Source of the DNA: a virus | Lineage: Duplodnaviria > Heunggongvirae > Uroviricota > Caudoviricetes | Direction: 5' to 3' (one strand) | DNA length: 38,614 nt | Virus record (IMG/VR): IMGVR_UViG_2554235189_000017 | Span: 1 to 38,614 of that record | Part shown: piece by piece, positions 1 to 38,614 of the stretch | Layout of the letters: each line of letters starts with the position of its first letter | Position numbering within the stretch: position 1 is the first letter of the stretch | Notes under the pieces: generated by a model | What the model saw: the letters and a program-made list of their open reading frames with translations, nothing else | What the model was told of the DNA's origin: nothing | Databases searched by the model: none | Position numbers and translations under genes: made by a program

Positions 1-207
1 TTTACGCACACCGTATACCTGGTGATTTTCATCGTATACGCGCTGTATCTCTTTCTTCAGCCAGTCATCGTGCTGCGCACGGGCACTGCGTTTATCCGGA
101 TGATGTCGCTGTTGCTGACAATGGTAATACGTTGACGGGGCAATATGCAGTTCGCTGCATACCGGTCCGACCCCGTACTGCTCACGCAGCTTATCCAGCA
201 GTGGCAT
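1..207 (-). CDS. IS3-family transposase OrfB, N-terminal part (partial, continues past window start)
   Basis: ATG at 207-205 overlaps orfA stop; translation [23 protein letters not shown]... resembles IS3-family OrfB N-termini. Confidence 0.7.
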   Translation of the reverse strand, partial: MPLLDKLREQYGVGPVCSELHIAPSTYYHCQQQRHHPDKRSARAQHDDWLKKEIQRVYDENHQVYGVRK

Positions 208-533
208 TATTTTTTCCAGAGGCGGTCGAACTCCGCCTTCGCAAAATAAGCGGAAGCCTGGCGAAGGATATCGTTACTGCGGCGCAGTTCACGATTTTCA
301 CGTTCCAGCTCTTTCAGACGCTGACGTTCAGCGGTGGTGAGTCCACCATCACCACTCCCGGTATCCCGCTCATGCTGGCGAACCCAGACACGCAGAGTCT
401 CCGGCGTACAGCCAATCTTTGGGGCAATGGAACAAATTGCCGCCCACTGTGAGTCATATTCATCCTGACTTTCCAGAACCATACGAATCGCCCGCTGACG
501 GACTTCGGGGGAAAAACGAGTATTTTTAGTCAT
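207..533 (-). CDS. IS3-family transposase OrfA (HTH DNA-binding subunit)
   Basis: 108 aa [22 protein letters not shown]...[30 protein letters not shown], recalled as near-identical to IS629/IS3411 OrfA. Confidence 0.85.
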
Positions 534-558
534 CCTGTTTACCTCTTTCTCAGGGAGT

Positions 559-2988
559 TTAGTCTCCAGGATTTCCGGGGCGGTTCAGGTAGGTCTTACT
601 GCCGTTTCTCATGTCAGGAGCCTCATCATCTGGATCAGAAAAATTATACCCAAGAGTTAAATCATTAACCGTGGCATTATTCCCTGTTATTCCTTTGACT
701 TGATTAACACTTAACGGTATGTAATTAAACCCTGCAAAAAGCGGTGTTAACTTTTCTCTAAATAAAAGGCCTGGTGGGTATACTAACGAAGGTGTACCAT
801 CATATGTCACTGAGATAATATTAAGTCCCTTTTTAAGGGTTCCAATGCACGTTGTTTGTTTGCCTGTAAATGATGTTAGCCCATTGCTGGCAACTTTACC
901 TGATAGATAAGAAGAGTTCCTGATGTCATTGAGAATGACATTGAACTGGTTAACACGATCTGATGAAGTATAAGTTGGGTTATATGGCTCAAATAATGTT
1001 ACAGAGATATCGCTTGTATCACTCCATACAAAATACCGACAAATAACATTTTCATTTGAAGGCGTAATCCTTCCCCATCCACCAAGTGCATCAAGATAAT
1101 CACCTCCACTTAATATCGAAATTGATGGATAGTATCTGGTATTTGAAGGGTATCCAATACCAATAAATGAAAGTTGAGTAGTAGGGATTAGGTTCTTATT
1201 TTTTACAGCTGTATAAACGCGCTCTTTTAATACCTCTTTTGCAGCATAAGCACCGATGTAAGCATGCCCTATCGTTGATGGATGACTCTGATCAAAGACA
1301 GTTCCTCCATCACGCTTGGAAATATCAGAGATAGAATACGTACCAATGTCAGCATAAGCGTCAGTTGTGGCAACTGACAGATCCAGAAACTCAACTTTTT
1401 GAAAAAGACGCTCGATACGCTTCTTAATAGCTGCCTCCAGAAAAGCCTTTGGTGCATCATTATTGTTTACAGTAACAAAGCATATAGGACAACCATATCC
1501 CCATGATTTTCTAATCAACTTTTCAAATTCATGAAAATACGCTTCAAATCCTATTGTTGGAAGTATTCCATTGTCATTAAAACCAAGGCTTATAAAAAGA
1601 ACATCAGGAGCTTTTTTTCCATACGCAGCATTCTGGAAAAATCCATAGTCGAAGTTTTCATAACCCCAACCTGTGGCTAAAGCCTTTCCTGAAGAGGCAC
1701 AGTTGTATCCTTTAAAAATATTTGTTGTACTGTCAGATAGCATGTTCAGGCAATCAGTGAAGATCCTGAACCAGGAATACTTTCCGCCATTGAGGTTGTG
1801 GTTGTGGTTGGTTGAATTAAGATTACCATCGCTATCAGTTGGGTTCGGGGTCCATCCTGAACTATAGGCTCCATCCGTTATAGAATCACCAATGATACCT
1901 ACATGGCAATCTTCTATAGTTGATTGGTAACTCTGCTTATTTGCAAATTTAGCAATTGTTCCAAGAGCAGTAAAATCAGGGCCATTGTTAGATAGCCCAA
2001 CATCAAAAACATGCTCATTACCCCATTTGTCTCTTGTGAGAATTTTACCTTCTCCAAGAAATTTAGTCACATCATCTGACGGTAAAAAATTACACCTGAT
2101 GGTTACATCTTTTGGGATGTAAATCTGACCGGGGAAAGCATAAATTGCACTTCTGTTGTCAGTTGTCGTGTTAATAACGACATTTGGAACATAAAATATT
2201 GACGTTGCGTCAGTTCTATATTGTCCGTTAACAAGCTCAGATCTGAGAACCGCATCCCCAACACCTCTCCAAGCGCCAGGGCCGACACCACCAGCAGTGG
2301 TAGGAGTTGATCCAGGCGGAACTACTTTGGGCAGTGGCCCGTCCCATCTGTAGTATTCGCCGTTGCTTTCCCAGAGAAGAACATCGTTAAGATAGATGAG
2401 GGTATTACCCAACTCAAAAGATTTCTTCGTGTTATATCCATACAATCCATTTCCTAAGGTTTCAATAATGGTGCTAAGTAAGGAACTAAATTTTGCATAA
2501 AGATCATCAGTATATTTTTTTGTAGCAGCATCTTGAGGAAGAGATGGATCACGAAGGTTTCTAATGTAATTTGAAAGCGCGTCATAAAAAATTGCTACGT
2601 CAGTTGGCTTTCTTAAAGCCAACTTATCATTTCTTAATGATTGTTGAATGAGCATTGTAAGTTTATCAAACGCATCCTCATGCACCTCAGCGAAGAACTT
2701 ACCCTGGTTGCGCAGATCGGTATCCTGCGTAACCGGTAGCTCTCTTGATATAGAAATCTGATAACCGTTAGCCAACGCCTTCGACAGAATTACATTGCCG
2801 CCGTTATACCCTCCAGCACCAGTGACTATGTAATCAGTATCAAGAATCAGCTCTGTGATGTTCTCGTTCAGGTCAACAACCTGCACTACTAAATCAGATT
2901 TCTGGAAAATCCTGAAGGTATAAGGGAATGCCGTTGTAACACCGTTACCGGTGTATTCGTTGTGGTCAACTTCGGTTGATACCGTCAT
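559..2988 (-). CDS. Tailspike/tail fiber with conserved N-terminal virion-attachment domain and central SGNH/GDSL hydrolase domain (putative O-antigen deacetylase); 3' end replaced by IS sequence
   Basis: 809 aa; N-terminus [17 protein letters not shown] resembles a conserved tail-fibre N-domain; GDSITDG esterase motif mid-protein; the last ~8 codons and the stop lie inside the IS inverted repeat. Confidence 0.75.
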
Positions 2989-3091
2989 GTTAAATCTCCA
3001 GATAGTCGCAGCACCCGTTGCGCCGCATATCCGGTTATTTTATTACCTAAAAACCATATATGGATAAGCAACCCATAAATACGAACAGATA

Positions 3092-3106
3092 TTACCTTTC
3101 AGGTAA
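3092..3106. promoter_or_regulatory. Operator-like palindrome TTACCtttcaGGTAA in the divergent tailspike / tum-like promoter region
   Basis: Perfect TTACC-N5-GGTAA, one of about 12 copies of this motif in the window. Confidence 0.5.
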
Positions 3107-3143
3107 TTTGCAAAACGTGCTGGATAGCAAACAAATTATTTGA

Positions 3144-3163
3144 TACTGTATATTTATACAGTT
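3144..3163 (+). promoter_or_regulatory. LexA (SOS) box TACTGTATATTTATACAGTT upstream of the Tum-like gene
   Basis: Perfect CTGT-N8-ACAG with AT-rich spacer, about 20 nt upstream of the ATG at 3183. Confidence 0.75.
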
Positions 3164-3182
3164 ATTGCATGGAGAAGATAAG

Positions 3183-3440
3183 ATGCAGCGGTATCACTAT
3201 CCACTGGAAGACGGATTTACCGAAAGGATTCACACGCCGGGAGGCGTCAGGTCACTGGTGGAGGGATCGCACTTGATGAAATTACTCCGGGATCTCGATA
3301 AGGATGGATTTAATGTCGATGGCCCACTTGCCGAACTGACTGCACTGATTAACTACGTCACCAGCTCACAGATGACTATGCAGGATCTGCAAACACATCT
3401 CGACTATTGTGCCGAACAATTACGAAAACAAACCAGATAA
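3183..3440 (+). CDS. Small SOS-regulated antirepressor-like protein (Tum-like), 85 aa
   Basis: GGAG RBS 8 nt upstream; LexA box immediately upstream; sequence LMKLLRDLDKDGFNVDGPLAELT...DLQTH aligns with the C-terminus of the downstream Bro-N antirepressor (LMNLLNQLQEDGHDVSGAAAELT...DIQTH). Confidence 0.6.
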   Translation: MQRYHYPLEDGFTERIHTPGGVRSLVEGSHLMKLLRDLDKDGFNVDGPLAELTALINYVTSSQMTMQDLQTHLDYCAEQLRKQTR

Positions 3441-3454
3441 GATTTGAAATCACC

Positions 3455-3508
3455 AAGAGGAGTGCTTATATTTACCTTTGCGGTAAATTTACATCGCACT
3501 CCTCTTGT
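3455..3508. repeat. 12-bp inverted repeat (CAAGAGGAGTGC / GCACTCCTCTTG) enclosing an operator-like TTACCtttgcGGTAA (3472-3486)
   Basis: Read directly; a second hairpin CGGGCACTGG/CCAGTGCCGG follows at about 3520-3544. Confidence 0.6.
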
Positions 3509-3577
3509 GCCATAGTAATCGGGCACTGGCAAAATCCAGTGCCGGGATTGGCGTCCCGAGTTACTAAGTGGCGCATA

Positions 3578-3600
3578 CCACGCCAGACGTGGTTTTTTTA
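3578..3600 (+). terminator. Putative rho-independent terminator (CCACG-loop-CGTGG + T7)
   Basis: Short GC stem followed by TTTTTTT. Confidence 0.45.
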
Positions 3601-3755
3601 TGCGTTAAGCACAGCCATATCCGAATTATGGTGGGCTGGGCAGGGGTCCGAAAGGACGCCGGTACCACTTAGGCCGGTACGCCAACCTTGTCCAGTTCAC
3701 CACCAGTAATTGGCGTTGCGGTGGTGATTAAAATCACTAAGTGGAGATAACCACC

Positions 3756-4466
3756 ATGGCTAATGCTCAAACTGCCATCTTCAAATTTGAATCTGTTAAC
3801 CCTATCCGTTCCATCATTATCGATGGCCAACCATGGTTTGTAGCCCAAGACGTTTGTAGTGCGCTGCGTATCCAAAACGTCACCCAATCACTTGAAAAAC
3901 TGGATGATGATGAAAGGTCTATGTTCAACATAGGGCATGAACATCGTGCAATTTTTGATAGCCGAGTAAAAGAGATCAACATCATCTCCGAGTCAGGCCT
4001 CTACACACTGATCCTCCGCTGCCGCGATGCGGTGACACCAGGCACTATCCCCTACCGCTTTCGTAAATGGGTTACAGGTGAGGTTCTTCCTCAGATCCGC
4101 CGCACCGGAAGTTACATTAAAAACTCGCTCCCGCAGGAAGAACGCATAAAGATGGTTGCCGACCAGGTAGCCAACGCCACAGCATCAGCAGTGATGCAGG
4201 CAATGAAGATAGAGAACAAAACCTACAGTGCCCCACTGAAGCCCGGCTACCGTAGCCTGATTCATTCGCCGTCTGGTGTTCTCGGCCTGACTGAGAACTC
4301 ACTGCTGATGAATCTGCTGAACCAGTTACAGGAAGACGGGCATGATGTATCGGGCGCAGCGGCGGAGCTGACCACCATGTTCTGCTACATCGTCGGTGTG
4401 AGCAAATGCCTGCGTGATATCCAGACGCACGCGGAGTACATCAACGACAAGGCAGGGTTCTTCTGA
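3756..4466 (+). CDS. Phage antirepressor, Bro-N/AntA-like N-terminal domain with antirepressor C-terminal domain
   Basis: GGAGA RBS then ATG 3756; N-terminus AIFKFESVNPIRSIIIDGQPWFVAQDVCSAL is Bro-N-like. Confidence 0.75.
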   Translation: MANAQTAIFKFESVNPIRSIIIDGQPWFVAQDVCSALRIQNVTQSLEKLDDDERSMFNIGHEHRAIFDSRVKEINIISESGLYTLILRCRDAVTPGTIPYRFRKWVTGEVLPQIRRTGSYIKNSLPQEERIKMVADQVANATASAVMQAMKIENKTYSAPLKPGYRSLIHSPSGVLGLTENSLLMNLLNQLQEDGHDVSGAAAELTTMFCYIVGVSKCLRDIQTHAEYINDKAGFF

Positions 4467-4532
4467 CATGACGGCGGCACAGGGATGTGCCTTTAAATAA
4501 TTCTGTACAGATTGCAGGTGAATAGCGTACTA

Positions 4533-4547
4533 TTACCCCAAAGGTAA
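4533..4547. promoter_or_regulatory. Operator-like palindrome TTACCccaaaGGTAA upstream of the AT-rich two-gene operon
   Basis: Perfect TTACC-N5-GGTAA. Confidence 0.45.
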
Positions 4548-4664
4548 GAAAGTTGATTTGTAACATTTTAGTTTGTAGTTACCGTGATGGTTTTGCTGCA
4601 GAAAGTTAACTAGTCAAAATCACACCGTATGTAAGTCACGTCTGTTCCCGTATGGGAGGATGAT

Positions 4665-4883
4665 ATGTTTAAATTTGATATGCAACTCAACCAAAACTAT
4701 GCCTCTTTTTACCATCCAGAAACTGGTAAAGCTGTTTTCGTTGACTCTTTCGATAATGAAGAATTTGATATCAGAATTGGGACCCTACGCCAAAGTAAGC
4801 ATGTTGCTACTGTACGTGCATCCAATGATGATGAATTAAATCAAAAAATAAGTGAGGCGACCTCCCGTTATCTATGTCTATAA
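4665..4883 (+). CDS. Hypothetical protein (72 aa), first gene of an AT-rich two-gene operon
   Basis: GGGAGG RBS then ATG; ends 10 nt inside the next ORF (translational coupling); AT-rich versus flanks. Confidence 0.55.
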   Translation: MFKFDMQLNQNYASFYHPETGKAVFVDSFDNEEFDIRIGTLRQSKHVATVRASNDDELNQKISEATSRYLCL

Positions 4884-5251
4884 CAGAACAACAACTCATT
4901 GATCTTGAGGATGAGATTAACGAGATCTTGCAAGAAGATGCGGCAAGAATTCACTTTTCATTTCATGCAGCATATGAACGCCTGAACGACGAGAGGAACA
5001 AACCGCCAATTACTCTTGCTGAGCTTGAAGATGTGTTTAAATCGTTTATATCTGCACATCTGCAGACTGTTTTGGATTTTGCCGAAGGTACAACTTTCAC
5101 CATAAAGTGCAACAAAAGCGCCCTTCATTTTCCTTGCGCCATTGTACACGAAAGAGAGTTTGGGAAAACGTGGATTATCCAAAACGTCATTACAGCCATG
5201 AGGAAAGTGGGATTCAAGTCTAAAGATTCTATTATCCTCGAAGTTAATTAA
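4874..5251 (+). CDS. Hypothetical protein (125 aa), second gene of the AT-rich two-gene operon
   Basis: Overlaps upstream ORF; acidic helical N-terminus; followed directly by a terminator. Confidence 0.55.
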   Translation: MSITEQQLIDLEDEINEILQEDAARIHFSFHAAYERLNDERNKPPITLAELEDVFKSFISAHLQTVLDFAEGTTFTIKCNKSALHFPCAIVHEREFGKTWIIQNVITAMRKVGFKSKDSIILEVN

Positions 5252-5273
5252 GCCCGCGCCGCGGGCTTTTTTG
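5251..5273 (+). terminator. Rho-independent terminator (AGCCCGCGCCGCGGGCT + T6)
   Basis: GC-rich hairpin plus TTTTTT immediately after the stop codon. Confidence 0.7.
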
Positions 5274-5344
5274 TGGACGAAACAAAAGTCAGTGCTACAC
5301 TCATTGACGCCACATTGAGGTGGCTTATAGATGGAAATTTCACA

Positions 5345-5506
5345 ATGAAAAAAGCATTTGCTGCACTGTTCGTTTTGTTGTCTCTGGTAGCTTCAACTCA
5401 GGCCTTTGCTGGTCGTTGTCAGCACGACAGCGATACTGCCGCTGACGGATCCCGCTGCGGTGGGCGTTCTGCGGATTCCCGCCCGGGCGGCGGTGGCATT
5501 CGTTAA
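5345..5506 (+). CDS. Small secreted peptide: Sec signal peptide plus ~31-aa Gly/Arg-rich two-Cys mature peptide
   Basis: MKKAFAALFVLLSLVASTQAFA has classic n/h/c regions with an AxA cleavage site; no lipobox. Confidence 0.45.
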   Translation: MKKAFAALFVLLSLVASTQAFAGRCQHDSDTAADGSRCGGRSADSRPGGGGIR

Positions 5507-5512
5507 AAACAA

Positions 5513-5528
5513 GGCCGCGAAAGCGGCC
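5513..5528. terminator. Hairpin GGCCGC-GAAA-GCGGCC between convergent genes (possible bidirectional terminator)
   Basis: Perfect 6-bp stem with GAAA loop; T-rich run on the minus-strand side. Confidence 0.4.
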
Positions 5529-5529
5529 T

Positions 5530-5541
5530 GTGACATGTCAC
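5530..5541. repeat. 12-bp perfect palindrome GTGACATGTCAC (copy 1 of 3)
   Basis: Exact 12-mer also at 23012-23023 and 25277-25288, each within 0-5 nt of a stop codon. Confidence 0.8.
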
Positions 5542-5543
5542 GT

Positions 5544-5834
5544 TCATTTTCTGAATGATAGCCGTTCGAAAAATGATGACATTCCACCGCAGACAATAGC
5601 AAAGATGATCCCACCAAAGAAGAGAAGGCCAGCCTGCCACCACTCCCACCGCCATACATCCACAGCACCAACCATACCAACAATCGCTCCAACAAATGGA
5701 ATATAGCTCACGATGAAAGCAATGGGGGCTGCAATTATCCAGTGCAATCCCCACCATGATTCAAGCCCAGCCATAATTGCTGCCAACTGAAAAAGACCAA
5801 CGACGATATAAACAATGAATCCTATAGCTTGCAT
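5544..5834 (-). CDS. Small multi-pass membrane protein (96 aa); holin-like or lysogenic-conversion candidate
   Basis: AGGTGA RBS; about three hydrophobic segments; last gene of the minus-strand virion operon. Confidence 0.6.
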   Translation of the reverse strand: MQAIGFIVYIVVGLFQLAAIMAGLESWWGLHWIIAAPIAFIVSYIPFVGAIVGMVGAVDVWRWEWWQAGLLFFGGIIFAIVCGGMSSFFERLSFRK

Positions 5835-5846
5835 GTAGTCACCTAT

Positions 5847-6020
5847 TTACCCAGTAAAAATCAGAGGCCTCCCCTCAATAAGGCTTGCAACAAGAACTAT
5901 TCCCTGCACAACAAAGATGAACCAGCAAATAGCTTGAGTCTGAGGGTTAAGAAAATATTTGTAGCGGTCAATAAATAACAACCCACCAGAAATTATCACA
6001 CTCAAAATAATTAAAAACAC
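5847..6020 (-). CDS. Possible small membrane protein (~57 aa) with non-ATG start
   Basis: Open frame between the stop of the 824-aa gene and the 96-aa gene; hydrophobic; start codon (GTG/TTG) uncertain. Confidence 0.25.
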   Translation of the reverse strand: MFLIILSVIISGGLLFIDRYKYFLNPQTQAICWFIFVVQGIVLVASLIEGRPLIFTG

Positions 6021-6029
6021 AACACTTCC

Positions 6030-8504
6030 TTATTGCGGAGTGACATCCTGAGGTCGCCACCAGTATGTCTGATTAAACTCTTTCTTCGAACGTTGCTCCA
6101 TTTTACGCAAATAGCCTGGTGAAAAATACTCCTGCATCTGGTTAAAGATCATGTGATCGAGAGCCGCCTTCAAGTACCAGAGATTCGCACCTGGCATCAA
6201 ACCTTTCCCCAGCTTCACCAGATCACCACCAGTCTGCTCACTCTTCCCTTCCACAGCATTTAACGGTATGCCCTGAGCAATCTTCACTACGTCATCAACC
6301 AGACCAGCTACCGGGCCAAGCATCGACGCCAGCGCGCCGCTTCCGTACCTAGTGTGATCTGACAATAAAAAGTCACCGTAAAGGCCAAGACCACCACCTT
6401 TCAGTAGAGCACCAAGCCAGAATTTTGCGGCATCTTCTCCTGTCATCTCTCGAGGATTACGACCAGACGCAAGGTCGTTAAGTTGCTGCGACAAAGCGCC
6501 AAGAATGGTCGTACTGGCAATAAACGTCGCAATATATGCCGCACGCCCACCAGCAGACGGCATACCCATAGCGCGTGACCAGTGACGCATAACAACCGAG
6601 ATAGGGAACGATTTAAACAGGAAAACACTTCTCGTTAATTCACCTTTCCATGTTCCACGCTGAATACCAGAACCGGTTATCAGTTGCTCACGAGCTCCCG
6701 GTGTAATAACAGCCATATCAACTTCTTCAGTTACGGCACCGAGCAATTTACGCATTGCCTCAAATTTCACGCGCTCAGGCTCACCAAGATGTTTAACTGC
6801 TGAATCAGGGATACGCATAATGCTTTCCGGTGTCAGCATCGTATTATTACCGTTCCCCCAGTCCTCCTGTTGCGCCAGCTTCCATACGCTCCAGTCTGTG
6901 TCAGTAATCCCTTTGCTTTTCAGGATACGAAAATCAGAGTCATCGAGGCTACGAAGGTCTGGTGTCAGTGACACTACTTCTCCCAGGCTTCCCATCATGG
7001 TTACGCCATAGGCGCGCTTGTGCGCATCTGACCATGCTGTAAGCCCACTGGCACGCATTACCGCCGTTGCCGCCCAACGAGACACTGACGGCCCCATATT
7101 ATCCATCGCCCAGCGGTTAACGCTGCCAAGTAGAGATTCCATCGCCAGACCAGCGCGGCGCGCCCGCGCAAGTTCTGTACGGTTCGTTGGGTCCATAGCT
7201 TCAAGCTGGTTGCGGAATAACTGGTTCATTGGAAGGTTGGTAACCTTCGCAGACAGATACATGGTTCCAAGATCAGAGAACGATGACAGCAACGCGGATC
7301 CGAGTCTGCTGGCAACCAGCCAGTTGCGGATATTGTCAGACCATCGCGCGATGTGCGGATTCGCTACAGGCTGTGTCTTTCCGGAAATAAAGTTGTACAG
7401 ATTCTCTGTGTTGTTCGCCAGCCGCTCGACTTTACCGGTTTTACTCGGGTTAGCTGTTGCCGTTTCTGCCTTCACCTGATCAAGAAGAGAGCGGAAAACA
7501 TGATCGGGGTTTGGGCCATATGTTTCCACCAGTGCAATATCTTTACTGATACCTTCCAGGTGACCGACCATGATTTCCCATAGAGAGCGATCGCCATAAA
7601 GTTGCTGATATTGCAGATAGGAATCTGCATCTTTGAAATGTATCTGTCGTGATGCATTACCACGGTTAGCACGTGCGCCGGAAATTCGCATTCCGGTATC
7701 AGTAAGCTTATTCAGCCCACCAGTAGCGATCGTGTTATAAGCCTCTCCAAGAAATGCAGACAACTCGGCATCGTTCATCAGTTGTCCATCGGCTCGGGTA
7801 TAATATTTGCGATCCAGCTTACCTATAACATCGCTAACCCATTTATCTTTTGATACCGCCCCAACCTTTTCCATAGAATGATGTTGAGGGATCCCCCAGT
7901 TTTCGAGATAGCCAATGTCCCCACCAGCATCATTAAACCGGCGGCGCAGCAGCTCTGTAACTTCTCTCCACGCCTTAGCACCTTTTCTTGCTTTAGCATT
8001 GCCAGTATTTTGCCCCCGCATTTCATATACCAGGTCACGTACGCCCGCTTCATCTTCAAACAGACCAAAAAAGCGGGGATCAACTGCTTCGAATGCCTCC
8101 TGCAATTGACTCAATGCATAATCACGAGTGGCTTTTGTTCTGGATTCAACAGAGAGGAAATTCGATTTACCGTCTGCATTAAAAGCAATAGTACGGTTAA
8201 GAGCGCCAAGTTTCCCATCAGCCCCTTGATAGTTATTGATAAATTTATCCAATCTCTGACGTGCGGCTATAGTGAGGGCCACACGACGTTTCTTTAATGC
8301 CGCTTCTCGCTGTAATTCTTCAGATGCCAATTGTGCTGCACGATACAACCGTTCTGATTCGGAAAGTTGTCGCCACGACATCGGGTCATCACGAGCAATG
8401 GAGCGCATATTTCGATAAATGCGGTCTTCAATGTTCTGTATTTCTCGCGCCGTTAACGTGCGCTGCGCCGCCTGCTGGACCGCTTGTATACATTCCTGTC
8501 TCAT
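6030..8504 (-). CDS. Internal virion / ejection protein (824 aa)
   Basis: Large ORF in a tandem run of large virion genes after the tubular proteins, as in T7/epsilon15-like core gene sets. Confidence 0.55.
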   Translation of the reverse strand: MRQECIQAVQQAAQRTLTAREIQNIEDRIYRNMRSIARDDPMSWRQLSESERLYRAAQLASEELQREAALKKRRVALTIAARQRLDKFINNYQGADGKLGALNRTIAFNADGKSNFLSVESRTKATRDYALSQLQEAFEAVDPRFFGLFEDEAGVRDLVYEMRGQNTGNAKARKGAKAWREVTELLRRRFNDAGGDIGYLENWGIPQHHSMEKVGAVSKDKWVSDVIGKLDRKYYTRADGQLMNDAELSAFLGEAYNTIATGGLNKLTDTGMRISGARANRGNASRQIHFKDADSYLQYQQLYGDRSLWEIMVGHLEGISKDIALVETYGPNPDHVFRSLLDQVKAETATANPSKTGKVERLANNTENLYNFISGKTQPVANPHIARWSDNIRNWLVASRLGSALLSSFSDLGTMYLSAKVTNLPMNQLFRNQLEAMDPTNRTELARARRAGLAMESLLGSVNRWAMDNMGPSVSRWAATAVMRASGLTAWSDAHKRAYGVTMMGSLGEVVSLTPDLRSLDDSDFRILKSKGITDTDWSVWKLAQQEDWGNGNNTMLTPESIMRIPDSAVKHLGEPERVKFEAMRKLLGAVTEEVDMAVITPGAREQLITGSGIQRGTWKGELTRSVFLFKSFPISVVMRHWSRAMGMPSAGGRAAYIATFIASTTILGALSQQLNDLASGRNPREMTGEDAAKFWLGALLKGGGLGLYGDFLLSDHTRYGSGALASMLGPVAGLVDDVVKIAQGIPLNAVEGKSEQTGGDLVKLGKGLMPGANLWYLKAALDHMIFNQMQEYFSPGYLRKMEQRSKKEFNQTYWWRPQDVTPQ

Positions 8505-8509
8505 TTAAT

Positions 8510-10312
8510 TTAACCTCTCAAGAAACACGCCACAGCAACATCAAACAGGCTGGAATCCTGTATTGCCTGCTCACTTTCCCTGTTCGCTTCATCCAGTACT
8601 TCACGCGCACTGCGCGATTGTGGATTACCATCATCATCCAGCACGGTGATTATCATGTCCGGAGATTCAAGCAGCGAGTCTTCAGCTATACGCAGATCAA
8701 TATCTCCTGCCGGATCTGCCATCATTTTTTGTTCTGTCTGTTGCAATATCTTACCGGGCTCAAAAGGAGCTACTTCGTCTGGCGTCCTGACCTCTGCTGT
8801 TTTATAGAATGAAACAGCCTGAGCATTAAGTTCACTTTCTGCCTGCTGTCGTCGTGCCAGTTCTGCTCGAGCTTCAAAAAACTGACCGCCAGGCTCATGC
8901 GGTGCCAACGCGTTACGGGAAAATTCCAGGCGCTCTTGTGCCTGCCGGATTCGTTGGTCAATATCGCGAAGTCTGACCTGTTTATCTGATCGAGCACGAG
9001 ACAAAGCTTTACCGCTACCGGTTGGCTCTTCTGCAAGAATTTGTGCGCGCTGTTCAGTGAGATTTTCAATAATTCGTTGGCTATTAGCGATTTCAGACTG
9101 GTAAACCTGTCTATCGCCACGCGGCAAAAGCTGCGCGGCCTGTTCTTCAAGCAACCGATTTTCTATAGCGCGCGCCGTTACTCCATCATCTACAGATGAC
9201 AGAGCCTCATTAACTGCCTGAGACAGCAGACTCTTGCGCCCAGGAATTTCACTGAAAGATGCAGACTCAACAATGCTGGCAACGTCTACAGGTCTCCCCT
9301 CGCTAACATCAGACATAGCTTTTCTCAGAGCCTGAATGTGAGAATTGCGCGAAAGCACGTTGATCGGCACGCCTGGCGCAATATCAATTTCAGCATGATG
9401 AGCGGCATTCGCCGCCAGTGCAGCATCAACATCAACTGGTGAAAAATTTGGTGCGCTTGTAGACTCGCCGCGAGAGTTAATAAATCTGCCGACACCACCA
9501 AACGCCACCCCAAGAACAGCATCAATAGCAATTGCCTGTCGATCCAACACATCATACTGGTTATCCATTTCGCTATAGCCACCATCACGAAGCGTTTTTG
9601 CAGTAAGCCCACGCTGTGCCATACCGAACGCAATATTTGTACCTGCGGCATAGGCAATATCTGGCGTTGCACGTACTGCTGTTGCTGCGGCGCGTCGCAC
9701 TGAACTTTCACCCGTCCGCGCAAGCTGGGCCGCCACACCTTCCGCCAGCGCACCACCAGCACGTAACCCGAGGCTCATAGGGATCAGTGTTCCGGCACCA
9801 GCAGTAATACCCTGCACTAATCCTGCTTCCTGCGCCGTCCTGAAATCAACACCCTGTGCTGTCAGCCGTTCAAACTCAGAAAAACCCTGTAGCGAAGTTA
9901 CCGCCGCTGCACCTCCGACCGGACCACCGAGCGTTGTACCGACAACAGCCTGCCCGCCCATATCGAACAACCCATAAAGAACCTGCCCGGCGGTTCCGGT
10001 TGTCGCGGCATCAGGCGTCAGCCGCTTAACCTGCTGCTCTGCTAGTTTTCTCTGCTCGGCAATGTATGAAACTGAAGTGTCATTGAGCGAGGTGTTTTCG
10101 TTAACAAACTGAGCAATCGGGGATACGATTTTATCCATCCCTGCCCATAGCAACTGGTCTGGCTTTGCCACCAGCCCGGAGTACAAACCAGACAATGCCG
10201 CTCCTACAGAATTGTCGAAAAAACCAACATCGCTGTTAAAGCCAGCTGGATTTGATGCTGCTTCGTCAAGCTGCTGATTCTGGTTTACTGGATTAAGGCC
10301 AAAGTAACTCAT
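8510..10312 (-). CDS. Internal virion protein (600 aa), Gly/Ala-rich
   Basis: ATGA start/stop overlap with upstream gene; position in structural operon. Confidence 0.55.
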   Translation of the reverse strand: MSYFGLNPVNQNQQLDEAASNPAGFNSDVGFFDNSVGAALSGLYSGLVAKPDQLLWAGMDKIVSPIAQFVNENTSLNDTSVSYIAEQRKLAEQQVKRLTPDAATTGTAGQVLYGLFDMGGQAVVGTTLGGPVGGAAAVTSLQGFSEFERLTAQGVDFRTAQEAGLVQGITAGAGTLIPMSLGLRAGGALAEGVAAQLARTGESSVRRAAATAVRATPDIAYAAGTNIAFGMAQRGLTAKTLRDGGYSEMDNQYDVLDRQAIAIDAVLGVAFGGVGRFINSRGESTSAPNFSPVDVDAALAANAAHHAEIDIAPGVPINVLSRNSHIQALRKAMSDVSEGRPVDVASIVESASFSEIPGRKSLLSQAVNEALSSVDDGVTARAIENRLLEEQAAQLLPRGDRQVYQSEIANSQRIIENLTEQRAQILAEEPTGSGKALSRARSDKQVRLRDIDQRIRQAQERLEFSRNALAPHEPGGQFFEARAELARRQQAESELNAQAVSFYKTAEVRTPDEVAPFEPGKILQQTEQKMMADPAGDIDLRIAEDSLLESPDMIITVLDDDGNPQSRSAREVLDEANRESEQAIQDSSLFDVAVACFLRG

Positions 10313-12822
10313 TGCGGAATATCTCCGGAGAATCTCTGACGCTTCTGTGTCAGATTAAGAACAACGGGAGAACCATCATCTTTCAGTAGATAACCAGTAC
10401 CAAGTTTCACCAGGTACTGACTATCGCCGTAACTTTGCAAACCATACTGACCAGGCGGTGTTTTTATCCCGGAGCCGACAACTTGTTCATTCCAAGCCTG
10501 ATTAACCCGCTTATCGAATTGCTCTGCAGACATTCCCCACGGCAAAAGGACATTCCCCATTCCGTTATAGTCATGCACGCCACCTGTAGCTACGTTAACA
10601 GCCTGTTTCCAGACATCATTGTCAATTTCGCCTGATACCACGCCTTTTTTCGCCATCACACCAGCGTAATAATCCTTTGCGATCTCGTATGCCATTGATG
10701 CTCCCTGAGCGTCACCAGCAAATGCATCCTTCACCATGTCAGAAAACTCAAAGCGAAGATCAGCATCTTTAGGCATCGGAATACCTTTCGCGTCATCAGT
10801 ACCTTTACGAGCCGCCGCACCAGCAAGAATTGTCTGCGCTGCGGTTTCAGGAGACACGGAAACATCAGGATTAAACCAGTTTTTTTCTGCCAAAATACCA
10901 CCAGGCTTATCCATCAGTATCCCGGCAACGGCAGCAGATGGAGCGTTGGCACTGATCTGCTGTAGTGCTGACATATACACCTGCCCACCACCAGTGCTCT
11001 GCCTGATGGTATCGAGATATGCTGCCTGTTGGGAAACTGGCGCATCACGAAAGAAAACACCGATCTGATTGGCCTCGTCTTTGGAAAAGAACGTCAGTGG
11101 AGTGCCATATGACTTAGCAAGGTCACTGACCTGAGCGGCACGCAAGGCAACGCTCTGTCCAAAGTTATCCTTATTGCTCATGTCGATAGGCTTTGCCTGT
11201 CCGGCGGCAAGAGAGAACTGCACAGGATCCGATTGCCGCTGCTTTATCACCTGATTTGCAGCCGAAACAACGTTGTCATAAAGAGCTGCGCGTGCCGCAT
11301 ACCCCTCCCCTGTCTCACCAGTATCCGGGCGTAATTGCTCAACATATGCTGTAATGCTGCTTGTCGGCATATTGCGGAAAGAGCCTATATACTGTCCGGC
11401 GATCTGCGTATTTCTGAACTCGGTATATCGCAGGTTTCCTTCTCTGACGCCATAAGCTGCAATAAAATCAGCCTCACCAGGTGGGTTAGGAAATTCAACG
11501 CCACGCATATACGCAGCCGTCGCATCGCGAACCTGGCTGTCAATCATCGTTTTATATTCAGCCTGCTGCTGCCGACGAAGTTGATCCGCCTGTCGCATAA
11601 AACTTGCCTGCGCCTCAGGAGATGCCGCATCGAATGCTGCATTACCGGTATAGCGTTTAGTGTTGGTTGGAATTGTTGATAAACCAAGTGCTGCACTGAC
11701 ACCAGCAGTTAACTGCTGATCACTGTATGGCTGGCTACCGTTCTCATGATGGATAATGGCTGCACAAAGCGCCTTCAGGGTATCAGGATTAGATGCATCG
11801 AGAGGTTCATCAGCAGAAACGCCAAGTTGTTCGCACACTGCTTTGATATACGACATAGTGTCATTTTTATCAGTAGGCGGTGCCCAGCGATTAATTATCT
11901 CGCTGACGGTATCAATACCCTGCCTCTGATACGACATCAGGTTCCGCCCTAATGCACGAATCCCGTGTTCAGGTGTTTCGAATTTAGCAAATCGACCATC
12001 ATCACCGGTCTGGCCTACCCACGGATTAGTTTTGCTGTATTCGAGATTTCCTGGGTTATTGTTGCGTATGCCACGGGCACGCTCGGAAGAGTCACTATCT
12101 GCTACAGCACGGCGAGCTCCAGCAACAGTATCACTTAACTCGCCATTACTTTGGATGAATGCGGTCGCATTGTTTGCCGACCACTGGGACAATGCGGCAT
12201 CAGCAACCTTCTCTTTAAACTCGATTTTCTTGGCCTGTATTTGCTCGTCGCTCCAGCCATGCGCAATGCCGTAATCCTCAATTTGCTGGAAAGTTTGCTT
12301 ATTAGCCAATACGTATGCGGCGTTGTCGCCATACAATGCTGCGGCATTTTTACCATTGTTCAGCAGCGTCGCCTGAAACTGGCCTTCTTCGTAGGCATTT
12401 ATTTGCCCTATCTCGTGCCGCCCGGCCTGCGTAGTGAACTGAATACGCTGCTGCTGCGCCTGCTGCATGAAAGCATTACGAGCCTGTTCATCCGGCAGCG
12501 ACATAGCCAGTTGTTCGATCTGAGCATCAAACTGCTGCGTATACTCCTGACCTTTTCCAATAGCATTTTTCCCTTTCAGGTTAAGCAAACCTGTTTCAGG
12601 GTTATTCAGCAGATCGCTGCTTATCTGACTGAGGTTAAGAGATGCCTCCTGAGCCAGAGCGATATTGGCACGCTGTTTTGCCTGCCCCAAAACATCAATT
12701 GCCTCTGTCCCTGCCCGAACAAAAGCATCACCAATACCTTGCTGAGAAAACGTCTGCAAGCCTGCTGACTGAACTCCACGACTCTCAACCTGACGTCCGG
12801 ATACTGTTGGTACGACTGGCAT
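10309..12822 (-). CDS. Internal virion / ejection protein (~837 aa), possibly with an enzymatic domain (RNNNPGNL motif)
   Basis: Start placed at MPVVPT (AGGAG RBS; TAATG overlap with upstream stop) rather than the track's 12897. Confidence 0.55.
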   Translation of the reverse strand: MPVVPTVSGRQVESRGVQSAGLQTFSQQGIGDAFVRAGTEAIDVLGQAKQRANIALAQEASLNLSQISSDLLNNPETGLLNLKGKNAIGKGQEYTQQFDAQIEQLAMSLPDEQARNAFMQQAQQQRIQFTTQAGRHEIGQINAYEEGQFQATLLNNGKNAAALYGDNAAYVLANKQTFQQIEDYGIAHGWSDEQIQAKKIEFKEKVADAALSQWSANNATAFIQSNGELSDTVAGARRAVADSDSSERARGIRNNNPGNLEYSKTNPWVGQTGDDGRFAKFETPEHGIRALGRNLMSYQRQGIDTVSEIINRWAPPTDKNDTMSYIKAVCEQLGVSADEPLDASNPDTLKALCAAIIHHENGSQPYSDQQLTAGVSAALGLSTIPTNTKRYTGNAAFDAASPEAQASFMRQADQLRRQQQAEYKTMIDSQVRDATAAYMRGVEFPNPPGEADFIAAYGVREGNLRYTEFRNTQIAGQYIGSFRNMPTSSITAYVEQLRPDTGETGEGYAARAALYDNVVSAANQVIKQRQSDPVQFSLAAGQAKPIDMSNKDNFGQSVALRAAQVSDLAKSYGTPLTFFSKDEANQIGVFFRDAPVSQQAAYLDTIRQSTGGGQVYMSALQQISANAPSAAVAGILMDKPGGILAEKNWFNPDVSVSPETAAQTILAGAAARKGTDDAKGIPMPKDADLRFEFSDMVKDAFAGDAQGASMAYEIAKDYYAGVMAKKGVVSGEIDNDVWKQAVNVATGGVHDYNGMGNVLLPWGMSAEQFDKRVNQAWNEQVVGSGIKTPPGQYGLQSYGDSQYLVKLGTGYLLKDDGSPVVLNLTQKRQRFSGDIPQ

Positions 12823-13367
12823 TATAATCCTCCGGGTAATCTGGTTCCTGCTGCTGCCACGATTGGCGCAGGAGTGCTTTGAGTAAACGGACTCCACGTC
12901 CCACCAAACATCTGGTACGCACCGTATGCCTTCAGAGGCGCAGTGAGCAATGTTGTTGCTGCTCCCACATTCCCCTGTTTACGGGCTGAACTGGCTTCTG
13001 CTTTATAGTTGGCAGCCTGAACCTGATAACCGTAAGCTTCGCGTTGCGCGTTATTCACCGTCGTCAGCGAATCAAGAGCGCCAAACTGGGCAGTGTCGCC
13101 AAATATATCCAGCGCGTTACCTGTAGATAAATCAGAGCCGGTAGCCCCCATTGTCGCCGCCTGTGTACCAAGCCGCTGTCGGGTCTCTCTGCGCCGTTGC
13201 TCAGCTTCAGCGTTACCCCTGTTTATTGCATCATTTGCCTGAGCTGTGGCTATATCTGCGTTCGCTTCTGCAACCTTCGAGGCATACTTTCCCTGTTGGT
13301 ACTGGGTGTATGCCTGAATGCCACTCATGGCGAGCATTGCGCCACCAGCAATAACCGGATCGCACAT
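12822..13367 (-). CDS. Virion structural protein (181 aa)
   Basis: Coupled to flanking genes; Ala/Gln-rich helical protein. Confidence 0.5.
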   Translation of the reverse strand: MCDPVIAGGAMLAMSGIQAYTQYQQGKYASKVAEANADIATAQANDAINRGNAEAEQRRRETRQRLGTQAATMGATGSDLSTGNALDIFGDTAQFGALDSLTTVNNAQREAYGYQVQAANYKAEASSARKQGNVGAATTLLTAPLKAYGAYQMFGGTWSPFTQSTPAPIVAAAGTRLPGGL

Positions 13368-13831
13368 TATTTTCTCTCCATGTGAAATCTGTGGAAATTA
13401 AGACCAAGTGCACCATAAGGCGCGGCTTCTTCAAGCCTGAATCCAAGCCAGTGCAGCCATGCTTTGGCAACATGGTTTCGCTCATCGACATAGTTTTCCA
13501 GGCGCGGATAAACTGCCAGCATCTGCTGCAATACAGGGCGGCAGTGGCGCAGAAATGTCTTCTGATATTTTTCAATACGGCTGGTCCCGACCAGCCAGGG
13601 CGTACCATTGCCACCGATCATTGACGCCGGAGATACACCAAACATGGTTACCAGTTCTCCGTTTGCGAACCCTGACCAGGCCATAGTCGCAGTGCGAAGA
13701 CCAACACGCAGCGCATCTTCGGTAGTCATCAGCGATACCGCATACAGTTCGTCAATATCAGCCTGACGAACATCCGGCAAAATCATCTGAAGATGCTCTT
13801 CGGTGGCGGGAATAATTCGAACATCGATCAT
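13367..13831 (-). CDS. Virion structural protein (154 aa)
   Basis: Start overlaps stop of upstream gene. Confidence 0.5.
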   Translation of the reverse strand: MIDVRIIPATEEHLQMILPDVRQADIDELYAVSLMTTEDALRVGLRTATMAWSGFANGELVTMFGVSPASMIGGNGTPWLVGTSRIEKYQKTFLRHCRPVLQQMLAVYPRLENYVDERNHVAKAWLHWLGFRLEEAAPYGALGLNFHRFHMERK

Positions 13832-16302
13832 CAGAATCCCCCAACAGTAAGACGAGGAATAACGGCAAGAACAGACAGCGGCAACGGGTCAAGCTGACGG
13901 ATTCTTACACGTCCGTTTTTGCCCCAGTTACTGTCCAGTTTCACTTCTACTTTTCCGGTAGCGTCATCAACAGGATCATCGTAGAACTCGAATTCACGCT
14001 GTGGATATTCGTACCATTTACCGCCGGGCGTAGTCGCCCAGATGCCGCGGCTGGCATTCACAACCAGAGTAACGGATGGGATCACCTGTTTTTTGTCCAG
14101 CAGCGTTTCCTGTCCGTTAATGTTGATATCCAGTGTTTCGAATTCAGCAGTTATTGGCAGGCCGATGTGCACTACAGCCCCCGGTGATTCCAGCGTGACG
14201 GCACCTCCGGAAACTACTTTCTGTGGTTCCACGTTCGCATCAGAGAGGATGTTTACGGTCTGTCCTTCAAGATGAGACAGGCCTCCAAATGTCCGGCGCG
14301 CCATCTGCCAGTTCGTGGTGGCCACATTCCTGAGGGATGGCGGGACGTTCCTGTTAGCACGAACCACTACTGCGGTATTGCTGGTTACAGAAATAATGTC
14401 GCAACGTAATTCTTTTGACACTTCATCGCCAGTACCAGGATCAGTTCCGGTATAAGGGAACTGTAGTTGCGCACCGACATCACTACTGGTGAAGTACGCA
14501 CCACCAGAAACACTGATTGTATATTCCGCGCGGTAATCCCATTCGCCAGAACCACCAGTGATGGTCATCGTTCTGTCAGACGTATTTCTTCCATCATAGC
14601 TAAGGCCAGAATCAACAAAGAAAGCATCTTCATCGCTGGTAAATAAACGGCTGGACAGTCGCTCGATGTATCTCACTGTTTGCCCGTTAACGGTTCGGTT
14701 AATGACGAAATACACCGCATCTTCATTTCCTTCGCTGATACTGCATGTGCTTTCATATTTTCCGGTACTGGATTGTGGTGCCCATGCAAAAACCTGCTGA
14801 TCACGCAAATAGGTCATCACCAGTAATTTACCGTCATCACGAATGCAGAAGGCGCTGGAGTAAGGGACAATAGAGAAGCACCAGTCAACAATGCTGTGCT
14901 TCTGAAAAAGATGATTGGCAAGGATGGTCAGGTCGTTCCCCTGATAGCCGTCAACATCGAATGAGTAGGCCAGATCACGGACAACACTGCCTTTCTCCTG
15001 GACGAACAGAGCAATATTCGCCACGGCAATTGGTGGGACATTGCTCGAGCCATTTGATCCCTGAGAGCTGAATGCAAATGATGATGGGGTTAACACTTTG
15101 TTCTGGTCGCCGGTGATGACGTACTCACCTCCGGAAGTCAGTGCCACCAGCGAACCGACATCAATCAGGTGGCGGATCTCATTAACCTGACGCCCGGCAT
15201 AGGTGTAGATAATTCTGTCGTCATCCTGCGTAGGATTGCTTTTGCCAAAATCCTTATAATCCCCAGTACGGCTGGCCCAGATAGTCTGAGGGAACGCTGT
15301 CGATGCGGCGAAGTAAAGACGTTGTTGATAATAAACAACCGTGCCAGGATAACCGTTAACACTGTTCCAGGCATATTTAGCCCATTTATAGCTGGCATTA
15401 TCCTCGCCAACGACCTGCGAAGGGATATAGGAAATCACCTCAGCAGTTGCAGTAGTGCCATTTACAGCAGTTATACGGGCAATGCCAAAACCACTGTGCA
15501 GATACTCCCACTCAATGCCAGTATCATCATCACCGGATCCGCCCCAGCCATCCCATGATGTGCCTTCTGTATGCGAAGGGCGCAAAGTGCCTGTTTTGCC
15601 TGCTGTAACGGCGCGATAGTAGTTACTGTCTGCACGGCGAATATCGCCAATCGACGTACTCTTACTGGTTTCCCATACCGGCACAGAATCCACTGCAGGC
15701 TGTTCCAGATAGAACAATTTGCCTACCTGCTCCGCGCCAAAAATTGAGGCGCTTGCCGTTAACGTAATTGTCCCGGTGCTGGCGCTGGCATAAACCGTCA
15801 CTGACTCGTCAATATTGATATCTTCAAATGGCCCGTTCTTCGTTACCACATCAACCAGTTGCCAGTTGTCATGCGCATAGCGGCGCAACTCTTTCGGCGG
15901 GTATGCCGGGTGAACCAGCGTAAGCACGTCTGCGCTTTGCGTGAATTTAATTCGGAACAGATCGGCTTCAGTATATGGCGTGGCAATTTCATAAATAACA
16001 TTGCTGCTGTTCAGCACCAACGCACCATCTTTGATAACGCGCATGTACTGGTGTCCGAACTCCAGAGCGTAGGTCTGAACCGTCGAGAACTGGAACGGGA
16101 TCAGGCGGCATTTCCGATTTGGGTATTTGGCGGCACCGACAAAACGCGTACCAGGTCGATTCTCAACGCCGCCATACTGCCGCACGATAAAGTTATCGCA
16201 CTTGCGCAATGCTACCTGGTACTTCGCCATGTCAATACGCCCGTACAACGACGGTCCAATCTCACCACCGGCAAAGCTGGGCTGGATCCAACTGATAGCC
16301 AT
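13831..16302 (-). CDS. Tail tubular protein B-like (nozzle), 823 aa
   Basis: Large protein immediately after a ~200-aa protein, matching the T7 gp11/gp12 size and order pattern. Confidence 0.55.
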   Translation of the reverse strand: MAISWIQPSFAGGEIGPSLYGRIDMAKYQVALRKCDNFIVRQYGGVENRPGTRFVGAAKYPNRKCRLIPFQFSTVQTYALEFGHQYMRVIKDGALVLNSSNVIYEIATPYTEADLFRIKFTQSADVLTLVHPAYPPKELRRYAHDNWQLVDVVTKNGPFEDINIDESVTVYASASTGTITLTASASIFGAEQVGKLFYLEQPAVDSVPVWETSKSTSIGDIRRADSNYYRAVTAGKTGTLRPSHTEGTSWDGWGGSGDDDTGIEWEYLHSGFGIARITAVNGTTATAEVISYIPSQVVGEDNASYKWAKYAWNSVNGYPGTVVYYQQRLYFAASTAFPQTIWASRTGDYKDFGKSNPTQDDDRIIYTYAGRQVNEIRHLIDVGSLVALTSGGEYVITGDQNKVLTPSSFAFSSQGSNGSSNVPPIAVANIALFVQEKGSVVRDLAYSFDVDGYQGNDLTILANHLFQKHSIVDWCFSIVPYSSAFCIRDDGKLLVMTYLRDQQVFAWAPQSSTGKYESTCSISEGNEDAVYFVINRTVNGQTVRYIERLSSRLFTSDEDAFFVDSGLSYDGRNTSDRTMTITGGSGEWDYRAEYTISVSGGAYFTSSDVGAQLQFPYTGTDPGTGDEVSKELRCDIISVTSNTAVVVRANRNVPPSLRNVATTNWQMARRTFGGLSHLEGQTVNILSDANVEPQKVVSGGAVTLESPGAVVHIGLPITAEFETLDININGQETLLDKKQVIPSVTLVVNASRGIWATTPGGKWYEYPQREFEFYDDPVDDATGKVEVKLDSNWGKNGRVRIRQLDPLPLSVLAVIPRLTVGGF

Positions 16303-16910
16303 CAGGACAACCTCGCAATGGTAAACTCATCAACCGGTGGCTGTGGTTCCTGTGATTCATTCTGGCTATGCGAGCCAGCACTAAGAATCACGCGATTGTA
16401 CATATTGAGGGCAAACGTACCGAGGTCTGCATTCCCAGTCAGCGCCATGTTAATAGCTGCCGCAAGACACCAGGCCAACGCCTCCATAAAAATGGCATCA
16501 AACATGTTCACATCTGAAACGCGAGAGACATACTTGAGCCATGCCTGCGGCTGGTCTGTGTAGATCAACTTTCCTGTTCCGTTGGTGTCTGCACCAACTT
16601 CGTACTGAACGCGCATTGCTGCTGTTGGATTGCGTACACCAGGAAGCATAATTTCAGTAATGCGCAGACAATCTGACGGGTACTGGTACGCATATTCCCA
16701 GTCAGGCGGTGGATTGCTCGTATCTGCAAGCGCCACGCGTTTGGTAGCAAAGTTCCAGTCAAAATCAGAAAGCACAGCATCACGGCAGGCCTCAAAGTGC
16801 AGCGAACATTCCCCCGCTTCCTTGCTGGCTTCCGTCAGGCTGTTAATGCTGCGGCTGTTGCCAATATTGGACAGCGCACGATTACAGATCTCTACTACAG
16901 AGGCCATCAC
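16302..16910 (-). CDS. Tail tubular protein A-like (adaptor), 202 aa
   Basis: Size and position before the 823-aa protein. Confidence 0.5.
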   Translation of the reverse strand: MMASVVEICNRALSNIGNSRSINSLTEASKEAGECSLHFEACRDAVLSDFDWNFATKRVALADTSNPPPDWEYAYQYPSDCLRITEIMLPGVRNPTAAMRVQYEVGADTNGTGKLIYTDQPQAWLKYVSRVSDVNMFDAIFMEALAWCLAAAINMALTGNADLGTFALNMYNRVILSAGSHSQNESQEPQPPVDEFTIARLS

Positions 16911-17236
16911 TCACCTCCGTTACCGTACAGAGTTTCAGCCGCTGATTTTTCTACATCCCCGGAAACAGGAGCGATCGCCATATCAGTAATCTGCAGATCG
17001 GCGCTGCGATTAACACCATCGTCAGTTTCTCTGGCAGACAGGCCTCGAATAACAGCCTTTGCAGTTATCATCACTTCTGTTCCGACGCCCTGAGGTTGCG
17101 CCTTCAGCTTATTCAATGTGTCGTTATTAAGAGTGATGCACAGCCCCCACGGGTATTCATCACGAGTTCTGGTTTCTCCGCTCTCATCCTGGTAGCTGTC
17201 AGTGCCGGTTTTGAGGTTTACGAGTTCCATATACAC
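16907..17236 (-). CDS. Head-tail connector/completion protein (109 aa)
   Basis: Position between capsid and tail genes; coupled ORF. Confidence 0.45.
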   Translation of the reverse strand: MYMELVNLKTGTDSYQDESGETRTRDEYPWGLCITLNNDTLNKLKAQPQGVGTEVMITAKAVIRGLSARETDDGVNRSADLQITDMAIAPVSGDVEKSAAETLYGNGGE

Positions 17237-17280
17237 TCCTGCAATAAAGGGGCCGAAGCCCCTTGTCTGATTCGCGAGGC

Positions 17281-17625
17281 TTACACGCCCAGTTCTTTAC
17301 GCTTATCTGCGATCTTCTCGCGGAGCGTTTCAGCTTTGGCGTTATGGTGTGGCTTCTCGTTAAAGAGCAATTCGTACTCTTCACGGAGCTTATCCAGTTC
17401 ACCATCATCTGACACATCGTTGATGATTTTGGTGCTGGTTGCTGCCATTGACACCTTTCCTGCAACTTTTGCTTTTGCCTGTCTGGCTGCATCGTTAACA
17501 GGTTCCAGTGCGCTACCAGGCTCACCTTCGTATTCGATTTCTGCCCCCTCCGGCCACAGAGTGTTATGGATATGAGAGAGGCGCAGAACGCGGTATCTTG
17601 GTTTCTCACCTGACATCGATATCAC
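17281..17625 (-). CDS. Hypothetical virion protein (114 aa), acidic
   Basis: Preferred over the overlapping 17199..17609 frame on composition and gene packing. Confidence 0.4.
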   Translation of the reverse strand: MISMSGEKPRYRVLRLSHIHNTLWPEGAEIEYEGEPGSALEPVNDAARQAKAKVAGKVSMAATSTKIINDVSDDGELDKLREEYELLFNEKPHHNAKAETLREKIADKRKELGV

Positions 17626-17626
17626 C

Positions 17627-18064
17627 TTAACCAGTTACTTTTGAGCGGATCGGATACGGCGTATTGGCATCAACATCAAGACTGATACCAGCAGTGAATT
17701 CGCCAGCCGTTAGTGGGCCAGTTGCGACGGAGTAGTTAACACGCAGATATCGCTGAACACCGGCAGGCACCTTTGCAGAAACAACTCGTTTACCTGCTGT
17801 CAGGGCGGTCTTTGCCAGTGCGCCACTATCATAAATAGTGGTCCATGAGCTGTTATCCTCACTCGTCTGCAACTGGATGTTTACAGTTGCATCACCGCTT
17901 GCCGCGGCGGCTGTGTTAACCAGCGCCCAAAACTCAAGCGGGTAACCCACGCCGATATCACGACGTTTTCCGTCAATTGGACCGAGATCGATTACGTCAG
18001 TAGAAGCCGCGGTATTCGTAACCGCCTGAGCTTCGGAGAACATCAACAGTTTGTCGGTGATCAT
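17627..18064 (-). CDS. Capsid decoration / Ig-like surface protein (145 aa)
   Basis: Immediately follows the major capsid gene; Thr/Ala/Ser-rich. Confidence 0.45.
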   Translation of the reverse strand: MITDKLLMFSEAQAVTNTAASTDVIDLGPIDGKRRDIGVGYPLEFWALVNTAAAASGDATVNIQLQTSEDNSSWTTIYDSGALAKTALTAGKRVVSAKVPAGVQRYLRVNYSVATGPLTAGEFTAGISLDVDANTPYPIRSKVTG

Positions 18065-18115
18065 CTTCTTTCTCCATTAGTGGGTCTGTTACGACCCACA
18101 GGTTAATAACAGGCG

Positions 18116-19108
18116 TTACACCACACGGGCTTCTGTTTCCAGAAGCGCATCAGTCTCACGGATTGGTACACCACGGAATGAAGTCCACCACTCGCCTTCT
18201 GTCTCTTTTACGCTGATCGCCAGAGATGTTTTCTCCAGAGATTGCAGATCAAGAGCCTGGCCTACAGTGCGGTTCATGTAGAACACCGGGCGGCCCATGC
18301 CACGGTTTGGAATGCGATGCAGTGCTTTAACCATCAACTTCGCAATATTTGCGGCTGAGGAAGGTTCTGAAAGATTGCTGACATCGATGTTTGCAATGCG
18401 AACAACATAACGCCAGTCACGCAGAGCAAGCCCGTTGTCCCATTTGTAATGGGTACGGTAGCCTTCGTACTTGCCGCCATCAGCATCTTCCAGTGTCACC
18501 TGGCCTTTATCTTCCATCTGGATGCCAGCCTTCTGCCCTTTCGGGAAGATGCCATGCACGGTGTTTTCGCCCCACACCACTAACCAGATTGAGGTGTTAT
18601 CTGTACCCGTGCCACCAGCATCAATGATGTTCTGAGCATTACCCGCAGACAGGCTGGAATAGCGGGAGGACAGCCCCATAAACTGCTGAGGGTTAACGCT
18701 GGAATCACCATAAAACAGCGTCTGCGCCATCTGCTGATTCATCGCTTCAATAAATGCGCGGTCTTCAGACAGGCGGAATTCAGCGGTATTGCCGTTCAGA
18801 TCAGCCAGTGACTTATCGACTTCAGCATAGGTTTCCAGCATGCCAACGGAATCGGTTACCTGCACTGTGGTTGATTTGCTTGGCTGTACGCCATAGTTCA
18901 GCAAACGCCAGGTAGCTGAAGGTAAACCAGAACGAATGGTGGTTCGGTGTCCGGTAGGAAGGTTCCCTTCGACAAAAGGCATATCCTGAAGGATCGGGTT
19001 AGTTTGACCGAGAAGCTCGATAATCTTATCGACTTTCCCGTTTGGATCGACGCGCTTACCCCAGTCAGCCAGCGTTAGCGCAGTTAAGCCTTTAACAGCC
19101 ATTGTCAT
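18116..19108 (-). CDS. Major capsid protein (HK97-fold, epsilon15-like)
   Basis: 330 aa, position after scaffold and portal. Confidence 0.7.
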   Translation of the reverse strand: MTMAVKGLTALTLADWGKRVDPNGKVDKIIELLGQTNPILQDMPFVEGNLPTGHRTTIRSGLPSATWRLLNYGVQPSKSTTVQVTDSVGMLETYAEVDKSLADLNGNTAEFRLSEDRAFIEAMNQQMAQTLFYGDSSVNPQQFMGLSSRYSSLSAGNAQNIIDAGGTGTDNTSIWLVVWGENTVHGIFPKGQKAGIQMEDKGQVTLEDADGGKYEGYRTHYKWDNGLALRDWRYVVRIANIDVSNLSEPSSAANIAKLMVKALHRIPNRGMGRPVFYMNRTVGQALDLQSLEKTSLAISVKETEGEWWTSFRGVPIRETDALLETEARVV

Positions 19109-19116
19109 TTCCTCTC

Positions 19117-19812
19117 TTATTTGCCATAGAGCACTTCGGCCGCACTACGCAGGCCTTCATTACCACCGGTGACCATGCCATCTTCAGACATCGCCTTTCC
19201 GATTTTCACGAACGCTTTGACCAGATCAGGGTGATTACCCAGCCCGGTGGTGTTCAGATATTCTTTGAGTTCAGGTGTCCCGAACTGGTCAAGCGCACGC
19301 TGTGCGGCGCTAAGGTTAGAAATCAACTTGTCGCCACCGATTTCTTTGTCAGCTTTTACATCCGCAGCCCACTGCTCGGTTGTTTTCTGCCAGGCTTCTG
19401 CCTGGCGCTGCTGAACACCTGCCAGAATCTTCGGATAAGCATCAACCAGCTTTTGCGCTTGATCGTTGGTCAGGTTTAGTTCTCGCGCCACCGGCTCGAA
19501 TTCCTTCAACGCTTCTGTATCCAGCTCTACGCCTTCGGCAGCCTGAAACTCGTACTTCTCCGGCGCACCCTCCGGTTTATCGCCGTCCTTTTTTTCACCC
19601 TGCTTATCGCTTTCAGGCTTTTTGTCATCAGCAGGTTTATCGCCATCAGCAACAGGTTGTGTCTTATCACCTTCCTGTTGTGATGGATCACCAACTGGAG
19701 CAGGGTTATCACCTGCAGGCGCTGACGGTTCTGACGCAGCCGGAGCTGCTCCACCATCGACTGGTTGCTCATTGCAAAGACGGCGATACAGCAAACGCTC
19801 AAATAAATTCAT
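19117..19812 (-). CDS. Scaffolding protein
   Basis: Highly acidic, Pro/Lys/Asp-rich N-terminus plus helical C-terminus between portal and capsid; start taken at MNLFERL. Confidence 0.5.
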   Translation of the reverse strand: MNLFERLLYRRLCNEQPVDGGAAPAASEPSAPAGDNPAPVGDPSQQEGDKTQPVADGDKPADDKKPESDKQGEKKDGDKPEGAPEKYEFQAAEGVELDTEALKEFEPVARELNLTNDQAQKLVDAYPKILAGVQQRQAEAWQKTTEQWAADVKADKEIGGDKLISNLSAAQRALDQFGTPELKEYLNTTGLGNHPDLVKAFVKIGKAMSEDGMVTGGNEGLRSAAEVLYGK

Positions 19813-19814
19813 GA

Positions 19815-20111
19815 TCACTCCTGTTCACTGGCCTCTTTGGCCATCTTCAAATACTGTTCAGGGCAATGCGCCATAACGCGCTGAAACAGTTCCAGCGCCA
19901 GATTGCGTTGCCCCTCATTAAATGCCATTGCCATAGCGTCCATCGGTGAGATAGCGGAAAACACACGGCCTTTCTCCAGCACCGACCAGACAACGCGACG
20001 CCCCTGTTCACTGCTCATGACAAAGCGAATGTCATCAATTTCACGCTGCGCCATGTCACGTTGCTTACGGGCGTTTTCTTCTTTCAGTTGATCGTCTTCG
20101 TAATCTGTCAT
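19815..20111 (-). CDS. Small head-assembly-associated protein (98 aa)
   Basis: Overlaps the portal stop (ATGA); charged helical protein. Confidence 0.45.
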   Translation of the reverse strand: MTDYEDDQLKEENARKQRDMAQREIDDIRFVMSSEQGRRVVWSVLEKGRVFSAISPMDAMAMAFNEGQRNLALELFQRVMAHCPEQYLKMAKEASEQE

Positions 20112-21787
20112 TGTGATTGCCCACCCTGACCACTAACTGCATTCGCCATAGCTGACAAAACACTCGGATCCGAAGTTTTAGCTTCGCTTAGCGTCTTGGC
20201 ACCCTGTGCCGCCGCCATCCCCATCGCCATCATTTGTTGCTGCTGTTGCTGCTGTGCCCGTTGCTGGCGAGCCTGCTCAACCTGTTCCTGCGGAACAATG
20301 ACGGTTGGAGACACTCCGGACATATCAGCGAATGCATCGATCGCCTGATCAACGTTGAGTTTGTCGAGAGCTTCTGGTTTCGCTTGCGCAAGTTGACCAA
20401 TGAAGTTAACCGTGGACGCCAGACTGGACAGGCCGATAGACTTCTGCGCCTGAGCCATGACGGAAATGTATTCGACCTTCAGTGGCATGCCTTCCATCGC
20501 GTCAGGCGGTGGCGGCAGCATGTTTTTGCGCACCATCATCGAGAAAGAGCGGTCAATGAGAGGATTAAGACATTCGTCGTTCAGACGCTCCAGAACCGGC
20601 CCCAACATCAGAAGTTTTTCTTCTTTCATTTCGATCACCGCTTCAACAGGCATCGAGCGGGTATTGATGTTCTGCAACATCATGAACAGATCGACAAAGT
20701 AGGCGCTGTTAATGATTTGACGAGTGTCCTGAATGTCTGCCACCAAATCTGCTGTACTGGGGTTAACCAGATAAGCAGGCCTGAAGCCATCCTGACCAGT
20801 AATCTGATCGATATACGTGATGTCGCCAGGAAGAAGGGAGGCGCGCTGATTCTTGAGGGAAGTCGGAGCAACCATCGGCGGATTGGTGGCTTTATCAATC
20901 AACTGCGACTTGCGCTTCTGGAGAAGCTGCAATGCCTTAACAGGTCCAAGCGCCAGCATACCCGGGCATGATGATCCATAAACATCTTCGCCATTAACTT
21001 CCCAGCGCGGAGCCATAATTGGAAACTCATCGAATCCGGACTCACGCAACAACTTGTCGTTATCGCCACCAACCTCGTAATAAACCGATTTGAATGGCTT
21101 GTTCTTGCTATCCAGCTTCGATGTATCGCGGTCAATGTTCGGGTAAACCGAATGCATCACTTCGATCCACTTCTCGTAGGTGCCGCTTTCCCACATGCTT
21201 TTTACGGATTCGCTGACGTTATTTAGCCCGAACTCCTGAACAAGCTGACGAACAGTCATAGAGAACTTGCGAAAACAGGTGTCAACACTGCCACGAGGTG
21301 AGTTAGCCAGGTAGTAACTGCCTATCGGGAATGGCATTGTGCGAATGATGTCCTCGTCATCCTCCAGCACTGCCATTGCACCAGTGCTGTATGTGCCGAG
21401 GCTTCCGTATAACTGCGGCAGCGACTGATAGAGATTCGACTTATTGAACATATCGTTCATGCGGTTCTGCACCGCCTCAAGCCACAACTTAACAGGGCCA
21501 TAATCCATCATTTCAGGATCTGGCGTAGCCAGGCGAAACCACGGACGCGCGGGGCTTGTGATGCCTGACATCATGCCGCTGGCGAGAGTGCGCGCCGCCA
21601 TAGTCCCGGTCGAATCAATAATGCGTGTATTGCGTCGATCGTTACGGTTGACCTCAGAAGTCAGAAAGCGGGAACCACGCGGGTTGATGTAATCACTCAA
21701 CTCGCGCCAGTGCGGCTCGAACGACTGACGCTCGCTTTCAAGTTGTGCGAACTGTTTGTTCAATCGCTCTTTAGTTGTTTCCGCCAT
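20108..21787 (-). CDS. Portal protein (head-to-tail connector, podovirus type)
   Basis: 559 aa immediately downstream of the terminase region. Confidence 0.75.
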   Translation of the reverse strand: MAETTKERLNKQFAQLESERQSFEPHWRELSDYINPRGSRFLTSEVNRNDRRNTRIIDSTGTMAARTLASGMMSGITSPARPWFRLATPDPEMMDYGPVKLWLEAVQNRMNDMFNKSNLYQSLPQLYGSLGTYSTGAMAVLEDDEDIIRTMPFPIGSYYLANSPRGSVDTCFRKFSMTVRQLVQEFGLNNVSESVKSMWESGTYEKWIEVMHSVYPNIDRDTSKLDSKNKPFKSVYYEVGGDNDKLLRESGFDEFPIMAPRWEVNGEDVYGSSCPGMLALGPVKALQLLQKRKSQLIDKATNPPMVAPTSLKNQRASLLPGDITYIDQITGQDGFRPAYLVNPSTADLVADIQDTRQIINSAYFVDLFMMLQNINTRSMPVEAVIEMKEEKLLMLGPVLERLNDECLNPLIDRSFSMMVRKNMLPPPPDAMEGMPLKVEYISVMAQAQKSIGLSSLASTVNFIGQLAQAKPEALDKLNVDQAIDAFADMSGVSPTVIVPQEQVEQARQQRAQQQQQQQMMAMGMAAAQGAKTLSEAKTSDPSVLSAMANAVSGQGGQSQ

Positions 21788-21801
21788 TTCAATGACTCCG
21801 G

Positions 21802-22008
21802 TTACTGACCAAGCAGCGTTTTACCGCTGGTATTAGCGGTTGATGTGTCACCCTGAGAACCGGTAAGCAGCGTAGAACTACGACCAGCAGCAGCGCGACG
21901 GCGACGTGTTTCTTCGTCGCGGGCATCAACAACGGCGGCATCCTGCTCCTGTGGTGCTGCCTGAACTTCTGGTGTTGCAGGCACTGATGGTGAGCTACCC
22001 ATGCACAT
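21802..22008 (-). CDS. Possible small protein upstream of portal (68 aa, low complexity)
   Basis: Ends 14 nt before the portal ATG with GGAG between; could be non-coding. Confidence 0.25.
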   Translation of the reverse strand: MCMGSSPSVPATPEVQAAPQEQDAAVVDARDEETRRRRAAAGRSSTLLTGSQGDTSTANTSGKTLLGQ

Positions 22009-22098
22009 ATCAATGACTCCGTACGCAATTAAATTATTACCAATTTAACCACATATGATTTACTTATCGTAGGTAGTTGACATTTAACGCATAAATTA

Positions 22099-22113
22099 TT
22101 ACCTTTAAGGTAA
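22099..22113. promoter_or_regulatory. Operator-like perfect palindrome TTACCTTTAAGGTAA next to a TTGACA hexamer (22072-22077)
   Basis: 15-bp perfect palindrome, part of the dispersed motif family. Confidence 0.5.
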
Positions 22114-22435
22114 GTAAAGGGTTCATTCCGGTTATTAACCTGACTGGCTTGTCGTTAAATTGAACAGGTGGAGTGAGCTTTTATTTTGAGCAGTACGGCG
22201 TATGGCACATGCGCCGATAGCGGTATAGATACGTTTAATGGGCACCCTCCCTTGCTCGGGCAAACGAACCAGGTAGCCGGAATGTGCAAGTCGAGCGGTT
22301 TTATTCCGCGCACGGGGATTCACCATCCCGGCGATTCGGTGTGACGCCTCGGAAGAGACGAGGGTACAACGATGAGAGCATTTATGGAGCCGCGACAAAG
22401 TGTGGTGCCTTAACAGGCTAAGTGCTCTCAGCGTT

Positions 22436-22512
22436 GTGGCATTAGCTCAGTTGGACAGAGCAACCGCCTTCTAAGCGGTTGGTCGCAGGTTCGAATCCTG
22501 CATGCCACGCCA
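22436..22512 (+). tRNA. tRNA-Arg (anticodon UCU), phage-encoded
   Basis: Hand-folded cloverleaf: acceptor GTGGCAT/ATGCCAC, D-arm GCTC...GAGC, anticodon loop CTTCTAA, T-arm GCAGG-TTCGAAT-CCTGC, encoded CCA. Confidence 0.85.
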
Positions 22513-22556
22513 GAATCACGCCTAAGGACCGTGATGCCAGAAGTTCCAGGTGCTTG

Positions 22557-22598
22557 GCGGTGATGGTTTCCCTTGAAGGACTATCACCGCCCTTTTTA
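22557..22598 (+). terminator. Rho-independent terminator downstream of tRNA
   Basis: GGCGGTGAT...ATCACCGCC stem then CTTTTTA. Confidence 0.6.
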
Positions 22599-22674
22599 CA
22601 GCAGGACGCCATTGCGATGACTTCATGCTGTAAACCAGTACAGCCACGGAAGGCATAACTCATTGCTTCCAGTT

Positions 22675-22698
22675 CGCCCGGTTCGCCGGGCATTTTTT
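22675..22698 (+). terminator. Rho-independent terminator/attenuator 12 nt upstream of the DUF2829-like gene
   Basis: GCCCGG-TTCG-CCGGGC hairpin followed by ATTTTTTT, then AAGGTGAG RBS and ATG 22711. Confidence 0.7.
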
Positions 22699-22710
22699 TA
22701 AGGTGAGATT

Positions 22711-23007
22711 ATGAGCGAAACATCAACAGTATCTTTCTCCACTGCTTTGTCATCACTCAAAGATGGTAAGCGCATTGCACGTGCCGGATGGAATGGCAAA
22801 GGCATGTATCTGCAACTGGTTAAGCCACCGCAATCGGCCACTCCGAACGATTGGCGATTTGACGTTACATGCGGTGACGAGTATACATTTGTACCTGGCG
22901 TTAAACTTCTACCGTGGATTGGGATGAAAACTGCTGACGGTTGCTTTGTACCGTGGCTGGCATCTCAAACCGATATGCTATCTGATGACTGGATTGTAAT
23001 TCAATAA
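22711..23007 (+). CDS. DUF2829-like small protein (98 aa), candidate Tad2-type anti-Thoeris sponge
   Basis: ARAGWNGKGMYLQL near N-terminus and WLASQTDMLSDDW near C-terminus match my recollection of DUF2829; opposite strand to flanking late genes. Confidence 0.5.
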   Translation: MSETSTVSFSTALSSLKDGKRIARAGWNGKGMYLQLVKPPQSATPNDWRFDVTCGDEYTFVPGVKLLPWIGMKTADGCFVPWLASQTDMLSDDWIVIQ

Positions 23008-23011
23008 CACC

Positions 23012-23023
23012 GTGACATGTCAC
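23012..23023. repeat. 12-bp perfect palindrome GTGACATGTCAC (copy 2 of 3)
   Basis: Exact copy 5 nt after the stop of the DUF2829-like gene. Confidence 0.8.
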
Positions 23024-23026
23024 AAA

Positions 23027-23055
23027 CAGCCAGCCTATGAGCTGGCTTTGTTTTA
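23027..23055 (+). terminator. Rho-independent terminator after the DUF2829-like gene
   Basis: CAGCCAGC-loop-GCTGGCT stem followed by TTGTTTTA. Confidence 0.6.
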
Positions 23056-23097
23056 TCCTCACCAGAGGATATCAACGACATTATCCCCACCAGCGGA

Positions 23098-24573
23098 TTA
23101 AGCATAGGGATCGTAATCTGTAATGGCCTTGCCTTGCTGGTTCTGCTGCCCGGGAATTCGCAGACGCTTAGACACAGGGAACGCAAACGTCAGCAGTAGC
23201 GCATCGCCTTTACCCGGCGAACGCCCAAGCCGCTCCTTGATATCTTCCTTCGGTTCGATAACGATTTTACCGTCCACGCGAACTTTGTACTCTGCCGCCG
23301 ACAGATCGTCCGCTGTTTCCTGGTCATCCAGCATCCCGCCCAACCTCAGCCATGTCTTGCATGAGTTGAACATCTCCCCGCGCTTGTTGAGCATCTGAGG
23401 GTCAGTTGACGCACCACCGAACGGAACAAGTTGCCATGTGCGCCCCCAGCCGTCACCGATTGACTTCAGACCGGTTCCGTAACCGAAGTCGATGAACACC
23501 GCGTCAGCCTGATACTGGTCTTCAAAGTCAGCGATACGCTTCGCCATAATCAGATCGTCGGTAGTCTTGTTGCCAGTCCACAGCACCTTACTGTGTAGCC
23601 CCTGCCGCAGGTATATCACCGCGTCATCAACGCCTGAATATGCCGGGTCAACACCGATTATCACCGGAGCATGCGCCACCTGCGCAGCGGTTACCACCCG
23701 TTTCATTGCCTCATCAGTAAGACCGGTAGGGATAAACTGCAATTCAGATGCATCAGGGAATATGCCGCGCACACGGATTTTAACGAAGTCGCTGTCTTCC
23801 CCGTAGTCATCAACCCATTTCTGCAACTGCTGTTTGTTAGTGCCTTCCACCGTTCGGCTGTCAATCTGCGCAGTTTTCCAGCGGTGTTTATATTTGCGGA
23901 AACATTCGCGGAAACGTCCGGTATTACGCGTCGGGTTTCCGAACGCCACCCAGATAATCTCAGTGTCTTCGTCCGTTAGTGCACCCTCGGCAACTTCCCA
24001 CACCAGATCCGCAATGTTCGACGCTTCATCGAATACCACGATGATGCGTTTGCGCTCGTTGTGTAGTCCGGCGAATGCCTCAGTGTTGTGCTCAGACCAG
24101 GGGATTGCGTCAGCTCGCCACCGCTTGTCGTGTCCAGGATCATTGCTGTACATCGCGGTAGCGGTACAGGTAAACCAGTCTTTCGTGATAGCAAGGTTCG
24201 ACCACTTGATAATTTCCGGCCAGGTCTTCGTTCGTAGCTGGTTGTCGGTGTTGGCGGTCACCACGACCTTACAATCCTCGCAAGTGGACATGCCCCAGTT
24301 GATCAGCATTGAGATGAATGCGGATTTACCAATACCGTGACCCGAAGCGCGTGCCAGCATAAGCGGCTGATAGCGAGTCTCTGGATTCTGCAGGTGATCA
24401 CGTATCTCTCGGAACGCATCAGCCTGCCACTGACGTGGACCGGTGGCATGTGCCAGTTCAGTCCCATCTTCCCCCCACGGGAACGCATAGAGGGCATAGC
24501 CAAGCGGATCGTGAGTGAACCCTGCAATATCCTCGATCAACTGCTCTTCAGGAGATAACGCTGCATCTGTCAC
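23098..24573 (-). CDS. terL: Terminase large subunit
   Basis: 491 aa with ATPase-like N-terminal region (GHGIGKS) and nuclease-like C-terminal region; ATGA overlap with terS. Confidence 0.8.
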   Translation of the reverse strand: MTDAALSPEEQLIEDIAGFTHDPLGYALYAFPWGEDGTELAHATGPRQWQADAFREIRDHLQNPETRYQPLMLARASGHGIGKSAFISMLINWGMSTCEDCKVVVTANTDNQLRTKTWPEIIKWSNLAITKDWFTCTATAMYSNDPGHDKRWRADAIPWSEHNTEAFAGLHNERKRIIVVFDEASNIADLVWEVAEGALTDEDTEIIWVAFGNPTRNTGRFRECFRKYKHRWKTAQIDSRTVEGTNKQQLQKWVDDYGEDSDFVKIRVRGIFPDASELQFIPTGLTDEAMKRVVTAAQVAHAPVIIGVDPAYSGVDDAVIYLRQGLHSKVLWTGNKTTDDLIMAKRIADFEDQYQADAVFIDFGYGTGLKSIGDGWGRTWQLVPFGGASTDPQMLNKRGEMFNSCKTWLRLGGMLDDQETADDLSAAEYKVRVDGKIVIEPKEDIKERLGRSPGKGDALLLTFAFPVSKRLRIPGQQNQQGKAITDYDPYA

Positions 24574-25163
24574 TGATTGCCATCCTGACGTTCTTTCAGT
24601 CTCTTCCTGGCTGCCGCTATGCGATCAGCAATTGTCACATTCACATTAACATCCAGGCGTTCTTTGAATGCATTGACATCGACGTGCTTACCAATCAGCT
24701 CAAGGTTCTTCACCTTGTCAGGCCATTTAATTTTTTTGAGGATTGTCTCTATCGAATCCTCGTTCATGTTCATGATGGTCGATGACAGATCAAAGCCGCT
24801 AAGCGTAGTGCGCCAGATTTTCGGCCACTCGCGGATTGGCTTAAGGCTCCCATCATCGTTGAGGATATCAATCACGTCCATCTGGTCGATCTCCACCAGG
24901 CGCATGAGAACGTAATCAGCACTGACACGCATTCGTTTGTTGCGCTCTTCCATCAGCTCGGCAATCCGTTTTTGAATGCGTTCATCGCGCATCATGACAC
25001 TGGCTTTAACTGCCGCTGTATTTGGGGAGAATCCTGCGTTAATCGCTGCCTGAGTCTGGTTTTCAGGCGTTTTGATGTATGACTGGCAATAAGCCTCCTG
25101 CATTGCTGTTAGTGGCTTAAATTGCGTTGATTTACGTTTATAGGTTTTAGGTTCAGCAGGCAT
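24570..25163 (-). CDS. terS: Terminase small subunit
   Basis: Start placed at MPAEPKTYKRK (ATG 25163); the upstream 27 codons of the track ORF look like translated intergenic sequence. Confidence 0.65.
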   Translation of the reverse strand: MPAEPKTYKRKSTQFKPLTAMQEAYCQSYIKTPENQTQAAINAGFSPNTAAVKASVMMRDERIQKRIAELMEERNKRMRVSADYVLMRLVEIDQMDVIDILNDDGSLKPIREWPKIWRTTLSGFDLSSTIMNMNEDSIETILKKIKWPDKVKNLELIGKHVDVNAFKERLDVNVNVTIADRIAAARKRLKERQDGNQ

Positions 25164-25276
25164 CGTAACCACCGTGGTAATAGTTACCGTTGTGGTAATA
25201 GTACCATGCAAAATAAAGCCGCCATAGTTGGCGGCAGTATTCAAAACACATCAAATTCATCATGCATAATCTACTC

Positions 25277-25288
25277 GTGACATGTCAC
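25277..25288. repeat. 12-bp perfect palindrome GTGACATGTCAC (copy 3 of 3)
   Basis: Overlaps the stop codon of the 25285..25626 gene. Confidence 0.8.
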
Positions 25289-25626
25289 ACTATTAATTTC
25301 GTTTCATGCCAGCCTTTGGTCACCCAACATTGCGAGTCACCATTGCACGGGCATGAATTAACTGGAACTCTCTCGCCGCACTTACCGCAACGTTTTCTGC
25401 TGATCGATTTTATACGCCCGCGCACGCGTGCATCATCCTGGCGGATCAGCAGCGCGATGTACTCGGCCATTTCATAGGGATCGCGACCAGGGCGCCGGGC
25501 GGCGCAGTTCCGCGCCAGCATTTCCTGCTCCTGCTTATCCAGCACCAGTTCAATTTTGCGCTCACCGGCGGCGGACTGCCGAGCGCGCTGCGCGGCTTTG
25601 CGTTCTGCTGCTGATTTAGCCATCAA
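25285..25626 (-). CDS. Hypothetical basic protein with C-terminal Cys cluster (113 aa)
   Basis: ORF with Lys/Arg-rich N-terminus and CGKCG...CPC motif; function unknown. Confidence 0.5.
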   Translation of the reverse strand: MMAKSAAERKAAQRARQSAAGERKIELVLDKQEQEMLARNCAARRPGRDPYEMAEYIALLIRQDDARVRGRIKSISRKRCGKCGERVPVNSCPCNGDSQCWVTKGWHETKLIV

Positions 25627-25897
25627 TATTCACCTTTATCGCGAACACCTTTACCGGTTTATCGCCGAAGTGGGGATGTGTGATTGTCTTGATTTCATAT
25701 CCGTCATACGGGACGTCAATTCTGCGGCTGGAATCGTCGCGCTTCGGATATCCCTTTGTGATAATCAGGCGGTCATATTCCCGGAGCATAATTCGCTTAT
25801 TCCAGTAGTCATTACACAGGCGATACTCTTCCGTTTTCTCCCCGCGAATCATGGCATCGAAGTATTCACCTTTGACGGCAAGTTGAAGGTTAGCCAC
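25616..25897 (-). CDS. Hypothetical protein, possibly ASCH/DUF3850-like (93 aa)
   Basis: Small coupled ORF; domain assignment from memory only. Confidence 0.45.
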   Translation of the reverse strand: MANLQLAVKGEYFDAMIRGEKTEEYRLCNDYWNKRIMLREYDRLIITKGYPKRDDSSRRIDVPYDGYEIKTITHPHFGDKPVKVFAIKVNIDG

Positions 25898-27071
25898 GGT
25901 TAACCTCCTGTGGCGGCTCCGGTAGCGGCATCCAGTGGGTTACATTGCGGCTCTGCGTTTCGAAGAACTCCTCACCATTGCGGACGACATCAAAAAACTC
26001 TCCGTCCCGATATTGCGCATAAAGAACGAATGCGCCATCACATAAAATAATTACGTGCTGACCATCATTTGGCATTCGCTCACTACAGCTTATCCAACCA
26101 TCCGGAGTTACCGGAGAATTGCCATTTACCAAGTCAGCTCGAACATATAGCGTGTCATCATGGTGCTGATTGTGGCTGCACCACGTTAATTCGCTTAACT
26201 CGCCATCTTCTGGCCATACTCCAGCTGTTTGCAGCCAGATATGGGCTGGCGCATCCTGGCAAGGTGTATTAACTGGAAACTTGTAAGTTTGGCTTACAGG
26301 TTGGCTACCCTGAAGCATGGCAGCGTGGCAGGCATACTCAACGCCCTTAACTGCATCTGCGCAGTAGTTATAGCGATTGCATTCCACTAATTTCCGTTTG
26401 AGTTTTTCAATTGCCTGCGCGACATCAGCCTGTATTACAGGAACTGGCGGAACGGCTGTTTGCTCTCGAACGTCATTAGTCGCTATCGGTTCTGCTGCCA
26501 ACTGACTGGCATATTTGTTAATGGTAACGATAAGCTCTTGCTCAGCCTCATCCAGACAATCACCGATACCTCGCCTGTCACCGTCAAAATCATCGAAATC
26601 AGCACGAATCTTGGCAACCTTCTGGATTGCGGACAACACCTCACTAGGAATTACCGGATAGTTGGTTGACGAACTCTTGTTTTCCCGAAAGTTTCCGGAC
26701 TGAAGCATGGCGGCGCGGCAGGCGTTCCAGCCTCTCACCTCTGCAATAGCGGCAACAGCATCAACCGCGTACATGCTAAGAGGATTAGGCATTGGTTTTT
26801 CTTCCGGTACTACTGGAACGGGTGGAGCGGCGTAGACCTCAATAATTCCATTATCAATAGGCCATTCTCCATCCTTGAGGTAGTCACTTGTGCCGTCAAC
26901 TTGCTGTTCTGCAATGTGGAATGCACCTATTGGTTTTGCTTCCAGCGATGCCAGAGCAATTCGTGCCAGTTCTTCCGCTTCTTCTGCTGGCAGTACAACG
27001 TTGCTACCAGGTCCGTATGTTTCGCGCCACTGCTTGATTGTCAGCAGTCGCTCTTTGGTAATAGTGGTCAT
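25890..27071 (-). CDS. Hypothetical protein with internal duplication and C-terminal DUF551-like domain (393 aa)
   Basis: Repeated segments (NACRAAMLQSGN / YACHAAMLQGSQ) mirrored in DNA at about 26310 and 26700; C-terminal HWMPLPEPP. Confidence 0.55.
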   Translation of the reverse strand: MTTITKERLLTIKQWRETYGPGSNVVLPAEEAEELARIALASLEAKPIGAFHIAEQQVDGTSDYLKDGEWPIDNGIIEVYAAPPVPVVPEEKPMPNPLSMYAVDAVAAIAEVRGWNACRAAMLQSGNFRENKSSSTNYPVIPSEVLSAIQKVAKIRADFDDFDGDRRGIGDCLDEAEQELIVTINKYASQLAAEPIATNDVREQTAVPPVPVIQADVAQAIEKLKRKLVECNRYNYCADAVKGVEYACHAAMLQGSQPVSQTYKFPVNTPCQDAPAHIWLQTAGVWPEDGELSELTWCSHNQHHDDTLYVRADLVNGNSPVTPDGWISCSERMPNDGQHVIILCDGAFVLYAQYRDGEFFDVVRNGEEFFETQSRNVTHWMPLPEPPQEVNRG

Positions 27072-27081
27072 GTGTTACTCC

Positions 27082-27345
27082 TTAACCCGCAGTGCTTTCA
27101 ACTGACGAGGGGAACAAAATCTTTTCTTCAAATCCGGCATTCATATCATGGACAGCAACACACCAATCCATTGACGAACGATTATCAAGAGCCTCCATGA
27201 TTTCATCCATGCGGCGTAGGTCATACAGGTAAATGTTTTTATCGCCAATGGTGTAAAAACCAATTTTTTTCGGTGACGGGCAGCGATCAAGAACTTCCTG
27301 TAATTCGTTCAACCATGCCCGTTCTTTTTTTATCAAAGTTGCCAT
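27082..27345 (-). CDS. Hypothetical protein (88 aa)
   Basis: Start at MATLIKK with AAGGAAA RBS; the longer track ORF would overlap the upstream gene. Confidence 0.5.
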   Translation of the reverse strand: MATLIKKERAWLNELQEVLDRCPSPKKIGFYTIGDKNIYLYDLRRMDEIMEALDNRSSMDWCVAVHDMNAGFEEKILFPSSVESTAG

Positions 27346-27346
27346 A

Positions 27347-27565
27347 TCAGTTTTCCTTATACGGATTAATTTTATTGTGCAGTGTGTTGAACGACGCCCA
27401 TACCACGTCGTTATACAATTCAATAACTGGTTCAATTATTTTCCCGATTGCCCAGACAAAAATTAGCGGGGATATCGGTATCATCAACACGATAAACAGA
27501 ATGAGAAACAAAAATTCTGTCGCTCTACTTTTTCGCGGATATTCTTTTCTGAATAATGTAGGCAC
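27347..27565 (-). CDS. Small single-pass membrane protein (72 aa)
   Basis: One strongly hydrophobic segment; tightly packed in operon. Confidence 0.5.
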   Translation of the reverse strand: MPTLFRKEYPRKSRATEFLFLILFIVLMIPISPLIFVWAIGKIIEPVIELYNDVVWASFNTLHNKINPYKEN

Positions 27566-27566
27566 A

Positions 27567-27782
27567 TCACTCTCCTTTGTTGCTTCTCAAAATTTTATGC
27601 CCTGGCGCAAAAGCACGCGTTTTGTCGACGCTTATTCGCCACCCATCTTTACGTGCCTCTTTTGCACAGCCAGCCCATGACGTACCGATATACTCACCGA
27701 AGTCTGGCACTGGATATACACCTTCCGTACACTGGCGGCAGTCACAATAGAGATGCATGGTGTAACTTGCGGCAATAGCCAT
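27567..27782 (-). CDS. Hypothetical Cys-containing protein (71 aa)
   Basis: Start ATG preceded by the conserved junction sequence. Confidence 0.45.
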   Translation of the reverse strand: MAIAASYTMHLYCDCRQCTEGVYPVPDFGEYIGTSWAGCAKEARKDGWRISVDKTRAFAPGHKILRSNKGE

Positions 27783-27783
27783 A

Positions 27784-28281
27784 TCACTCTCCTTTGATGC
27801 GAATGCCAGTGGTACTCATTCTCCTGATTTCCCAGAGCACACGAGGAACACCACCGTTTCCGACCGGATCGCGTTTACTCCGCAGGGCGACGCTTGATTC
27901 CGCCCAGCTTTTTCTTGGAGGAAGCTCTTTCACACGAACAAAACCAGCTGCGCGAAGAGATGCTCCTGATTCATCTGCCCGGGTGTACGTAATACAACGT
28001 TGATAACCCATAGCCTTTGCTGCCCGCCAGACAGCACCATAAAGCGCGCTGTTAGCGTTGCGTTCTCCTGTGGTACATGTGCGATTTACTTCAAGCGTTA
28101 ATCCATCGTCCAAATGTCGTGCAACAGGTCTACCGGCTGTCGCCACACCTATCAATTCTCCGGCATCATTTCTCAGACCAATGCTGAATTTATGCCCAAC
28201 AGGTGGTTTATTGTGTCGGTGATGTCTGGATATAAACGCCTTCGCAACACGAAGAGTAACCGGTGAAATCTGCACTCTCAC
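27784..28281 (-). CDS. Hypothetical protein (165 aa) ending in GIRIKGE
   Basis: GTG start overlapping upstream TGA; conserved HRH-containing N-terminal region; function unknown. Confidence 0.5.
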   Translation of the reverse strand: MRVQISPVTLRVAKAFISRHHRHNKPPVGHKFSIGLRNDAGELIGVATAGRPVARHLDDGLTLEVNRTCTTGERNANSALYGAVWRAAKAMGYQRCITYTRADESGASLRAAGFVRVKELPPRKSWAESSVALRSKRDPVGNGGVPRVLWEIRRMSTTGIRIKGE

Positions 28282-28856
28282 TCTCCTTTGATGCGAATGC
28301 CAGCGGCGCGTGGCACATTAACTTCCACGATGCGCACAGTTGGTTTGTACATCTCAATCGCTGTCAGCCAGTCAGCTCCTGTCATGCGCTTTTCCGCATC
28401 GCCATTAGTCCACTGAACCGGTACACCAATAGCCTTCATCGCGATTTCTATTTCCCCGGCAATGACGCTTTTTCCGCAACCAGTAAAACCAGAAACAACG
28501 ACAAGAACTTCGCCCTTGGCTGGTTTTATTTCCCGTGCTTCCAGTTCTGCAATGCGCTTCTCTGCGGCTTCCAGCTCAACTCTCAGCTTCCCAACCGTAA
28601 GAGCAATATCCTCGTTCTCCTGGTCACGGCGTTTGATGTATTGCTGGTTTCTTTCCCGTTCATCCAGTAGTGCCAGCACGGTTTCTGGTCCGGTCAGAAA
28701 TTTGAAGGCGTTGAGCGCATCAATATCTACACCGTAATCTTTAAGTTCCTGTTCACTTAACAAATCATCATCAGCTGGCAACATTAACAGGCGTTCCATT
28801 GCTGGAATTGCACGTTCCGCCGCCTCACGCAGTGCCTGGTAATTAATTTTGCTCAC
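28278..28856 (-). CDS. Ead/Ea22-like protein with Walker-A (P-loop) motif, ending in GIRIKGE
   Basis: N-terminus MSKINYQALREAAERA typical of Ea22-like proteins; GFTGCGKS Walker A. Confidence 0.55.
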   Translation of the reverse strand: MSKINYQALREAAERAIPAMERLLMLPADDDLLSEQELKDYGVDIDALNAFKFLTGPETVLALLDERERNQQYIKRRDQENEDIALTVGKLRVELEAAEKRIAELEAREIKPAKGEVLVVVSGFTGCGKSVIAGEIEIAMKAIGVPVQWTNGDAEKRMTGADWLTAIEMYKPTVRIVEVNVPRAAGIRIKGE

Positions 28857-29353
28857 TGGTTGCCTCCTTTGCGAAGCTGGGCAGCAAAGTCACGGATAGT
28901 GCCATCAAGGTCTGGACACAACAGATTGTCAGCAAACATCTCAACCCCCTGCGCCCGTACTTCAGCCAGAAAAGCATCGGTAGCTGGAGTTTCGCTGTGG
29001 TGTAGGGCATCGTTGATAATCATTGCAGCAACACCAGCCTGCCCTGCATCCGTGACCGACACATGCTCAAGAGTTACGGCCATTGCGTGTTTCAGCCCCG
29101 CATTCTCCGCCGCCAGCGCCGAAAACTTCTCGTGTGCCAACTTAACAGCCGCATCAGCCTGCTTAATTGACTCAGTCGCTCTCTGGTGGTCTTCGGCCAG
29201 CGCATTAGCACGCACCAGTTGCACTTCCGGTTGCGTTGCCAAATCGCTGATCAGCTTTGCCACACTGCGCATATCAACGGCACCACATTCTGCTTTCAGT
29301 TCCGAAGCCATCTCATGCCCGGCGGAAACTAACCCTTTGATATTACTTTCCAT
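28853..29353 (-). CDS. Hypothetical protein (166 aa)
   Basis: Coupled ORF in nin-like region. Confidence 0.5.
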   Translation of the reverse strand: MESNIKGLVSAGHEMASELKAECGAVDMRSVAKLISDLATQPEVQLVRANALAEDHQRATESIKQADAAVKLAHEKFSALAAENAGLKHAMAVTLEHVSVTDAGQAGVAAMIINDALHHSETPATDAFLAEVRAQGVEMFADNLLCPDLDGTIRDFAAQLRKGGNQ

Positions 29354-29414
29354 CTTTACCCTCGCTTATCCACATAACTTATTGATTACATTGATAACTA
29401 AAAAGATCGTCGAT

Positions 29415-29762
29415 TCAGAACTCTTCGATGTTCCAGCCACCACCTGCTTTCTTTGGTTTAACCGTTACCCCGATGATTCGGAACGGATACTGATCTGCGG
29501 CGACTTTGGTTTTCACCCTGGCGTCGTCGGTCCAGAATCCCCCTTTCACTTCGTGCAGTTCCATCTCTCCGGTGGCGAGCATCACAGCGAAATCGGGCGT
29601 ATAAAACGTGTTATCAGCTAACCGCAGCTTGATACCCTCGAATCGATACCAGGCGATTTCCCCTGCACGTTTACGCTGCTCAAGGTGCTGGCAATACGCA
29701 GATTCTGTTTTGTTCATCTGGCCTGTTTTGAGTCGACCAAGAGCCTGTATCTGTTTTCTCAT
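29415..29762 (-). CDS. Hypothetical protein, possibly DUF1064-type nuclease-like (115 aa)
   Basis: First gene after P; family assignment from memory only. Confidence 0.45.
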   Translation of the reverse strand: MRKQIQALGRLKTGQMNKTESAYCQHLEQRKRAGEIAWYRFEGIKLRLADNTFYTPDFAVMLATGEMELHEVKGGFWTDDARVKTKVAADQYPFRIIGVTVKPKKAGGGWNIEEF

Positions 29763-29765
29763 GAT

Positions 29766-29842
29766 TTACCTCTGAGGTAATTAAAAACCACATAAGACAC
29801 GAAATCAATAGAGTTTAGAATATTTTGTTACCCATCAGGTAA
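29766..29842. promoter_or_regulatory. Two operator-like palindromes (TTACCTCTGAGGTAA 29766-29780; TTACCcatcaGGTAA 29828-29842) in the P / nin intergenic region
   Basis: Both perfect TTACC-N5-GGTAA; the first lies 4 nt upstream of the start codon. Confidence 0.5.
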
Positions 29843-29879
29843 TTATCAAGGCGTAAAAAAATGCGCTATCGCGCTGGTA

Positions 29880-30680
29880 TTACTTGATAAATCCTGCCGC
29901 CTTTCCCCGCCTGTATTCCTCCATCAGCCACTGCGCCGGTGTTATTCCCCCAAGGGTGGCGGCGTTAGGCATGCACCCGAAACTTCGCCCTGGTGGATGG
30001 TAAACGTCTCTCCCTGTGTCCGGAGGTGTACTCATGGGCTCTGACTTTGCCTGTATGCTGATCACCGGATCGGGTATCTGCTGTCCGGAAGCCACCTTTT
30101 TCGCCCAATCATCGAGCAGCCTGCGCGCGTGTTTCTCAACCTCAATCTCGCTAAGCTGGCGCTGATACATTGCACGGCGGGTATCACATACGACCCAGTA
30201 CATAACCGGATGCCGCCACGGGAATCTTTCGGGACCACCAGGATATAAACTTTTTTCCTTGCTGTACCGGTGAAACTCCGCCATCACATCGTCAATGGTG
30301 ACACCAAGAACCATCTTGCTGTCTTTACACCACTTGATGAATTGCCCTGGCGACGGCCAGAACGGAGACTCACTGGCGCGGGCGTGGCGCATACCAGCAG
30401 AAACCTGTTCACGGGTTCGGATCCCCCCTTCGGCAAACGCAGCAATCCACTGCTGTTTTGCAGCAACTTCCTGCTCTGGCGTCTTCAGGTTGGTTACCAC
30501 TGCCGCCGGAAACAGTTGTTTCAGCTGTTTGAAAAGGGCATCAACAAGCCTCTCTGCTGACATGTTCACCACGTTGTCATTGTTGGTGTACTGATGCTCA
30601 TAACCTGACATGCGAGAAAGGGCTTCTCCGTCACGGTTTTGTATCGCGGTAAAAACGTTGTTCACAAGAAATCCTCCCAT
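29880..30680 (-). CDS. Replication protein P-like (helicase loader)
   Basis: GMRHARASESPFWPSPGQFIKWC closely parallels the lambda P motif as I recall it. Confidence 0.7.
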   Translation of the reverse strand: MGGFLVNNVFTAIQNRDGEALSRMSGYEHQYTNNDNVVNMSAERLVDALFKQLKQLFPAAVVTNLKTPEQEVAAKQQWIAAFAEGGIRTREQVSAGMRHARASESPFWPSPGQFIKWCKDSKMVLGVTIDDVMAEFHRYSKEKSLYPGGPERFPWRHPVMYWVVCDTRRAMYQRQLSEIEVEKHARRLLDDWAKKVASGQQIPDPVISIQAKSEPMSTPPDTGRDVYHPPGRSFGCMPNAATLGGITPAQWLMEEYRRGKAAGFIK

Positions 30681-31477
30681 GCTTCAGGGCTGTTCCAGTG
30701 CGGAACGTTGTTATCAGGTAATGTTGATTGCTTCTGTCTGCTAATCTGCAGCCGCCTTGCCAGCTTCTGCTCCCACTGTGCCTGATGGTATGCCTTACCC
30801 TCAGCCATCCAGTAAATTCTGAACTCTGCAAGTTCCTGTGCCGTTGGCAGACTGTCCAGGTAGATCCCCTGCAATGAGCTTTTCCGAAGAAAGTCATCTG
30901 ATGGCTGCCATTGTTCATGCATGACAAATTTGCCTAATTGCCCTGGCCCACCAAGAGGAACAAAGTTATTCATCACGGCGTTGTTTGCGCCGGGGTCATG
31001 ATGCACAGAATCCCCGTTTTTTGTCCTGCTCTCCCTCTCTTGGTTAAATGACTGGTTATATGACTGGTTCTGGATCCCGTTTTTGGGATCATTCAACATC
31101 CCGTTTTTGGGATCATTCAACATCCCGTTTTTGGGTATATTCCCGTTTTCGGTAACATTACCGTTTTCGGGTTCATTACCCCCTTCCCGGTTGCCTTTAA
31201 TGTTCCCGTTTTTGGTTATATTAAGAGAGAAAACCCGCACTCTTTTCGTCGCTCCCTTTCTCTCTCCGGTATCTGAAATAAGCCCCATTTTCATGAGCGA
31301 TATAAGCCCGGCCTGCACGGTTTTTTTATTCAGGCAAGTGTCTTTAACGAGGCGTTCTATGCTGGGGTAGCAGAGGTTATATTCATCGGCTCTGTCAGCC
31401 ATCGAGAGCAGTATGAGCTTTAATGATGAGCTGCCTGGATCTGTCTCCCAAGCCCAATCTGTTGCATGTCTGCTCAT
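30662..31477 (-). CDS. Replication initiator O-like protein containing the origin iterons
   Basis: N-terminal HTH-like domain, Asn/Gly-rich repeat linker (NGNIPKNGMLNDPKNGMLNDPKNG), C-terminal region preceding P. Confidence 0.7.
   Translation of the reverse strand: MSRHATDWAWETDPGSSSLKLILLSMADRADEYNLCYPSIERLVKDTCLNKKTVQAGLISLMKMGLISDTGERKGATKRVRVFSLNITKNGNIKGNREGGNEPENGNVTENGNIPKNGMLNDPKNGMLNDPKNGIQNQSYNQSFNQERESRTKNGDSVHHDPGANNAVMNNFVPLGGPGQLGKFVMHEQWQPSDDFLRKSSLQGIYLDSLPTAQELAEFRIYWMAEGKAYHQAQWEQKLARRLQISRQKQSTLPDNNVPHWNSPEAWEDFL
31074..31217. repeat. Origin-like iteron array inside the O-like gene
   Basis: Two exact tandem 24-mers ATCCCGTTTTTGGGATCATTCAAC (31074-31097, 31098-31121) plus 3-4 degenerate CCCGTTTT(C/T)GG copies. 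Confidence 0.7.
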
Positions 31478-31492
31478 GATTAATCTCCGCTA

Positions 31493-31693
31493 TCAGCTTG
31501 AGTGTTGTGGGGAGGAATTAATCATGATCTGCTTAATCTCTGCCCTGATGCGACGGTTTGATTCCATGGTGCACTCAACACAGTGTCCGTTGTAAACCCA
31601 GCGTTCACTGTCATGTCCGTGCTTACATTGTTTTCCGGTGTAATAGCGTTTAAGTCCGCGCTTTGCGGCATCAATACGTGTAATGATTTCCAT
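31493..31693 (-). CDS. Small zinc-ribbon-like protein (66 aa) between Cro-like gene and O
   Basis: CKHGH...CVEC cysteine pairs; start taken at MEIITRI. Confidence 0.4.
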   Translation of the reverse strand: MEIITRIDAAKRGLKRYYTGKQCKHGHDSERWVYNGHCVECTMESNRRIRAEIKQIMINSSPQHSS

Positions 31694-31773
31694 GGTAAGC
31701 CCTGTTATTAGTATTGGGATTACGGTTATTTTGTGCTGACACAAAAAAAAGATCAACCATATTTGGTTTTTTA

Positions 31774-31788
31774 TTACCTTTGAGGTGC
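31774..31788. promoter_or_regulatory. Operator-like site TTACCtttgaGGTGC upstream of the zinc-ribbon gene
   Basis: Same half-site pattern as the central OR site. Confidence 0.4.
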
Positions 31789-31843
31789 GAATAGATATGA
31801 AAAGACCGCCGGATGGCGGTCTACAGAGGTTTGTGGCTGGATA

Positions 31844-32074
31844 TCATGAGTAGAAGAAGTATGCCAGTTCTGCTTTTGAGCGCAGCCATTGTCTTGTTTT
31901 ACAGGCTTTAAAAAGCCCATTCATCAATACCTTACCTGGCATTTTGCGCTTACCTGTTAAGTGAGTCTGGATATAGTGACTCGTCGTTCCGGCTTCCTGT
32001 GCGAAGGCTTCACGCTCATCCGGAGTAAGTGCAAGCCAGTGCTTTTTGAAATCGAAATGTCCGTTATCGCTCAT
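31844..32074 (-). CDS. Cro-like HTH regulator (76 aa)
   Basis: First gene leftward of the operator cluster, divergent from the repressor gene. Confidence 0.55.
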   Translation of the reverse strand: MSDNGHFDFKKHWLALTPDEREAFAQEAGTTSHYIQTHLTGKRKMPGKVLMNGLFKACKTRQWLRSKAELAYFFYS

Positions 32075-32110
32075 AGCTATTGCCTGATATTTATTTCAGA
32101 TAATAAATAT

Positions 32111-32173
32111 TCACCCATAAGGTAACAAAAATCAAGGATAGTTACCTATGAGGTGCATTTACCTGTTGGGTAA
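32111..32173. promoter_or_regulatory. OR-like region: three operator sites (tCACC-N5-GGTAA 32111-32125; TTACC-N5-GGTGC 32142-32156; TTACC-N5-GGTAA 32159-32173)
   Basis: Three spaced copies of the palindrome between divergent Cro-like and CI-like genes. Confidence 0.65.
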
Positions 32174-32228
32174 TATTGCTTTAAATTGAATCATCTACTG
32201 ATTCATATATGAGGCGATTTTCCAGAAA

Positions 32229-32813
32229 ATGAAAAGTATCCAGGACGTCCGCAGGCAAAATCTCAACGACTTGATCGACCGTGAATTCAATGGTGTTCAG
32301 ACGCGGATGGCAGAAAAACTTGGAACTCAGGCAAATCTGGTAAACCGCTGGGCTCTTGGCAAGAAGGTTATCGGCGACCAGGTTGCGCGAAAAATTGAAG
32401 CTGCCGCCAATAAACCCCGTAACTGGCTTGATATCGATCGCTCGCTTTCTCAGGAAGGTTTTCAGCCTGTCGGCCCAAGCGACATTGGTCAGCTGGCGGC
32501 TCACAACCTGGAACGCTGGATGAGCGAAAGCCGCGACCTTTCAACACAGGGAAAACTTCACCGCGCATCCGGCGTCGCCCAGGTGACAATCAGCCGCCTG
32601 TTAAACAATGAGGTCAGCGTTTCCATTTCCACCCTGGAGAATGTTGCATCCGCATTCGGGCGTCACGGATATGAACTACTGATTCACCCGCACGACCCTG
32701 CGACTATCAACTATGACCGCTCGCGCTACGCATTGTTACCCGAAACCGAGAAAGCAAAGATCGAAAGTTACATTGAATTTGTCATCAACCAGAACGAAAA
32801 AAACAAACAATAA
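32229..32813 (+). CDS. CI-like prophage repressor with two HTH regions and no recognisable autocleavage domain
   Basis: 194 aa; HTH-like segments near residues 20-60 and 110-150; no peptidase S24 motifs seen. Confidence 0.6.
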   Translation: MKSIQDVRRQNLNDLIDREFNGVQTRMAEKLGTQANLVNRWALGKKVIGDQVARKIEAAANKPRNWLDIDRSLSQEGFQPVGPSDIGQLAAHNLERWMSESRDLSTQGKLHRASGVAQVTISRLLNNEVSVSISTLENVASAFGRHGYELLIHPHDPATINYDRSRYALLPETEKAKIESYIEFVINQNEKNKQ

Positions 32814-32832
32814 AATCATATTTTTCAGTAAA

Positions 32833-32858
32833 TAAGCCGCCTTCTGGCGGCTTTTTTA
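32833..32858 (+). terminator. Rho-independent terminator after the repressor gene
   Basis: AAGCCGCC-TTCT-GGCGGCTT hairpin followed by TTTTTT. Confidence 0.75.
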
Positions 32859-32869
32859 TTGCCTGTTCG

Positions 32870-32946
32870 ATTACCTAATGGGTAATTTTTTTAACTCATA
32901 TCTATTGACATCAAACCAGATACGCATAATTATTACCTCAACGGTA
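32870..32946. promoter_or_regulatory. OL/PL-like region: operator sites TTACCtaatgGGTAA (32870-32884) and TTACCtcaacGGTAA (32932-32946) flanking a TTGACA -35 hexamer (32904-32909)
   Basis: Operators bracket a promoter reading into the early-left operon. Confidence 0.6.
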
Positions 32947-32965
32947 ACAGACCGAGGTAACAAGT

Positions 32966-33121
32966 TATGCAGTGGAAAATCATCAACGGTTGGTACTGCG
33001 TTACTGCATGCGGATTCATGAGCTGGAAGTTCCGCACCTTACAGGAAGGCATTAAGTGGGCTTTCGTCAGCAAAGAAGCTCGCGATGTGGCCAACGATAA
33101 CGAGATATGGGAGGGCTGATA
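32966..33121 (+). CDS. Small hypothetical protein (51 aa), first gene of the early-left operon
   Basis: ATG directly after the operator; below the ORF-track size cut-off; Trp/Cys-rich. Confidence 0.3.
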
Positions 33122-33421
33122 ATGAACGTTAATCAGCAGAAAAATCTTCAAAAAATCATGCTGGCATTCGACAAGGACTACCGCCTGTCAGAACAGCTAT
33201 ATGACCGACAAGTTGAACTGATCGATAGCATCCGACTTCATCAACTGTCCTCAACTTTCGACGTTGTAACAGGCAAAGGCGTTCGTCAGGAAGTGCTGGA
33301 GGCTGCTAAAGACAGCCCTGAGTTCGAAGAACTGATGGATGCCTACCGGCGCGAGGCAATGGCAATTATAGCGCGCTGGGATCTGGCGGATCAGCTTGAT
33401 GGTCAGAGGGACGCGGCATGA
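33122..33421 (+). CDS. Hypothetical protein (99 aa)
   Basis: GGGAGGG RBS then ATG. Confidence 0.5.
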   Translation: MNVNQQKNLQKIMLAFDKDYRLSEQLYDRQVELIDSIRLHQLSSTFDVVTGKGVRQEVLEAAKDSPEFEELMDAYRREAMAIIARWDLADQLDGQRDAA

Positions 33422-34317
33422 TGCGGAACGCTGGAATCATGGATAGAACAAAATACATCGGAGGAAGCGATGTTGCAGGGATTCTTGGAATTAGCCCATG
33501 GCGCACCCCGCTTGAGGTTTATCTGGATAAGGTCCAGCCACGTGTCAAACCAGTAGACCCAAGCAAGCAGAAAGTTTTCACGCGTGGCCAGCGTATGGAA
33601 CCATACGTAATAGACCTGCTTTCTGAGGAAACAGGGATGGAAATCGTTCATCGCGGAAACCGCTATATCCACCGTGATTACGATTTTATTGCAGCTGAGA
33701 TCGATGCAGAAGCAGCGTCAGGCGAGAACATTGAGATCAAAACAGTTAGTCCGTTCAAAGCCAAAGAATGGGGAGAAATCCAGACAGATGCAATTCCTGT
33801 GCATTACACGGCCCAGGCCATGCACGGGTTGATGGTTACAAACAAACAGGTATGCGTTTTCGGTGTGCTTATCGGTGGCGACGACTTCCGAATCTATCGG
33901 GTTGAGCGTGATGAAGAAACTATCCAGGCGATCTTAGAAAAAGAAATCGCTTTCTGGGACCGAGTGAAAAATCTTAACCCGCCGGAAGCTACCAGCGTAA
34001 GCGATGTATCGCTGATGTTTGAGAAAGATGCCGGGACAAGTATCGAGGCTGACGGAAAGGCACTCGCACTATTCAACGATCTACGAGACATGAAATCACG
34101 CAGAAAATCACTGGAAGAAGAAATAGCTATATCAGAAGAGAAGCTGAAGATGTACATGCAAGAGCACTCAGTCCTGACCCTGGACGGAAAGCCGCTCTGC
34201 ACATGGAAATCTCAGATCAGCAACAGATTCGACCAGAAGCTATTCCAGTCAGTACACCCTGAGTTATTCGAAAAATTCAAAACAACAACGACACAACGCG
34301 TCTTCAGAATGAAGTAA
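33418..34317 (+). CDS. YqaJ-like viral exonuclease (lambda Exo functional analogue)
   Basis: 299 aa, YqaJ-family N-terminus, immediately upstream of RecT. Confidence 0.7.
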   Translation: MMRNAGIMDRTKYIGGSDVAGILGISPWRTPLEVYLDKVQPRVKPVDPSKQKVFTRGQRMEPYVIDLLSEETGMEIVHRGNRYIHRDYDFIAAEIDAEAASGENIEIKTVSPFKAKEWGEIQTDAIPVHYTAQAMHGLMVTNKQVCVFGVLIGGDDFRIYRVERDEETIQAILEKEIAFWDRVKNLNPPEATSVSDVSLMFEKDAGTSIEADGKALALFNDLRDMKSRRKSLEEEIAISEEKLKMYMQEHSVLTLDGKPLCTWKSQISNRFDQKLFQSVHPELFEKFKTTTTQRVFRMK

Positions 34318-34326
34318 GGAGAAAAA

Positions 34327-35349
34327 ATGTCTATCAATGCACTTAAGGCAGCGGCTACCGGTAACCAAGTTGCACATCATAATGAGAAACCAACAACTCT
34401 GGCCGGACTTCTGGCAGACCCAAAAATTAAAGCTCAGATGGCTTTGGCACTTCCAAAGCACATGACAGCAGACCGTCTGGCGCGCATAGCAACCACAGAG
34501 ATCAGAAAGGTTCCAAAACTTGCATCATGCGACCAAGCCAGCTTCCTGGGGGCAATTATGCAATGTGCCCAATTGGGTCTTGAACCAGGCGGAGCTCTTG
34601 GACACGCTTACCTGATACCGTTCGACAAACGCCAGAAAGTAAATGGAAGATGGGAAACCGTATCTACAGAAGCACAGCTGATTATCGGCTATCGCGGAAT
34701 GATTGACCTTGCCCGCCGCTCTGGGCAGATCCTGAGTATCTCGGCTCGTACCGTACATACAAACGACAAATTCAGCTACTCATACGGCCTGGAAGAAACG
34801 CTCGAGCATTTACCTTGCGAAACAGGTGACCGCGGAGAATTAACGCACGTTTACGCCGTTGCACGACTGAAAGATGGCGGAGTCCAATTTGAAGTTATGA
34901 GCCGGGCAGACGTTGAGAAAGTTCGTGCACTGAGCAAAGCCGGTAGCAGTGGCCCATGGGTTGATCACTTCGATGAGATGGCTAAAAAAACAGTAATTCG
35001 CCGACTGTTCAAATATCTTCCTGTTTCTATTGAAATGCAGAAGGCTGTTGTTATGGATGAGCGCGCTGAAGCTGGACTTAGCCAAGATAACGCAGCTGTT
35101 ATCACTGGTGAATATTCCGTAGTTGACGATGAGCGTCAACACCTGTCGCCAATTTCAGATTCAGAACGAGAAGAAGCTCGAGAATATATCATCGCGATAC
35201 TTAATAGCCTGGATCCATCTGCTGAAGATGCAAAAACGATGTTCAAGCGCGCTGAAAATGAAATTAACACCATGGCTGAAAAGCTCGGTGATGAATATCA
35301 CCAAAAATTCATGATGACGCTTAACGATATGCGTCCAGAATTCGAGTAA
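34327..35349 (+). CDS. recT: RecT-family single-strand annealing recombinase
   Basis: 340 aa with RecT-family core; paired with the YqaJ-like exonuclease. Confidence 0.75.
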   Translation: MSINALKAAATGNQVAHHNEKPTTLAGLLADPKIKAQMALALPKHMTADRLARIATTEIRKVPKLASCDQASFLGAIMQCAQLGLEPGGALGHAYLIPFDKRQKVNGRWETVSTEAQLIIGYRGMIDLARRSGQILSISARTVHTNDKFSYSYGLEETLEHLPCETGDRGELTHVYAVARLKDGGVQFEVMSRADVEKVRALSKAGSSGPWVDHFDEMAKKTVIRRLFKYLPVSIEMQKAVVMDERAEAGLSQDNAAVITGEYSVVDDERQHLSPISDSEREEAREYIIAILNSLDPSAEDAKTMFKRAENEINTMAEKLGDEYHQKFMMTLNDMRPEFE

Positions 35350-35398
35350 CCACCACCGCGGCGCCACGTGCGCCGCACTGCAACCAAGAGAGGTATTC

Positions 35399-35647
35399 AT
35401 GAAAGGTGCATTAGGTAAGAAAGAACTCCTGGCGGTGGTGCCACTGTCATGGAGCACTATCGACCGTATGGAGCGCGCAGGGGAATTTCCTAAACGCTGG
35501 TATATCACCGATAAACGCTGCGCATGGAACCGTGATGAAGTTGAGCGTTGGCTTGATGAACGTCAGGCAGCAAGCCCGGCAGAGTTCCAGGGTAAAAAGC
35601 CTCCTGTTCAGCAACGTGTATATCGTCCCGTGAGCAACGCTGCATGA
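35399..35647 (+). CDS. xis: AlpA-like excisionase / transcriptional regulator
   Basis: 82 aa; LLAVVPLSWSTIDRMERAGEFPKRWYI...WNRDEVERWL matches the AlpA-type HTH pattern. Confidence 0.6.
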   Translation: MKGALGKKELLAVVPLSWSTIDRMERAGEFPKRWYITDKRCAWNRDEVERWLDERQAASPAEFQGKKPPVQQRVYRPVSNAA

Positions 35648-35672
35648 GTGCGCTGCTAAGGCACTGGAGCAA

Positions 35673-35756
35673 ATGGTCAGGATGGTACTTATTCCTGGCC
35701 TCTGTTTCAGCATGGCTTTATCTGCTGGCATTAATTTTCAGAGAGGGTTGGATTAA
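35673..35756 (+). CDS. Possible 27-aa hydrophobic micro-protein
   Basis: GGAG RBS then ATG 35673; MVRMVLIPGLCFSMALSAGINFQRGLD; stop abuts the next gene's GTG start. Confidence 0.2.
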   Translation: MVRMVLIPGLCFSMALSAGINFQRGLD

Positions 35757-36056
35757 GTGAGAAAGTTAAGCCGACTTGAAAAATATCACATGAATAAGGT
35801 TTCAATGCGCAGTCCGTCAAAGATTGTCGCCGTTACTCCTGCGGCGATAGAGATCGAAAAACGCGCGATTGAAAGAGAGAAAAAAGGGCAATTCCGCATT
35901 GCCGCTCACCTTTGGCTTCAGTGTATGGATGTTGCTTCTGGTGATGTTGAACGTGCAAGGATCGCGGTTCGCAGGGACCAATGTATCACAAAAGGTAACG
36001 GCCTTCGCCGTGGCGACTATAGCGGCATAGGATGTTGTGGGGTGGTTTATGACTAA
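35757..36056 (+). CDS. Hypothetical protein (99 aa)
   Basis: GTG start after GAGAGGG; function unknown. Confidence 0.4.
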   Translation: MRKLSRLEKYHMNKVSMRSPSKIVAVTPAAIEIEKRAIEREKKGQFRIAAHLWLQCMDVASGDVERARIAVRRDQCITKGNGLRRGDYSGIGCCGVVYD

Positions 36057-36699
36057 GAAATACACACTAATCTATGCAGATCCACCCTGGGTATACCGGG
36101 ACAAAGCCGCAGATGGTAATCGCGGTGCCGGTTTTAAATATCCGGTTATGAGTGTGCTGGATATCTGCCGCCTTCCTGTGTGGGATTTGGCCGATGAAAA
36201 CTGTCTGTTGGCCATGTGGTGGGTGCCAACACAACCACTCGAAGCACTAAAAGTTGTTGAAGCCTGGGGATTCCGTCTGATGACGATGAAGGGCTTCACG
36301 TGGATAAAATGTGGTAGTCGACAACCAGATAAACTGGTTATGGGTATGGGACACATGACTCGCGCCAATAGTGAAGATTGCCTGTTTGCGGTAAAGGGAA
36401 AACTACCTACGCGCATTAATGCAGGGATCGTTCAGTCATTTACCGCACCGCGGCTTGAGCATTCAAGAAAGCCAAATATCGTTCGTGAAAAACTTGTGCA
36501 ATTATTAGGCGATGTTTCTCGCATTGAACTGTTCGCCCGCCAGACGTCTCATGGCTTCGATGTTTGGGGTAATCAGTGCGAAGACCCGGCAGTGCAACTA
36601 CACCCTGGATACGCGTTGGATATTGGCGGATTAACAAATGCATTCAGCAATGCTCCGCTGTCACCAACAGACAACCAGGGGCGGGAGCGTGCAGCATGA
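36049..36699 (+). CDS. MT-A70-family DNA N6-adenine methyltransferase
   Basis: YADPPW catalytic motif near N-terminus; ATG at 36049 preferred over the track start. Confidence 0.75.
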
Positions 36700-37355
36700 A
36701 CCTATATCAACGCATCAATGGCGCTGACTGGTGCAATATCTTCGTCGTCGGCGATCTGCATGGGTGCTACACGCTGCTGATGAACGAACTCGACAAAGTT
36801 TCATTCGACCCGGCGCGCGATTTGCTTATTTCCGTTGGTGACCTTGTTGACCGCGGCGCTGAAAACGTCGAATGCCTGGATTTGATTACTATGCCGTGGT
36901 TCCGAGCTGTTCGTGGCAACCATGAGCAGATGATGCTGGATGCACTGGTCAACGGCGGAAGTTTCGGACATTGGATGTCAAACGGCGGTGGATGGTGGCA
37001 CCAACTTGATTCTGAGCAGGATGTGCAACTCAAATACCTTCTGCCAAAGGTTACCAACCTCCCGATGATTATCGAACTGGTTACCGGCAATAAGAAGGTC
37101 GTCATCTGCCACGCAGACTACCCGCACAACGAATACGCATTCGATAAGCCAGTACCGGAAGAAATGGTGATATGGAATCGTGAGCGGGTTAGCGACGCGC
37201 AGGACGGTATTGTCTCGGAGATAACCGGTGCCGATTTGTTCATCTTCGGTCATACGCCAGCACATCACCCACTGGTGTATGCAAACCAAATGTACATCGA
37301 TACCGGCGCAGTGTTCTGCGGAAATCTGACGCTTACCAAAGTCCAGGAAGGATAG
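36696..37355 (+). CDS. Ser/Thr protein phosphatase (calcineurin-like, lambda PPase family)
   Basis: GDLHG, GDLVDRG and GNHE metallophosphatase motifs; ATGA overlap with the methyltransferase gene. Confidence 0.8.
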
Positions 37356-37357
37356 AA

Positions 37358-38614
37358 TTATTTATTACTGTCTTCCATCCACTTCTCAAACTTCGACGGG
37401 GAGAACGGAATCAGATCCGTATGCTCCCCGTTAATCCAGGAATCAATCATATCGGCCCACTGCTGCAACATGTAGGCGCGCTGTCTGGCGTATTCCGCTT
37501 TGTTATATACGGCGCGCACACCTTTCTGCTCATGTGCCAGAGCCTTTTCAATCCAGTCTGAAGGATAACCAGCCTCATGCAACAACGTACTGGCTGTACG
37601 GCGCATATCGTGTACGGTGAAGCCCTGAATATGCTCACCATCTTCATTTATTATTTTCACCGTTCTGTCGATCAGAGAGTTCAGCGCGGCATTAGATAAT
37701 GGCTTCCGGAAATTGTAACGACCAGGAACCAGATATCCACTTCCACCAGCGCACATCTGCAACCCGATCAATATATCCTGAGCCTGTTTAGGCAGGTAAA
37801 TAATGTGCGCCCGGCTTCCCTTCATGCGGTCTGAAGGAATTGTCCATGTCCATTTTTTAAAATCTATTTCATCCCACGTTGCATTGGTGAATTCGCCTTT
37901 ACGAACCATAGTGATAAGCACCAGCTTTAAAGCCATTTTCATAGTGCCCATAGCACCAATGGCATCCAACGTGCGGAAGAACAGGCCAATTTCTTCTGGT
38001 GTCAGTGTTCGCTCTCGTGGTTTAAATATGGCGATAGACGAAGGTTTAATGTCAGCTGCAGGATTAAACAAACCATGACCACGGTCATTGGCGTGACGGT
38101 ATACGCTGCTGATGATCTCCCTGGCCTGCACTGCTGTTGCCCGGCCACCGCGTTCGACAATCCGGTCACACAAATCACGAACCATCGATGTGGTAATTTC
38201 AGCCATCATTTTGTTGCCAAGAACCGGAAGTATGTCACGGTCGATCACCGCCTGTTTCATTGCCCGGGTACTGTCAGCCAGAATGACGTGCTTCAAATAG
38301 CTGTCGGTATGTACCGCGAATGTCTCAGCCCCACGGATCTTTTTGATACCGTCACGTTTAGCCGCAGCAGGCGACTGGCCTGCCTTTAACAGCTTTTTTG
38401 CAGCAATGAGTTCTTCGCGTGCTTCCGCCAGGCTGATACCGTCACGACCATACTGACCAATGACCAGCGTTTCCCGTCGTCCGTTAATGCGGTAGTCGTA
38501 CCGGAACGAGACAGAGCCGGAGGTAAGAACAGCGACATACAGCCCGTCACGATCGGAGACCTTGTACAGTTTGTCCTGCGGCTTGAGGTTTTTTAATTTT
38601 GTATCGGTAAGCAC
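37358..38614 (-). CDS. int: Tyrosine integrase (P4-like); start at or just beyond window end
   Basis: 418 aa; N-terminus LTDTKLKNLKP typical of P4-type integrases; HDMRRTAST box in C-terminal catalytic region. Confidence 0.8.
   Translation of the reverse strand: MLTDTKLKNLKPQDKLYKVSDRDGLYVAVLTSGSVSFRYDYRINGRRETLVIGQYGRDGISLAEAREELIAAKKLLKAGQSPAAAKRDGIKKIRGAETFAVHTDSYLKHVILADSTRAMKQAVIDRDILPVLGNKMMAEITTSMVRDLCDRIVERGGRATAVQAREIISSVYRHANDRGHGLFNPAADIKPSSIAIFKPRERTLTPEEIGLFFRTLDAIGAMGTMKMALKLVLITMVRKGEFTNATWDEIDFKKWTWTIPSDRMKGSRAHIIYLPKQAQDILIGLQMCAGGSGYLVPGRYNFRKPLSNAALNSLIDRTVKIINEDGEHIQGFTVHDMRRTASTLLHEAGYPSDWIEKALAHEQKGVRAVYNKAEYARQRAYMLQQWADMIDSWINGEHTDLIPFSPSKFEKWMEDSNK

Follow-up and report, generated by a model that had tools for sequence, protein, structure and literature searches.

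An apparent simple IS629/IS1203-type insertion within the tailspike gene of an epsilon15/phiV10-like prophage of Escherichia coli IMT8073

At the edge of the stretch of DNA analyzed here (hereafter, the window: 38,614 nucleotides, being the first 38.6 kb of contig ASXQ01000028.1 from assembly GCA_000414155.2, E. coli IMT8073, taken in reverse), a prophage tailspike gene runs into an insertion sequence (IS), which raises the question of whether the 3′ end of the gene has been replaced by the IS, as a first-pass annotation of this DNA had it, or has merely been moved out of the window, and what this would mean for the spike. The contig stops within the IS, and position 1 of the window thus lies inside the element. 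The IMT8073 genome is a draft assembly of 454 and short Illumina reads with a reported coverage of ~170x, whose contigs were ordered from paired-end scaffolds (PMC3731852), and, as contigs 28 and 29 are numbered consecutively within that order, their adjacency is supported (PMC3731852). The strain itself is a porcine atypical EPEC, not O157, and has been reported as O-non-typeable, Ont:H7 (PMC3731852); that such a host carries a prophage with an O-antigen-esterase-type spike may be mentioned in passing. Intact alleles for comparison were drawn from draft contigs, because megablast, at its sensitivity, detected the receptor-binding module of the spike in none of the complete E. coli genomes, its matches there being confined to the IS and the holin region; neither the same junction nor an intact 3′ half of the spike gene was found among them.

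The window as a whole is, by its sequence, an epsilon15/phiV10-like temperate podovirus prophage. Its structural genes share ~97.5% identity with phages phiV10, HEMP4 and phiv142-3 at 83–87% coverage, its early region shares ~97% identity at 55–66% coverage, and PHROGs matches include an integrase (at the far end of the window), a terminase, a portal-type “head-tail adaptor”, a major head protein and a repressor-like regulator. The gene order is that of phiV10 and epsilon15, the tailspike being followed by the lysis cassette; what differs is the receptor-binding part of the spike (residues ~165–914), where a G7C-type esterase module has come in, and the presence of the IS in the spike gene. 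Two further features of the backbone deserve a mention in their own right: a tRNA-Arg gene (anticodon TCT; 22436–22512, plus strand), which the prophage carries where its portal and terminase regions meet and which has an annotated tRNA-Arg counterpart in the related O157 typing phages 9 and 10, and a 91-aa ORF of the pair at 3165–3440 and 3741–4466 (both plus strand), which by eye resembles the C-terminal part of the neighboring Ant-type anti-repressor (PHROG 130) and may be a partial duplication or the remnant of a second anti-repressor.

The tailspike ORF (559–2988, minus strand; WP_024215865.1) comprises 809 codons and a TAA stop, that is, 800 native codons, one hybrid codon and eight IS-encoded codons. 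Its residues 1–163 (2500–2988, minus strand) form an epsilon15/phiV10-type virion-attachment domain, with 82–88% aa identity to the tailspike N-termini of epsilon15, phiV10 and TL-2011b, while beyond these ~163 residues the protein is, by sequence similarity, a G7C gp63.1-type esterase spike: residues 191–744 align to PDB 4QNL (G7C gp63.1; phmmer, E 1.8e-102) at ~36% identity, and Pfam places Tail_spike_N at residues 185–245 and gp63.1 domain 3 at 267–330. An SGNH/GDSL esterase domain follows at residues 364–579 (1252–1899, minus strand), where the alignment covers the esterase domain of 4QNL, and is complete in the truncated product; its Pfam Lipase_GDSL matches are weak, just below the curated cut-offs, and the SGNH motifs G367-D368-S369, G469-N471-D472 and H569 are invariant, with D566 nearly so, across the 50 homologues aligned. 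Residues 611–743 (760–1158, minus strand) correspond to a first CBM-like domain (G7C_GBD, Pfam PF21988, E 1.3e-8), which is retained, and residues 744–800 (589–759, minus strand) to a segment that, in the AlphaFold model, connects it to the terminal domain. The order Tail_spike_N, gp63.1 domain 3, esterase and two CBM-like domains is found in the intact allele P0001, whereas the product encoded in the window lacks the last of the two CBM-like domains. The likeness to G7C gp63.1 has its limits, as the N-terminus of the latter is a gp66-binding domain rather than an epsilon15/phiV10-type anchor, and the terminal domain, which the IS cuts off here, resembles its G7C counterpart in fold only, sequence similarity being undetectable; O-antigen deacetylase activity, and the requirement of the spike for adsorption, were shown for G7C alone. 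The same esterase receptor-binding module was also seen (among P0005, P0012 and the Schulenburg locus L003) on a P22-type head-binding domain (PF09008) with 93% identity, on a T7-type tail-fibre N-terminus (PF03906), and in a Kagunavirus siphovirus spike with 53% identity, and one esterase module on several virion anchors is typical tailspike module shuffling.

Where, then, does the phage sequence stop? When the DNA is aligned with the intact allele, phage sequence gives way to IS sequence precisely between positions 588 and 587, the intact allele reading ...AAGACCTACC|AGTCTACAG... and the window ...AAGACCTACC|TGAACCGCC... at that point, so that codon 801 has become a hybrid (CAG Gln to CTG Leu). 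The first-pass annotation had an inverted repeat end at 587, and TGAACCGCCCCGG indeed lies at 575–587 (minus strand), as an IS629-type terminal repeat that occurs only once in the window. Its claim that the last ~8 codons and the stop are IS-encoded agrees with the alignment as well: the tail at 559–587 (minus strand) consists of two bases of codon 801, codons 802–809 (NRPGNPGD) and the TAA at 559–561, all of it IS sequence.

The element itself was called IS3-family at first pass, and the IS629-type inverted repeat, orfA and ALIL pseudoknot that it bears uphold this. Positions 1–587 (minus strand) hold the left 587 nt of an IS629/IS1203-type element, cut at position 1 by the contig end, the related copies being 1310 bp long. 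Read downward from 587, the minus strand gives TGAACCGCCCCGGAAATCCTGGAG..., the left terminal repeat of IS629/IS1203, the left inverted repeat region (IRL; 541–587, minus strand) beginning with TGAACCGCCCCGG at 587, while the right one, at the start of contig 29 (locus L020), terminates in ...CCGGGGCGGTTCA; the IRL and the reverse complement of this right end (L020 1–59) agree at 13/13 terminal nt and 22 of the first 25, and the repeats show the 5′-TG ... CA-3′ ends of the IS3 family. Inside these ends lie orfA (207–533, minus strand), a 108-aa helix-turn-helix transposase subunit (Pfam HTH_Tnp_1, E 2.9e-12), the ALIL pseudoknot that stimulates programmed −1 frameshifting between orfA and orfB (136–252, minus strand; Rfam RF01497, E 5e-32, with 120.3 bits where the gathering score is 50), and the transposase gene orfB as far as its 69th codon (1–207, minus strand; by translation), the remainder of which falls past the contig break. 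The orfB start, also called in L006 at 12782–12988, overlaps the orfA stop at 207, giving the two-ORF frameshift layout of IS3 elements, and the near-identical copies L001 and L002 are annotated as full IS3-family transposases. Under the ISfinder rule, more than 95% nucleotide identity to a named IS makes an element its isoform, and the 587 nt show nine differences (98.5% identity) to the IS629 that sits in abgT of E. coli O157:H7 Sakai and four (99.3% identity) to the copy in strain 2011C-4315; the element is an IS629/IS1203 isoform of the IS3 family. It points the same way as the tailspike gene.

Compared with IS629/IS1203 of E. coli O157:H7 and Shigella, the IMT8073 copy thus shares the TGAACCGCCCCGG ends, the orfA/orfB layout and the pseudoknot, and likewise the 3-bp target duplication (see below) and the tendency to sit in prophages, where 62% of the IS629 copies in O157 genomes are found (PMC3271280); what is new is the insertion site, codon 801 of the IMT8073 tailspike gene. 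The isoform behaves as usual for its family, and this is an ordinary IS insertion of a kind already known. Positions 588–612, into which BLAST matches to the O157 abgT copy extend, were considered as part of the IS and rejected, as they are contiguous in the intact allele; the matches run ~25 nt past the IS because the phage sequence upstream of it (597–611, minus strand), ATGAGAAACGGCAG...GACC, resembles the abgT flank ATGAGAAACTGCAG...GACC (L001 ~1503–1527). The two stretches lie at a similar distance from the IS end, which could be chance or a weak target preference.

What lies beyond the element can be read from the neighboring contig. An exact-sequence look-up of the ORF predicted to remain beyond the IS (M810–G914, 105 aa) retrieved WP_162776592.1, which is known from a single contig, ASXQ01000029.1, of the same assembly as the window. 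The first 480 nt of that contig begin with 59 nt of the IS right end (...CCCGGGGCGGTTCA), then ACC, then AGTCTACAGCAG..., the exact continuation of the tailspike gene from codon 801 to the native stop, so that the 345 bp of the gene beyond the IS are unchanged. The lysis cassette lies behind the stop, with two genes of the holin family, a GH19 endolysin gene and a spanin-like one; farther on are three small genes on the reverse strand, followed by a MASE1/EAL-domain gene, ppx and ppk, and the spacing of the genes matches that of intact loci. The triplet ACC, of which the intact allele has one copy, stands on either side of the IS in IMT8073 (left copy at 588–590, minus strand; right copy at L020 60–62), and therefore represents a 3-bp target-site duplication; the reference IS copies in Sakai and 2011C-4315 have 3-bp duplications too (AAA and GCT), and duplications of 3–4 bp have been reported for IS629 (PMC3271280). 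Joining the flanks without the IS and without one ACC reproduces the intact locus L011 with 0 mismatches over 12,400 + 3,723 nt. The event is, on this sequence comparison, a clean and evolutionarily very recent simple insertion with nothing deleted, and the matching duplication marks it as unrearranged. The statement that the IS replaces the 3′ end of the gene accordingly has to give way, since contig 29 carries the remaining 114 codons, displaced by ~1.3 kb, and the statement that the original C-terminus has probably been lost holds for the protein, which lacks 114 residues, but not for the DNA.

The length of the lost protein segment, for which an alignment with intact homologous tailspikes had been suggested, comes to 114 of 914 native residues: in BLASTP, the truncated product and P0001, an intact E. 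coli allele of 914 aa, share 100% identity from residue 1 to residue 800, precisely where the identity breaks off. In an alignment of 50 sequences (from Escherichia, Enterobacter, Citrobacter, Cedecea, Providencia, Proteus, Vibrio and others), the region corresponding to residues 801–914 is kept in 49/49 homologues, at about 104–114 residues (89 in one shorter sequence), their C-termini falling 0–7 residues from that of P0001, and the phage homologues extend past the cut as well, by ~119 aa in Schulenburg and ~130–140 aa in G7C and Pisces. In the AlphaFold model of P0001 (mean pLDDT 83, and above 90 in the C-terminal third), residues 745–800 hold three short strands, whereas ten strands lie between 802 and 913. 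As the terminal beta-sandwich begins at residue 802 of the model, the IS is predicted to remove one whole terminal domain of the lectin/CBM-like beta-sandwich type (residues 801–914), cutting almost exactly at the domain boundary and leaving the catalytic domain intact. A search of the protein database with the 114 residues returned divergent or partial fragments only, none of them from the source genome. Relic ORFs of 105 aa were noticed on other phage contigs (L015 5272–5610, L016 3983–4321, and also L017 and L018), where they follow an unrelated tailspike gene and acyltransferase genes. At the nucleotide level they are 73% identical to the final ~340 nt of the IMT8073 tailspike gene, and they start at about codon 807, which is consistent with a discrete terminal module; the terminal lectin-like module seems to persist, or to be exchanged, as a separate unit whose boundary adjoins the IS insertion point.

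What would such a cut do to the spike? Most likely the spike is defective or severely weakened, and a fair degree of confidence may be placed in this: the truncated protein, we infer, would trimerise or bind O-antigen poorly, and induced particles would be poorly infectious or non-infectious. The defect is likely because the domain is kept in all homologues examined and because gp38 of the Klebsiella phage KP32, whose lectin-domain deletions are the closest experimental analogue (a terminal lectin-like beta-sandwich lost from a trimeric receptor-binding protein), needs its terminal lectin-like domain for trimerisation, engineered phages likewise requiring it for full function (PMC13082707). 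The analogy is not perfect, as KP32 gp38 is a capsule depolymerase of another phage, and its deletion was engineered and clean, with no IS-made 9-residue tail. The suggestion in the first-pass annotation that adsorption may be inactivated and the prophage left defective is plausible on such an analogy.

The defect is not certain either, and a functionally mild insertion, with a spike that still trimerises, mounts on the virion and deacetylates the O-antigen, and a prophage that stays infectious, perhaps with reduced efficiency or an altered host range, is unlikely without being far-fetched. With the break so close to the edge of a domain, the 800 residues that are left could fold, and none of the catalytic SGNH motifs is missing; the body of the epsilon15 tailspike (gp20) folds without its C-terminal petal domain (bioRxiv 10.64898/2026.07.31.742079), and KP32 gp38 without the lectin domain retains enzymatic activity (PMC13082707). 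Besides the conservation of the terminal domain in every homologue examined and the requirement for its analogue in KP32, however, domain 6 of G7C gp63.1 is a component of the proposed LPS-binding valley, and the lysis genes may be expressed at a lower level with 1.3 kb of IS separating them from the spike gene. A variant of the mild reading, much less probable, is that the 800-residue spike, having been cut at a module boundary, might still assemble and work as an esterase that binds differently, which would alter host range or adsorption kinetics; the relics L015–L018, starting near the same codon, hint that terminal lectin modules are naturally exchanged at this boundary.

As for the lysis genes, a polar effect of the IS is possible, since the element sits between the spike gene and the lysis cassette in the orientation of the former. 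A 9-bp hairpin (AGCCCTTTA...TAAAGGGCT) followed by a T-run is nevertheless seen by eye directly after the native tailspike stop (L020 ~417–449), although the terminator scan did not flag it at L020 417–449, its loop being too long for the rules of the scan, and a promoter-like site lies upstream of the holin at L020 468–497. As the hairpin and T-run already follow the spike stop in the intact locus, the lysis genes may not depend on read-through from the spike gene.

All of the above presupposes that the junction is real. Could it be an assembly artefact, or the state of a culture subpopulation only, with the chromosomal tailspike gene really intact? A draft 454 and short-Illumina assembly whose contigs break in a repeat invites the suspicion, as does the restriction of the 809-aa form to the IMT8073 genome, but the two junctions, on neighboring contigs, were assembled independently of each other with exactly complementary break points, and together they display a perfect 3-bp target duplication, which a chimeric join would not yield; exact look-ups found no intact copy of the gene in the IMT8073 assembly, for which, as said, ~170x coverage is reported. 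This explanation is therefore considered very improbable. An insertion accompanied by a deletion of the 3′ end of the gene, perhaps along with downstream phage DNA, is a shade less probable still: the window, starting inside the IS, shows nothing past it, and in O157 IS629 is known to bring about deletions next to itself (PMC3271280), but contig 29 runs from the IS right end and ACC through codon 801 and the lysis cassette into host genes, with 0–2 mismatches to intact loci and the matching duplication in place. An insertion immediately past the native stop, which would leave the tailspike essentially full length, has next to no probability, as the allele that is identical over residues 1–800 continues for 114 more and all 49 homologues, from several genera, as well as the phage homologues, extend similarly instead of ending at the same position.

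The exact 914-aa protein is encoded on 21 contigs and the 809-aa form on one. In other E. coli assemblies, the tailspike gene was seen split at contig ends (cluster members P0148 + P0131 and P0141 + P0130), one assembly having pieces of 712 aa and 202 aa, which sum to 914, and another of 357 aa and 187 aa, which suggests further repeats or IS copies, or else plain assembly breaks, elsewhere in the gene.

The reading preferred here, a single IS629/IS1203 insertion at codon 801 that truncates the spike and leaves the downstream part of the gene and the lysis cassette unchanged, is held with high confidence. In this reading, one IS629/IS1203-type element inserted itself at codon 801 of the IMT8073 prophage's tailspike gene, which is 914 codons long when intact, duplicating the target triplet ACC and deleting nothing; we infer that exactly one full-length 1310-bp copy fills the gap between the two contigs, ~660 nt of its interior being missing from the assembly. 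Translation of the spike now runs 26 nt into the left end of the IS before stopping, giving a product of 800 native residues and a 9-residue junk tail (LNRPGNPGD). This product retains the virion anchor, the SGNH esterase domain and the first of the CBM-like domains, and lacks the beta-sandwich of residues 801–914, while the two holin-family genes, the GH19 endolysin and the spanin-like gene are unchanged on the far side of the IS. Precise excision of the element would restore the tailspike gene.

The main value of the finding lies in correct annotation: WP_024215865.1 (809 aa) and the 105-aa “hypothetical protein” WP_162776592.1 are the two halves of one IS-interrupted tailspike gene. It also adds one more probable case of IS629-type elements disabling prophages, and provides an esterase tailspike that has lost its terminal lectin domain in nature and is usable for probing the role of this domain. 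As for the IMT8073 prophage itself, it is complete in its DNA content, but probably crippled at adsorption.

Follow-up and report, generated by a model that had tools for sequence, protein, structure and literature searches.

We show that the minus-strand open reading frame at positions 559-2988 of the window (the whole 38,614-nt stretch of viral DNA analysed here) is a phage tailspike gene of the known G7C gp63.1 esterase type, present as a copy that has been truncated by an insertion sequence. An IS3-family element has transposed into codon 801 of a 914-codon gene, with duplication of the 3-bp target sequence ACC. Taken as a whole, the explanation that best fits the data is a modular esterase tailspike that is disrupted by an IS and likely disabled, and we hold this account to be probably correct.

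The tailspike gene of a phiV10-like prophage

The window is a phiV10/epsilon15-like prophage on contig ASXQ01000028.1 of Escherichia coli IMT8073, a porcine atypical EPEC strain of serotype Ont:H7, and position 1 of the window is position 1 of the contig. Nucleotide identity to phiV10, PAS61, phiv142-3 and HEMP4 is ~97%; it covers the virion genes and the early region and reaches as far as the integrase on the right, with phiV10-like phages matching at this level from position 3000 onward. The gene under study is the single receptor-binding tailspike gene of this Uetakevirus-type prophage, and it lies between an antirepressor block and the lysis cassette, in synteny with phiV10.

A preliminary description of the sequence held that the gene had been separated from the rest of the virion operon by inserted plus-strand cargo. 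Opposite-strand genes (3165-5251, plus strand) do lie between the two, and the following elements were recognised in or after this block.

3523-3599: isrK-type RNA, within the plus-strand block
3624-3707: C4 antisense RNA, within the plus-strand block, directly upstream of the Bro-N gene
3741-4466, plus strand: Bro-N antirepressor gene
5250-5268: strong terminator-like hairpin after the Bro-N block

The idea of an insertion did not survive comparison with phiV10, in which the same opposite-strand block (p22, p23 with Bro-N, and p24), bounded by terminators, separates the virion operon from the tail fibre gene. Because the block is conserved in phiV10 we rejected the cargo reading; it is an ancestral antirepressor (immI-like) module of the phiV10 lineage and not a recent insertion.

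Domain architecture and catalytic residues

The open reading frame comprises 809 codons. Its features, and those of the native gene to which it belongs, are as follows.

2996-2999, minus strand: Shine-Dalgarno sequence GGAG, read off the sequence, 7 nt 5' of the ATG at 2988
588-2988, minus strand: native 5' portion of the tailspike gene, 800 of 914 codons plus the opening base of codon 801
2494-2988, minus strand: epsilon15/phiV10-type (Uetakevirus) virion anchor, aa 1-165, assigned by 82-88% identity, PHROG and 8ck1
2254-2436, minus strand: Tail_spike_N domain (CBA120 TSP1 / G7C gp66-type), aa 185-245, Pfam PF18668, E=6e-17, 61.9 bits against a cutoff of 25
1999-2190, minus strand: 'G7C gp63.1 domain 3' (Gp63_3rd_G7C), aa 267-330, PF21562, E=1.8e-31, 108 bits against a cutoff of 27
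1219-1908, minus strand: SGNH esterase domain, aa 361-590, blocks I, II, III and V aligned with G7C, alpha/beta in the model
1882-1884, minus strand: Ser369 codon, within the GDSITDG motif (aa 367-373, window 1870-1890)
1687-1689, minus strand: Gly434 codon, SGNH block II
1576-1578, minus strand: Asn471 codon, SGNH block III
1291-1293, minus strand: Asp566 codon, SGNH block V
1282-1284, minus strand: His569 codon, SGNH block V
760-1158, minus strand: galactose-binding-like/CBM-like domain (gp63.1 'domain 5'), aa 611-743, PF21988 G7C_GBD, E=1.3e-8, 35.1 bits against a cutoff of 27, aligned to 4qnl
589-759, minus strand: linker or short beta region ahead of the missing terminal domain, aa 744-800, from the AF2 model of the intact protein

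The tail-fibre anchor that had been proposed for the N-terminus is well founded: residues 1-163 are 82-88% identical to the N-termini of the epsilon15, phiV10 and TL-2011b tailspikes, PHROG tail fibre/tailspike families match aa 1-164, and the anchor matches the N-terminus of 8ck1/Dpo31 at E=2e-24. Models of the intact 914-aa allele (AF2 monomers, mean pLDDT 83) were used to describe the remainder of the protein. In the intact form a helical neck lies between the anchor and Tail_spike_N, and the chain ends in a galectin/CBM-like beta-sandwich at approximately aa 802-914. Pfam has families named after the domains of gp63.1, and RefSeq already labels the present protein 'SGNH/GDSL hydrolase family protein'.

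The preliminary description had compared the protein with gp63.1 by analogy, and the relation proves to be one of homology, since aa 191-744 match PDB entry 4qnl (G7C gp63.1) with a phmmer E-value of 5.8e-102 and identity is 36% over aa 190-743 (tblastn). Structure prediction, suggested at that stage as a check, points the same way: a Foldseek search with the AF2 model of the intact allele placed 4qnl first (E=1.8e-65, TM 0.65-0.69, 786 columns), with the second-best PDB match far weaker (E=2e-18), and it also matched the free-standing GDSL proteins 4rsh (TMt 0.78) and 9otv (TMt 0.71). In an alignment of gp63.1 and 15 homologues all SGNH blocks are present (I, G-D-S369; II, S-S-G434; III, G-x-N471-D; V, D566-x-x-H569), and the residues correspond to those of G7C as S369=S276, G434=G345, N471=N382, D566=D470 and H569=H473. 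An alignment of 40 sequences shows no variation at G367, D368, S369, N471, D472 and H569, and conservation of 90% or more at G434 and D566. The catalytic triad on which the esterase proposal had been made to depend (S369, D566 and H569) is complete, as are the oxyanion residues G434 and N471. Homology thus supports the intact protein as a predicted enzyme, an SGNH esterase tailspike with a Ser-Asp-His triad, and by analogy with characterised homologues it would be a deacetylase with O-antigen as its substrate.

We also considered that the SGNH domain might be a binding module only, a catalytically dead esterase used as a lectin. The generic Pfam GDSL models do score slightly under their gathering cutoffs (27.3 against 32.9 for PF13472, and 23.1 against 23.6 for PF00657), which speaks for this reading, but the catalytic and oxyanion residues, five in number, are all in place and are conserved throughout the family, and homologues with the same residues are active, so that we regard a dead enzyme as very improbable. 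A beta-helix depolymerase was detected neither by Pfam nor by fold search; the esterase is the sole catalytic domain found by these means, and a hidden beta-helix depolymerase was rejected for want of Pfam or fold support.

An IS3-family insertion in codon 801

The best database match to the protein is an intact E. coli allele (P0001) of 914 aa, to which it is 100% identical up to Y800. Beyond this residue the window protein reads LNRPGNPGD and stops, whereas the intact allele runs on for 114 more residues. At the nucleotide level, positions 1-2401 of the gene (window 2988-588) show 0 mismatches against the intact-allele locus, and identity ends abruptly at window 587, from which point the sequence is that of an IS terminal inverted repeat, TGAACCGCCCCGG... 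The gene originally placed at 559-2988 can therefore be retained as an open reading frame with its GDSITDG motif, but not as a complete gene, as the native sequence stops at window 588. The features of the insertion are listed below.

1-587, minus strand: IS3-family element, first 587 nt of 1,310 bp; window and contig end inside the element
starting below about 210, minus strand: IS orfB
136-252: ALIL frameshift pseudoknot (Rfam, 120 bits)
207-533, minus strand: IS orfA (HTH_Tnp_1), within 1-587
559-587, minus strand: IS-derived end of the open reading frame, codons 801-809 (LNRPGNPGD; codon 801 borrows the C at 588), stop codon TAA at 559-561, within the IS terminal inverted repeat
588-590, minus strand: left-hand ACC of the 3-bp target-site duplication (gene nt 2399-2401), repeated after the IS right end on ASXQ01000029.1 (positions 60-62 of that locus)

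Positions 1-587 of the window are 100% identical to multicopy elements labelled 'IS3 family transposase' in 3,789 of 5,426 complete E. coli genomes. A complete reference copy, annotated 'programmed frameshift', measures 1,310 bp (a length defined by a match to the right end that allows one mismatch in the reference copy) and has imperfect inverted repeats of ~25 bp (TG...CA) and a 3-bp duplication. By size and sequence we take the element to resemble IS629/IS1203. As a member of the IS3 family it has nothing unusual about it: orfA with HTH_Tnp_1, the ALIL -1 frameshift pseudoknot, inverted repeats and the 3-bp target duplication are all present.

The other side of the insertion is found on ASXQ01000029.1, which opens with 59 nt of the IS right end, followed by ACC and by the last 347 nt of the gene with 0 mismatches. 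An orphan open reading frame of 105 aa, WP_162776592.1, stands at the very start of this contig, which belongs to the same assembly; in a search with the 114-aa C-terminus there was no 100%-identical representative among those listed, and the orphan fragment was found among the cluster members. Downstream of the gene remainder lie two holin genes, a GH19 endolysin gene, an Rz-like gene and then a chromosomal flank shared with the intact-allele strains; there is 1 mismatch in 6 kb.

The window begins at a contig end in a draft assembly from 2013 and the IS is present in many copies, circumstances in which a gene-IS junction could be a chimeric contig end, with the gene intact in the real chromosome. 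Against such an artefact, the two matching IS termini, each flanked by ACC, stand correctly oriented at two independent contig ends and not one base of the gene is missing, this IS also generates 3-bp duplications at other sites, and the two contigs are numbered consecutively in a scaffold-ordered assembly. We put the chance of an artefact at close to nil and rejected an assembly chimera on the strength of the matching IS ends and the target duplication: because the two termini match and are flanked by a 3-bp duplication, the junction reflects a real transposition.

The insertion is simple and recent. Its recency follows from the lack of substitutions in the gene and from the 8 kb upstream, which differ from the intact-allele locus by 5 nt. 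The 809-aa form occurs on one contig only, as expected for a recent defect that has not yet spread, while the 914-aa form occurs on 21 contigs in the same prophage context. Two C-terminal fragments from other genomes proved uninformative, the break being an N-run in one case and a plain contig end in the other. In a separate strain (GCA_958311345.1), an IS911 element is inserted at nt 2188 of the same gene, a different site from that of the IS629-like insertion at nt 2401.

For annotation, the consequence is that RefSeq WP_024215865.1 ('SGNH/GDSL hydrolase family protein', 809 aa) is a fusion truncated by an IS and is best handled as a pseudogene fragment; the rest of the gene carries an annotation of its own, as the hypothetical protein WP_162776592.1. 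For anyone cloning this spike, the 914-aa allele is advised.

Effect of the truncation

The 809-aa product of the truncated gene still contains the anchor, esterase and first CBM domains but not the terminal lectin-like domain; its last 9 residues are IS-encoded, and the remaining 113 codons sit downstream of the IS, ahead of an intact lysis cassette. According to the AF2 model the IS cut the gene nearly exactly at the boundary of the last domain (~residue 802). A cut inside a folded domain was rejected since the model puts it at the start of the last one, and all upstream domains could consequently still fold. The lost domain corresponds in position to the second CBM-like domain of gp63.1.

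This domain is kept in all near-full-length homologues, with P791, G827, G890 and G891 at least 90% conserved. In KP32 gp38 a terminal lectin-like domain is needed for trimerisation and full phage function, and its deletion lowers activity 1,250-5,000-fold. [quoted passage not shown] Judging from these proteins, the truncation most probably does serious harm to trimer stability, to polysaccharide binding or to both. Loss of the terminal CBM/lectin-like domain suggests that the copy is probably unable to serve as a working receptor-binding protein, and it seems likely to us, on the same analogies, that it is non-functional for infection and that the prophage can no longer make infectious particles.

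It could be argued instead that the 809-aa protein is still a working tailspike, in which the terminal domain is accessory, the rest trimerises and the prophage remains infectious with perhaps weaker or altered binding. The position of the cut leaves the upstream domains unbroken, neither the catalytic domain nor CBM domain 5 differs from the intact allele, and the N-terminal helical neck may hold the trimer together. Precedents can be cited as well: KP32 gp38 without its terminal domain, an analogue and not a homologue of the present protein, keeps its specificity and some residual activity, and the spike of epsilon15 can fold when its C-terminal petal domain is missing (preprint 10.64898/2026.07.31.742079). 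We nevertheless consider a working 809-aa spike unlikely, in view of the retention of the terminal domain and its conserved positions in all near-full-length homologues, the predicted placing of both gp63.1 CBM-like domains in the LPS-binding valley, the severe loss of activity and impairment of the phage in the KP32 gp38 case, and the occurrence of the 809-aa form on one contig against dozens for the 914-aa form.

Predicted function of the intact spike

Homology with gp63.1 suggests that the intact trimer would attach to a surface polysaccharide bearing O-acetyl groups, most probably O-antigen, and would strip these groups from it processively with the backbone left uncut; deacetylation would in this way carry the short-tailed virion down to the outer membrane. 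Precedent comes from G7C: its gp63.1 deacetylates O-antigen processively and leaves the backbone uncut, the phage cannot infect without this activity, and host mutants that lack O-acetylation are resistant (PMC10743462). Facts about G7C also come, second-hand, from PMC13082707, PMC6872550 and the epsilon15 preprint cited above.

An alternative substrate is a capsular or other exopolysaccharide, such as a group 1/4 capsule or another O-acetylated glycan, in place of the LPS O-antigen. The SGNH receptor-binding proteins of temperate Klebsiella phages are linked to K-loci, with two confirmed esterases among them proposed to act on capsule, and the host strain of the present prophage is O-non-typeable. 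On the other side, the characterised relatives, namely G7C gp63.1, Possum, PP99 and the epsilon15 petal domain, act on O-antigen, and Uetakevirus receptor-binding proteins are O-serogroup specific (PMC10408124). We judge a capsular substrate to be quite unlikely, and O-antigen remains the preferred candidate.

The genomic setting of the gene invites a further speculation. Lysogens of phiV10 O-acetylate their O-antigen by means of Oac and so shut out related phages. In phiV10 the O-acetyltransferase gene oac directly follows the tail fibre gene, whereas intact relatives of the present prophage have no oac after the tailspike, which fits a phage that depends on acetyl groups rather than adding them for superinfection exclusion. 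Exchange of the depolymerase spike for an esterase-only one within this lineage, combined with the lack of oac, might then be a counter-move, in which an acetyl mark, possibly laid down by rival prophages, is used as a receptor and erased on entry, and the repeated IS hits in the gene would mark lysogens selected to silence surface de-acetylation. Were this so, both the IS629-like hit at nt 2401 and the IS911 hit at nt 2188 would reflect selection to silence the gene. We offer this scenario as a long shot and think it improbable.

The importance of these findings is small beyond correct annotation. The gene in this genome is a recently IS-disrupted copy. The intact protein could be a useful tool with which to detect or strip O-acetyl groups on carrier-strain O-antigen.

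Comparison with known systems

Esterase tailspikes are already established, examples being G7C gp63.1, Possum, PP99, the epsilon15 petal and the SGNH proteins of Klebsiella prophages. The closest structural parallel, gp63.1, belongs to a phage that is virulent and N4-like, where a second protein, gp66, attaches it to the virion (Prokhorov et al. 2017, as cited in PMC10743462 and PMC13082707), whereas the present module is fused directly to an epsilon15-type anchor in a temperate phage. The terminal domains of the two proteins have no detectable sequence similarity, and the window copy lacks that domain entirely; the specificity of G7C is of the 4s/O22 type, which that of the present protein need not match.

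Within the Uetakevirus group, phiV10 p25 and epsilon15 gp20 have the N-terminal anchor in common with the present protein (82-83% over aa 1-161/163) and match it within the anchor only. According to a 2026 preprint, epsilon15 gp20 is a beta-helix endorhamnosidase with an SGNH esterase petal as a C-terminal appendage; in the present protein, in contrast, the esterase is the only catalytic domain found.

The same gp63.1-type module is found on other chassis. The Kagunavirus siphophages Schulenburg, Snoke, Sciku and Shashou carry it at 53% identity over aa 212-799 with a different chassis and anchor, the ~39-kb Escherichia phages Pisces and Penshu1 carry it on yet another chassis, and the N4-like Pectobacterium phages CB1, CB3, CB4 and Nepra have it at 35% identity with other anchors. 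A further protein (P0005) joins a P22-type Head_binding N-terminus to a module 93% identical to the present one. For Possum and PP99, deacetylation of O-polysaccharide is cited as having been demonstrated by experiment, and their relation to the Pectobacterium phages listed here we infer from PMC9569702. When 5,426 complete E. coli genomes were searched with the gene by megablast, the N-terminal anchor alone was matched, at 20% coverage or less; the module is rare or absent in complete E. coli genomes and present in draft assemblies. From sequence comparison the gp63.1-type module has been shuffled onto different virion anchors, none of the other named carriers being a Uetakevirus, which is an instance of the familiar modular shuffling of receptor-binding proteins (PMC10408124).

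The SGNH receptor-binding proteins of temperate Klebsiella phages (PMC13123978) offer a second point of reference, as they too are prophage-encoded and common and work by deacetylation and not by depolymerisation; they differ in being associated with the K-locus, not with O-antigen. With the intact protein, the carriers of deacetylating tailspikes of the gp63.1 type come to include a temperate, epsilon15-like chassis, in line with the recent finding that prophages commonly encode esterase receptor-binding proteins. The one mildly new feature is that an esterase-only module of the gp63.1 type is joined to a Uetakevirus anchor in a temperate phage.

Results

RefSeq carries the tailspike gene as two proteins, with its 5′ part entered as WP_024215865.1 and its 3′ end, stranded at positions 89-406 of the next contig of the IMT8073 assembly (ASXQ01000029.1), entered separately as a 105-aa hypothetical protein, WP_162776592.1. 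These are two pieces of a single IS-disrupted gene. The tailspike gene is also broken, at a site different from that in the window copy, in contig CATRPW010000007.1 of another E. coli genome (GCA_958311345.1). The end of this contig (positions 1-127) matches IS911-family elements at 100% identity, and from position 128 onward the contig is colinear with the intact gene, beginning at gene nucleotide 2188. This break is a second IS hit in the tailspike gene, independent of the one in the window.

A protein search with the tailspike as query recovered the epsilon15/phiV10-type (Uetakevirus) virion-anchor domain together with Tail_spike_N, with 77-92% of residues identical across the N-terminal 31% of the query, in proteins of other E. 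coli prophages (P0072-P0080, P0100-P0101 and P0103), where they are fused to different esterase modules. These modules include 750-aa proteins described as "GDSL-type esterase/lipase" and 673-aa proteins with a sialate O-acetylesterase domain (PF03629). Since several esterase modules are joined to this anchor, several kinds of esterase-type spike seem to be common on the Uetakevirus-anchor chassis.

At the other end of the prophage, and within it, the following features were located in the window:

37358-38614, minus strand: integrase-like ORF, matching the integrase region of phiV10 and PAS61
3444-3516: promoter-like sites
3523-3599, plus strand: isrK Hfq-binding RNA (Rfam, 67 bits)
3624-3707, plus strand: C4 antisense RNA (Rfam, 66 bits)
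3741-4466, plus strand: Bro-N antirepressor gene
5250-5268: terminator-like hairpin
22436-22512, plus strand: tRNA-Arg (anticodon TCT)

The integrase-like ORF reaches the right-hand end of the window. With int at one end and the IS-cut spike at the other, the window therefore contains almost the entire prophage; on the side opposite to the integrase, the prophage adjoins a yfgF-like (MASE1/EAL) gene, ppx and ppk.

Discussion

The Bro-N gene is directly preceded by the isrK and C4 RNAs, and the arrangement resembles a c4-ant immunity module of the P1/P7 type within a phiV10-like prophage. The phiV10 annotation has the Bro-N gene only at this place. The virion and terminase genes around the tRNA-Arg are encoded on the opposite strand, and a tRNA-Arg is annotated in the related O157 typing phages 9 and 10 as well. 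In prophages with an intact esterase spike, the holin gene follows the spike directly after a 141-nt gap (10745-10886 in L004, the contig with the intact 914-aa allele); in phiV10, by contrast, this position is occupied by the O-acetyltransferase gene oac (9637-10653), which functions in superinfection exclusion.

Follow-up and report, generated by a model that had tools for sequence, protein, structure and literature searches.

Dispersed TTACC-N5-GGTAA palindromes as probable Rep operators in a phiV10-like Uetakevirus prophage

Described repressor networks and the present locus

In phage P1, a single repressor, C1, serves many operators dispersed through the genome, every one with its own promoter, and at immI (c4-icd-ant) a C1-controlled promoter drives an antirepressor operon under antisense-RNA control. 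The P1 operators are asymmetric 17-mers, C1 is unrelated to the Rep repressor discussed below, and P1 is a plasmid prophage. Mycobacteriophage stoperators of the L5 type are asymmetric 13-14-mers, found dozens of times in one genome, whose orientation follows transcription and whose effect is on elongation. Lambda has three operators between its divergent repressor and cro genes, and more at early-left, downstream of the repressor gene.

Among the closest systems is that of the sister phage epsilon15, which belongs to the same genus, has the same gene order and carries ATTACC-N5-GGTAAT at the terS leader, upstream of gp3, at tailspike/gp19, at OL and at nin. Seven 'protein_bind / repressor / lysogeny' features in its GenBank record (AY150271.2) are exact perfect motif copies; these are annotations, probably predictions themselves, and of the 11 perfect copies in epsilon15 they cover 7, leaving OR unmarked. 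Since the same sites are annotated there, the network described here is sound but already known. In SPC32H, a Rep-Ant-LexA switch has been studied; as summarised in later papers (PMC9986798, PMC9638917), that work centres on tetramer structure and Ant-driven disassembly (PDB 5D50, 5D4Z), and in the words of one citing paper the mechanism of repression 'has not been extensively characterized'.

The window analysed here, 38,614 nucleotides in full, is a fragment of a phiV10-like Uetakevirus prophage with 97-98% identity to phiV10, without phiV10 21480-26926. It has the same switch as SPC32H, with a full-length Rep homologue, Ant, a LexA box and no autocleavage domain. Its Rep is 42% identical to that of epsilon15, which lacks the Bro-N/isrK/C4 and 4.5-kb cargo modules, to both of which sites are linked in the window. 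The tripartite operator between divergent rep and cro and the early-left sites resemble lambda. Unlike in lambda, operators extend beyond the immunity region, Rep is without a LexA-like cleavage domain, OL has two sites and the affinity order appears reversed. With the stoperators, to which the first-pass annotation had likened the sites, the locus shares a single immunity repressor and genome-wide sites; that comparison fails because the sites are symmetric, few (10-14) and promoter-overlapping. The dispersed C1 operators of P1 are a closer analogue, and a C4-family RNA likewise precedes the Bro-N gene.

Number, position and conservation of the palindrome

A motif search of the 38.6-kb window identified ten perfect copies of TTACC-N5-GGTAA (Table 1). 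The first-pass annotation had recognised the repetition and counted nine, overlooking 25184 and placing two sites one nucleotide too early (32870 and 32932). Its estimate of about 0.04 copies expected by chance agrees with the analytic value (38.6 kb / 4^10), and 100 dinucleotide-preserving shuffles contained none. As a control for the host, 100 kb of E. coli K-12 sequence contained 1 perfect copy. The extended consensus is a symmetric palindrome of 17-19 bp, w-A-TTACC-w-w-W-w-w-GGTAA-T-w.

The three variant copies described earlier are present, 31774 and 32142 sharing the variant half-site GGTGC, and further degenerate copies occupy regulatory positions at 25166 and 4579. Because 24 two-mismatch matches occur in the window against about 10 matches of two or fewer mismatches expected, two-mismatch copies were counted only at conserved positions, and the idea that all of them are sites was dropped. 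A one-mismatch copy within the tailspike ORF, at 896, is taken as a probable chance match.

After ORF correction all ten perfect copies lie in non-coding DNA, as had been proposed. Even a deliberately over-generous ORF map (93% coding) leaves 8 of the 10 outside coding sequence (binomial P = 2e-8). Of the remaining two, one is in a terS ORF drawn too long, since alignment to the epsilon15 and Tyrion genes puts the true ATG at 25163, and one is in a spurious ORF (3407-3709) overlapping two Rfam RNAs. None of the perfect sites lies within the 16-kb structural operon.

Searching the relatives, as suggested in the first-pass annotation, gave sites at homologous positions in phiV10, epsilon15, SPC32H, Tyrion and BUCT711, with 55 perfect sites in the six Uetakevirus genomes (window included) and ten in SPC32H at the same positions. 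The DNA flanking the sites upstream is unalignable, yet their positions are kept. According to tblastn of phage records, every Uetakevirus Rep (42-100% identity) retains the recognition helix NLVNRW and the same motif. A scan of IMG/VR added 80 loci, the repressor being identical in all. Pseudomonas PseuP_224 and Moraxella Mcat9, the only matches further away, were considered for a covariation test and discarded; they have other helices and no motif, are too remote, and their operators are unclear.

Table 1. Coordinates of operators, promoters and associated features in the window
Feature	Position	Strand	Remarks
Perfect operator, between tailspike and ant	3092..3106	.	14 nt upstream of candidate ant -35
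Candidate ant -35	3121-3126		TGGATA
LexA box (TACTGTATATTTATACAGT)	3143..3166	+	near-consensus; over candidate ant -10; sequence at 3144-3162
ant, small antirepressor	3183..3440	+	adjoins tailspike gene; LexA box upstream
Predicted promoter	TTGAAA (3444), 17 nt, TATATT (3472)		upstream of isrK-like RNA, C4-like RNA and Bro-N
Perfect operator	3472..3486	.	starts on last T of -10 of the TTGAAA-17-TATATT promoter
isrK-like RNA	3523-3599		
C4-like antisense RNA	3624-3707		
Bro-N protein	3741-4466		
Candidate -35	4504-4509		TGTACA; partner of TACTAT 4528-4533
Perfect operator	4533..4547	.	starts on last T of TACTAT (4528-4533)
Possible degenerate partner operator	4579..4593	.	2 mismatches; weak; 46 bp downstream of 4533
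Predicted cargo promoter	22077-22082	+	invariant TTGACA -35; points at tRNA-Arg and Tad2-like gene
Perfect operator, divergent gp3/cargo region	22099..22113	.	overlaps -10 position (TACCTT)
tRNA-Arg	22436-22512		
Tad2-like gene	22711-23007		
Second terS-leader operator	25166..25180	.	1 mismatch; 18 bp from 25184
terS-leader operator, perfect	25184..25198	.	starts on last T of extended -10
Predicted terS extended -10	25206-25198	-	TG-G-TACTAT; follows terminator 25235-25218
Predicted late regulator	25285-25626		113 aa
nin proximal operator, perfect	29766..29780	.	starts on last T of -10
Predicted nin promoter	TTGATT 29808-29803, 17 nt, TTTAAT 29785-29780	-	consensus match
nin upstream operator, perfect	29828..29842	.	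just past terminator following P-like replication gene
Degenerate operator, past cro terminator	31774..31788	.	2 mismatches; motif search
Cro-like small HTH protein	31844..32074	-	first early-right operon gene; phrog_35
Predicted cro-side promoter	TTGATT 32135-32130, 18 nt, AATATT 32111-32106		consensus match
OR1	32111..32125	.	1 mismatch; TCACC half-site kept in 6/6 genomes
OR2 (TTACCTATGAGGTGC)	32142..32156	.	2 mismatches; 17 bp from OR3
OR3, perfect	32159..32173	.	motif search
rep, CI-like repressor, presumed motif binder	32229..32813	+	homologue of SPC32H Rep
OL2, perfect	32871..32885	.	19 nt upstream of PL -35; 62 bp from OL1
PL-like promoter	32905..32933	+	TTGACA, 17 nt, AATTAT; consensus match
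OL1, perfect	32933..32947	.	first T is last T of PL -10

Repressor, operators and promoter geometry

Using phmmer, Rep was matched to SPC32H Rep (PDB 5D50; E 4e-42, residues 1-190 aligned to 2-197). It comprises an N-terminal HTH, an HTH_3-like domain for dimerisation in the middle and, at the C terminus, a domain for tetramerisation and Ant binding. Pfam returned HTH families only (HTH_3 at 106-147) and no S24 peptidase (LexA-like autocleavage) domain. The NLVNRW helix is invariant in five Reps that are only about 43% identical overall.

The three sites noted earlier between the Cro-like and CI-like genes form a tripartite operator (OR1 to OR3) conserved in six genomes, the position of OR2 being kept in 6/6. 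The right half of OR3 overlaps the invariant GGTAATAT with a -10-like TAATAT (32171-32176) on the rep side, and OR1 lies within the spacer and -10 edge of the predicted cro-side promoter. The degenerate site at 31774 has homologues with one mismatch in phiV10, Tyrion and BUCT711. A point against the Rep-operator reading is that the strongest site at OR lies on the -10 of the repressor itself while the cro-side site is imperfect, the reverse of lambda.

A perfect site on the rep side is where a Cro would act first, and the Cro-like protein matches the 'transcriptional repressor' family phrog_35 (E 5.6e-13), its HTH being weakly homologous to the N-terminal domain of Rep. This protein might thus be the main binder, or bind equally with Rep, the sites then serving to turn expression down in the lytic phase instead of silencing a lysogen. 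We consider this unlikely. The recognition-helix residues differ (SHYIQTH vs NLVNRW), the phage would be expected to block its own growth if a protein of the lytic phase closed the terS, cargo and nin promoters, and in phage ZX5 over-expression of the identical repressor alone silenced the lysis genes, cutting endolysin and holin transcripts by >99.9% (PMC9782041).

OL2 and OL1 bracket the early-left promoter, as had been seen before, with OL1 spanning about -7 to +8 of PL; CTATTGAC at PL is invariant in six genomes. The window has two OL sites, and a third follows a hairpin in epsilon15, SPC32H and BUCT711. The same layout (operator, 19 nt, -35, 17 nt, -10, operator) recurs at nin, and at both promoters it is shared by six genomes and 80 metagenomic loci. 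The nin operators are likewise 62 bp apart, and the GAGG of the 29766 operator doubles as the Shine-Dalgarno of the DUF1064 gene (ATG 29762). The alternative nin promoter TTGATA-16-CAAAAT, with the operator in its spacer, was rejected as the main promoter since its -35 is not conserved in relatives, whereas the PL-like module between both operators is. The pair spacing is 62 bp in the six genomes (63 bp once) and in 149/153 close pairs across the 80 IMG/VR loci.

Other sites precede the tailspike, antirepressor, cargo and nin regions, a placement borne out by the site map. At ant, whose product shares 89% identity with SPC32H Ant (E 4e-57), the LexA box CTGT-N8-ACAG is kept in 5/6 genomes, BUCT711 having one mismatch (ATGT). 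The 4533 operator is upstream of three cargo ORFs without assigned function (4665-5506). The pair in the terS leader, overlooked earlier, extends the network to the packaging operon; its second member ends 2 nt before the terS ATG.

The promoters here are consensus predictions, and promoter-like matches over whole regions show no excess over shuffles. Within these predictions, five sites (early-left, nin, 3444-3472, terS and 4528) begin at the final T of a -10, and at least 7 of the 10 perfect sites abut or overlap a -10 hexamer. Could the sites instead be roadblocks to elongating RNA polymerase inside transcription units, as stoperators are? Several stand just past terminators, directly before ribosome-binding sites (25166, 29766), and the third OL site of the relatives after a hairpin fits this as well. 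However, the sites are few, the structural operon has none, almost every site abuts a -10 hexamer or sits 62 bp from one that does, and no orientation rule can apply to symmetric sites. Roadblocks are therefore very unlikely, and occlusion of initiation remains the preferred reading.

Three perfect sites (3092, 32871, 29828) lie clear of any core promoter, and a role for them is therefore guesswork. Their distance of about -57 to -62 from predicted starts is typical of an activator, as would suit the predicted late regulator or a host protein. No sigma-70 promoter for gp3 or tailspike was found beside the operators; the two regions share a CCATATRTGG block instead. Late promoters carry in their -35 region an invariant palindrome distinct from the operator, CCATATATGG, which makes a better candidate late-activator site. 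Considering also that the motif is most densely clustered on either side of the repressor gene, and given the K-12 frequency and the empty shuffles, another DNA-binding factor or a compositional artefact is highly improbable as the explanation.

Proposed silencing of the prophage and its implications

We assign a probability of about 0.82 to the reading that the motif is the Rep operator and that one tetramer, relieved by Ant, acts by classical promoter occlusion at about eight promoters. Rep homology, promoter overlap, positional conservation and the epsilon15 annotation favour the earlier proposal of a single phage regulator; Rep-operator binding, bridging and the assignment of sites to promoters are inferred.

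Recognition of a half-site would fall to one N-terminal HTH domain with its NLVNRW helix. In a lysogen, Rep would sit on the core of essentially every constitutive phage promoter and block initiation. Its operators at the predicted early-left, nin, isrK/C4/Bro-N, terS and 4.5-kb cargo promoters span about -7 to +8, starting with the final T of the -10. The one at the tRNA/Tad2 cargo promoter overlaps the -10, and the three at OR lie over the promoter on the cro side and the -10 on the rep side. Sites a fixed 62 bp upstream at early-left and nin, and one located 14 nt before the -35 of ant, would serve as auxiliary operators, a single tetramer probably bridging such a site and the proximal one. 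Activator-type late promoters (gp3, tailspike) would be off indirectly. Because Rep has no peptidase domain, induction would proceed without repressor cleavage: SOS would remove LexA from the ant promoter, and the Ant then made would disassemble the tetramer, which is published for SPC32H, and release all operons at once. The earlier suggestion that one regulator may silence lysis, cargo and induction genes together agrees with this reading, except that lysis genes are absent from the window, which lacks the phiV10 segment 21480-26926; in relatives a motif site precedes the lysis cassette.

A stricter and rather doubtful version is that the 62-bp pairs are obligate micro-loops, in which a single Rep tetramer grips the two sites, with the -35 and spacer enclosed between them. 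In the published structure of the SPC32H tetramer, the two pairs of DNA-binding domains lie ~100 Å from each other and the tetramerisation domain is of a looping type (PMC9986798, PMC9638917). If true, micro-loops would give a DNA-side explanation for the 'trans' pairing of DNA-binding domains in that structure; together with a second, CCATATATGG late-promoter code they would complete a regulatory grammar of two layers for the genus.

No new class of regulation is opened. The analysis maps the sites of a phiV10-type E. coli prophage precisely and supplies the operator geometry missing from the SPC32H Rep structural work. It may be useful as a compact set of orthogonal, tightly repressed promoters and for predicting cargo expressed only in the lytic phase (tRNA-Arg, the Tad2-like anti-defence gene and unknown morons). 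With operators on nearly every promoter, one protein would keep the whole virus silent, a single antirepressor-sensitive tetrameric repressor holding down an entire podophage genome promoter by promoter.

Operator set in the window and its relatives

The operator system of the window belongs with the epsilon15/SPC32H Rep regulon. Ten perfect copies of the palindrome TTACC-N5-GGTAA were found in the window, with no perfect copy in 100 dinucleotide-preserving shuffles. The first-pass annotation had recognised a real palindrome but counted nine copies, overlooking the one at 25184 and placing two starts one base off, at 32870 and 32932. The three variants it named (31774, 32111 and 32142) are present with one or two mismatches, the first and last having the half-site GGTGC in common, and an additional one-mismatch copy lies 18 bp from 25184. 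Since two-mismatch copies are frequent (24 found, versus approximately 10 expected for matches of up to two mismatches), these were accepted only where the position is conserved. When ORFs were called greedily on purpose, to 93% coding, eight of the ten perfect copies stayed outside them (P = 2e-8). The other two fall within a terS ORF that is too long at its 5' side (true ATG at 25163, based on alignment with epsilon15, SPC32H and Tyrion) and within ORF 3407-3709, which overlaps two Rfam-level RNAs. Neither is genuine coding sequence at that point, and the earlier description of all sites as intergenic holds. A host control, E. coli K-12, showed a single perfect copy in the 100 kb scanned.

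The window is 97-98% identical to the Escherichia phages phiV10, PAS61 and phiv142-3 (Uetakevirus, epsilon15 group). As the match to phiV10 is limited to 1-21479 and 26927-39104 of that phage, the window is without attP, the lysis cassette and the O-acetylase gene. On the right it ends with the integrase start codon, on the left with an IS3-type element that adjoins the tailspike stop codon. At this element the prophage may have been cut short or interrupted, phiV10 region 21480-26926 being absent.

A motif search over the window, phiV10, epsilon15, SPC32H, Enterobacter phage Tyrion and Klebsiella phage BUCT711 retrieved 55 perfect copies at homologous positions: the terS leader (two sites, 18 bp apart), upstream of gp3, the ant-tailspike spacer, downstream of ant in phages with an additional gene there (one site each), the OL pair, the three OR sites, the nin pair, a degenerate site after the cro terminator and, beyond the window, upstream of the lysis cassette and integrase. 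Upstream of gp3 the operator is invariant, while the DNA before it is unalignable between genomes. The extended consensus is w-A-TTACC-w-w-W-w-w-GGTAA-T-w, with A or T as the central base in 98%. All five relatives inspected keep a one-mismatch copy, TTACC-N5-GGTAT, some 45 bp ahead of their integrase gene, suggesting that int is likewise under Rep control; the window stops just short of this position. In the GenBank record of epsilon15, seven features are labelled 'protein_bind, repressor, lysogeny', each coinciding with a perfect copy. The dispersed repressor-site network had thus been noted earlier in another member of the genus, as a prediction at the least.

Features of the window and of related genomes (window coordinates unless stated; promoters are predicted)
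Feature	Position	Details
PL (early-left) operator, OL1	32933	TTGACA, 17 nt, AATTAT
nin operator	29766	TTGATT, 17 nt, TTTAAT
isrK/C4/Bro-N operator	3472	TTGAAA, 17 nt, TATATT; promoter 3444-3472
terS operator	25184	extended -10, TG-G-TACTAT
4.5-kb cargo operator	4533	TGTACA, 18 nt, TACTAT
Other perfect copies	3092, 22099, 29828, 32159 (OR3), 32871 (OL2)	
One-mismatch copies	25166, 32111 (OR1)	
Two-mismatch copies	31774, 32142 (OR2)	
Half-site/Shine-Dalgarno, DUF1064 gene	29766-29780	GAGGTAAATCATG
Half-site/Shine-Dalgarno, terS	25166-25180	GGTGGTTACGATG
Half-site/Shine-Dalgarno, first early-left gene	32948-32966	GAGGTAA half-site ahead
IS3-family element	1-540	frameshift (ALIL) pseudoknot 136-252, minus strand
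ant	3183-3440	85 aa
isrK Hfq-binding sRNA match	3523-3599 (+)	67 bits, Rfam gathering level
C4 antisense RNA match	3624-3707 (+)	66 bits, Rfam gathering level
Bro-N-domain gene	3741-4466	
Cargo	4665-5506 (+)	three small ORFs
tRNA-Arg(UCU)	22436-22512 (+)	
Tad2-like Thoeris anti-defence gene	22711-23007 (+)	Pfam PF11195, E 1.4e-24
Regulator gene	25285-25626	113 aa, phrog_536
Replication-initiator gene	30662-31477	iteron-like repeats ~31075-31200
rep	32229-32813	194 aa
Late-promoter palindrome	3054-3063, 22047-22056	minus strand; also L001 24739-24748 and homologues
Pre-integrase copy, relatives	L001 26870, L002 26882, L083 26960, L084 28568, L085 12620	
epsilon15 repressor features	12-27, 2931-2947, 19895-19911, 32479-32494, 32554-32570, 32616-32632, 35906-35922	GenBank annotation of epsilon15

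Repressor, antirepressor and promoter geometry

The CI-like protein aligns over its full length to SPC32H Rep (PDB 5D50, E 4e-42) and has HTH domains; a LexA-like peptidase domain was looked for in it and not found. The N-terminal helix NLVNRW is invariant in five Reps with an overall identity of only ~43%, which accounts for the single operator that they have in common. Ant shares 89% identity with its SPC32H counterpart and is far better conserved than its target Rep (only ~42%). Upstream of ant lies a near-consensus LexA box, TACTGTATATTTATACAGT, of which the core CTGT-N8-ACAG is kept in five of the six genomes, with one mismatch in BUCT711. According to PMC9638917 and PMC9986798, SPC32H Rep binds DNA as a tetramer, with DNA-binding pairs drawn from different dimers, and is taken apart by Ant; its tetramerisation domain is of the DNA-looping type, with two DNA-binding-domain pairs ~100 Å apart, and the mechanism by which it represses 'has not been extensively characterized'. 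The repressor of phage ZX5 is identical to that of the window, and its over-expression lowered endolysin and holin transcripts by >99.9% (PMC9782041).

At five perfect sites, the last T of the predicted -10 hexamer is the first base of the operator (script-checked). Transcription is predicted to start some 7 nt past these hexamers, AATTAT (32933), TTTAAT (29780), TATATT (3472) and TACTAT (25198 and 4533), and likewise past TACCTT (22105). The operator at 22099 overlaps the -10 position of a predicted promoter directed towards the tRNA and Tad2-like genes, with a TTGACA invariant in 6/6 genomes. OR1 lies within the spacer and -10 of the predicted cro-side promoter, and OR3 overlaps the invariant GGTAATAT on the rep side. 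The site at 3092 is 14 nt upstream of the candidate ant -35, the proximal position being taken by the LexA box. Sites 32871 and 29828 stand exactly 62 bp upstream of their partner operators. Each of the six genomes keeps this spacing, with one instance of 63 bp, and so do 149 of the 153 close pairs from 80 IMG/VR loci. The early-left and nin control regions have a common module of operator, 16 nt and CTATTGA. Right half-sites of three operators coincide with or adjoin Shine-Dalgarno sequences.

In the mechanism proposed, Rep would occlude the -10/+1 region of every constitutive promoter, and the upstream partner site, six helical turns away, would probably be occupied by the same Rep tetramer through its second DNA-binding-domain pair. 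Upon SOS induction, LexA would leave the ant promoter and Ant would break the tetramer, so that all operons fire together.

Late promoters, cargo and replication

The late promoters (gp3, tailspike and the lysis cassette of relatives) carry an invariant palindrome, CCATATRTGG(TT), 7-9 nt before a -10-like hexamer; no conserved -35 was found in them. They are likely activator-dependent and would thus be silent indirectly. The palindrome is a candidate late-activator site, and the 113-aa regulator is perhaps the protein binding CCATATATGG there.

The isrK-like and C4-family RNAs lie between their promoter and the Bro-N-domain gene, which together look like a second antirepressor module, P1 immI-like or Gifsy-1 IsrK-like, besides the LexA-controlled Ant. 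The tRNA and Tad2-like genes are flanked by terL and gp3. They run opposite to the late genes and lie downstream of the operator-covered TTGACA promoter. Operator 4533 precedes the three cargo ORFs. Their matches are confined to PHROGs of unknown function (14630, 14518 and 3117), and one of the ORFs also matches a 'membrane associated protein' moron family. The replication-initiator gene holds at least five tandem iteron-like copies of CCCGTTTTTGGG with spacers, likely the replication origin and resembling lambda O in their location inside the initiator gene.

Relation to known regulons

Sequence and position support the earlier proposal that one phage regulator may act through all these sites, except on two points: the window has no lysis genes to be silenced, and the operators, unlike mycobacteriophage stoperators, are symmetric, low in number and tied to promoters. 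Lambda differs as well, since the window operators are dispersed, Rep has no cleavage domain and the one OR site without mismatches lies towards the repressor gene. The closest system in function is the phage P1 C1 regulon, with many scattered operators, each at its own promoter, and an antirepressor operon controlled by antisense RNA; in the window, the RNAs precede Bro-N.

Novelty is low, since epsilon15 already has the site set annotated and structural work on the repressor exists. No description of the 62-bp pair module or of the separate late-promoter palindrome was found in the literature consulted, and the residual interest lies in these two elements, the strictly spaced operator pair and the second palindrome.

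Follow-up and report, generated by a model that had tools for sequence, protein, structure and literature searches.

The stretch of DNA analysed here (38,614 nt over its whole length; hereafter, the window) is a phiV10/epsilon15-like (Uetakevirus) prophage of Escherichia coli, from the same genus as Salmonella phage SPC32H. In all probability, this prophage uses (i) a lytic switch of the SPC32H type; and (ii) a separately wired, RNA-gated second antirepressor module. Judged by homology, the LexA-Ant-Rep switch is a known system, that of SPC32H, for which the action of a LexA-derepressed antirepressor on a non-cleavable repressor is said to have been demonstrated experimentally. Since the SPC32H switch has already been characterised, its prediction for this prophage is not new; overall, the locus had been well read in a preliminary description and is largely ordinary. 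The region delimited there, 3144-4466, correctly begins at the LexA box and ends at the Bro-N stop codon.

The LexA box, the small antirepressor and the repressor

The elements of the switch are the following:

3092-3106: Rep-operator-like palindrome TTACCTTTCAGGTAA, between the tail-fibre gene and ant1; found upstream of ant in all relatives
3144-3163: LexA box TACTGTATATTTATACAGTT, 20 nt upstream of the ant1 ATG; 18/20 matches to the consensus TACTGTATATATATACAGTA
3183-3440, + strand: ant1, 85-aa small antirepressor, ortholog of SPC32H Ant (PDB 5D50_E, 89% identity, phrog_450)
32111-32125 and 32159-32173: two Rep-operator-like palindromes, between the cro-like gene and rep
32229-32813, + strand: rep, 194-aa repressor without an autocleavage domain, ortholog of SPC32H Rep (5D50_A, 5D4Z, Pfam)
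32871-32885 and 32933-32947: two Rep-operator-like palindromes, downstream of rep and ahead of the recombination operon

A near-consensus LexA box directly upstream of the 85-aa gene had been noticed earlier, and scoring bears this out: the site (core CTGTATATTTATACAG at 3146-3161) reaches 26-27 bits with a position weight matrix of known LexA boxes of E. coli, against 12 bits for the runner-up in the window and a maximum of 17.7 in 20 shuffles, which makes it the only high-scoring site in 38.6 kb. The simpler pattern CTGT-N8-ACAG occurs three times in the whole window (0.57 expected), the other two matches having spacers that are not AT-rich. This pattern is kept in 9 of 11 relatives and, with a variable spacer, the box is retained across those of Escherichia, Salmonella and Enterobacter; that of the prophage aligns with the SPC32H box. 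The exceptions are two Klebsiella phages, with ATGT instead of CTGT, and SPC32N, whose ACAG half-site reads AAAG, a point difference from SPC32H in the same LexA box. SPC32N is reportedly the variant with constitutive Ant production published by Kim and Ryu in 2013.

It is highly improbable that the box is fortuitous, or that it serves the divergent tail-fibre gene, with the repressor being inactivated in some other way (cleavage or a different inducer). The box does lie within a 195-bp divergent intergenic region, and the promoter hexamers of ant1 went uncalled: under the criteria of the scan, no sigma-70 promoter match overlapped the LexA box, and the candidates weighed were TTGATA(3140)-17-TATTGC and the conserved TGGATA(3121)-17-TACTGT. 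Nevertheless, the box ends 20 nt before the ATG of ant1 versus 156 nt from that of the tail-fibre gene, no other site in the window scores comparably, its conservation spans genera, Rep has no S24 domain (see below), and the mechanism of the ortholog has been solved.

The ant1 gene starts with an ATG at 3183, preceded by a GGAG at 3172-3175. Its product matches chain E ("Anti-repressor protein") of PDB 5D50, the solved Ant-Rep complex of SPC32H, with residues 2-84 aligned against 3-85 (E 2.6e-47), and is hence, as in SPC32H-type switches, a small full-length homolog of Ant (~86 aa). In public annotation Ant1 is still a "hypothetical protein", PHROGs lists phrog_450 under "unknown function", and a Pfam search with Ant1 returned no family. 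The resemblance between Ant1 and the C-terminal part of the Bro-N protein encoded downstream, previously noted, is confirmed: the two align over residues 157-228 of that 236-aa protein at about 43% identity (E 9e-16). A word-index homolog search with Ant1 retrieved close stand-alone Ants only, and the fused forms surfaced solely in an exhaustive profile search. As a small C-terminal domain, the Ant fold is portable, occurring behind AntA, Bro-N, Rha and ORF6N heads alike.

Rep matches chain A of 5D50 ("Repressor") at E 4e-42 over residues 1-190, as well as 5D4Z, which corresponds to the C-terminal tetramerisation and Ant-binding region of Rep, at E 4e-20 over residues 89-190. In Pfam, residues 106-147 match HTH_3, and residues 21-61 weakly match a YdaS-type HTH. 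The preliminary description had seen no peptidase motif in this repressor and, in agreement, the Pfam search gave no Peptidase_S24 match in Rep at E <= 0.1; the domain is likewise absent from ten other early-region ORFs. Rep is therefore a homolog of the SPC32H type, with an N-terminal DNA-binding domain and a C-terminal tetramerisation and Ant-binding region and without an autocleavage domain. An autocleavable repressor of the lambda CI/LexA type was considered and rejected, as Rep contains no S24 domain and the homologous solved structure is of a different fold type. In published descriptions, Rep is a tetramer which tetrameric Ant disassembles via the Rep C-terminal domain. Rep is only ~50% identical to its SPC32H counterpart and Ant1 is 89% identical to its own, so the fit between Ant1 and Rep is assumed.

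The palindrome TTACC-N5-GGTAA, with up to one mismatch, occurs 13 times in the window versus 0.54 expected, and the epsilon15 record annotates the equivalent of the one at 3092-3106 as a repressor binding site; as the operator consensus derives from this enrichment and from the annotation of that one record, the sites are putative.

In a lysogen, Rep would hold the early promoters off through these TTACC-N5-GGTAA operators, and host LexA would occupy the box directly upstream of ant1. Having no autocleavage domain, Rep would be unable to sense RecA* itself. Upon DNA damage, LexA would be cleaved and Ant1 produced, and Ant1 would then bind the C-terminal region of Rep and take the Rep tetramer off the DNA. 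These steps have been shown for the ortholog; here, we infer them from homology and from the conservation of every part. Among Uetakevirus prophages, ue_4E6 is induced by a DNA-damaging microcin, and ZX5 is inducible by mitomycin C (PMC9782041).

The RNA module and the proposed second antirepressor

The preliminary description missed the elements located between ant1 and ant2, that is to say, the promoter-like sites, a palindrome, an isrK-like RNA, its terminator and a C4 RNA. The following features can be differentiated:

3444-3472, + strand: first of two tandem sigma-70-like promoters, TTGAAA-17-TATATT (promoter scan)
3472-3486: Rep-operator-like palindrome TTACCTTTGCGGTAA, overlapping the -10 of the first promoter and abutting the -35 of the second
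3488-3516, + strand: second tandem sigma-70-like promoter, TTTACA-17-CATAGT with an upstream TG (promoter scan)
3523-3599, + strand: isrK-like RNA with the upstream C4 targets (Rfam RF01394, 67.2 bits; gathering score 50)
3548-3553, + strand: C4 target a1 (UUGGCG), in the isrK-like RNA
3564-3571, + strand: C4 target b1 (CUAAGUGG), in the isrK-like RNA
3577-3599, + strand: intrinsic terminator of the isrK-like RNA, 6-bp stem, T7
3624-3707, + strand: C4-type antisense RNA (Rfam RF01695, 66 bits; gathering score 45)
3665-3672, + strand: C4 loop b' CCACUUAG, a hairpin loop in the MFE fold
3680-3685, + strand: C4 single-stranded a' CGCCAA
3710-3755, + strand: ant2 leader, carrying the downstream pair of C4 targets (sequence inspection)
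3710-3715, + strand: C4 target a2 (UUGGCG), in the ant2 leader
3737-3744, + strand: C4 target b2 (CUAAGUGG), overlapping the ant2 Shine-Dalgarno GGAG (3743-3746)
3756-4466, + strand: ant2, 236-aa antirepressor, a Bro-N head plus an Ant-like C-terminal domain
3804-4091, + strand: Bro-N head of Ant2, aa 17-112 (Pfam 3.4e-19)
4218-4448, + strand: Ant-like C-terminal domain of Ant2, aa 155-231 (5D50_E, phrog_450)
4533-4547: Rep-operator-like palindrome, between ant2 and the two small cargo ORFs that follow it

Both promoter-like sites are conserved in six relatives, in which the half-sites of the palindrome at 3472-3486 are conserved too and its spacer is variable. From the second promoter, transcripts would begin near 3523, which is where the isrK match starts. 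The upstream a1/b1 target element characteristic of immI-type loci is present, the isrK match lying above its threshold and RF03163 (c4-a1b1, over 3510-3562) scoring 44.3 bits, just under its gathering score of 46.7; the C4 RNA itself exceeds the gathering score of RF01695, as in loci of this type. Six relatives and N15 carry the isrK-C4 module; the isrK-C4-ant2 module is missing from three relatives.

The a' and b' segments of C4 covary with both copies of their targets (a1/a2 and b1/b2) across four specificity types, a maintained complementarity which points to pairing over the ribosome binding site of the controlled gene. Cognate C4-leader duplexes were also the most stable in each row of the RNAduplex comparison, although over the 40-nt segments used this method separates cognate from non-cognate pairs weakly, by 1-12 kcal/mol. 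The covariation is stronger evidence for C4-target pairing than the duplex energies.

The C-terminal domain of Ant2 matches 5D50_E at E 1.2e-13 and phrog_450 at 4e-36. We infer that Ant2 is a second, RNA-gated antirepressor aimed at the Rep family. The second module would thus be of the P1 immI/N15 immA/Gifsy-1 isrK-anrP type, wired separately and located downstream of the switch, its order being tandem promoters with a Rep-operator-like site, isrK-like decoy RNA, leaky terminator, C4 and ant2. The C4 loops would pair with the Shine-Dalgarno region of ant2 and leave Ant2 untranslated. Ant2, in which a Bro-N head is joined to a paralogous Ant fold, would be released after the removal of Rep or on infection.

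The relationship between the two antirepressors

In the preliminary description, ant1 and ant2 formed a single LexA-controlled operon, from which both antirepressors would be made directly on LexA cleavage. There is no terminator from the ant1 stop codon to isrK, and the isrK terminator is leaky in Gifsy-1 (PMC4825925), so SOS transcripts could reach ant2. But two conserved promoter-like sites, an operator-like palindrome and the terminator with its 6-bp stem and T7 stand between both genes; the ant2 Shine-Dalgarno would be masked by the C4 RNA, which covaries with its targets; ant1 alone serves the switch in SPC32H, epsilon15 and BUCT554; and the read-through mRNA of Gifsy-1 is transcribed yet untranslated (PMC4825925). 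On this evidence, the single operon is unlikely. Given its own promoter-like sites, the isrK-like RNA with its terminator and the C4 RNA, Ant2 would not be simply LexA-controlled. The core of the earlier reading, namely an antirepressor derepressed through LexA and directed at a predicted non-cleavable repressor, is supported: induction by this route rather than by repressor autocleavage stands for Ant1, which together with Rep matches the SPC32H chains of 5D50, and does not extend to Ant2, which appears to be separately controlled by RNA.

Alternatively, Ant2 might be unrelated to the SOS induction of its own prophage and serve, like Ant of P1/P22, as an anti-immunity weapon: produced upon infection, it would inactivate the Rep-family repressors of resident relatives, with C4 setting a second immunity specificity. 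At least four mutually covarying C4/target specificity types exist among otherwise near-identical phages, recalling the heteroimmunity of P1 and P7, and comparison with phiV10 shows mosaicism in both the Bro-N head and the C4 type. Besides, in phiV10 the ant2 gene is frameshifted, so that this phage at least can do without Ant2, and the whole module is missing from the three relatives mentioned above. Against it, the Rep-operator-like site at the module promoters suggests coupling to the state of the prophage's own Rep. This role is a serious possibility, if on balance a doubtful one, and it is compatible with the preferred explanation (an SPC32H-type switch plus a separately wired, RNA-gated module) rather than an exclusive alternative to it.

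Under that preferred explanation, SOS transcription out of ant1 may aid the release of Ant2, because C4 could be titrated by the a1/b1 decoy sites present in the ant1 transcript; this is a conjecture. A further-reaching proposal, speculative and rather improbable, is that phiV10-type E. coli prophages have a two-tier antirepression circuit in which one Rep-binding fold is used twice, as a free, LexA-gated Ant and as a C4-gated Bro-N-Ant, possibly coupled. Three routes of coupling can be envisaged: (i) SOS transcripts of ant1 ending in the isrK decoy (a1/b1) would sponge C4 and license the translation of Ant2; (ii) the removal of Rep would derepress the promoters of the isrK-C4-ant2 module; and (iii) the paralogs Ant1 and Ant2 might form mixed tetramers.

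Known systems and biological meaning

The closest system is that of SPC32H. In both phages, ant is divergent from the tailspike gene (a placement shared by epsilon15, phiV10 and other relatives), the LexA box lies in the same place, the TTACC-N5-GGTAA palindrome is found upstream of ant, and Rep is homologous over its full length and lacks S24. They differ in the lower identity of Rep and in that ant stands alone in SPC32H, whereas the prophage adds the isrK-C4-ant2 module and cargo ORFs downstream.

The second module shares its element order with P1/P7 immI (c4-icd-ant), N15 immA and Gifsy-1 isrK-orf45(STnc1160)-anrP (PMC4825925 for Gifsy-1): decoy targets (isrK/c4-a1b1), C4 RNA, targets over the ribosome binding site and a Bro-N antirepressor. 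N15, with isrK and C4 upstream, encodes gp30, which is 52% identical to the head of Ant2. Unlike P1, P7 and Gifsy-1, the prophage has no icd/orf45 coupling ORF, and b2 overlaps the ant2 Shine-Dalgarno directly: the gap between C4 and ant2 is only 48 nt and holds no suitable ORF of at least 40 aa. A Gifsy-type orf45 was rejected, as the only candidate, of 14 codons, overlaps C4. The C-terminal domain of Ant2, in contrast to N15, P1 and Gifsy, has the fold of SPC32H Ant, and the module, in contrast to immI-type loci, sits directly downstream of a LexA-controlled ant gene.

Ant2 has its ortholog in ORF4 of vB_EcoP_ZX5 (81% identity over the whole protein, with no differences past residue ~75), and ZX5 has the same small ant, the LexA box and the RNA module upstream of ORF4. 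It differs in its phiV10-type C4 specificity (CCUUUUAG / CUAAAAGG) and in the N-terminus of Bro-N. Over-expression of ORF4 cut lysogens from 1e9 to 1e6; in that publication the small Ant is labelled hypothetical, and neither the LexA box nor the RNAs are described (PMC9782041).

186 Tum and Gifsy GfoA/GftA follow an analogous logic, with LexA repressing a small antirepressor encoded outside the immunity region which inactivates a non-cleavable repressor. This likeness, drawn in the preliminary description, concerns logic and not descent: homology of Ant1 to Tum was rejected (BLASTP 16.9 bits, E 0.046, in a single comparison; no Pfam family), and Tum has a DinI-like half which Ant1 lacks.

The region is carried by 535 of 5426 complete E. 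coli genomes, approximately 1 in 10. Once the SPC32H-type switch is recognised, one can predict which E. coli prophages are induced via LexA and not by repressor cleavage, those of O157 and other STEC strains among them. The points added here, i.e., the Ant fold as a portable "warhead" on four kinds of antirepressor heads and a C4-gated paralog beside a LexA-gated Ant, are modest, testable extensions of known biology. The two-tier circuit, if true, would link the SOS regulon to RNA-based immunity and provide induction with a feed-forward commitment step.

The prophage and its relatives

The region under study and the immunity region share 92-99% nucleotide identity with E. coli Uetakevirus podophages (phiV10, TL-2011b, HEMP4, ZX5 and others), and remoter matches occur in epsilon15-like phages of Enterobacter, Klebsiella and Salmonella. 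A local blastn comparison with phiV10 and the rest of the fetched loci showed that long stretches of the window match phiV10 colinearly. Since an integrase gene lies at the far end, and a tail-fibre gene followed by an IS3-family element at the near end, the window is, by its gene content, a prophage. A match to positions 3000-4600 is present in 535 of 5426 complete E. coli genomes (about 10%).

Features of the wider prophage
1-540: IS3-family insertion sequence, abutting the 3' end of the tail-fibre gene
136-252, minus strand: ALIL frameshift pseudoknot (Rfam, 120 bits)
207-533, minus strand: orfA of the IS3-family element
559-2988, minus strand: tail-fibre gene
22436-22512, plus strand: tRNA-Arg(TCT) gene, present in phiV10 too
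33418-35349: recombination module, two separate ORFs (299 and 340 aa)
36576-37355, plus strand: calcineurin-like metallophosphoesterase ORF (Pfam Metallophos, 2e-15), adjoining an MT-A70-type methyltransferase near the integrase end

Judged by the start of its protein, the orfA of the insertion sequence looks IS629/IS1203-like. The lysis cassette, next after the tail fibre in phiV10, is absent from the window and, in consequence, the prophage may be interrupted at this element. The phiV10 match of the tail-fibre gene is confined to the N-terminus; its product contains a GDSxxDG motif (IIGDSITDG). In BUCT711 the corresponding annotation is GDSL-type esterase, pointing to a receptor-binding protein of the deacetylase type. 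Whereas phiV10 has a fused RecE/RecT gene, the two recombination ORFs, with no phiV10 nucleotide match over 33418-35349, look by eye like a YqaJ-like exonuclease and RecT. Most of the metallophosphoesterase stretch (36702-37374) has no phiV10 match either.

The predicted LexA-controlled antirepressor and its repressor

Features of the switch
3146-3161: LexA box, CTGTATATTTATACAG
3183-3440: ant1, encoding the 85-aa small antirepressor Ant1
32229-32813: rep, encoding the repressor Rep, with HTH_3 at residues 106-147 and a weak second HTH at 21-61 (Pfam)

The preliminary description had proposed induction through LexA derepression of antirepressors, not through repressor autocleavage. Both partners have counterparts in PDB entry 5D50: (i) Ant1 matches chain E ("Anti-repressor protein") over its whole length (E 2.6e-47) and is 89% identical to the product annotated as ant in Salmonella phage SPC32H; and (ii) Rep matches chain A ("Repressor") over residues 1-190 (E 4e-42), and its residues 89-190 match 5D4Z, the Rep C-terminal fragment. 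Both entries come from the Rep-Ant complex of SPC32H, whose Rep binds DNA as a tetramer that a tetrameric Ant breaks by binding two Rep dimers; the Rep C-terminal domain serves both tetramerisation and Ant binding. The proposed repressor with two HTH regions and no peptidase motif held up, as a Pfam search found no Peptidase_S24 in Rep, nor in ten other early-region ORFs. SPC32H Rep reportedly stays uncleaved during SOS. In every related phage compared, ant and the gene for the tailspike or tail fibre are divergently oriented.

The near-consensus LexA box proposed upstream of ant1 is indeed present. Just three matches to CTGT-N8-ACAG occur in the window (0.57 expected), and this is the only one with an AT-rich spacer; it ends 20 nt before the ant1 ATG (3183), which GGAG precedes. 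An approximate weight matrix for E. coli LexA boxes gives the 20-mer 3144-3163 a score of 26-27 bits, placing it among the higher-scoring training sites; the runner-up in the window scores 12 bits and the best in 20 shuffles 17.7. The box is kept, with a variable 8-nt spacer, in the window, phiV10, TL-2011b, HEMP4, ZX5, SPC32H, epsilon15, Tyrion and BUCT554; in two Klebsiella phages a half-site reads ATGT. The ant upstream regions of the window and SPC32H align base for base, and SPC32N differs from SPC32H by ACAG>AAAG within the box. SPC32H ant is said to be repressed by LexA, and the single-base change in SPC32N to render Ant constitutive.

Given the 5D50 matches and the alignment of the LexA box with SPC32H and SPC32N, the proposed mechanism is, on homology, correct, and already established for the ortholog in the same genus: LexA cleavage would lead to Ant1 synthesis, and Ant1 would disassemble the Rep tetramer and open the early promoters, as shown in SPC32H. 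The earlier comparison with 186 Tum and Gifsy-type prophages stands as a functional likeness, but not as sequence kinship to Tum, which is unrelated (16.9 bits).

The palindrome TTACC-N5-GGTAA, probably the Rep operator, occurs 13 times in the window with at most one mismatch (0.54 expected).

Operator-like palindromes
32111/32159 and 32871/32933: pairs either side of rep
25166/25184 and 29766/29828: further pairs
22099, 3092, 3472 and 4533: single palindromes
896: one-mismatch palindrome inside the tail-fibre gene

In the epsilon15 record, the site equivalent to the 3092 palindrome carries the annotation of a repressor-binding site. The palindromes probably mark some seven regulated positions in the genome, many more than the two classic immunity promoters.

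The RNA module between the antirepressor genes

The two antirepressor genes were described accurately, but the elements in the 315-nt gap between them, which is no simple spacer, had been overlooked.

Features of the gap and of ant2
3444-3472 and 3488-3516: promoter-like sites upstream of isrK, the second with a TG-extended -10 and a predicted start at about 3523
3472-3486: operator-like palindrome between these sites
3523-3599: isrK RNA (Rfam 67 bits, gathering score 50)
3548-3553 and 3564-3571: isrK targets of C4, UUGGCG and CUAAGUGG
3577-3599: intrinsic terminator at the end of isrK
3624-3707: C4 antisense RNA (Rfam 66 bits, gathering score 45)
3665-3672: C4 loop b', CCACUUAG
3680-3685: C4 single-stranded a', CGCCAA
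3710-3715 and 3737-3744: ant2 leader targets, UUGGCG and CUAAGUGG
3756-4466: ant2, encoding the 236-aa Ant2 with an N-terminal Bro-N domain

The Rfam model "a1, b1 targets of C4" scores slightly below threshold at 3510-3562. Both RNAs, both promoter-like sites and the palindrome are conserved in six relatives. The C4 loop and CGCCAA are complementary to both target sets, in isrK and in the ant2 leader, where CUAAGUGG overlaps the ant2 Shine-Dalgarno GGAG (3743-3746). Across relatives, the loop and both target copies change together, and the cognate C4-leader pairs are the most stable computed duplexes. As this covariation supports, C4 would keep ant2 untranslated.

Covariation of the C4 b' loop with its b1/b2 targets
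Window, HEMP4: loop CCACUUAG; targets CUAAGUGG
phiV10, TL-2011b, ZX5: loop CCUUUUAG; targets CUAAAAGG
Tyrion: loop CCUUUGUAG; targets CUACAAAGG; a' GACCAA pairs with UUGGUC
OXA245phi3.2: loop CCGUUUAG; targets CUAAACGG, with b2 CUAAGCGG, a G-U pair retaining pairing

In TL-2011b, ant1 and the isrK element are set apart by an insertion of about 1.1 kb (3280-4368 of locus L003), whose sole annotation, on the opposite strand, is 'similar to hypothetical protein'.

The anatomy is that of P1/P7 immI, where pairing of c4 around an RBS shuts off ant, and of the Gifsy-1 isrK-STnc1160-anrP locus. Whereas P1 and Gifsy-1 have a coupling ORF (icd and orf45), the window has none, ant2 itself being the direct target. 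In N15, too, isrK and C4 lie upstream of a Bro-N Ant, and the heads of that protein and Ant2 share 52% identity. In the Gifsy-1 operon, read-through of the isrK terminator gives a transcript that is translated only when short IsrK is supplied (PMC4825925).

Ant2 and the spread of the Ant fold

The claimed likeness of Ant1 to the C-terminus of Ant2 was borne out (43% identity to residues 157-228, E 9e-16); Ant2 residues 155-231 also match the SPC32H Ant chain (E 1.2e-13), and Ant1 and this domain belong to the same PHROG family. The domain is kept in all Ant2 orthologs of related phages except phiV10, where the gene (19551-20230 of locus L001) is frameshifted inside it, leaving 194 aa ending in ...LLMNRTTGMMYQARRRS, the rest being annotated as a separate ORF, p22; hence this type phage is probably without a functional Ant2. 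ORF4 of ZX5 is an Ant2 ortholog that is identical to Ant2 from roughly residue 75 onward. Its over-expression reduced lysogens from 1e9 to 1e6, and mitomycin C induces ZX5; the small Ant, the LexA box and the RNAs went unnoticed there (PMC9782041).

An exhaustive profile search found the Ant fold in only 61 clusters among 1.84 billion representatives, some stand-alone (~85 aa) and others fused C-terminally within larger proteins; the heads checked were AntA, Bro-N, Phage_pRha or ORF6N. Found both alone and behind varied heads, the fold behaves, by its distribution, as a portable repressor-binding module.

Two small ORFs follow ant2 behind an operator-like site (4660-5251; 72 and 125 aa; phrog_14630 and phrog_14518, function unknown); in TL-2011b this slot is occupied by a YafO toxin and in BUCT711 by a DUF2335 protein, which makes it a cargo (moron) hot spot. 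Because ant1 stands alone in SPC32H, epsilon15 and BUCT554, the RNA-ant2 cassette is, by locus comparison, an add-on that entered at a cargo hot spot.

The preliminary reading was accurate: the locus belongs to a characterised system and is joined to a second known kind of module, and the only mildly new points are that the two antirepressors lie side by side and that they are paralogs. As a conjecture, SOS transcripts ending in isrK may titrate C4, and Ant2 may reinforce or extend antirepression once Rep is off, or act on infection.

Follow-up and report, generated by a model that had tools for sequence, protein, structure and literature searches.

The window analysed here is a stretch of 38,614 nucleotides, and its source phage is a phiV10/epsilon15-like (Uetakevirus) E. 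coli prophage, an integrated podovirus. The region under study, 3441-3755, lies between the gene of an 85-aa small antirepressor and that of an antirepressor with an N-terminal Bro-N domain, Ant (Table 1). The first-pass annotation had described it as densely structured and free of any credible ORF. All of the elements that it listed were found, and the + strand RNA of 3441-3760 has a folding energy of –137.1 kcal/mol, compared with –96.8 ± 5.2 kcal/mol in dinucleotide shuffles (z = –7.7; 0/100 shuffles as good). The region is overlapped only by mechanical ORFs of 34-100 aa, and the small ORF from AUG 3628 ends after 14 codons. A protein-coding reading was rejected, as the 100-aa ORF at 3407-3709 has no Pfam match and TAA 3565-3567 shuts the frame that Pfam Phage_ASH matches in a relative. 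The Rfam scan suggested in the annotation returned isrK and the C4 antisense RNA, both above their gathering scores. The noted hairpins are not independent; they are mostly parts of these two curated RNA families.

Table 1. Features of the region 3441-3755 and its flanks (positions in the window)
Feature	Position	Strand	Description
Operator copy TTACCTTTCAGGTAA	3092-3106		Exact TTACC-N5-GGTAA, upstream of the small antirepressor gene
LexA box CTGTATATTTATACAG	3146-3161		Small antirepressor promoter region; AT-rich consensus spacer
Small antirepressor, 85 aa ("Tum-like")	3183-3440	+	phrog_450, E = 3.5e-47; 89% identity to SPC32H/SPC32N Ant
Upstream promoter-like site TTGAAA-17-TATATT	3444-3472	+	10/12 consensus matches; –10 adjoins operator; putative function
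Extended palindrome centred on operator	3454-3507		Perfect 12-bp arms, 3454-3465 / 3496-3507
Operator TTACCTTTGCGGTAA	3472-3486		Presumed phage-repressor site, between the two promoter-like sites
Promoter-like site TTTACA-17-(TGc)CATAGT	3488-3516	+	Predicted start ~3523, the isrK 5' end
IsrK-type small RNA / C4 target-mimic leader	3523-3599	+	Rfam RF01394, 67.2 bits, 77 nt
isrK hairpin 1	3523-3542	+	Part of IsrK-type RNA
isrK hairpin 2	3543-3558	+	Displays a1 UUGGCGU (3548-3554) in its loop
b1 CUAAGUGG	3564-3571	+	Single-stranded linker of IsrK-type RNA
Intrinsic terminator	3577-3593, U7 at 3593-3599	+	3' end of IsrK-type RNA
C4-type antisense RNA	3624-3707	+	Rfam RF01695, 66 bits
C4 hairpin 1 GUCC-GAAA-GGAC	within 3624-3707	+	C4 fold
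C4 hairpin 2, GCCGGU arms	loop b' CCACUUAG at 3665-3672	+	C4 fold
a' ACGCCAA	3679-3685	+	Unpaired, 3' of C4 hairpin 2
a2 UUGGCGU	3710-3716	+	Complementary to a'; P1 a2 position, a few nt past C4 end
Leader hairpin GGUGGU (3720-3725) : ACCACC (3750-3755)	3720-3755	+	Encloses b2 and Shine-Dalgarno; putative role
b2 CUAAGUGG	3737-3744	+	Overlaps ant Shine-Dalgarno GGAG (3743-3746); AUG 3756
Antirepressor Ant, regulated gene	3756-4466	+	N-terminal Bro-N PF02498, E = 3.4e-19; phrog_130

The region opens with the 12-bp inverted repeat enclosing an operator-like palindrome that had been pointed out before. The inner arms, TATATTTACC and GGTAAATTTA, lie at 3467-3476 and 3482-3491 around the TTACC-N5-GGTAA core. 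This motif has 10 exact copies in the window and 3 more with one mismatch, where 0.54 would be expected, and four copies flank the HTH repressor gene at 32229-32813 (a 194-aa HTH_3 protein). Such a distribution suggests that it is the presumed operator of the phage repressor. Among relatives, the half-sites are conserved and the 5-nt spacer is variable. The counterpart of the extended palindrome is an 18+18-bp palindrome in phiV10, and in the Klebsiella phage ST11-OXA245phi3.2 the outer arms are changed yet complementary (ATGGGTT / AACCCAT). The left arm is gone in TL-2011b and EC.W1-9, where the upstream DNA has been replaced. Hexamers equivalent to the upstream promoter-like site are readable in phiV10, phiv142-3, ZX5, EC.W1-9 and a Klebsiella phage. 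Directly upstream of the isrK 5' end, a promoter consensus was obtained across 78 related loci, and Gifsy-1 has a promoter at the equivalent position, where the operon is driven from the isrK promoter.

The isrK match covers the full model, with 67.2 bits against a gathering score of 50. The related c4-a1b1 motif (RF03163) was matched at 3510-3562 with E = 1.6e-9 and 44.3 bits, below its gathering score of 46.7. The "second hairpin" of the first-pass annotation (3522-3529 / 3536-3543) and its terminator-like hairpin with a T7 run were both confirmed and are parts of isrK. The terminator pattern is thus present, and the downstream promoter-like site places the predicted start at the other end of the RNA.

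The C4 match extends over model positions 1-87 of 87 on the + strand and scores 66.0 bits (gathering score 45). Mature C4 is predicted at about 3630-3704 (75 nt), its ends being taken from alignment to the annotated P1 c4. The fold, a long closing stem around two hairpins, was reproduced by both the minimum-free-energy and the centroid structures. The direct repeat GCCGGTAC noted earlier is present at 3658-3665 and 3673-3680 and makes up both arms of C4 hairpin 2. The a' and b' sites are essentially unpaired in C4, with opening costs of 0.02 and 0.40 kcal/mol, respectively.

The leader of ant follows. Its hairpin belongs to the RNAalifold consensus of 12 relatives, with covariation that is weak and mostly one-sided. 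A GTGATT..AATCAC palindrome ahead of the antirepressor RBS does occur (3724-3729 / 3732-3737). As a conserved element it was rejected because relatives do not have it; the conserved piece near it is GGTGGTGA at 3720-3727. The 3' strand of the C4 closing stem (3697-3704) is complementary to these same positions, read as GGUGGUGA. The b2 site adjoins the Shine-Dalgarno sequence and the start codon in all related loci examined. The counterpart of ant in phage ZX5, ORF4, favours lytic growth when overexpressed (PMC9782041).

The two RNAs and the leader are connected by complementarity. The a' site is exactly complementary to both a1 and a2 over 7 nt, and b' to both b1 and b2 over 8 nt. Pairing energetics were derived from opening-energy and duplex calculations: the duplex energies are –9.3 kcal/mol for a'/a2 and –9.9 kcal/mol for b'/b2, and a2 and b2 are partly buried in the leader hairpin, with an opening cost of 8.85 kcal/mol. 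When C4 was paired with the ant leader or IsrK in RNAcofold, there was no net gain (ddG ~0, shuffles as good); the method was rejected as a test because loop-loop (kissing) contacts cannot be represented in it.

The three-way complementarities co-vary in about 80 related loci, P1 and Gifsy-1 included. The b code is CUAAGUGG in the window, CUAAAAGG in phiV10 and CUACAAAGG in Kp4865-1, and the a code is UUGGCGU in the window, UUGGUCU in phiv142-3, UUGAGAC in Kp4865-1 and UUGACAG in P1; in each case the C4 loops match. The b' loop, for instance, is CCACUUAG in the window and CCUUUUAG in the phiV10 code. Among phage loci, 27 non-identical ones have an a triple that is exact over 7 nt or more, and mean b complementarity was 7.0 / 7.6 nt within the own locus against 4.4 / 4.7 nt across loci. 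The first pattern collection of phage loci missed close relatives and retrieved distant environmental members, about one third of these being chance matches without the architecture. The scan of species-representative genomes gave many chance matches in non-Proteobacteria, and its counts are limited to loci with an a triple. It yielded 53 loci with an exact 7-nt a triple; 38 of the 53 have an exact b triple too, and in those 38 b2 adjoins GGAG and ATG.

The region as a whole is homologous to P1 immI and to the Gifsy-1 isrK locus. In the annotated P1 immI the order is Oc4, P2c4/P1c4, a1, b1, c4, a2, b2, icd and ant. The P1/P7 immI series of operator, two tandem promoters, a1, b1, C4, a2, b2 and regulated ORF recurs in the window in the same order, with a presumed operator and promoter-like sites. 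The a2-b2 distance, start to start, is 29 nt in P1 and 27 nt in the window. Both C4s are matched by RF01695, a' and b' are unpaired, b2 lies at an RBS and the product is an antirepressor. There are also differences. The window has no icd-like ORF between C4 and ant, so that b2 overlaps the ant Shine-Dalgarno itself, and its a1/b1 leader forms an entire IsrK-type RNA that ends in an intrinsic terminator of its own. TTACC-N5-GGTAA and an HTH_3 repressor stand in place of C1 of P1. P1 is a plasmid prophage whereas the window phage is integrated, and the similarity between Bro-N Ant and P1 Ant1 is not significant (E = 0.14).

The isrK-orf45-anrP locus of Gifsy-1 has isrK (RF01394), a gap of about 25 nt, a C4-matching stretch, a2, GGUGGUGA, b2, a Shine-Dalgarno sequence and the antirepressor AUG, as the window does. 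Its promoter is directly upstream of isrK, as is the promoter-like site of the window, and the intrinsic terminator of IsrK permits readthrough in Gifsy-1. However, orf45 of Gifsy-1 is an open frame of 45 codons whose stop overlaps the start of anrP, whereas its equivalent in the window is closed. AnrP is unrelated to Ant of the window, isrJ lies downstream in Gifsy-1 with none downstream in the window, and the b specificity is of the UCACCG type in Gifsy-1 and CUAAGUGG in the window. P22 resembles the window in that a small RNA, sar, controls an antirepressor. P22 sar is transcribed opposite to ant, across the ant start; in the window, the Rfam matches and promoter-like sites are all on the + strand. 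An antisense RNA like sar on the – strand of the window was also weighed, but was rejected because that strand has neither a promoter-like site nor an Rfam match. The satellite phage P4, likened by description, has a processed small RNA, CI, that derives from an untranslated leader and pairs with complementary sites up- and downstream of itself (seqA / seqB / seqC), and IsrK was called a structural homologue of P4 seqA by the Gifsy-1 authors (PMC4825925). P4 CI differs in acting through premature transcription termination of replication genes, not on an antirepressor RBS.

On these grounds, 3441-3755 is very probably a P1 immI-type RNA immunity cassette that precedes the gene of Bro-N Ant in a phiV10-like prophage. 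Its predicted parts are a promoter guarded by the repressor, a small RNA of the IsrK type and an antisense RNA of the C4 type. Sequence analysis shows the layout, with a pair of promoter-like sites around a copy of the presumed operator, the 77-nt IsrK-type RNA, the C4-type RNA and a2/b2, and the functional roles suggested for them are carried over wholly from P1 and Gifsy-1. Readthrough past the IsrK terminator would produce transcripts carrying C4 and ant, and C4 would be excised from them, its P1 counterpart being a processed 77-nt RNA. The a' and b' sites of C4 would then pair with a2 and b2, in cis or in trans, so that ribosome binding would be blocked and Ant would not be made. In P1, Ant synthesis is repressed by c4 RNA (PMC8546580; also the notes of the P1 GenBank record). 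With no upstream coupling ORF, C4 would act directly on the ant RBS, unlike in P1 (icd) and Gifsy-1 (orf45). With Ant off, repression of the prophage would persist, and a newly arriving phage whose a/b specificity is the same could not express its own Ant. The phage repressor at 3472-3486 may limit transcription of the cassette, like C1 at Oc4 in P1.

Both sites of the target are also present on the short IsrK RNA, which could therefore titrate C4 as an anti-antisense RNA; in the P1 GenBank record the role of a1/b1 is annotated as "putative". In Gifsy-1, compensatory mutations proved pairing of IsrK nt 28/31 (in a1) with nt 159/162 (in a'), and anrP translation rose over 100-fold when IsrK was given in trans (PMC4825925). 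The proposed titration is consistent with this trans activation of antirepressor translation by IsrK, although the authors' own activation model is a structural switch at the orf45 RBS with translational coupling, not C4 derepression (PMC4825925). The layered control of the antirepressor anticipated in the first-pass annotation, possibly with a small RNA, thus takes the predicted form of an operator-guarded promoter, a terminated IsrK-type RNA and C4 loops matching the ant RBS.

That model leads to a different reading of the window, in which control is positive only: a readthrough mRNA kept translationally silent by its own intramolecular structure would be opened by short IsrK in trans, and the C4-matching stretch would be part of the leader or a small ORF and no separate antisense repressor. 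Gifsy-1 is the sole close homologue studied experimentally, it has isrK followed by the same C4-matching stretch, and its positive control is backed by compensatory mutations and 30S footprinting (PMC4825925). However, the orf45 equivalent, which has 37 codons in phiV10 and ZX5, meets a UAG in the b' loop here and is 14 codons long, and translational coupling to ant is therefore impossible in the window. Positive control alone would also leave the covariation of a2/b2 with a'/b' in about 80 loci unexplained. Moreover, Gifsy-1 makes a stable processed RNA, STnc1160, downstream of IsrK, which its authors liken to P4 CI (PMC4825925), and the present analysis places STnc1160 over the Gifsy-1 C4-matching stretch. 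Positive control as the whole explanation is accordingly considered unlikely.

Less probable again, and quite improbable in our judgement, is attenuation of the P4 CI type as the main mechanism, in which C4 would pair with nascent a1/b1 and a2/b2 and bring about premature termination, either Rho-dependent within ant or at the IsrK terminator. The b1 site ends 5 nt ahead of the IsrK terminator stem, and C4 and c4-a1b1 belong to one Rfam clan. Rho-dependent polarity on ant from untranslated icd in P1 also counts for it. The Gifsy-1 authors drew a parallel to P4 seqA / CI / seqC and suggested that STnc1160 may modulate termination (PMC4825925). Against it, the + strand shows no terminator-like site from a2 to the start of ant. 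The overlap of b2 with the Shine-Dalgarno sequence recurs in all loci examined, which indicates ribosome occlusion as the conserved contact. Attenuation and a translation block are mutually compatible. As for independent DNA or RNA hairpins without any trans-acting RNA, or a decayed, non-functional remnant, the palindrome at 3454-3507 is indeed best read as a DNA operator, and the hairpin with its T7 run is terminator-like. Yet both Rfam matches are full length, the match at all six a/b sites is perfect and the region is conserved at about 98% in many genomes, so that this reading is scarcely credible. The RNA immunity cassette remains the preferred explanation.

The cassette lies behind a second antirepressor gene. 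The product of 3183-3440 is an orthologue of the SPC32H "ant: anti-repressor protein" and a paralogue of the C-terminal domain of Bro-N Ant (43% identity, Ant residues 157-228); both antirepressors would share the same presumed repressor-binding domain. CTGT-N8-ACAG has three matches in the window against 0.57 expected, and the copy ahead of this gene is a perfect LexA box. SPC32H ant has TTACC-N5-GGTAA at the equal upstream distance. The earlier label "Tum-like" therefore holds as an analogy of wiring, with a LexA box upstream of an SPC32H ant orthologue, but not as homology: tblastn of the small antirepressor against 50,697 phage records matched 35 records, all Uetakevirus-like, and homology to Tum is unsupported because phage 186 is absent from the matches. 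A LexA-controlled small antirepressor was reportedly described by Kim and Ryu in 2013 for the SPC32H / epsilon15 group. SPC32H shares with the window the orthologous small ant gene, the presumed operator and the upstream LexA box. It differs in having a membrane-protein gene directly after small ant and no isrK-C4-Bro-N ant cassette, and the cassette is therefore an add-on of the E. coli phiV10 group. Since there is no intrinsic terminator between the LexA-controlled gene and isrK, SOS transcripts would enter the isrK region. It is conceivable, if doubtful, that the cassette stands in series with the SOS antirepressor, the a1/b1 decoys on SOS transcripts titrating C4 and releasing Bro-N Ant.

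Of 5,426 complete E. coli genomes, 534 contain the region. The 3100-4500 query was matched over 80% or more of its length in 216 genomes, and its best match had 95-99% identity in 204 records. Features so far annotated in the region are, for example, ORFs named "Ash family protein", a hypothetical protein on the minus strand and a "terminator" standing alone. In phiV10-like phages and hundreds of E. coli genomes, where it has been annotated wrongly or not at all, the region can now be given an annotation. The region is well explained and ordinary, as this cassette type is already known among phages, and the finding does not overturn current understanding. P1 c4 with a1/b1, the Rfam c4-a1b1 motif and Gifsy-1 IsrK with STnc1160 are unified as one portable RNA cassette that precedes unrelated antirepressor genes. 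One phage carries two antirepressors with a common domain and separate predicted inputs, LexA and RNA. If the series wiring with the SOS antirepressor is true, induction would have two stages, a trigger and a latch, and the RNA "lock" would carry an a/b code that varies among the window phage, phiV10 and phiv142-3, which are otherwise near-identical. The observed difference in code among close relatives predicts heteroimmunity at the level of the antirepressor, as between P1 and P7.

Rfam was scanned over the whole window at gathering thresholds, as the first-pass annotation had proposed, and two adjacent plus-strand matches, isrK and the C4 antisense RNA, were obtained between the small antirepressor gene and ant. 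A third family, c4-a1b1 ("a1, b1 targets of C4 antisense RNA"), scored slightly below its threshold. The feature is a typical member of the C4/IsrK (P1 immI-type) family, previously without annotation. Neither the phiV10 record nor RefSeq holds an RNA annotation over this region, and the sole phiV10 feature there, a "putative rho-independent terminator", is the isrK terminator. All of the elements listed in the first-pass annotation were found again. Given the Rfam matches, its second hairpin corresponds to isrK helix 1 and its T7 terminator to that of isrK, and its GCCGGTAC direct repeat supplies both arms of C4 hairpin 2. The region is indeed highly structured (plus-strand RNA 3441-3760, -137.1 kcal/mol; shuffles, -96.8 +/- 5.2; z = -7.7), and the ORF listing and Pfam gave no credible ORF within it. 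The observation was thus confirmed, and its interpretation, layered control of ant possibly including a small RNA, is supported and made precise. The mechanism of the cassette should be largely readable from its homologues.

Features of the cassette and of related sites in the window
Feature	Position	Strand	Remark
LexA box	3146-3161		consensus
Small antirepressor ORF	3183-3440		85 aa
Promoter-like site, upstream	3444-3472		
12-bp inverted repeat	3454-3465 / 3496-3507		perfect; outer arms
Palindrome inside the repeat	3467-3476 / 3482-3491		
Operator-like palindrome	3472-3486		
Promoter-like site, downstream	3488-3516		
c4-a1b1 (RF03163)	3510-3562		44.3 bits; threshold 46.7
isrK helix 1	3522-3529 / 3536-3543		second hairpin
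isrK (RF01394)	3523-3599	+	67.2 bits; gathering score 50; full model
a1 UUGGCGU	3548-3554	+	
b1 CUAAGUGG	3564-3571	+	
isrK terminator	3577-3593, 3593-3599		G+C-rich hairpin, then T7
C4 (RF01695)	3624-3707	+	66.0 bits; gathering score 45; full model
Direct repeat GCCGGTAC	3658-3665, 3673-3680		arms of C4 hairpin 2
b' CCACUUAG	3665-3672	+	inside C4
a' ACGCCAA	3679-3685	+	inside C4
a2 UUGGCGU	3710-3716	+	
Leader hairpin	3720-3725 / 3750-3755		GGUGGU / ACCACC
GTGATT..AATCAC	3724-3737		
b2 CUAAGUGG	3737-3744	+	
Shine-Dalgarno GGAG of ant	3743-3746	+	AUG at 3756
TTACC-N5-GGTAA copies	3092, 3472, 4533, 22099, 25166/25184, 29766, 29828, 32111/32159, 32871, 32933		
HTH_3 protein	32229-32813		194 aa

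The window is a phiV10/epsilon15-like (Uetakevirus) E. coli prophage. Its segment 3100-4500 shares 97.9% identity with phage HEMP4; identity to phiV10, ZX5 and TL-2011b is about 92-94% across about 81-83% of the segment. Among the 5,426 complete genomes of E. coli, 534 contain it. At the left end of the window, an IS element adjoins the tail-spike gene; an ALIL pseudoknot (RF01497, 120 bits) at 136-252 (-) overlaps an ORF at 207-533 (-) with a predicted product resembling OrfA of IS3-family transposases.

The a' and b' segments are essentially unpaired in the C4 fold (opening energies, 0.02 and 0.40 kcal/mol), and their duplex energies are -9.3 and -9.9 kcal/mol, respectively. The order isrK then C4 was present in all 14 fetched related phage loci except P1, which scores as c4-a1b1. 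Among these loci, a change in one copy of a site is accompanied by changes in the other two.

Joint variation of the three copies of the a and b sites
Locus	a1/a2	a'	b1/b2	b'
Window	UUGGCGU	ACGCCAA	CUAAGUGG	CCACUUAG
phiV10	UUGGCGU	ACGCCAA	CUAAAAGG	CCUUUUAG
phiv142-3	UUGGUCU	AGACCAA	CUAAGUGG	CCACUUAG
Klebsiella phage Kp4865-1	UUGAGAC	GUCUCAA	CUACAAAGG	CCUUUGUAG
P1	UUGACAG	CUGUCAA	GUUAGUG	UCACUAAC

The b sites were compared among 27 non-identical loci, from phages and environmental sequences, whose a triple is exact over 7 nt or more. The maximal exact complementarity of b zone and C4 loop averaged 7.0 nt (b1) and 7.6 nt (b2) within the same locus, against 4.4 and 4.7 nt across loci. In species-representative bacterial genomes, an exact 7-nt a1/a'/a2 triple occurred in 53 of 113 motif-bearing loci; in 38 of these 53 the b1/b'/b2 triple was exact as well, b2 lying immediately next to GGAG and ATG. 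The comparative evidence that C4 would pair with the site pairs on either side of it, upstream and downstream, is strong, and at the level of sequence it shows the cassette of the window to be a typical, intact member.

The P1 record gives the immI order as C1 operator Oc4, P2c4, P1c4, a1, b1, c4 RNA, a2, b2, icd and ant1. The window follows it with an operator-like palindrome, two promoter-like sites, a1, b1, C4, a2 and b2. In contrast to P1 and Gifsy-1, it lacks a coupling ORF: the frame from a conserved AUG in the C4 5' stem (3628) ends after 14 codons at a UAG within the b' loop, while its equivalent has 37 codons in ZX5 ("ash family protein") and 45 in Gifsy-1. In the window, C4 would therefore have to act on the ribosome-binding site of ant itself. 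Short ORFs over C4, such as that of ZX5 (L004 1395-1508), carry the label 'Ash family protein', and Pfam Phage_ASH (PF10554) matches a translation through isrK-C4 of Hafnia phage yong2 (L010 988-1671, E = 1.2e-12); this frame is closed in the window (3523-3567). The Phage_ASH family, or at least such annotations, may partly be translated RNA genes. RefSeq also has a minus-strand hypothetical protein overlapping C4 and the ant 5' end in a related locus (L002 3570-3839; window about 3669-3887), which is probably spurious.

In Gifsy-1, a C4 match (34214-34131) covering "orf45" comes after isrK (34316-34240, minus strand); beyond it lie a2, GGUGGUGA, b2 and the anrP Shine-Dalgarno sequence and start codon AUG. 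An isrJ homologue, present in Gifsy-1, was not found in the window. The Gifsy-1 operon is driven by the isrK promoter, and the fraction of transcripts passing the IsrK terminator gives a translationally silent mRNA; IsrK in trans raises anrP translation more than 100-fold (PMC4825925). Pairing of IsrK G28/G31 with C162/C159 was confirmed via compensatory mutations (PMC4825925), and our alignment places these residues in a1 and a', respectively. The same authors placed the processed RNA STnc1160 downstream of IsrK and drew the analogy to P4 seqA, CI and seqC (PMC4825925); we take the Gifsy-1 C4 match to correspond to STnc1160. The simplest combined reading, in which C4 would repress ant through its pairing and IsrK would be a target mimic able to titrate C4, is in our judgement probable, the decoy step being its least secure element. 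The structural-switch model of the Gifsy-1 authors is kept as the rival.

The operator-like palindrome belongs to a motif, TTACC-N5-GGTAA, with 10 exact and 3 one-mismatch copies in the window against 0.54 expected. Four copies, in pairs, flank the HTH_3 protein, which we take as the putative phage repressor because its position and description match the ZX5 repressor. The small-terminase gene and the small antirepressor gene each have a copy ahead of them (the latter at 3092), ant is followed by one (4533), and the replication region also contains the motif, a dispersed layout that recalls P1 C1. Near the copy at 22099, the prophage carries a tRNA gene (22436-22509, +, Rfam 73 bits) and a LexA-box-like CTGTAAACCAGTACAG (22628-22643). 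Among relatives, the half-sites are constant and the 5-nt spacer is variable, as would be typical of a protein operator. The operator is preceded by the -10 element of the upstream promoter-like site and followed by the -35 element of its downstream counterpart, so that bound repressor would hinder both, in a predicted parallel to P1 Oc4. The outer arms prolong the palindrome (18+18 bp in phiV10); in a Klebsiella phage they have another sequence with complementarity kept. Since the left arm is missing where upstream DNA was replaced, the arms are not essential to the cassette.

Both b2 and the Shine-Dalgarno sequence lie within the leader hairpin before ant. RNAalifold recovered this hairpin from 12 relatives with only weak covariation, and any role of it is putative. 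The invariant GGUGGUGA (3720-3727) has alternative partners, UCACCACC on the 3' side of the stem that closes C4 (3697-3704) or AUAACCACC just before the AUG (3747-3755). This could be a switch tying C4 folding or processing to the accessibility of the ribosome-binding site. Directly past the ant stop codon, a hairpin GGCACAGGGATGTGCC followed by TTTAAAT (4467-4500) may be the operon terminator; it also matched RsmV weakly, below threshold (16.9 bits, E = 0.039).

The small antirepressor is 89% identical to "ant: anti-repressor protein" of SPC32H/SPC32N, a system (Kim and Ryu 2013) cited in a review among antirepressors made upon LexA self-cleavage (PMC7380047). It is a stand-alone paralogue of the C-terminal domain found in the Bro-N Ant (3756-4466; 43% identity to residues 157-228). 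From this identity and the LexA box, the phiV10 group appears to have two antirepressors sharing one domain under different inputs, LexA and the RNA cassette. No terminator-like site was found on the plus strand between the small antirepressor gene and isrK, so SOS-driven read-through into isrK is possible; a speculative reading, in which the cassette is coupled to the SOS-controlled gene, builds on this. Compared with Salmonella phage SPC32H, from which the isrK-C4-ant cassette is wholly absent, phiV10-type phages of E. coli have an insertion (3441-6030). This block lies between the small ant gene on one side and the genes for the membrane protein and the large internal protein on the other, and it holds the cassette and several small ORFs (4665-5251 and others), preceded by the operator copy at 4533. 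Ant is unrelated to P1 Ant1 and Gifsy-1 AnrP. Therefore, judged from these protein comparisons, the RNA cassette is portable and precedes unrelated antirepressors.

Follow-up and report, generated by a model that had tools for sequence, protein, structure and literature searches.

A mobile pair of overlapping genes in a cargo slot of E. coli prophages, classed as a putative effector–inhibitor module built from two undescribed protein families

The stretch of DNA analyzed here, 38,614 nt in length and hereafter called the window, is a prophage of E. coli that belongs to the epsilon15/phiV10/TL-2011b type of podoviruses. Positions 4470-5290 are 100% identical to strain 602687 and 99.8% identical to ETEC H10407, i.e. 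the E. coli version of the gene pair described below is present in a reference ETEC strain. The tailspike gene (559-2988, minus strand) is followed by a gene for a 91-aa protein, a Bro-N gene (3741-4466, plus strand), and the two small genes under study, ORF1 and ORF2. Downstream of ORF2 are located the genes for a 53-aa signal-peptide protein, for two small membrane proteins (minus strand), and for large virion proteins without an assigned function (minus strand). The gene at 3741-4466, which lies outside the cassette and provides its context, is of the BRO-N/anti-repressor type: its product matches Pfam Bro-N with an E value of 3.6e-19 and is annotated as “anti-repressor Ant” in PHROG, so that an earlier note on this DNA had correctly named an antirepressor as the neighbor.

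ORF1 (4665-4883, plus strand) encodes a protein of 72 aa and ORF2 (4874-5251, plus strand) one of 125 aa, and the two genes overlap by 10 nt (4874-4883). The ATG of ORF1 is preceded, at a spacing of 5 nt, by the Shine-Dalgarno (SD) motif GGGAGG (4654-4659). The start of ORF2 has no well-placed SD motif, the closest one read from the sequence being a GAGG 17 nt upstream, and therefore translation of ORF2 should hinge on that of ORF1. The signals of the operon thus comprise a single ribosome-binding site 5′ of ORF1 and one Rho-independent terminator, AAGCCCGCGCCGCGGGCTT followed by a T-run (5250-5274, plus strand), the stem of which (5250-5268) has eight pairs, six of them G-C, and a folding energy of −13.7 kcal/mol. 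The fraction of G and C in the cassette (4553-5251) is 0.386, compared with 0.490 for the whole window, and lies within the bottom 2% of the values for all 700-nt segments; comparable AT-richness is reached elsewhere in the window only in the 3′ part of the tailspike gene. The two ORFs with their overlap, the strong ribosome-binding site, the clean terminator, and a higher AT content than that of the surroundings had all been claimed in the earlier note, and each of them was found on the sequence.

Comparison with the sister prophages CE10 and TL-2011b, which carry other cargo, delimits the AT-rich cassette of 5′ leader, ORF1, and ORF2 (4553-5251, plus strand). Similarity is lost at about 4552 on the left and regained at about 5252 on the right, and therefore the terminator as well as a candidate promoter at 4504-4533 belong to the shared phage backbone. 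The span of 4533-5273 that had been given for the operon consequently contains a real operon, but its left edge lies within the backbone, and the cargo begins only at about 4553.

The flanks of this slot are present in 413 of 5,426 complete E. coli genomes, and the ORF1-ORF2 pair is found in only four of these. At least five alternative cargo types occupy the slot between the same flanks, the most common one being a 210-aa hypothetical protein. Further cargos are two other hypothetical proteins, a DUF4760 protein, a DUF2335 protein, and, in phage TL-2011b, a 59-aa ORF that overlaps the gene for a YafO-family toxin (Pfam score 26.3 bits, cut-off 25). Searches of the alternative cargos against PADLOC yielded no match. 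The slot is a recurrent site between the tailspike and the ejection-protein genes. The comparison bears out the earlier proposal that the cargo at this moron position was acquired horizontally: the pair is present or absent between conserved phage genes and has a deviant base composition. A structural or housekeeping role in the phage was rejected, because the pair is absent from about 99% of the E. coli genomes that carry the slot flanks.

Several candidate signals surround the two genes. The terminator is part of the shared right flank and is also found 3′ of the pair in Klebsiella. In the shared left flank, just past the Bro-N stop codon, a hairpin GGCACA-GGGA-TGTGCC (4476-4491, plus strand; −10.1 kcal/mol, z −1.9) is kept in CE10 and TL-2011b, and its Klebsiella counterpart, GGCGCA..AGCGCC, shows a compensatory change. 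It is possibly a weak terminator or an RNA-end element that would keep Bro-N transcription apart from the pair. The candidate promoter in the backbone DNA (TGTACA-18 nt-TACTAT; 4504-4533, plus strand) matches the consensus at 8 of 12 positions in our own scan and was not reported by a stricter promoter scan. CE10 and TL-2011b have TTGCAG-17-TACTAT in this region, and relative to both the window has a 7-nt spacer deletion; the positional equivalent in Klebsiella, TTGCAA-17-TATATT, matches at 9 of 12 positions. Taken together, the backbone probably supplies the promoter of the cargo.

In the leader, a CACGUCU box and a UCCC can pair with the ribosome-binding region GGGAGGAUG to form a hairpin (4639-4662, plus strand; −9.5 kcal/mol, z −1.5). 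A hairpin of the same shape exists in Klebsiella (−7.1 kcal/mol, z −0.5). In comparison with shuffled sequences the hairpin of the window is not significant, and it may perhaps damp the translation of ORF1 by covering the SD motif at 4654-4659. The region 4533-4664 contains three imperfect 12-nt palindromes compared with an expectation of 0.69 (p ~0.03). Two of these three are not conserved in Klebsiella, and the hairpin that covers the ribosome-binding site has the third, TCCCGTATGGGA (4646-4657), as its core. The operator-like palindrome postulated in the earlier note is thus unconvincing as an operator. A cross-genus alignment of the upstream regions revealed the CACGTCT box and the ribosome-binding site as the only shared elements, and no operator was evident.

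Homologues of ORF1 and ORF2, the latter all with about 125 aa, are found in Enterobacter, Pantoea, Salmonella, Klebsiella, and Chromobacterium. The Klebsiella pair encodes proteins of 70 and 125 aa with a 4-nt ATGA overlap, which is also the overlap in Pantoea. More than 3,000 indexed blocks of an assembly collection contain it, and either protein is found on at least 1,000 contigs. In five of five epsilon15-like loci examined in Klebsiella the pair is located 3′ of Bro-N. The Chromobacterium pair is located 3′ of an Arc-Arc-pRha/ANT module in the siphovirus tail operon of a prophage; the ORF2 homologue at this locus had previously been left uncalled as a gene. In Pantoea allii and on a 405-kb metagenome contig, the pair stands alone among housekeeping genes, with no phage around it.

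When IMG/VR was scanned with the ORF1 alignment, 41 viral loci were obtained, and in 40 of them ORF2 lies directly 3′ of ORF1. ORF1 is likewise located immediately 5′ of ORF2 in the E. coli, Klebsiella, Pantoea, Chromobacterium, and metagenome loci, and the tight spacing is conserved across the homologous loci. The surroundings are variable: a Bro-N/Ant-like gene is found upstream in only 15 of the 41 viral loci, and the neighbors in other loci include a cI-like repressor, an integrase, a P2-like tail fibre, and a lambda gpK-like gene. In one locus, the ORF1 homologue adjoins the 3′ end of ORF2 and is encoded on the other strand, and therefore the linkage of the two genes outlasts rearrangement. 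The strong conservation of the pair, in 40 of 41 viral loci as well as in several genera, is of the kind the absence of which the earlier note had named as an argument against its own reading.

The two proteins diverge in step, with ORF1/ORF2 identities of 0.69/0.65, 0.71/0.73, 0.48/0.47, and 0.41/0.35. For seven homologous pairs, pN values of 0.15-0.46 were obtained for both ORFs, compared with saturated pS values of 0.73-1.0, and therefore both are real genes under purifying selection. Incomplete versions also exist. On the Aeromonas plasmid pS44-1, ORF1 is intact and ORF2 is split by IS5, and a Pseudomonas megaplasmid carries a decayed copy of the pair. A 355-kb jumbo-phage contig has ORF1 alone, beside PIN-PhoH and Nudix-cREC genes; this type of neighborhood has been linked to RNA repair, ADP-ribose processing, and counter-defence (PMC9503650). 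The pair is a conserved mobile module under purifying selection.

Every source annotates ORF1 and ORF2 as hypothetical, and searches of the literature with accessions, locus tags, and DUF and PHROG identifiers retrieved no mention of either protein. ORF2 had no match in Pfam, NCBIfam, PADLOC, or PDB, and ORF1 had none in Pfam, NCBIfam, PADLOC, or the PDB sequences, in line with the earlier statement that neither product contains a recognizable motif. Against PADLOC-DB v2.0.0, ORF2 gave only a chance-level match to Cas8b (E 0.009, 13 bits) and ORF1 none, and PDB profile searches with the alignments of the ORF families gave nothing meaningful. ORF1 and ORF2 belong over their full lengths to PHROG 14630 (E 9.5e-50) and PHROG 14518 (E 7.3e-78), respectively. 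ORF2 also aligns with the C-terminal 115 residues of PHROG 23027, which comprises 602-aa proteins of the type of gp159 of Sinorhizobium phage phiM12. All three PHROGs are annotated as “unknown function”. The remote homology search that had been recommended in the earlier note thus led to no family with an assigned function, but ORF2 is not an orphan, as it belongs to a large phage domain family.

The structure model of ORF1 (pLDDT 90.9) predicts a four-stranded antiparallel sheet followed by a C-terminal helix. Its fold matches are generic, and no DNA-binding fold (RHH, HTH, AbrB) is among them. The pI of ORF1 is 5.2, the median of its family is 4.6, and a VDSFDNxEF motif is invariant in the family. 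ORF1 accompanies ORF2 wherever the bacterial and prophage clade of ORF2 occurs. An ORF1-like segment was sought within the multidomain relatives of ORF2, and an ORF1-like gene near the ORF2-type domains of lytic T4-like phages; neither was found.

A profile search of the full library assigned 634 cluster representatives to the ORF2 family at E ≤ 1e-3. The domain has about 115 aa, and for about 140 representatives its position was determined: 46 have it at the C-terminus, 44 at the N-terminus, and 17 internally, and in 33 it stands solo. In an alignment of 46 sequences with identities of 23-44%, H31, R36, R41, E50, T107, and R110 are invariant, and N38, D39, N42, I46, P87, M109, K111, and F114 are nearly so; the alignment extends over the full length with the conserved pattern H..R..ND.RN.P.I...E ... 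T.MRK..F. Sequence comparison thus identifies ORF2 as the solo form of a large undescribed phage domain with a fixed set of His, Arg, Arg, Glu, Thr, and Arg. The conservation of these six residues across 46 divergent sequences makes ORF2 look catalytic. With a pI of 5.2, the E. coli ORF2 is acidic, whereas the wider family is basic (median 9.1). Its structure model has a pLDDT of 45.7 and is unreliable.

A Pfam scan of 104 multidomain relatives of ORF2 was used for a census of fusion partners. The most frequent partner is CTP_transf_like, a HIGH-type nucleotidyltransferase, with 19 members, followed by DUF5824 with 15 and by Zeta_toxin/AAA_33 kinases (PNK/zeta-like) with seven. DUF5661 and DUF3008 are found in two members each, and PAP2, HNH, GNAT, and a CPD of the fungal-tRNA-ligase type (2H-type) in one each. 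The suspected NadR identity of the nucleotidyltransferase-kinase partners could not be confirmed, as NCBIfam yielded only sub-threshold matches to PSTK and NaMNAT. Most members of the wider family come from marine metagenomes and T4-like myoviruses, and the named carriers are Sinorhizobium phages phiM12, phiM7, and phiN3, Methylophilales phage Melnitz, a Paraglaciecola virus, and Flavobacterium phage “immuto”. On three marine T4-like contigs, the ORF2-type gene is located between gp53 and gp5/PAAR. Genes for proteins of 466 and 278 aa lie 5′ of marine ORF2-like genes and were considered as counterparts of the N-terminal part of phiM12 gp159, to which they have no similarity. A further candidate relative, P0129 (5,704 aa, with “9 stretches”), was a false positive caused by cadherin-like repeats.

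The arrangement of the pair resembles that of type II toxin-antitoxin systems, which also consist of adjacent, co-oriented, and tightly coupled small genes in one operon, and which are similarly patchy and mobile; ORF1-ORF2 is found in prophages of several types, on plasmids, and in chromosomal islets of several genera. Two features differ. ORF2 falls outside the recognized toxin superfamilies covered by Pfam, NCBIfam, PADLOC, and PDB profiles, and ORF1 is predicted to have no DNA-binding domain, with upstream palindromes that are too weak to support an autoregulatory operator. As RHH, HTH, and AbrB folds are missing from its model, ORF1 would be more like an immunity or inhibitor protein than like a classical autoregulating antitoxin. 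The closest parallel in position is the YafO-family pair of TL-2011b, which shares the slot, the flanking signals, and the order of a small upstream gene overlapping a larger downstream gene. Like this and other type II moron pairs, ORF1-ORF2 is co-terminated, AT-rich, and patchy across phages, plasmids, and chromosomes. Homology of ORF2 to YafO itself is not supported (hhalign probability 0.07%).

Other systems combine an enzyme with a small acidic inhibitor, e.g. barnase-barstar and the Rhs/CdiA toxin-immunity pairs. In contrast to these, the gene of the proposed inhibitor comes first in ORF1-ORF2, and the fold matches are not strong enough to suggest common ancestry. Delivery carrier domains (Rhs, CdiA, LXG, PAAR) were not found by Pfam among the 104 multidomain relatives of ORF2. 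PBECR RNases have a His (or Arg) in an N-terminal helix and a Ser/Thr in strand 4 (PMC5512222; Iyer, Burroughs and Aravind 2017), and ORF2 similarly combines an invariant His in its helical N-terminal part with an invariant Thr close to the C-terminus. In the low-confidence ORF2 model (pLDDT 45.7), H31 is located in a helix and T107 in the C-terminal strand region. As in phage polyvalent proteins, the domain occurs solo or at N-terminal, middle, or C-terminal positions of large multidomain proteins with enzymatic partners. However, PBECR domains occur in the context of MuF, portal, and metallopeptidase domains (PMC5512222), compared with HIGH nucleotidyltransferases, DUF5824, and kinases for ORF2. 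None of the 46 ORF2 members matched PBECR or LPD Pfam models, and one matched MuF_C with an E value of 0.003, which is not significant after 46 tests. Homology to PBECR or MuF_C is thus not supported (hhalign against the Mu gp30 C-terminus 0.7%, no PBECR match).

We class the pair as a putative two-gene module of an effector and its inhibitor, each from an undescribed protein family. ORF2 would be the effector and ORF1 its translationally coupled inhibitor in an autonomous, mobile, toxin-antitoxin-like module, a tentative reading to which we assign a probability of roughly 45%. A role as a toxin-antitoxin, exclusion, or anti-phage system appears compatible with everything found and is our best reading of the sequences. 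The phage backbone provides the terminator and probably the promoter, and ORF1-ORF2 is the cargo. ORF2 would act as an enzyme or tight binder on a phosphate-bearing target, i.e. RNA or a nucleotide, with an activity that harms the cell. ORF1 would be a stoichiometric inhibitor that binds and blocks ORF2, with its invariant acidic VDSFDNEEF hairpin plausibly entering the conserved basic site of ORF2. As a result of the 10-nt overlap and the missing SD motif of its own, ORF2 would be made only together with at least equal amounts of ORF1. The prophage could benefit in that loss or titration of ORF1 leads to abortive infection and thereby excludes other phages, or in that the element is stabilized.

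The absence of ORF1 near the ORF2 domains of lytic phages would be expected if the domain is harmful and a guard is needed only in long-term carriage. Single cases that lend support are the jumbo phage with ORF1 alone, the Aeromonas plasmid with an intact ORF1 and an IS5-split ORF2, and the YafO-family pair in the same slot. Several points count against an effector role: ORF2 has no detectable likeness to a known toxin, nuclease, or defence protein in Pfam, NCBIfam, PADLOC, and PDB profiles, its structure model is unreliable, the predicted ORF1 fold is not the DNA-binding fold typical of type II antitoxins, and the acidic character of ORF2 in E. coli sets it apart from the basic wider family. 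In addition, the nucleotidyltransferase, PNK/zeta-like kinase, and 2H-type CPD partners would fit repair or counter-defence equally well as a toxin.

The latter point leads to a pair that benefits the phage directly, with ORF2 serving host takeover or counter-defence, e.g. by processing RNA ends or nucleotides, and ORF1 acting as a chaperone, adaptor, or timing regulator. Such a role would agree with the overwhelming share of lytic T4-like phages in the wider ORF2 family, with the place between gp53 and gp5/PAAR on the three marine T4-like contigs, and with fusions to HIGH nucleotidyltransferase, PNK/zeta-like kinase, DUF5824, 2H-type CPD, PAP2, and HNH domains, an architecture that resembles polyvalent early effectors (PMC5512222). 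The location 3′ of an early-expressed anti-repressor gene in the epsilon15-like and Chromobacterium prophages points in the same direction. However, it would leave unexplained why ORF1 is restricted to the bacterial and prophage clade and absent from lytic phages, why the pair resides in chromosomes without phage (Pantoea, metagenome contig) and on plasmids, and why the jumbo phage has ORF1 alone, so that we regard it as rather unlikely. The same location, directly after Bro-N in E. coli and at every Klebsiella locus examined, and 3′ of the Arc-Arc-pRha/ANT module in the Chromobacterium siphovirus prophage, could also mean that the pair is an immI-type accessory of the anti-repressor that modulates Bro-N/Ant activity or lysogeny decisions. 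This is very improbable, because a Bro-N/Ant-like gene is upstream in only 15 of 41 viral loci, the pair also occurs outside phage surroundings, unrelated cargo follows the same E. coli Bro-N gene in about 99% of the flank-bearing genomes, and neither protein has a DNA-binding signature.

A harmful effector might be missing altogether, and the pair might be a two-subunit helper in stress or metabolism or a selfish passenger without a laboratory phenotype. The lack of known toxin or defence homology, the acidic E. coli ORF2, and its unreliable fold model would be consistent with this. The strong purifying selection, the invariant polar residues in ORF1 and ORF2, a patchy mobile distribution typical of conflict modules, and the YafO-family toxin pair in the same slot of sister prophages argue against it, and we consider it unlikely. 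Returning to the effector-inhibitor reading, a more far-reaching and rather doubtful version is that ORF2 represents a new superfamily of enzymatic effectors, recognizable by the six invariant residues, that lytic T4-like phages direct against host RNA or nucleotide pools, either solo or fused to nucleotidyltransferase-kinase polyproteins. It would have been domesticated together with ORF1, a new inhibitor fold family, as an abortive-infection or addiction module by temperate phages, plasmids, and chromosomes of Enterobacteriaceae, and the orphan ORF1 of the jumbo phage would be an anti-toxin that defeats this defence.

If ORF2 is an effector restrained by ORF1, the toxin-antitoxin and abortive-infection repertoire would gain a new family of toxins along with a new family of inhibitors, and one cargo of the recurrent prophage slot between the tailspike and ejection-protein genes would be explained. 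If ORF2 is not toxic, its link to ORF1 still indicates an undescribed phage function. The pair is not rare, as the abundance of the Klebsiella version in the assembly collection shows, yet both proteins are labelled hypothetical everywhere. The effector-inhibitor reading, if true, would offer the first experimental handle on a domain that is contained in hundreds of proteins of marine and soil T4-like phages, including the nucleotidyltransferase-kinase fusions.

Homologues of ORF2, the downstream gene of the AT-rich cargo pair, were found in two further settings. In marine T4-like contigs of 100-135 kb (L017-L019, 4001-4393), the ORF2-type gene begins on the final base of a 466-aa ORF, and the baseplate genes for gp5 (OB-fold), PAAR, gp25, and gp6 follow immediately on its 3′ side. 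In Chromobacterium violaceum (L010, 5215-5592), the homologue has 125 aa and is uncalled in the public assembly, whose annotation is blank from the ORF1 homologue up to the tape-measure gene, where the ORF2 homologue lies.

ORF1 homologues also occur without an intact partner. A 355 kb jumbo-phage contig from IMG/VR (L063, 1258-4637) encodes one with 51% identity and no ORF2; the genes directly before it encode a Nudix(Nudt16-like)-cREC fusion and PIN-PhoH, and the next one after it is an unrelated 139-aa ORF. On the conjugative resistance plasmid pS44-1 of Aeromonas salmonicida (L027, 1506-3294), which carries the pair between qnrVC6 and ISCR1, an IS5 element splits the ORF2 homologue, while the ORF1 homologue is intact.

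The left flank of the cargo slot contains a promoter-like site that differs between the prophages. In CE10 and TL-2011b (L002 and L003), 7 nt (ACTGGGG or ACTGTGG) are present between TTGCAG and TACTAT that are missing from the window (4512-4533), so that the spacer of this promoter-like site is reduced from 17 to 10 nt. The window has an alternative candidate −35 element, TGTACA, with a spacer of 18 nt.

On the right side, the gene for a 53-aa protein (5345-5506, plus strand) is kept in the flank of all cargo variants. The protein matches PHROG 14503 (“membrane associated protein”, moron category), its N-terminus is signal-peptide-like, and it contains two cysteines. The gene is followed by a hairpin (5512-5529), which the scan listed as a terminator of the minus strand. 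Two genes for small hydrophobic proteins lie beyond it on the minus strand, one of 96 aa (5544-5834, PHROG 3075) and one of 57 aa (5847-6020). The 96-aa protein has a sub-threshold match to a holin-like Pfam family (E 0.026), and both genes are distant from any lysis cassette.

On the minus strand, the window also carries a tailspike gene (559-2988), the 3′ two-thirds of which have a GC content of 0.37-0.40 and are as AT-rich as the cargo. The GDSITDG motif of the encoded protein is suggestive of a putative SGNH/GDSL esterase. In ETEC H10407 (L001, 225-3705), the homologous gene is truncated by an insertion of ISCro1, an IS66-family element. The prophage also encodes a tRNA-Arg with the anticodon TCT (22436-22512, plus strand).

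A second variable slot is found upstream of Bro-N, between this anti-repressor-type gene and a 91-aa ORF (3165-3440) on the plus strand. PHROGs 450 and 15539 match both this ORF and the last 80 residues of the Bro-N protein, and, judged from these matches, the ORF appears to encode a separate copy of the anti-repressor's C-terminal domain. The interval between the two genes is empty in the window (3441-3740), with promoter-like and terminator-like sites only. It is occupied by a 242-aa protein in H10407 (L001, 4180-4908) and by DUF2335, DUF6236, or DUF4760 proteins in the Klebsiella prophages (L005, 3674-4478; L007, 3540-4391; L008, 3967-4467), for all of which a search against the defence-system models of PADLOC returned no match.

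Follow-up and report, generated by a model that had tools for sequence, protein, structure and literature searches.

The window analysed here, a 38,614-nucleotide stretch of viral DNA, contains a very short open reading frame (ORF) on the plus strand, and this locus raised the question of whether so small a frame is a gene and, if so, what product a prophage would gain from it. The initial annotation had proposed a prophage-encoded micro-protein with a Sec signal peptide and a Gly/Arg-rich mature peptide with two cysteines, secreted and acting in lysogenic conversion. The analysis showed that the object is of an ordinary kind, a prophage moron encoding a small exported peptide, and that its interest lies in how strongly and widely its core is conserved and in a module that has not been described. 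The ORF was assigned as follows.

5345..5506, plus strand: coding sequence of the precursor, 53 residues, stop codon included (ORF reading, PHROG match, homologues and pN/pS).

The 53-codon ORF begins with an ATG at 5345 and ends with a TAA at 5504-5506. The precursor consists of MKKAFAALFVLLSLVASTQAFA followed by GRCQHDSDTAADGSRCGGRSADSRPGGGGIR, with the predicted cleavage point between the two. Profile search revealed a match to PHROG 14503 (E 2.3e-40), in which residues 1-53 aligned with profile positions 1-53 of 53; this PHROG carries the label "membrane associated protein" and belongs to the moron category. The 57 close homologues found in the first database search were named "transmembrane anchored protein" at NCBI and came from Escherichia, Shigella, Klebsiella, Citrobacter, Cronobacter, Salmonella, Pectobacterium, and Dickeya. 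The frame was kept in these 57 homologues and in more than 1000 wider ones. Among 14 enterobacterial DNA copies, the 25-codon core had a pS of 0.71 (synonymous sites saturated) and a pN of 0.11, a ratio of 0.155; between the window and the Buttiauxella copy, pS in the core was 0.84 and pN was 0, that is, without any replacement difference. Because of the full-length PHROG match, the frame-keeping homologues and the low pN against a saturated pS, the ORF is more than a chance frame, and it is a genuine gene under purifying selection. The real and conserved frame claimed by the initial annotation was therefore upheld; its loss in homologues, which had been named as counter-evidence, did not occur.

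All homologous proteins started with M-K/R at the position matching the ATG at 5345. Gene calls of 71-77 aa starting from the GTG at 5273 were rejected as over-extensions, since the additional upstream stretch showed no conservation at the protein level. The ORF belongs to the PHROG 14503 / NCBI "transmembrane anchored protein" family, whose proteins have the same size, N-terminal hydrophobic segment and core motif and show no difference from it. The identical protein was found in phages TL-2011b, phiv142-3 (Orf11), HEMP4, and EC.W1-9. The family is thus already annotated, under a descriptive name only; no Pfam or NCBIfam model, structure or publication was found for it.

Within the precursor, three segments were distinguished.

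5345..5410, plus strand: residues 1-22 as signal peptide, which signal peptidase I is predicted to cut after AFA (sequence reading, hydropathy and junction conservation).
5411..5503, plus strand: mature peptide of 31 residues, GRCQHDSDTAADGSRCGGRSADSRPGGGGIR (sequence reading).
5417..5491, plus strand: conserved core of 25 residues, Cys25-Gly49 (near-invariant columns and a pN/pS of 0.155).

Reading of the N-terminal sequence revealed an n-region M-K-K with a charge of +2, an h-region of 13 residues (A4-A16; mean Kyte-Doolittle hydropathy 2.74), and a polar c-region, STQAFA, with Ala at -3 and -1, leading to an AFA/G junction (the slash marks the predicted cleavage point) with no Pro at +1. 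The sequence features expected of a signal peptidase I substrate were present: a charged n-region, an h-region of 7-15 residues, a polar c-region, and small residues at -3 and -1. Conservation of the junction was counted in 163 unique family members of the window-type architecture, aligned on the first Cys. Position -3 (five before that Cys) was A, S or V in 91%, position -1 (three before) was Ala in 141 (87%), and position +1 (two before) was Gly in 148 (91%), so that the A-x-A/G-x-C junction was kept in about 90% of these relatives; the hydrophobic core was far less conserved than the three positions. In the alignment of the 57 close homologues, the signal peptide varied freely while the mature core was almost invariant. 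A lipobox ([LVI][ASTVI][GAS]C) was absent before Cys25, which is preceded by A-G-R, with a disallowed Arg at -1. The AF2 model of the precursor had a helix at residues 2-18 and an overall pLDDT of 72.

These features firmly support a canonical Sec signal peptide with a cleavage motif conserved across the family, as the initial annotation had read it (an AxA site and no lipobox), and they argue strongly for Sec export and cleavage after Ala22. One term of that annotation was corrected: the host is Gram-negative, and a Sec-exported peptide would be delivered to the periplasm, not "secreted" out of the cell.

The best-surviving alternative is that the protein stays uncleaved, as a 53-residue inner-membrane micro-protein (N-in, C-out) acting within the membrane plane on a membrane protein of the host, as MgrB-type small regulators do. 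The database names of the family, both of which speak of the membrane, agree with it, and so does the finding that most longer relatives carry the module a few residues from a transmembrane (TM) helix or a lipid anchor, where membrane proximity may matter functionally. MgrB-type regulators and the precursor also share a length of about 50 residues, an N-terminal hydrophobic helix, a short periplasmic part and two conserved Cys. However, MgrB is not cleaved, whereas the ORF family has the conserved A-x-A motif, and conservation at -3 and -1 (small residues) and at +1 (Gly) far exceeds that of the hydrophobic core, a pattern expected of a cleavage site but not of an anchor. Since the A-x-A/G junction is conserved as signal peptidase I requires, a reading as membrane anchor alone is hard to hold. 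In addition, a 13-residue h-region has the length of a signal peptide and not of a membrane span, and none of the NCBIfam models of small membrane proteins, MgrB included, was matched. An uncleaved membrane protein is consequently considered unlikely, and the exported, cleaved peptide is the reading followed below.

The window is a nearly complete prophage of the Uetakevirus (epsilon15/phiV10-like) type, and the region shares 98% identity with E. coli ETEC H10407 and with phages phiv142-3, HEMP4, TL-2011b, and EC.W1-9. The prophage origin stated in the initial annotation was confirmed in this way. The genes around the ORF were located as follows.

559-2988, minus strand: tailspike gene.
3165-3440, plus strand: duplicate of the C-terminal domain of Ant/BRO-N, in the accessory island.
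3741-4466, plus strand: Ant/BRO-N antirepressor, in the accessory island.
5544-5834, minus strand: small membrane protein.
10309-12897, minus strand: protein with an injection-transglycosylase-like region.

The plus-strand island also contains two unknown genes and the small ORF itself. Beyond the ORF, the minus strand encodes the small membrane protein, two virion proteins and the injection-transglycosylase-like protein, in this order. The gene itself sits in a self-contained cassette of about 290 bp, from hairpin to hairpin, located between the tailspike gene and the virion/injection operon. The tail-proximal position given before was accordingly found to be a discrete, terminator-bounded cassette in an accessory island adjoining the tailspike gene. 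The cassette comprises, in order, an upstream terminator, a -10-like element and a 5'-UTR hairpin, then the ORF itself, followed by a further hairpin and a palindrome.

5250..5278, plus strand: intrinsic terminator of the upstream plus-strand genes, left edge of the cassette (terminator scan).
5293..5301, plus strand: candidate extended -10 element, TGcTACACT, with the hexamer at 5296-5301 (inferred from conservation).
5309..5324, plus strand: small hairpin predicted to lie at the mRNA 5' end, GCCAC (5309-5313) pairing with GTGGC (5320-5324) (RNA folding and covariation).
5333..5337, plus strand: weak Shine-Dalgarno-like GGAAA, 7 nt before the ATG (sequence reading).
5512..5529, minus strand: G+C-rich hairpin, given a score as terminator for the virion operon, which runs convergently on the minus strand (terminator scan).
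5530..5541, no strand assigned: perfect palindrome, GTGACATGTCAC, right edge of the cassette (count and fixed spacing).

The junctions were mapped with 80 IMG/VR contigs encoding the identical protein, by comparing the homology stretch covering the ORF with the window. The left limit of homology fell at 5240-5269 in 75 of the 80 contigs, and the right limit fell at 5500-5549 in 56. According to the terminator scan, the upstream terminator has a stem of 8 pairs at 5250-5268, 6 of them G-C, followed by the T run TTTTGTGGAC. The hairpin at 5512-5529, read on the plus strand, begins 5 nt after the stop of the ORF and has no good U tract, which makes it a poor plus-strand terminator; in the homologous cassettes of other genera, the hairpin does have a proper plus-strand T run. 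The palindrome GTGACATGTCAC occurred three times in the window against 0.27 expected, and it lay at a fixed distance 3' of the ORF in about 70 of the 80 viral contigs and also in Kluyvera, Klebsiella and Buttiauxella.

A promoter of its own is a candidate only. The consensus promoter scan made no call upstream of the ORF and the -35 region is weak; the TAcnnT of the -10-like element was invariant or nearly so in 14 enterobacterial loci with otherwise unrelated flanks, and the predicted transcription start is at about 5307-5309. Single-sequence RNA folding predicted the 5' hairpin in 12 of the 14 loci. RNAalifold analysis of the 12 sequences showed compensatory changes in all five predicted pairs; a sixth, outer pair, added for the count, had one-sided variation only. 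With six pairs, and in a set hand-trimmed around the hairpins predicted in each sequence (the two loci lacking a hairpin being left out), 87.5% of cells were paired versus 74% in shuffles, none of 500 reaching the observed value; sliding the partner out of register lowered pairing to 22-61%. An ACACA motif upstream of the ATG recurred in the 14 loci, and the site of the weak Shine-Dalgarno-like sequence was occupied in homologues by GGTAAG, GGAAAG or AAGGA. An Rfam search of 5150-5650 gave sub-threshold matches only, all far below the gathering scores; the best (E 0.0035) was Leu_leader, on the upstream terminator hairpin.

The cassette was present in 462 of 5426 complete E. coli genomes (about 1 in 12), and the gene was present in 304 IMG/VR contigs; tblastn found no copy in other Uetakevirus records. 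Phage phiV10 has the same island without the gene: the last 23 nt of the ORF remain, fused to the end of the Bro-N/Ant-like gene and followed by the same hairpin and palindrome. Since it has been deleted from this viable temperate phage, the gene is dispensable. Flanked by the terminator at 5250-5268 and the hairpin at 5512-5529, patchily present and bounded by discrete junctions, the ORF has the structure of a moron. The moron concept was defined by Hendrix and colleagues, with lambda bor, lambda lom and HK97 gp15 as classic cases. Like these, the ORF is a small gene with flanking terminators, lying between conserved phage genes, with an envelope-directed product, and present in some relatives and absent in others; the promoter is a candidate in the case of the ORF, and no sequence relationship to the classic morons was found.

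Such boundaries could also belong to a neutral or selfish passenger, a cassette that spreads by recombination at its hairpin and palindrome edges. The sharp limits of homology, the palindrome at the junction, and the loss of the gene from phiV10 without loss of viability are all in line with this. A functionless product, however, would not be expected to be under such strong purifying selection across genera and phyla, and the gene was acquired independently by unrelated phage types. Passenger status is therefore very unlikely.

The mature peptide has 31 residues, including 8 Gly, 5 Arg, 4 Asp, 4 Ser and 2 Cys, with a computed mass of 3060 Da and a pI of 8.1. This composition agrees with the Gly/Arg-rich, two-cysteine peptide of about 31 residues in the initial annotation, and both Cys, 12 residues apart, were invariant in the family alignments. 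The core has the motif C-x4-D-x-A-x-DGS-x-CG-x-R-x-A-x-x-RPGG, with D or Q at the sixth position across the family; a six-frame search showed that the motif is unique in the window. In the alignment of the 57 close homologues, C-Q-H-D-x-D-T-A-A-D-G-S-R-C-G-G-R-S-A-D-S-R-P-G-G was almost invariant. Among the 163 members of the wider family, both Cys, A32, D34-G35-S36, G39, R41, R46 and P47-G48-G49 were invariant, and the position of the motif behind an N-terminal hydrophobic segment was confirmed in these 163 unique members and in three alignments. As the Cys pair is invariant and the expected location is periplasmic, a Cys25-Cys38 disulfide is predicted, which would be made by DsbA and would close a ring of 14 residues.

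The core had an AF2 pLDDT of about 70-80 without a regular fold, and the module scored low in the model of a longer relative. Foldseek of the precursor model against the PDB gave 0 hits, and a sequence-profile search of the PDB gave 0 hits at E 10. The Pfam scan of the ORF matched no family even at E 10, the NCBIfam scan gave only two chance-level matches (HxsA3 and MarB), both through the signal peptide, and the literature search found no publication on the peptide string or on "transmembrane anchored protein" together with phage. The 25-residue module is thus described by no domain database, structure or paper that was found.

When one genome per bacterial species was scanned, the same core was found in small signal-peptide ORFs of many groups. 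These included the Rhizobiales (Mesorhizobium, Rhizobium, Agrobacterium, Devosia, Bradyrhizobium, and Methylobacterium), cyanobacteria (Dolichospermum, Anabaena, and Nostoc), Vibrio, Rhodoferax, Bacteriovorax, and a myxobacterium. Profile search yielded at least 1013 clusters at 90% identity, and an exhaustive HMMER search at E up to 0.001 yielded at least 581 clusters at 50% identity. What the initial annotation missed is that the peptide is not confined to phages: bacterial protein families numbering in the hundreds, from the Proteobacteria as far as the Cyanobacteria, contain its core. The best 150 representatives had the following architectures.

64 of 150: signal peptide and module, the type found in the window.
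27 of 150: signal peptide, module and a soluble extension.
About 24 of 150: signal peptide or lipobox, module, an RNPDTDW spacer, a TM helix and a domain of about 150 residues in the cytoplasm.
About 18 of 150: two hydrophobic segments followed by a C-terminal module.

The RNPDTDW spacer was conserved in the relatives with a TM helix and cytoplasmic domain, and AF2 modelled this domain confidently as a helical bundle, which had neither a fold match in the PDB (best E about 1) nor a Pfam match. The operons of these relatives contain an SNase gene, an observation that is not decisive on function. In four relatives (P0252, L032, L037, and L044), a lipobox and a Ser/Gly linker take the place of the signal peptide, and cyanobacterial proteins are among the lipobox forms. 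Tandem copies of the module with Pro/Thr linkers exist; one protein (P0273) has an exported SNase nuclease followed by the module (Pfam 1.8e-12), and in another (P0274) a four-cysteine variant comes after a bacterial SH3 domain. A weak match of one four-cysteine variant to DUF6719 (E 0.034) was rejected because it was not reproduced in three sister proteins. In the roughly 18 representatives with two hydrophobic segments (signal peptide, small domain, hydrophobic segment, module), ordinary topology rules place the module in the cytoplasm, a placement that speaks against the disulfide being obligatory and the target being exclusively periplasmic.

Phage-borne copies were also found outside the enterobacteria. 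In Microvirga, a podovirus-like prophage carries the gene on the opposite strand, flanked on one side by the tail/lysis genes and on the other by genes for SLT-domain and Phage_stabilise proteins, which is the same relative position as in the window. The Devosia gene is part of a prophage that also encodes terminase, portal and protease, and the Mesorhizobium copy lies in a chromosomal island that is not phage-like. An alphaproteobacterial query detected 17 IMG/VR viral contigs, 6 of which have copies of the alphaproteobacterial type and 3 of which carry a variant with a TM segment before the module.

The closest described analogue of the module is Excalibur (PF05901). Both are short, extracytoplasmic and bracketed by two Cys, with a D-x-x-x-D-G-x-x-C segment, and both occur alone behind a signal peptide or C-terminally, often at the extreme C-terminus, on exported proteins including SNase nucleases. 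The module might accordingly be a miniature calcium-binding domain of the Excalibur type with a DxDxDG-like loop, D-T-A-A-D-G-S-R-C lining up with D-R-D-G-D-G-x-A-C. This was the sole segment aligned when the family alignment was compared by hhalign with 11 verified Excalibur domains from plasmids, and the comparison gave a probability of 1% and an E of 0.055 over 11 columns. Pfam showed no match even at E 10. The calcium motif DxDxDGxxCE was not matched by D-T-A-A-D-G-S-R-C-G of the window: an invariant Ala replaces the middle Asp, Gln often takes the place of the first Asp in the family, and Gly replaces the final Glu, leaving one invariant acidic ligand. The Cys spacing also differs, the first Cys lying 5 residues upstream of the loop versus about 25 in Excalibur, and the module has an extra conserved 11-residue tail after the second Cys (G-x-R-x-A-x-x-R-P-G-G). 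Homology to Excalibur was therefore rejected, and a calcium-binding module of this type is a faint prospect; perhaps the module works, like Excalibur, as a small Cys-bracketed terminal module. A bacteriocin-like antimicrobial peptide or toxin that depends on Sec, or an accessory protein of lysis, suggested by a small, cationic, Cys-containing product borne by a phage, is barely credible, as there are no immunity, export or modification genes nearby and no conserved neighbour, Sec export stops in the periplasm, the lysis genes of this Uetakevirus-type phage lie elsewhere, PADLOC gave no match, and the module is an ordinary domain of many larger proteins; a role as spanin or in lysis otherwise was likewise rejected, the gene lying away from the lysis cassette and having no lipobox.

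Clustering all-against-all of the flanking ORFs at 57 genome loci revealed no conserved gene neighbour beyond Uetakevirus synteny; therefore, the peptide probably acts alone or on host components. A binding or targeting role is suggested because the module occurs at termini or at membrane anchors, with unrelated partner domains, in distant diderm bacteria; a generic binding role also fits the spread of the clusters across phyla, the many architectures and the absence of a conserved neighbour. We infer that the peptide is a periplasmic binder of a conserved envelope component, and the complete reading, an accessory Uetakevirus moron encoding an exported, cleaved, periplasmic two-Cys peptide that binds such a component, is given about an even chance of being right.

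According to this proposal, a weak extended -10 promoter within the cassette probably drives transcription of the ORF, giving a short mRNA with the small 5' hairpin. The 53-residue precursor would be exported by Sec and most likely cut by signal peptidase I after Ala22, so that the periplasm would receive a slightly basic peptide of 31 residues and 3.06 kDa. DsbA would join Cys25 and Cys38 into the 14-residue ring, to be followed by a Gly/Arg tail ending in RPGG. The prophage peptide would then be the free-standing form of a 25-residue extracytoplasmic module that many diderm bacteria place beside a membrane anchor or use as the terminal part of exported proteins. It may bind a conserved envelope component near the inner membrane, and the free prophage copy might act as a competitor or mask for this component. 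The payoff could be the exclusion of superinfecting phages at the injection step or a change in the envelope properties of the lysogen.

If the target is a conserved envelope component, this would explain a recurrent prophage accessory gene and define a new small extracytoplasmic domain of hundreds of bacterial protein families; if no target emerges, the gene is an ordinary hypothetical moron. E. coli prophages, rhizobia and cyanobacteria share an almost unaltered core, which has nevertheless gone without a description. A conserved peptide of 3 kDa can be made synthetically, and its target could thus be identified directly. In a broader and improbable version, the module would be a general envelope-address or ligand-binding tag of diderms for a single conserved component at the membrane surface, and temperate phages of at least two bacterial classes would repeatedly have captured its free secreted form to saturate that component; if this were true and, for example, the injection of a rival genome were blocked, the peptide would represent a new, peptide-based class of superinfection exclusion.

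The description as a lysogenic-conversion factor in the initial annotation is plausible as a conclusion drawn from position. The location next to the injection-protein operon and the Ant gene would fit superinfection exclusion as a hypothesis. T4 Sp (spackle) is a periplasmic superinfection-exclusion protein, and P22 carries sieA and the mnt-arc-ant genes between its ejection-protein genes and its tailspike gene (the sieA-immI region). That region occupies the same relative place as the cassette and the Ant gene here, a likeness in position and function only. The T4 Sp and P22 sieA-immI products and the peptide are small, phage-encoded and sent to the envelope, without sequence similarity.

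The adjacent island gene of phiv142-3, orf10, contributes to serum resistance, while Orf11, identical to the product of the ORF, was not among the listed serum-induced genes and was not mutated (PMC7724020). The PADLOC defence models contained no family for the ORF, and among the small neighbouring ORFs there was only a marginal match to Cas8b (E 0.0092), in a 125-aa ORF at 4874-5251.

Analysis of the window showed that a perfect 12-bp palindrome, GTGACATGTCAC, was present in three copies. All three lay at intergenic junctions, beside terminator-like hairpins. When up to 2 mismatches were allowed, the window contained 3 matches versus 0.27 expected, and 3 matches were reached in 0 of 100 shuffles. 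The copy at 5530 lay at the right edge of the cassette carrying the small ORF for the two-cysteine peptide. A fixed spacing from the small ORF to the palindrome downstream was retained in about 70 of the 80 viral contigs; Kluyvera, Klebsiella, and Buttiauxella showed it too. The palindrome could serve as a binding site for a protein or represent a junction between modules. The features around its copies and in the accessory island were as follows.

Features of the window
3165-3440, 91-aa ORF, duplicate of the Ant/BRO-N C-terminal domain
3741-4466, gene of the Ant/BRO-N protein, which contains the duplicated domain
5530-5541, palindrome, first copy
5544-5834, minus strand, 96-aa hydrophobic ORF, phrog_3075
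5847-6020, minus strand, 57-aa hydrophobic ORF
22711-23007, plus strand, solitary 98-aa ORF
23012-23023, palindrome, second copy
25277-25288, palindrome, third copy

The phiV10 genome (L178 2495-2560, equivalent to window 5484-5545) lacked the small ORF and retained its last 23 nt, followed by the same hairpin and palindrome. This remnant was joined directly to the stop codon of a Bro-N/Ant-like gene, which marks the junction as a deletion scar and shows that the cassette was lost in phiV10.

The cargo directly upstream of the cassette (L002 5692-5850 in phage phiv142-3; island window 4600-5250) varied among otherwise similar prophages: some carried a YafO toxin, others a DUF2335 protein or Orf9/Orf10, and the window had the 72- and 125-aa ORFs. 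A serum-resistance phenotype has been published for orf10, which occupies this position in phiv142-3 (PMC7724020). Further upstream, both the 91-aa ORF and the Ant/BRO-N protein matched phrog_450 and phrog_15539.

The 98-aa ORF lay within the minus-strand structural region, with a palindrome directly 3' of it and a bidirectional terminator hairpin at about 23027-23050. This unit (22711-23050) is a candidate for a further moron cassette of the same build as the small-ORF cassette.

Enterobacterial copies in unrelated contexts had several elements in common upstream of the small ORF (5293-5337): TAcnnT, which resembles a -10 element; a small hairpin with covariation (5309-5324); the motif ACACA; and a site similar to a Shine-Dalgarno sequence. 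The hairpin would lie at the extreme 5' end of the mRNA, which it could stabilise. Convergent with the small ORF, the two hydrophobic ORFs closed the virion operon; the 96-aa ORF, named integral membrane protein in phiV10, belonged to a family of unknown function, and the 57-aa ORF had no match among PHROG and Pfam families.

Among relatives carrying the conserved 25-residue module, the P0164-type proteins (L077 1913-2572, L078) were 220-290 aa long. In these, the module was followed by an RNPDTDW spacer, a transmembrane helix, and a cytoplasmic domain that was confidently predicted to be helical (pLDDT >94) and had no Pfam or PDB match. The first gene of the operon holding these genes encoded an SNase nuclease. 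Other relatives (P0158, P0185, P0216, P0234, P0247, P0251, and P0253; L174-L176) began with a signal peptide or lipobox and a short domain, after which came a hydrophobic segment and, at the C-terminus, the module. Under standard topology rules, their module would be cytoplasmic, and this predicted topology differed from all other module architectures. In many of them, an F-C-S-S-x-x-C-K motif immediately preceded the hydrophobic segment.
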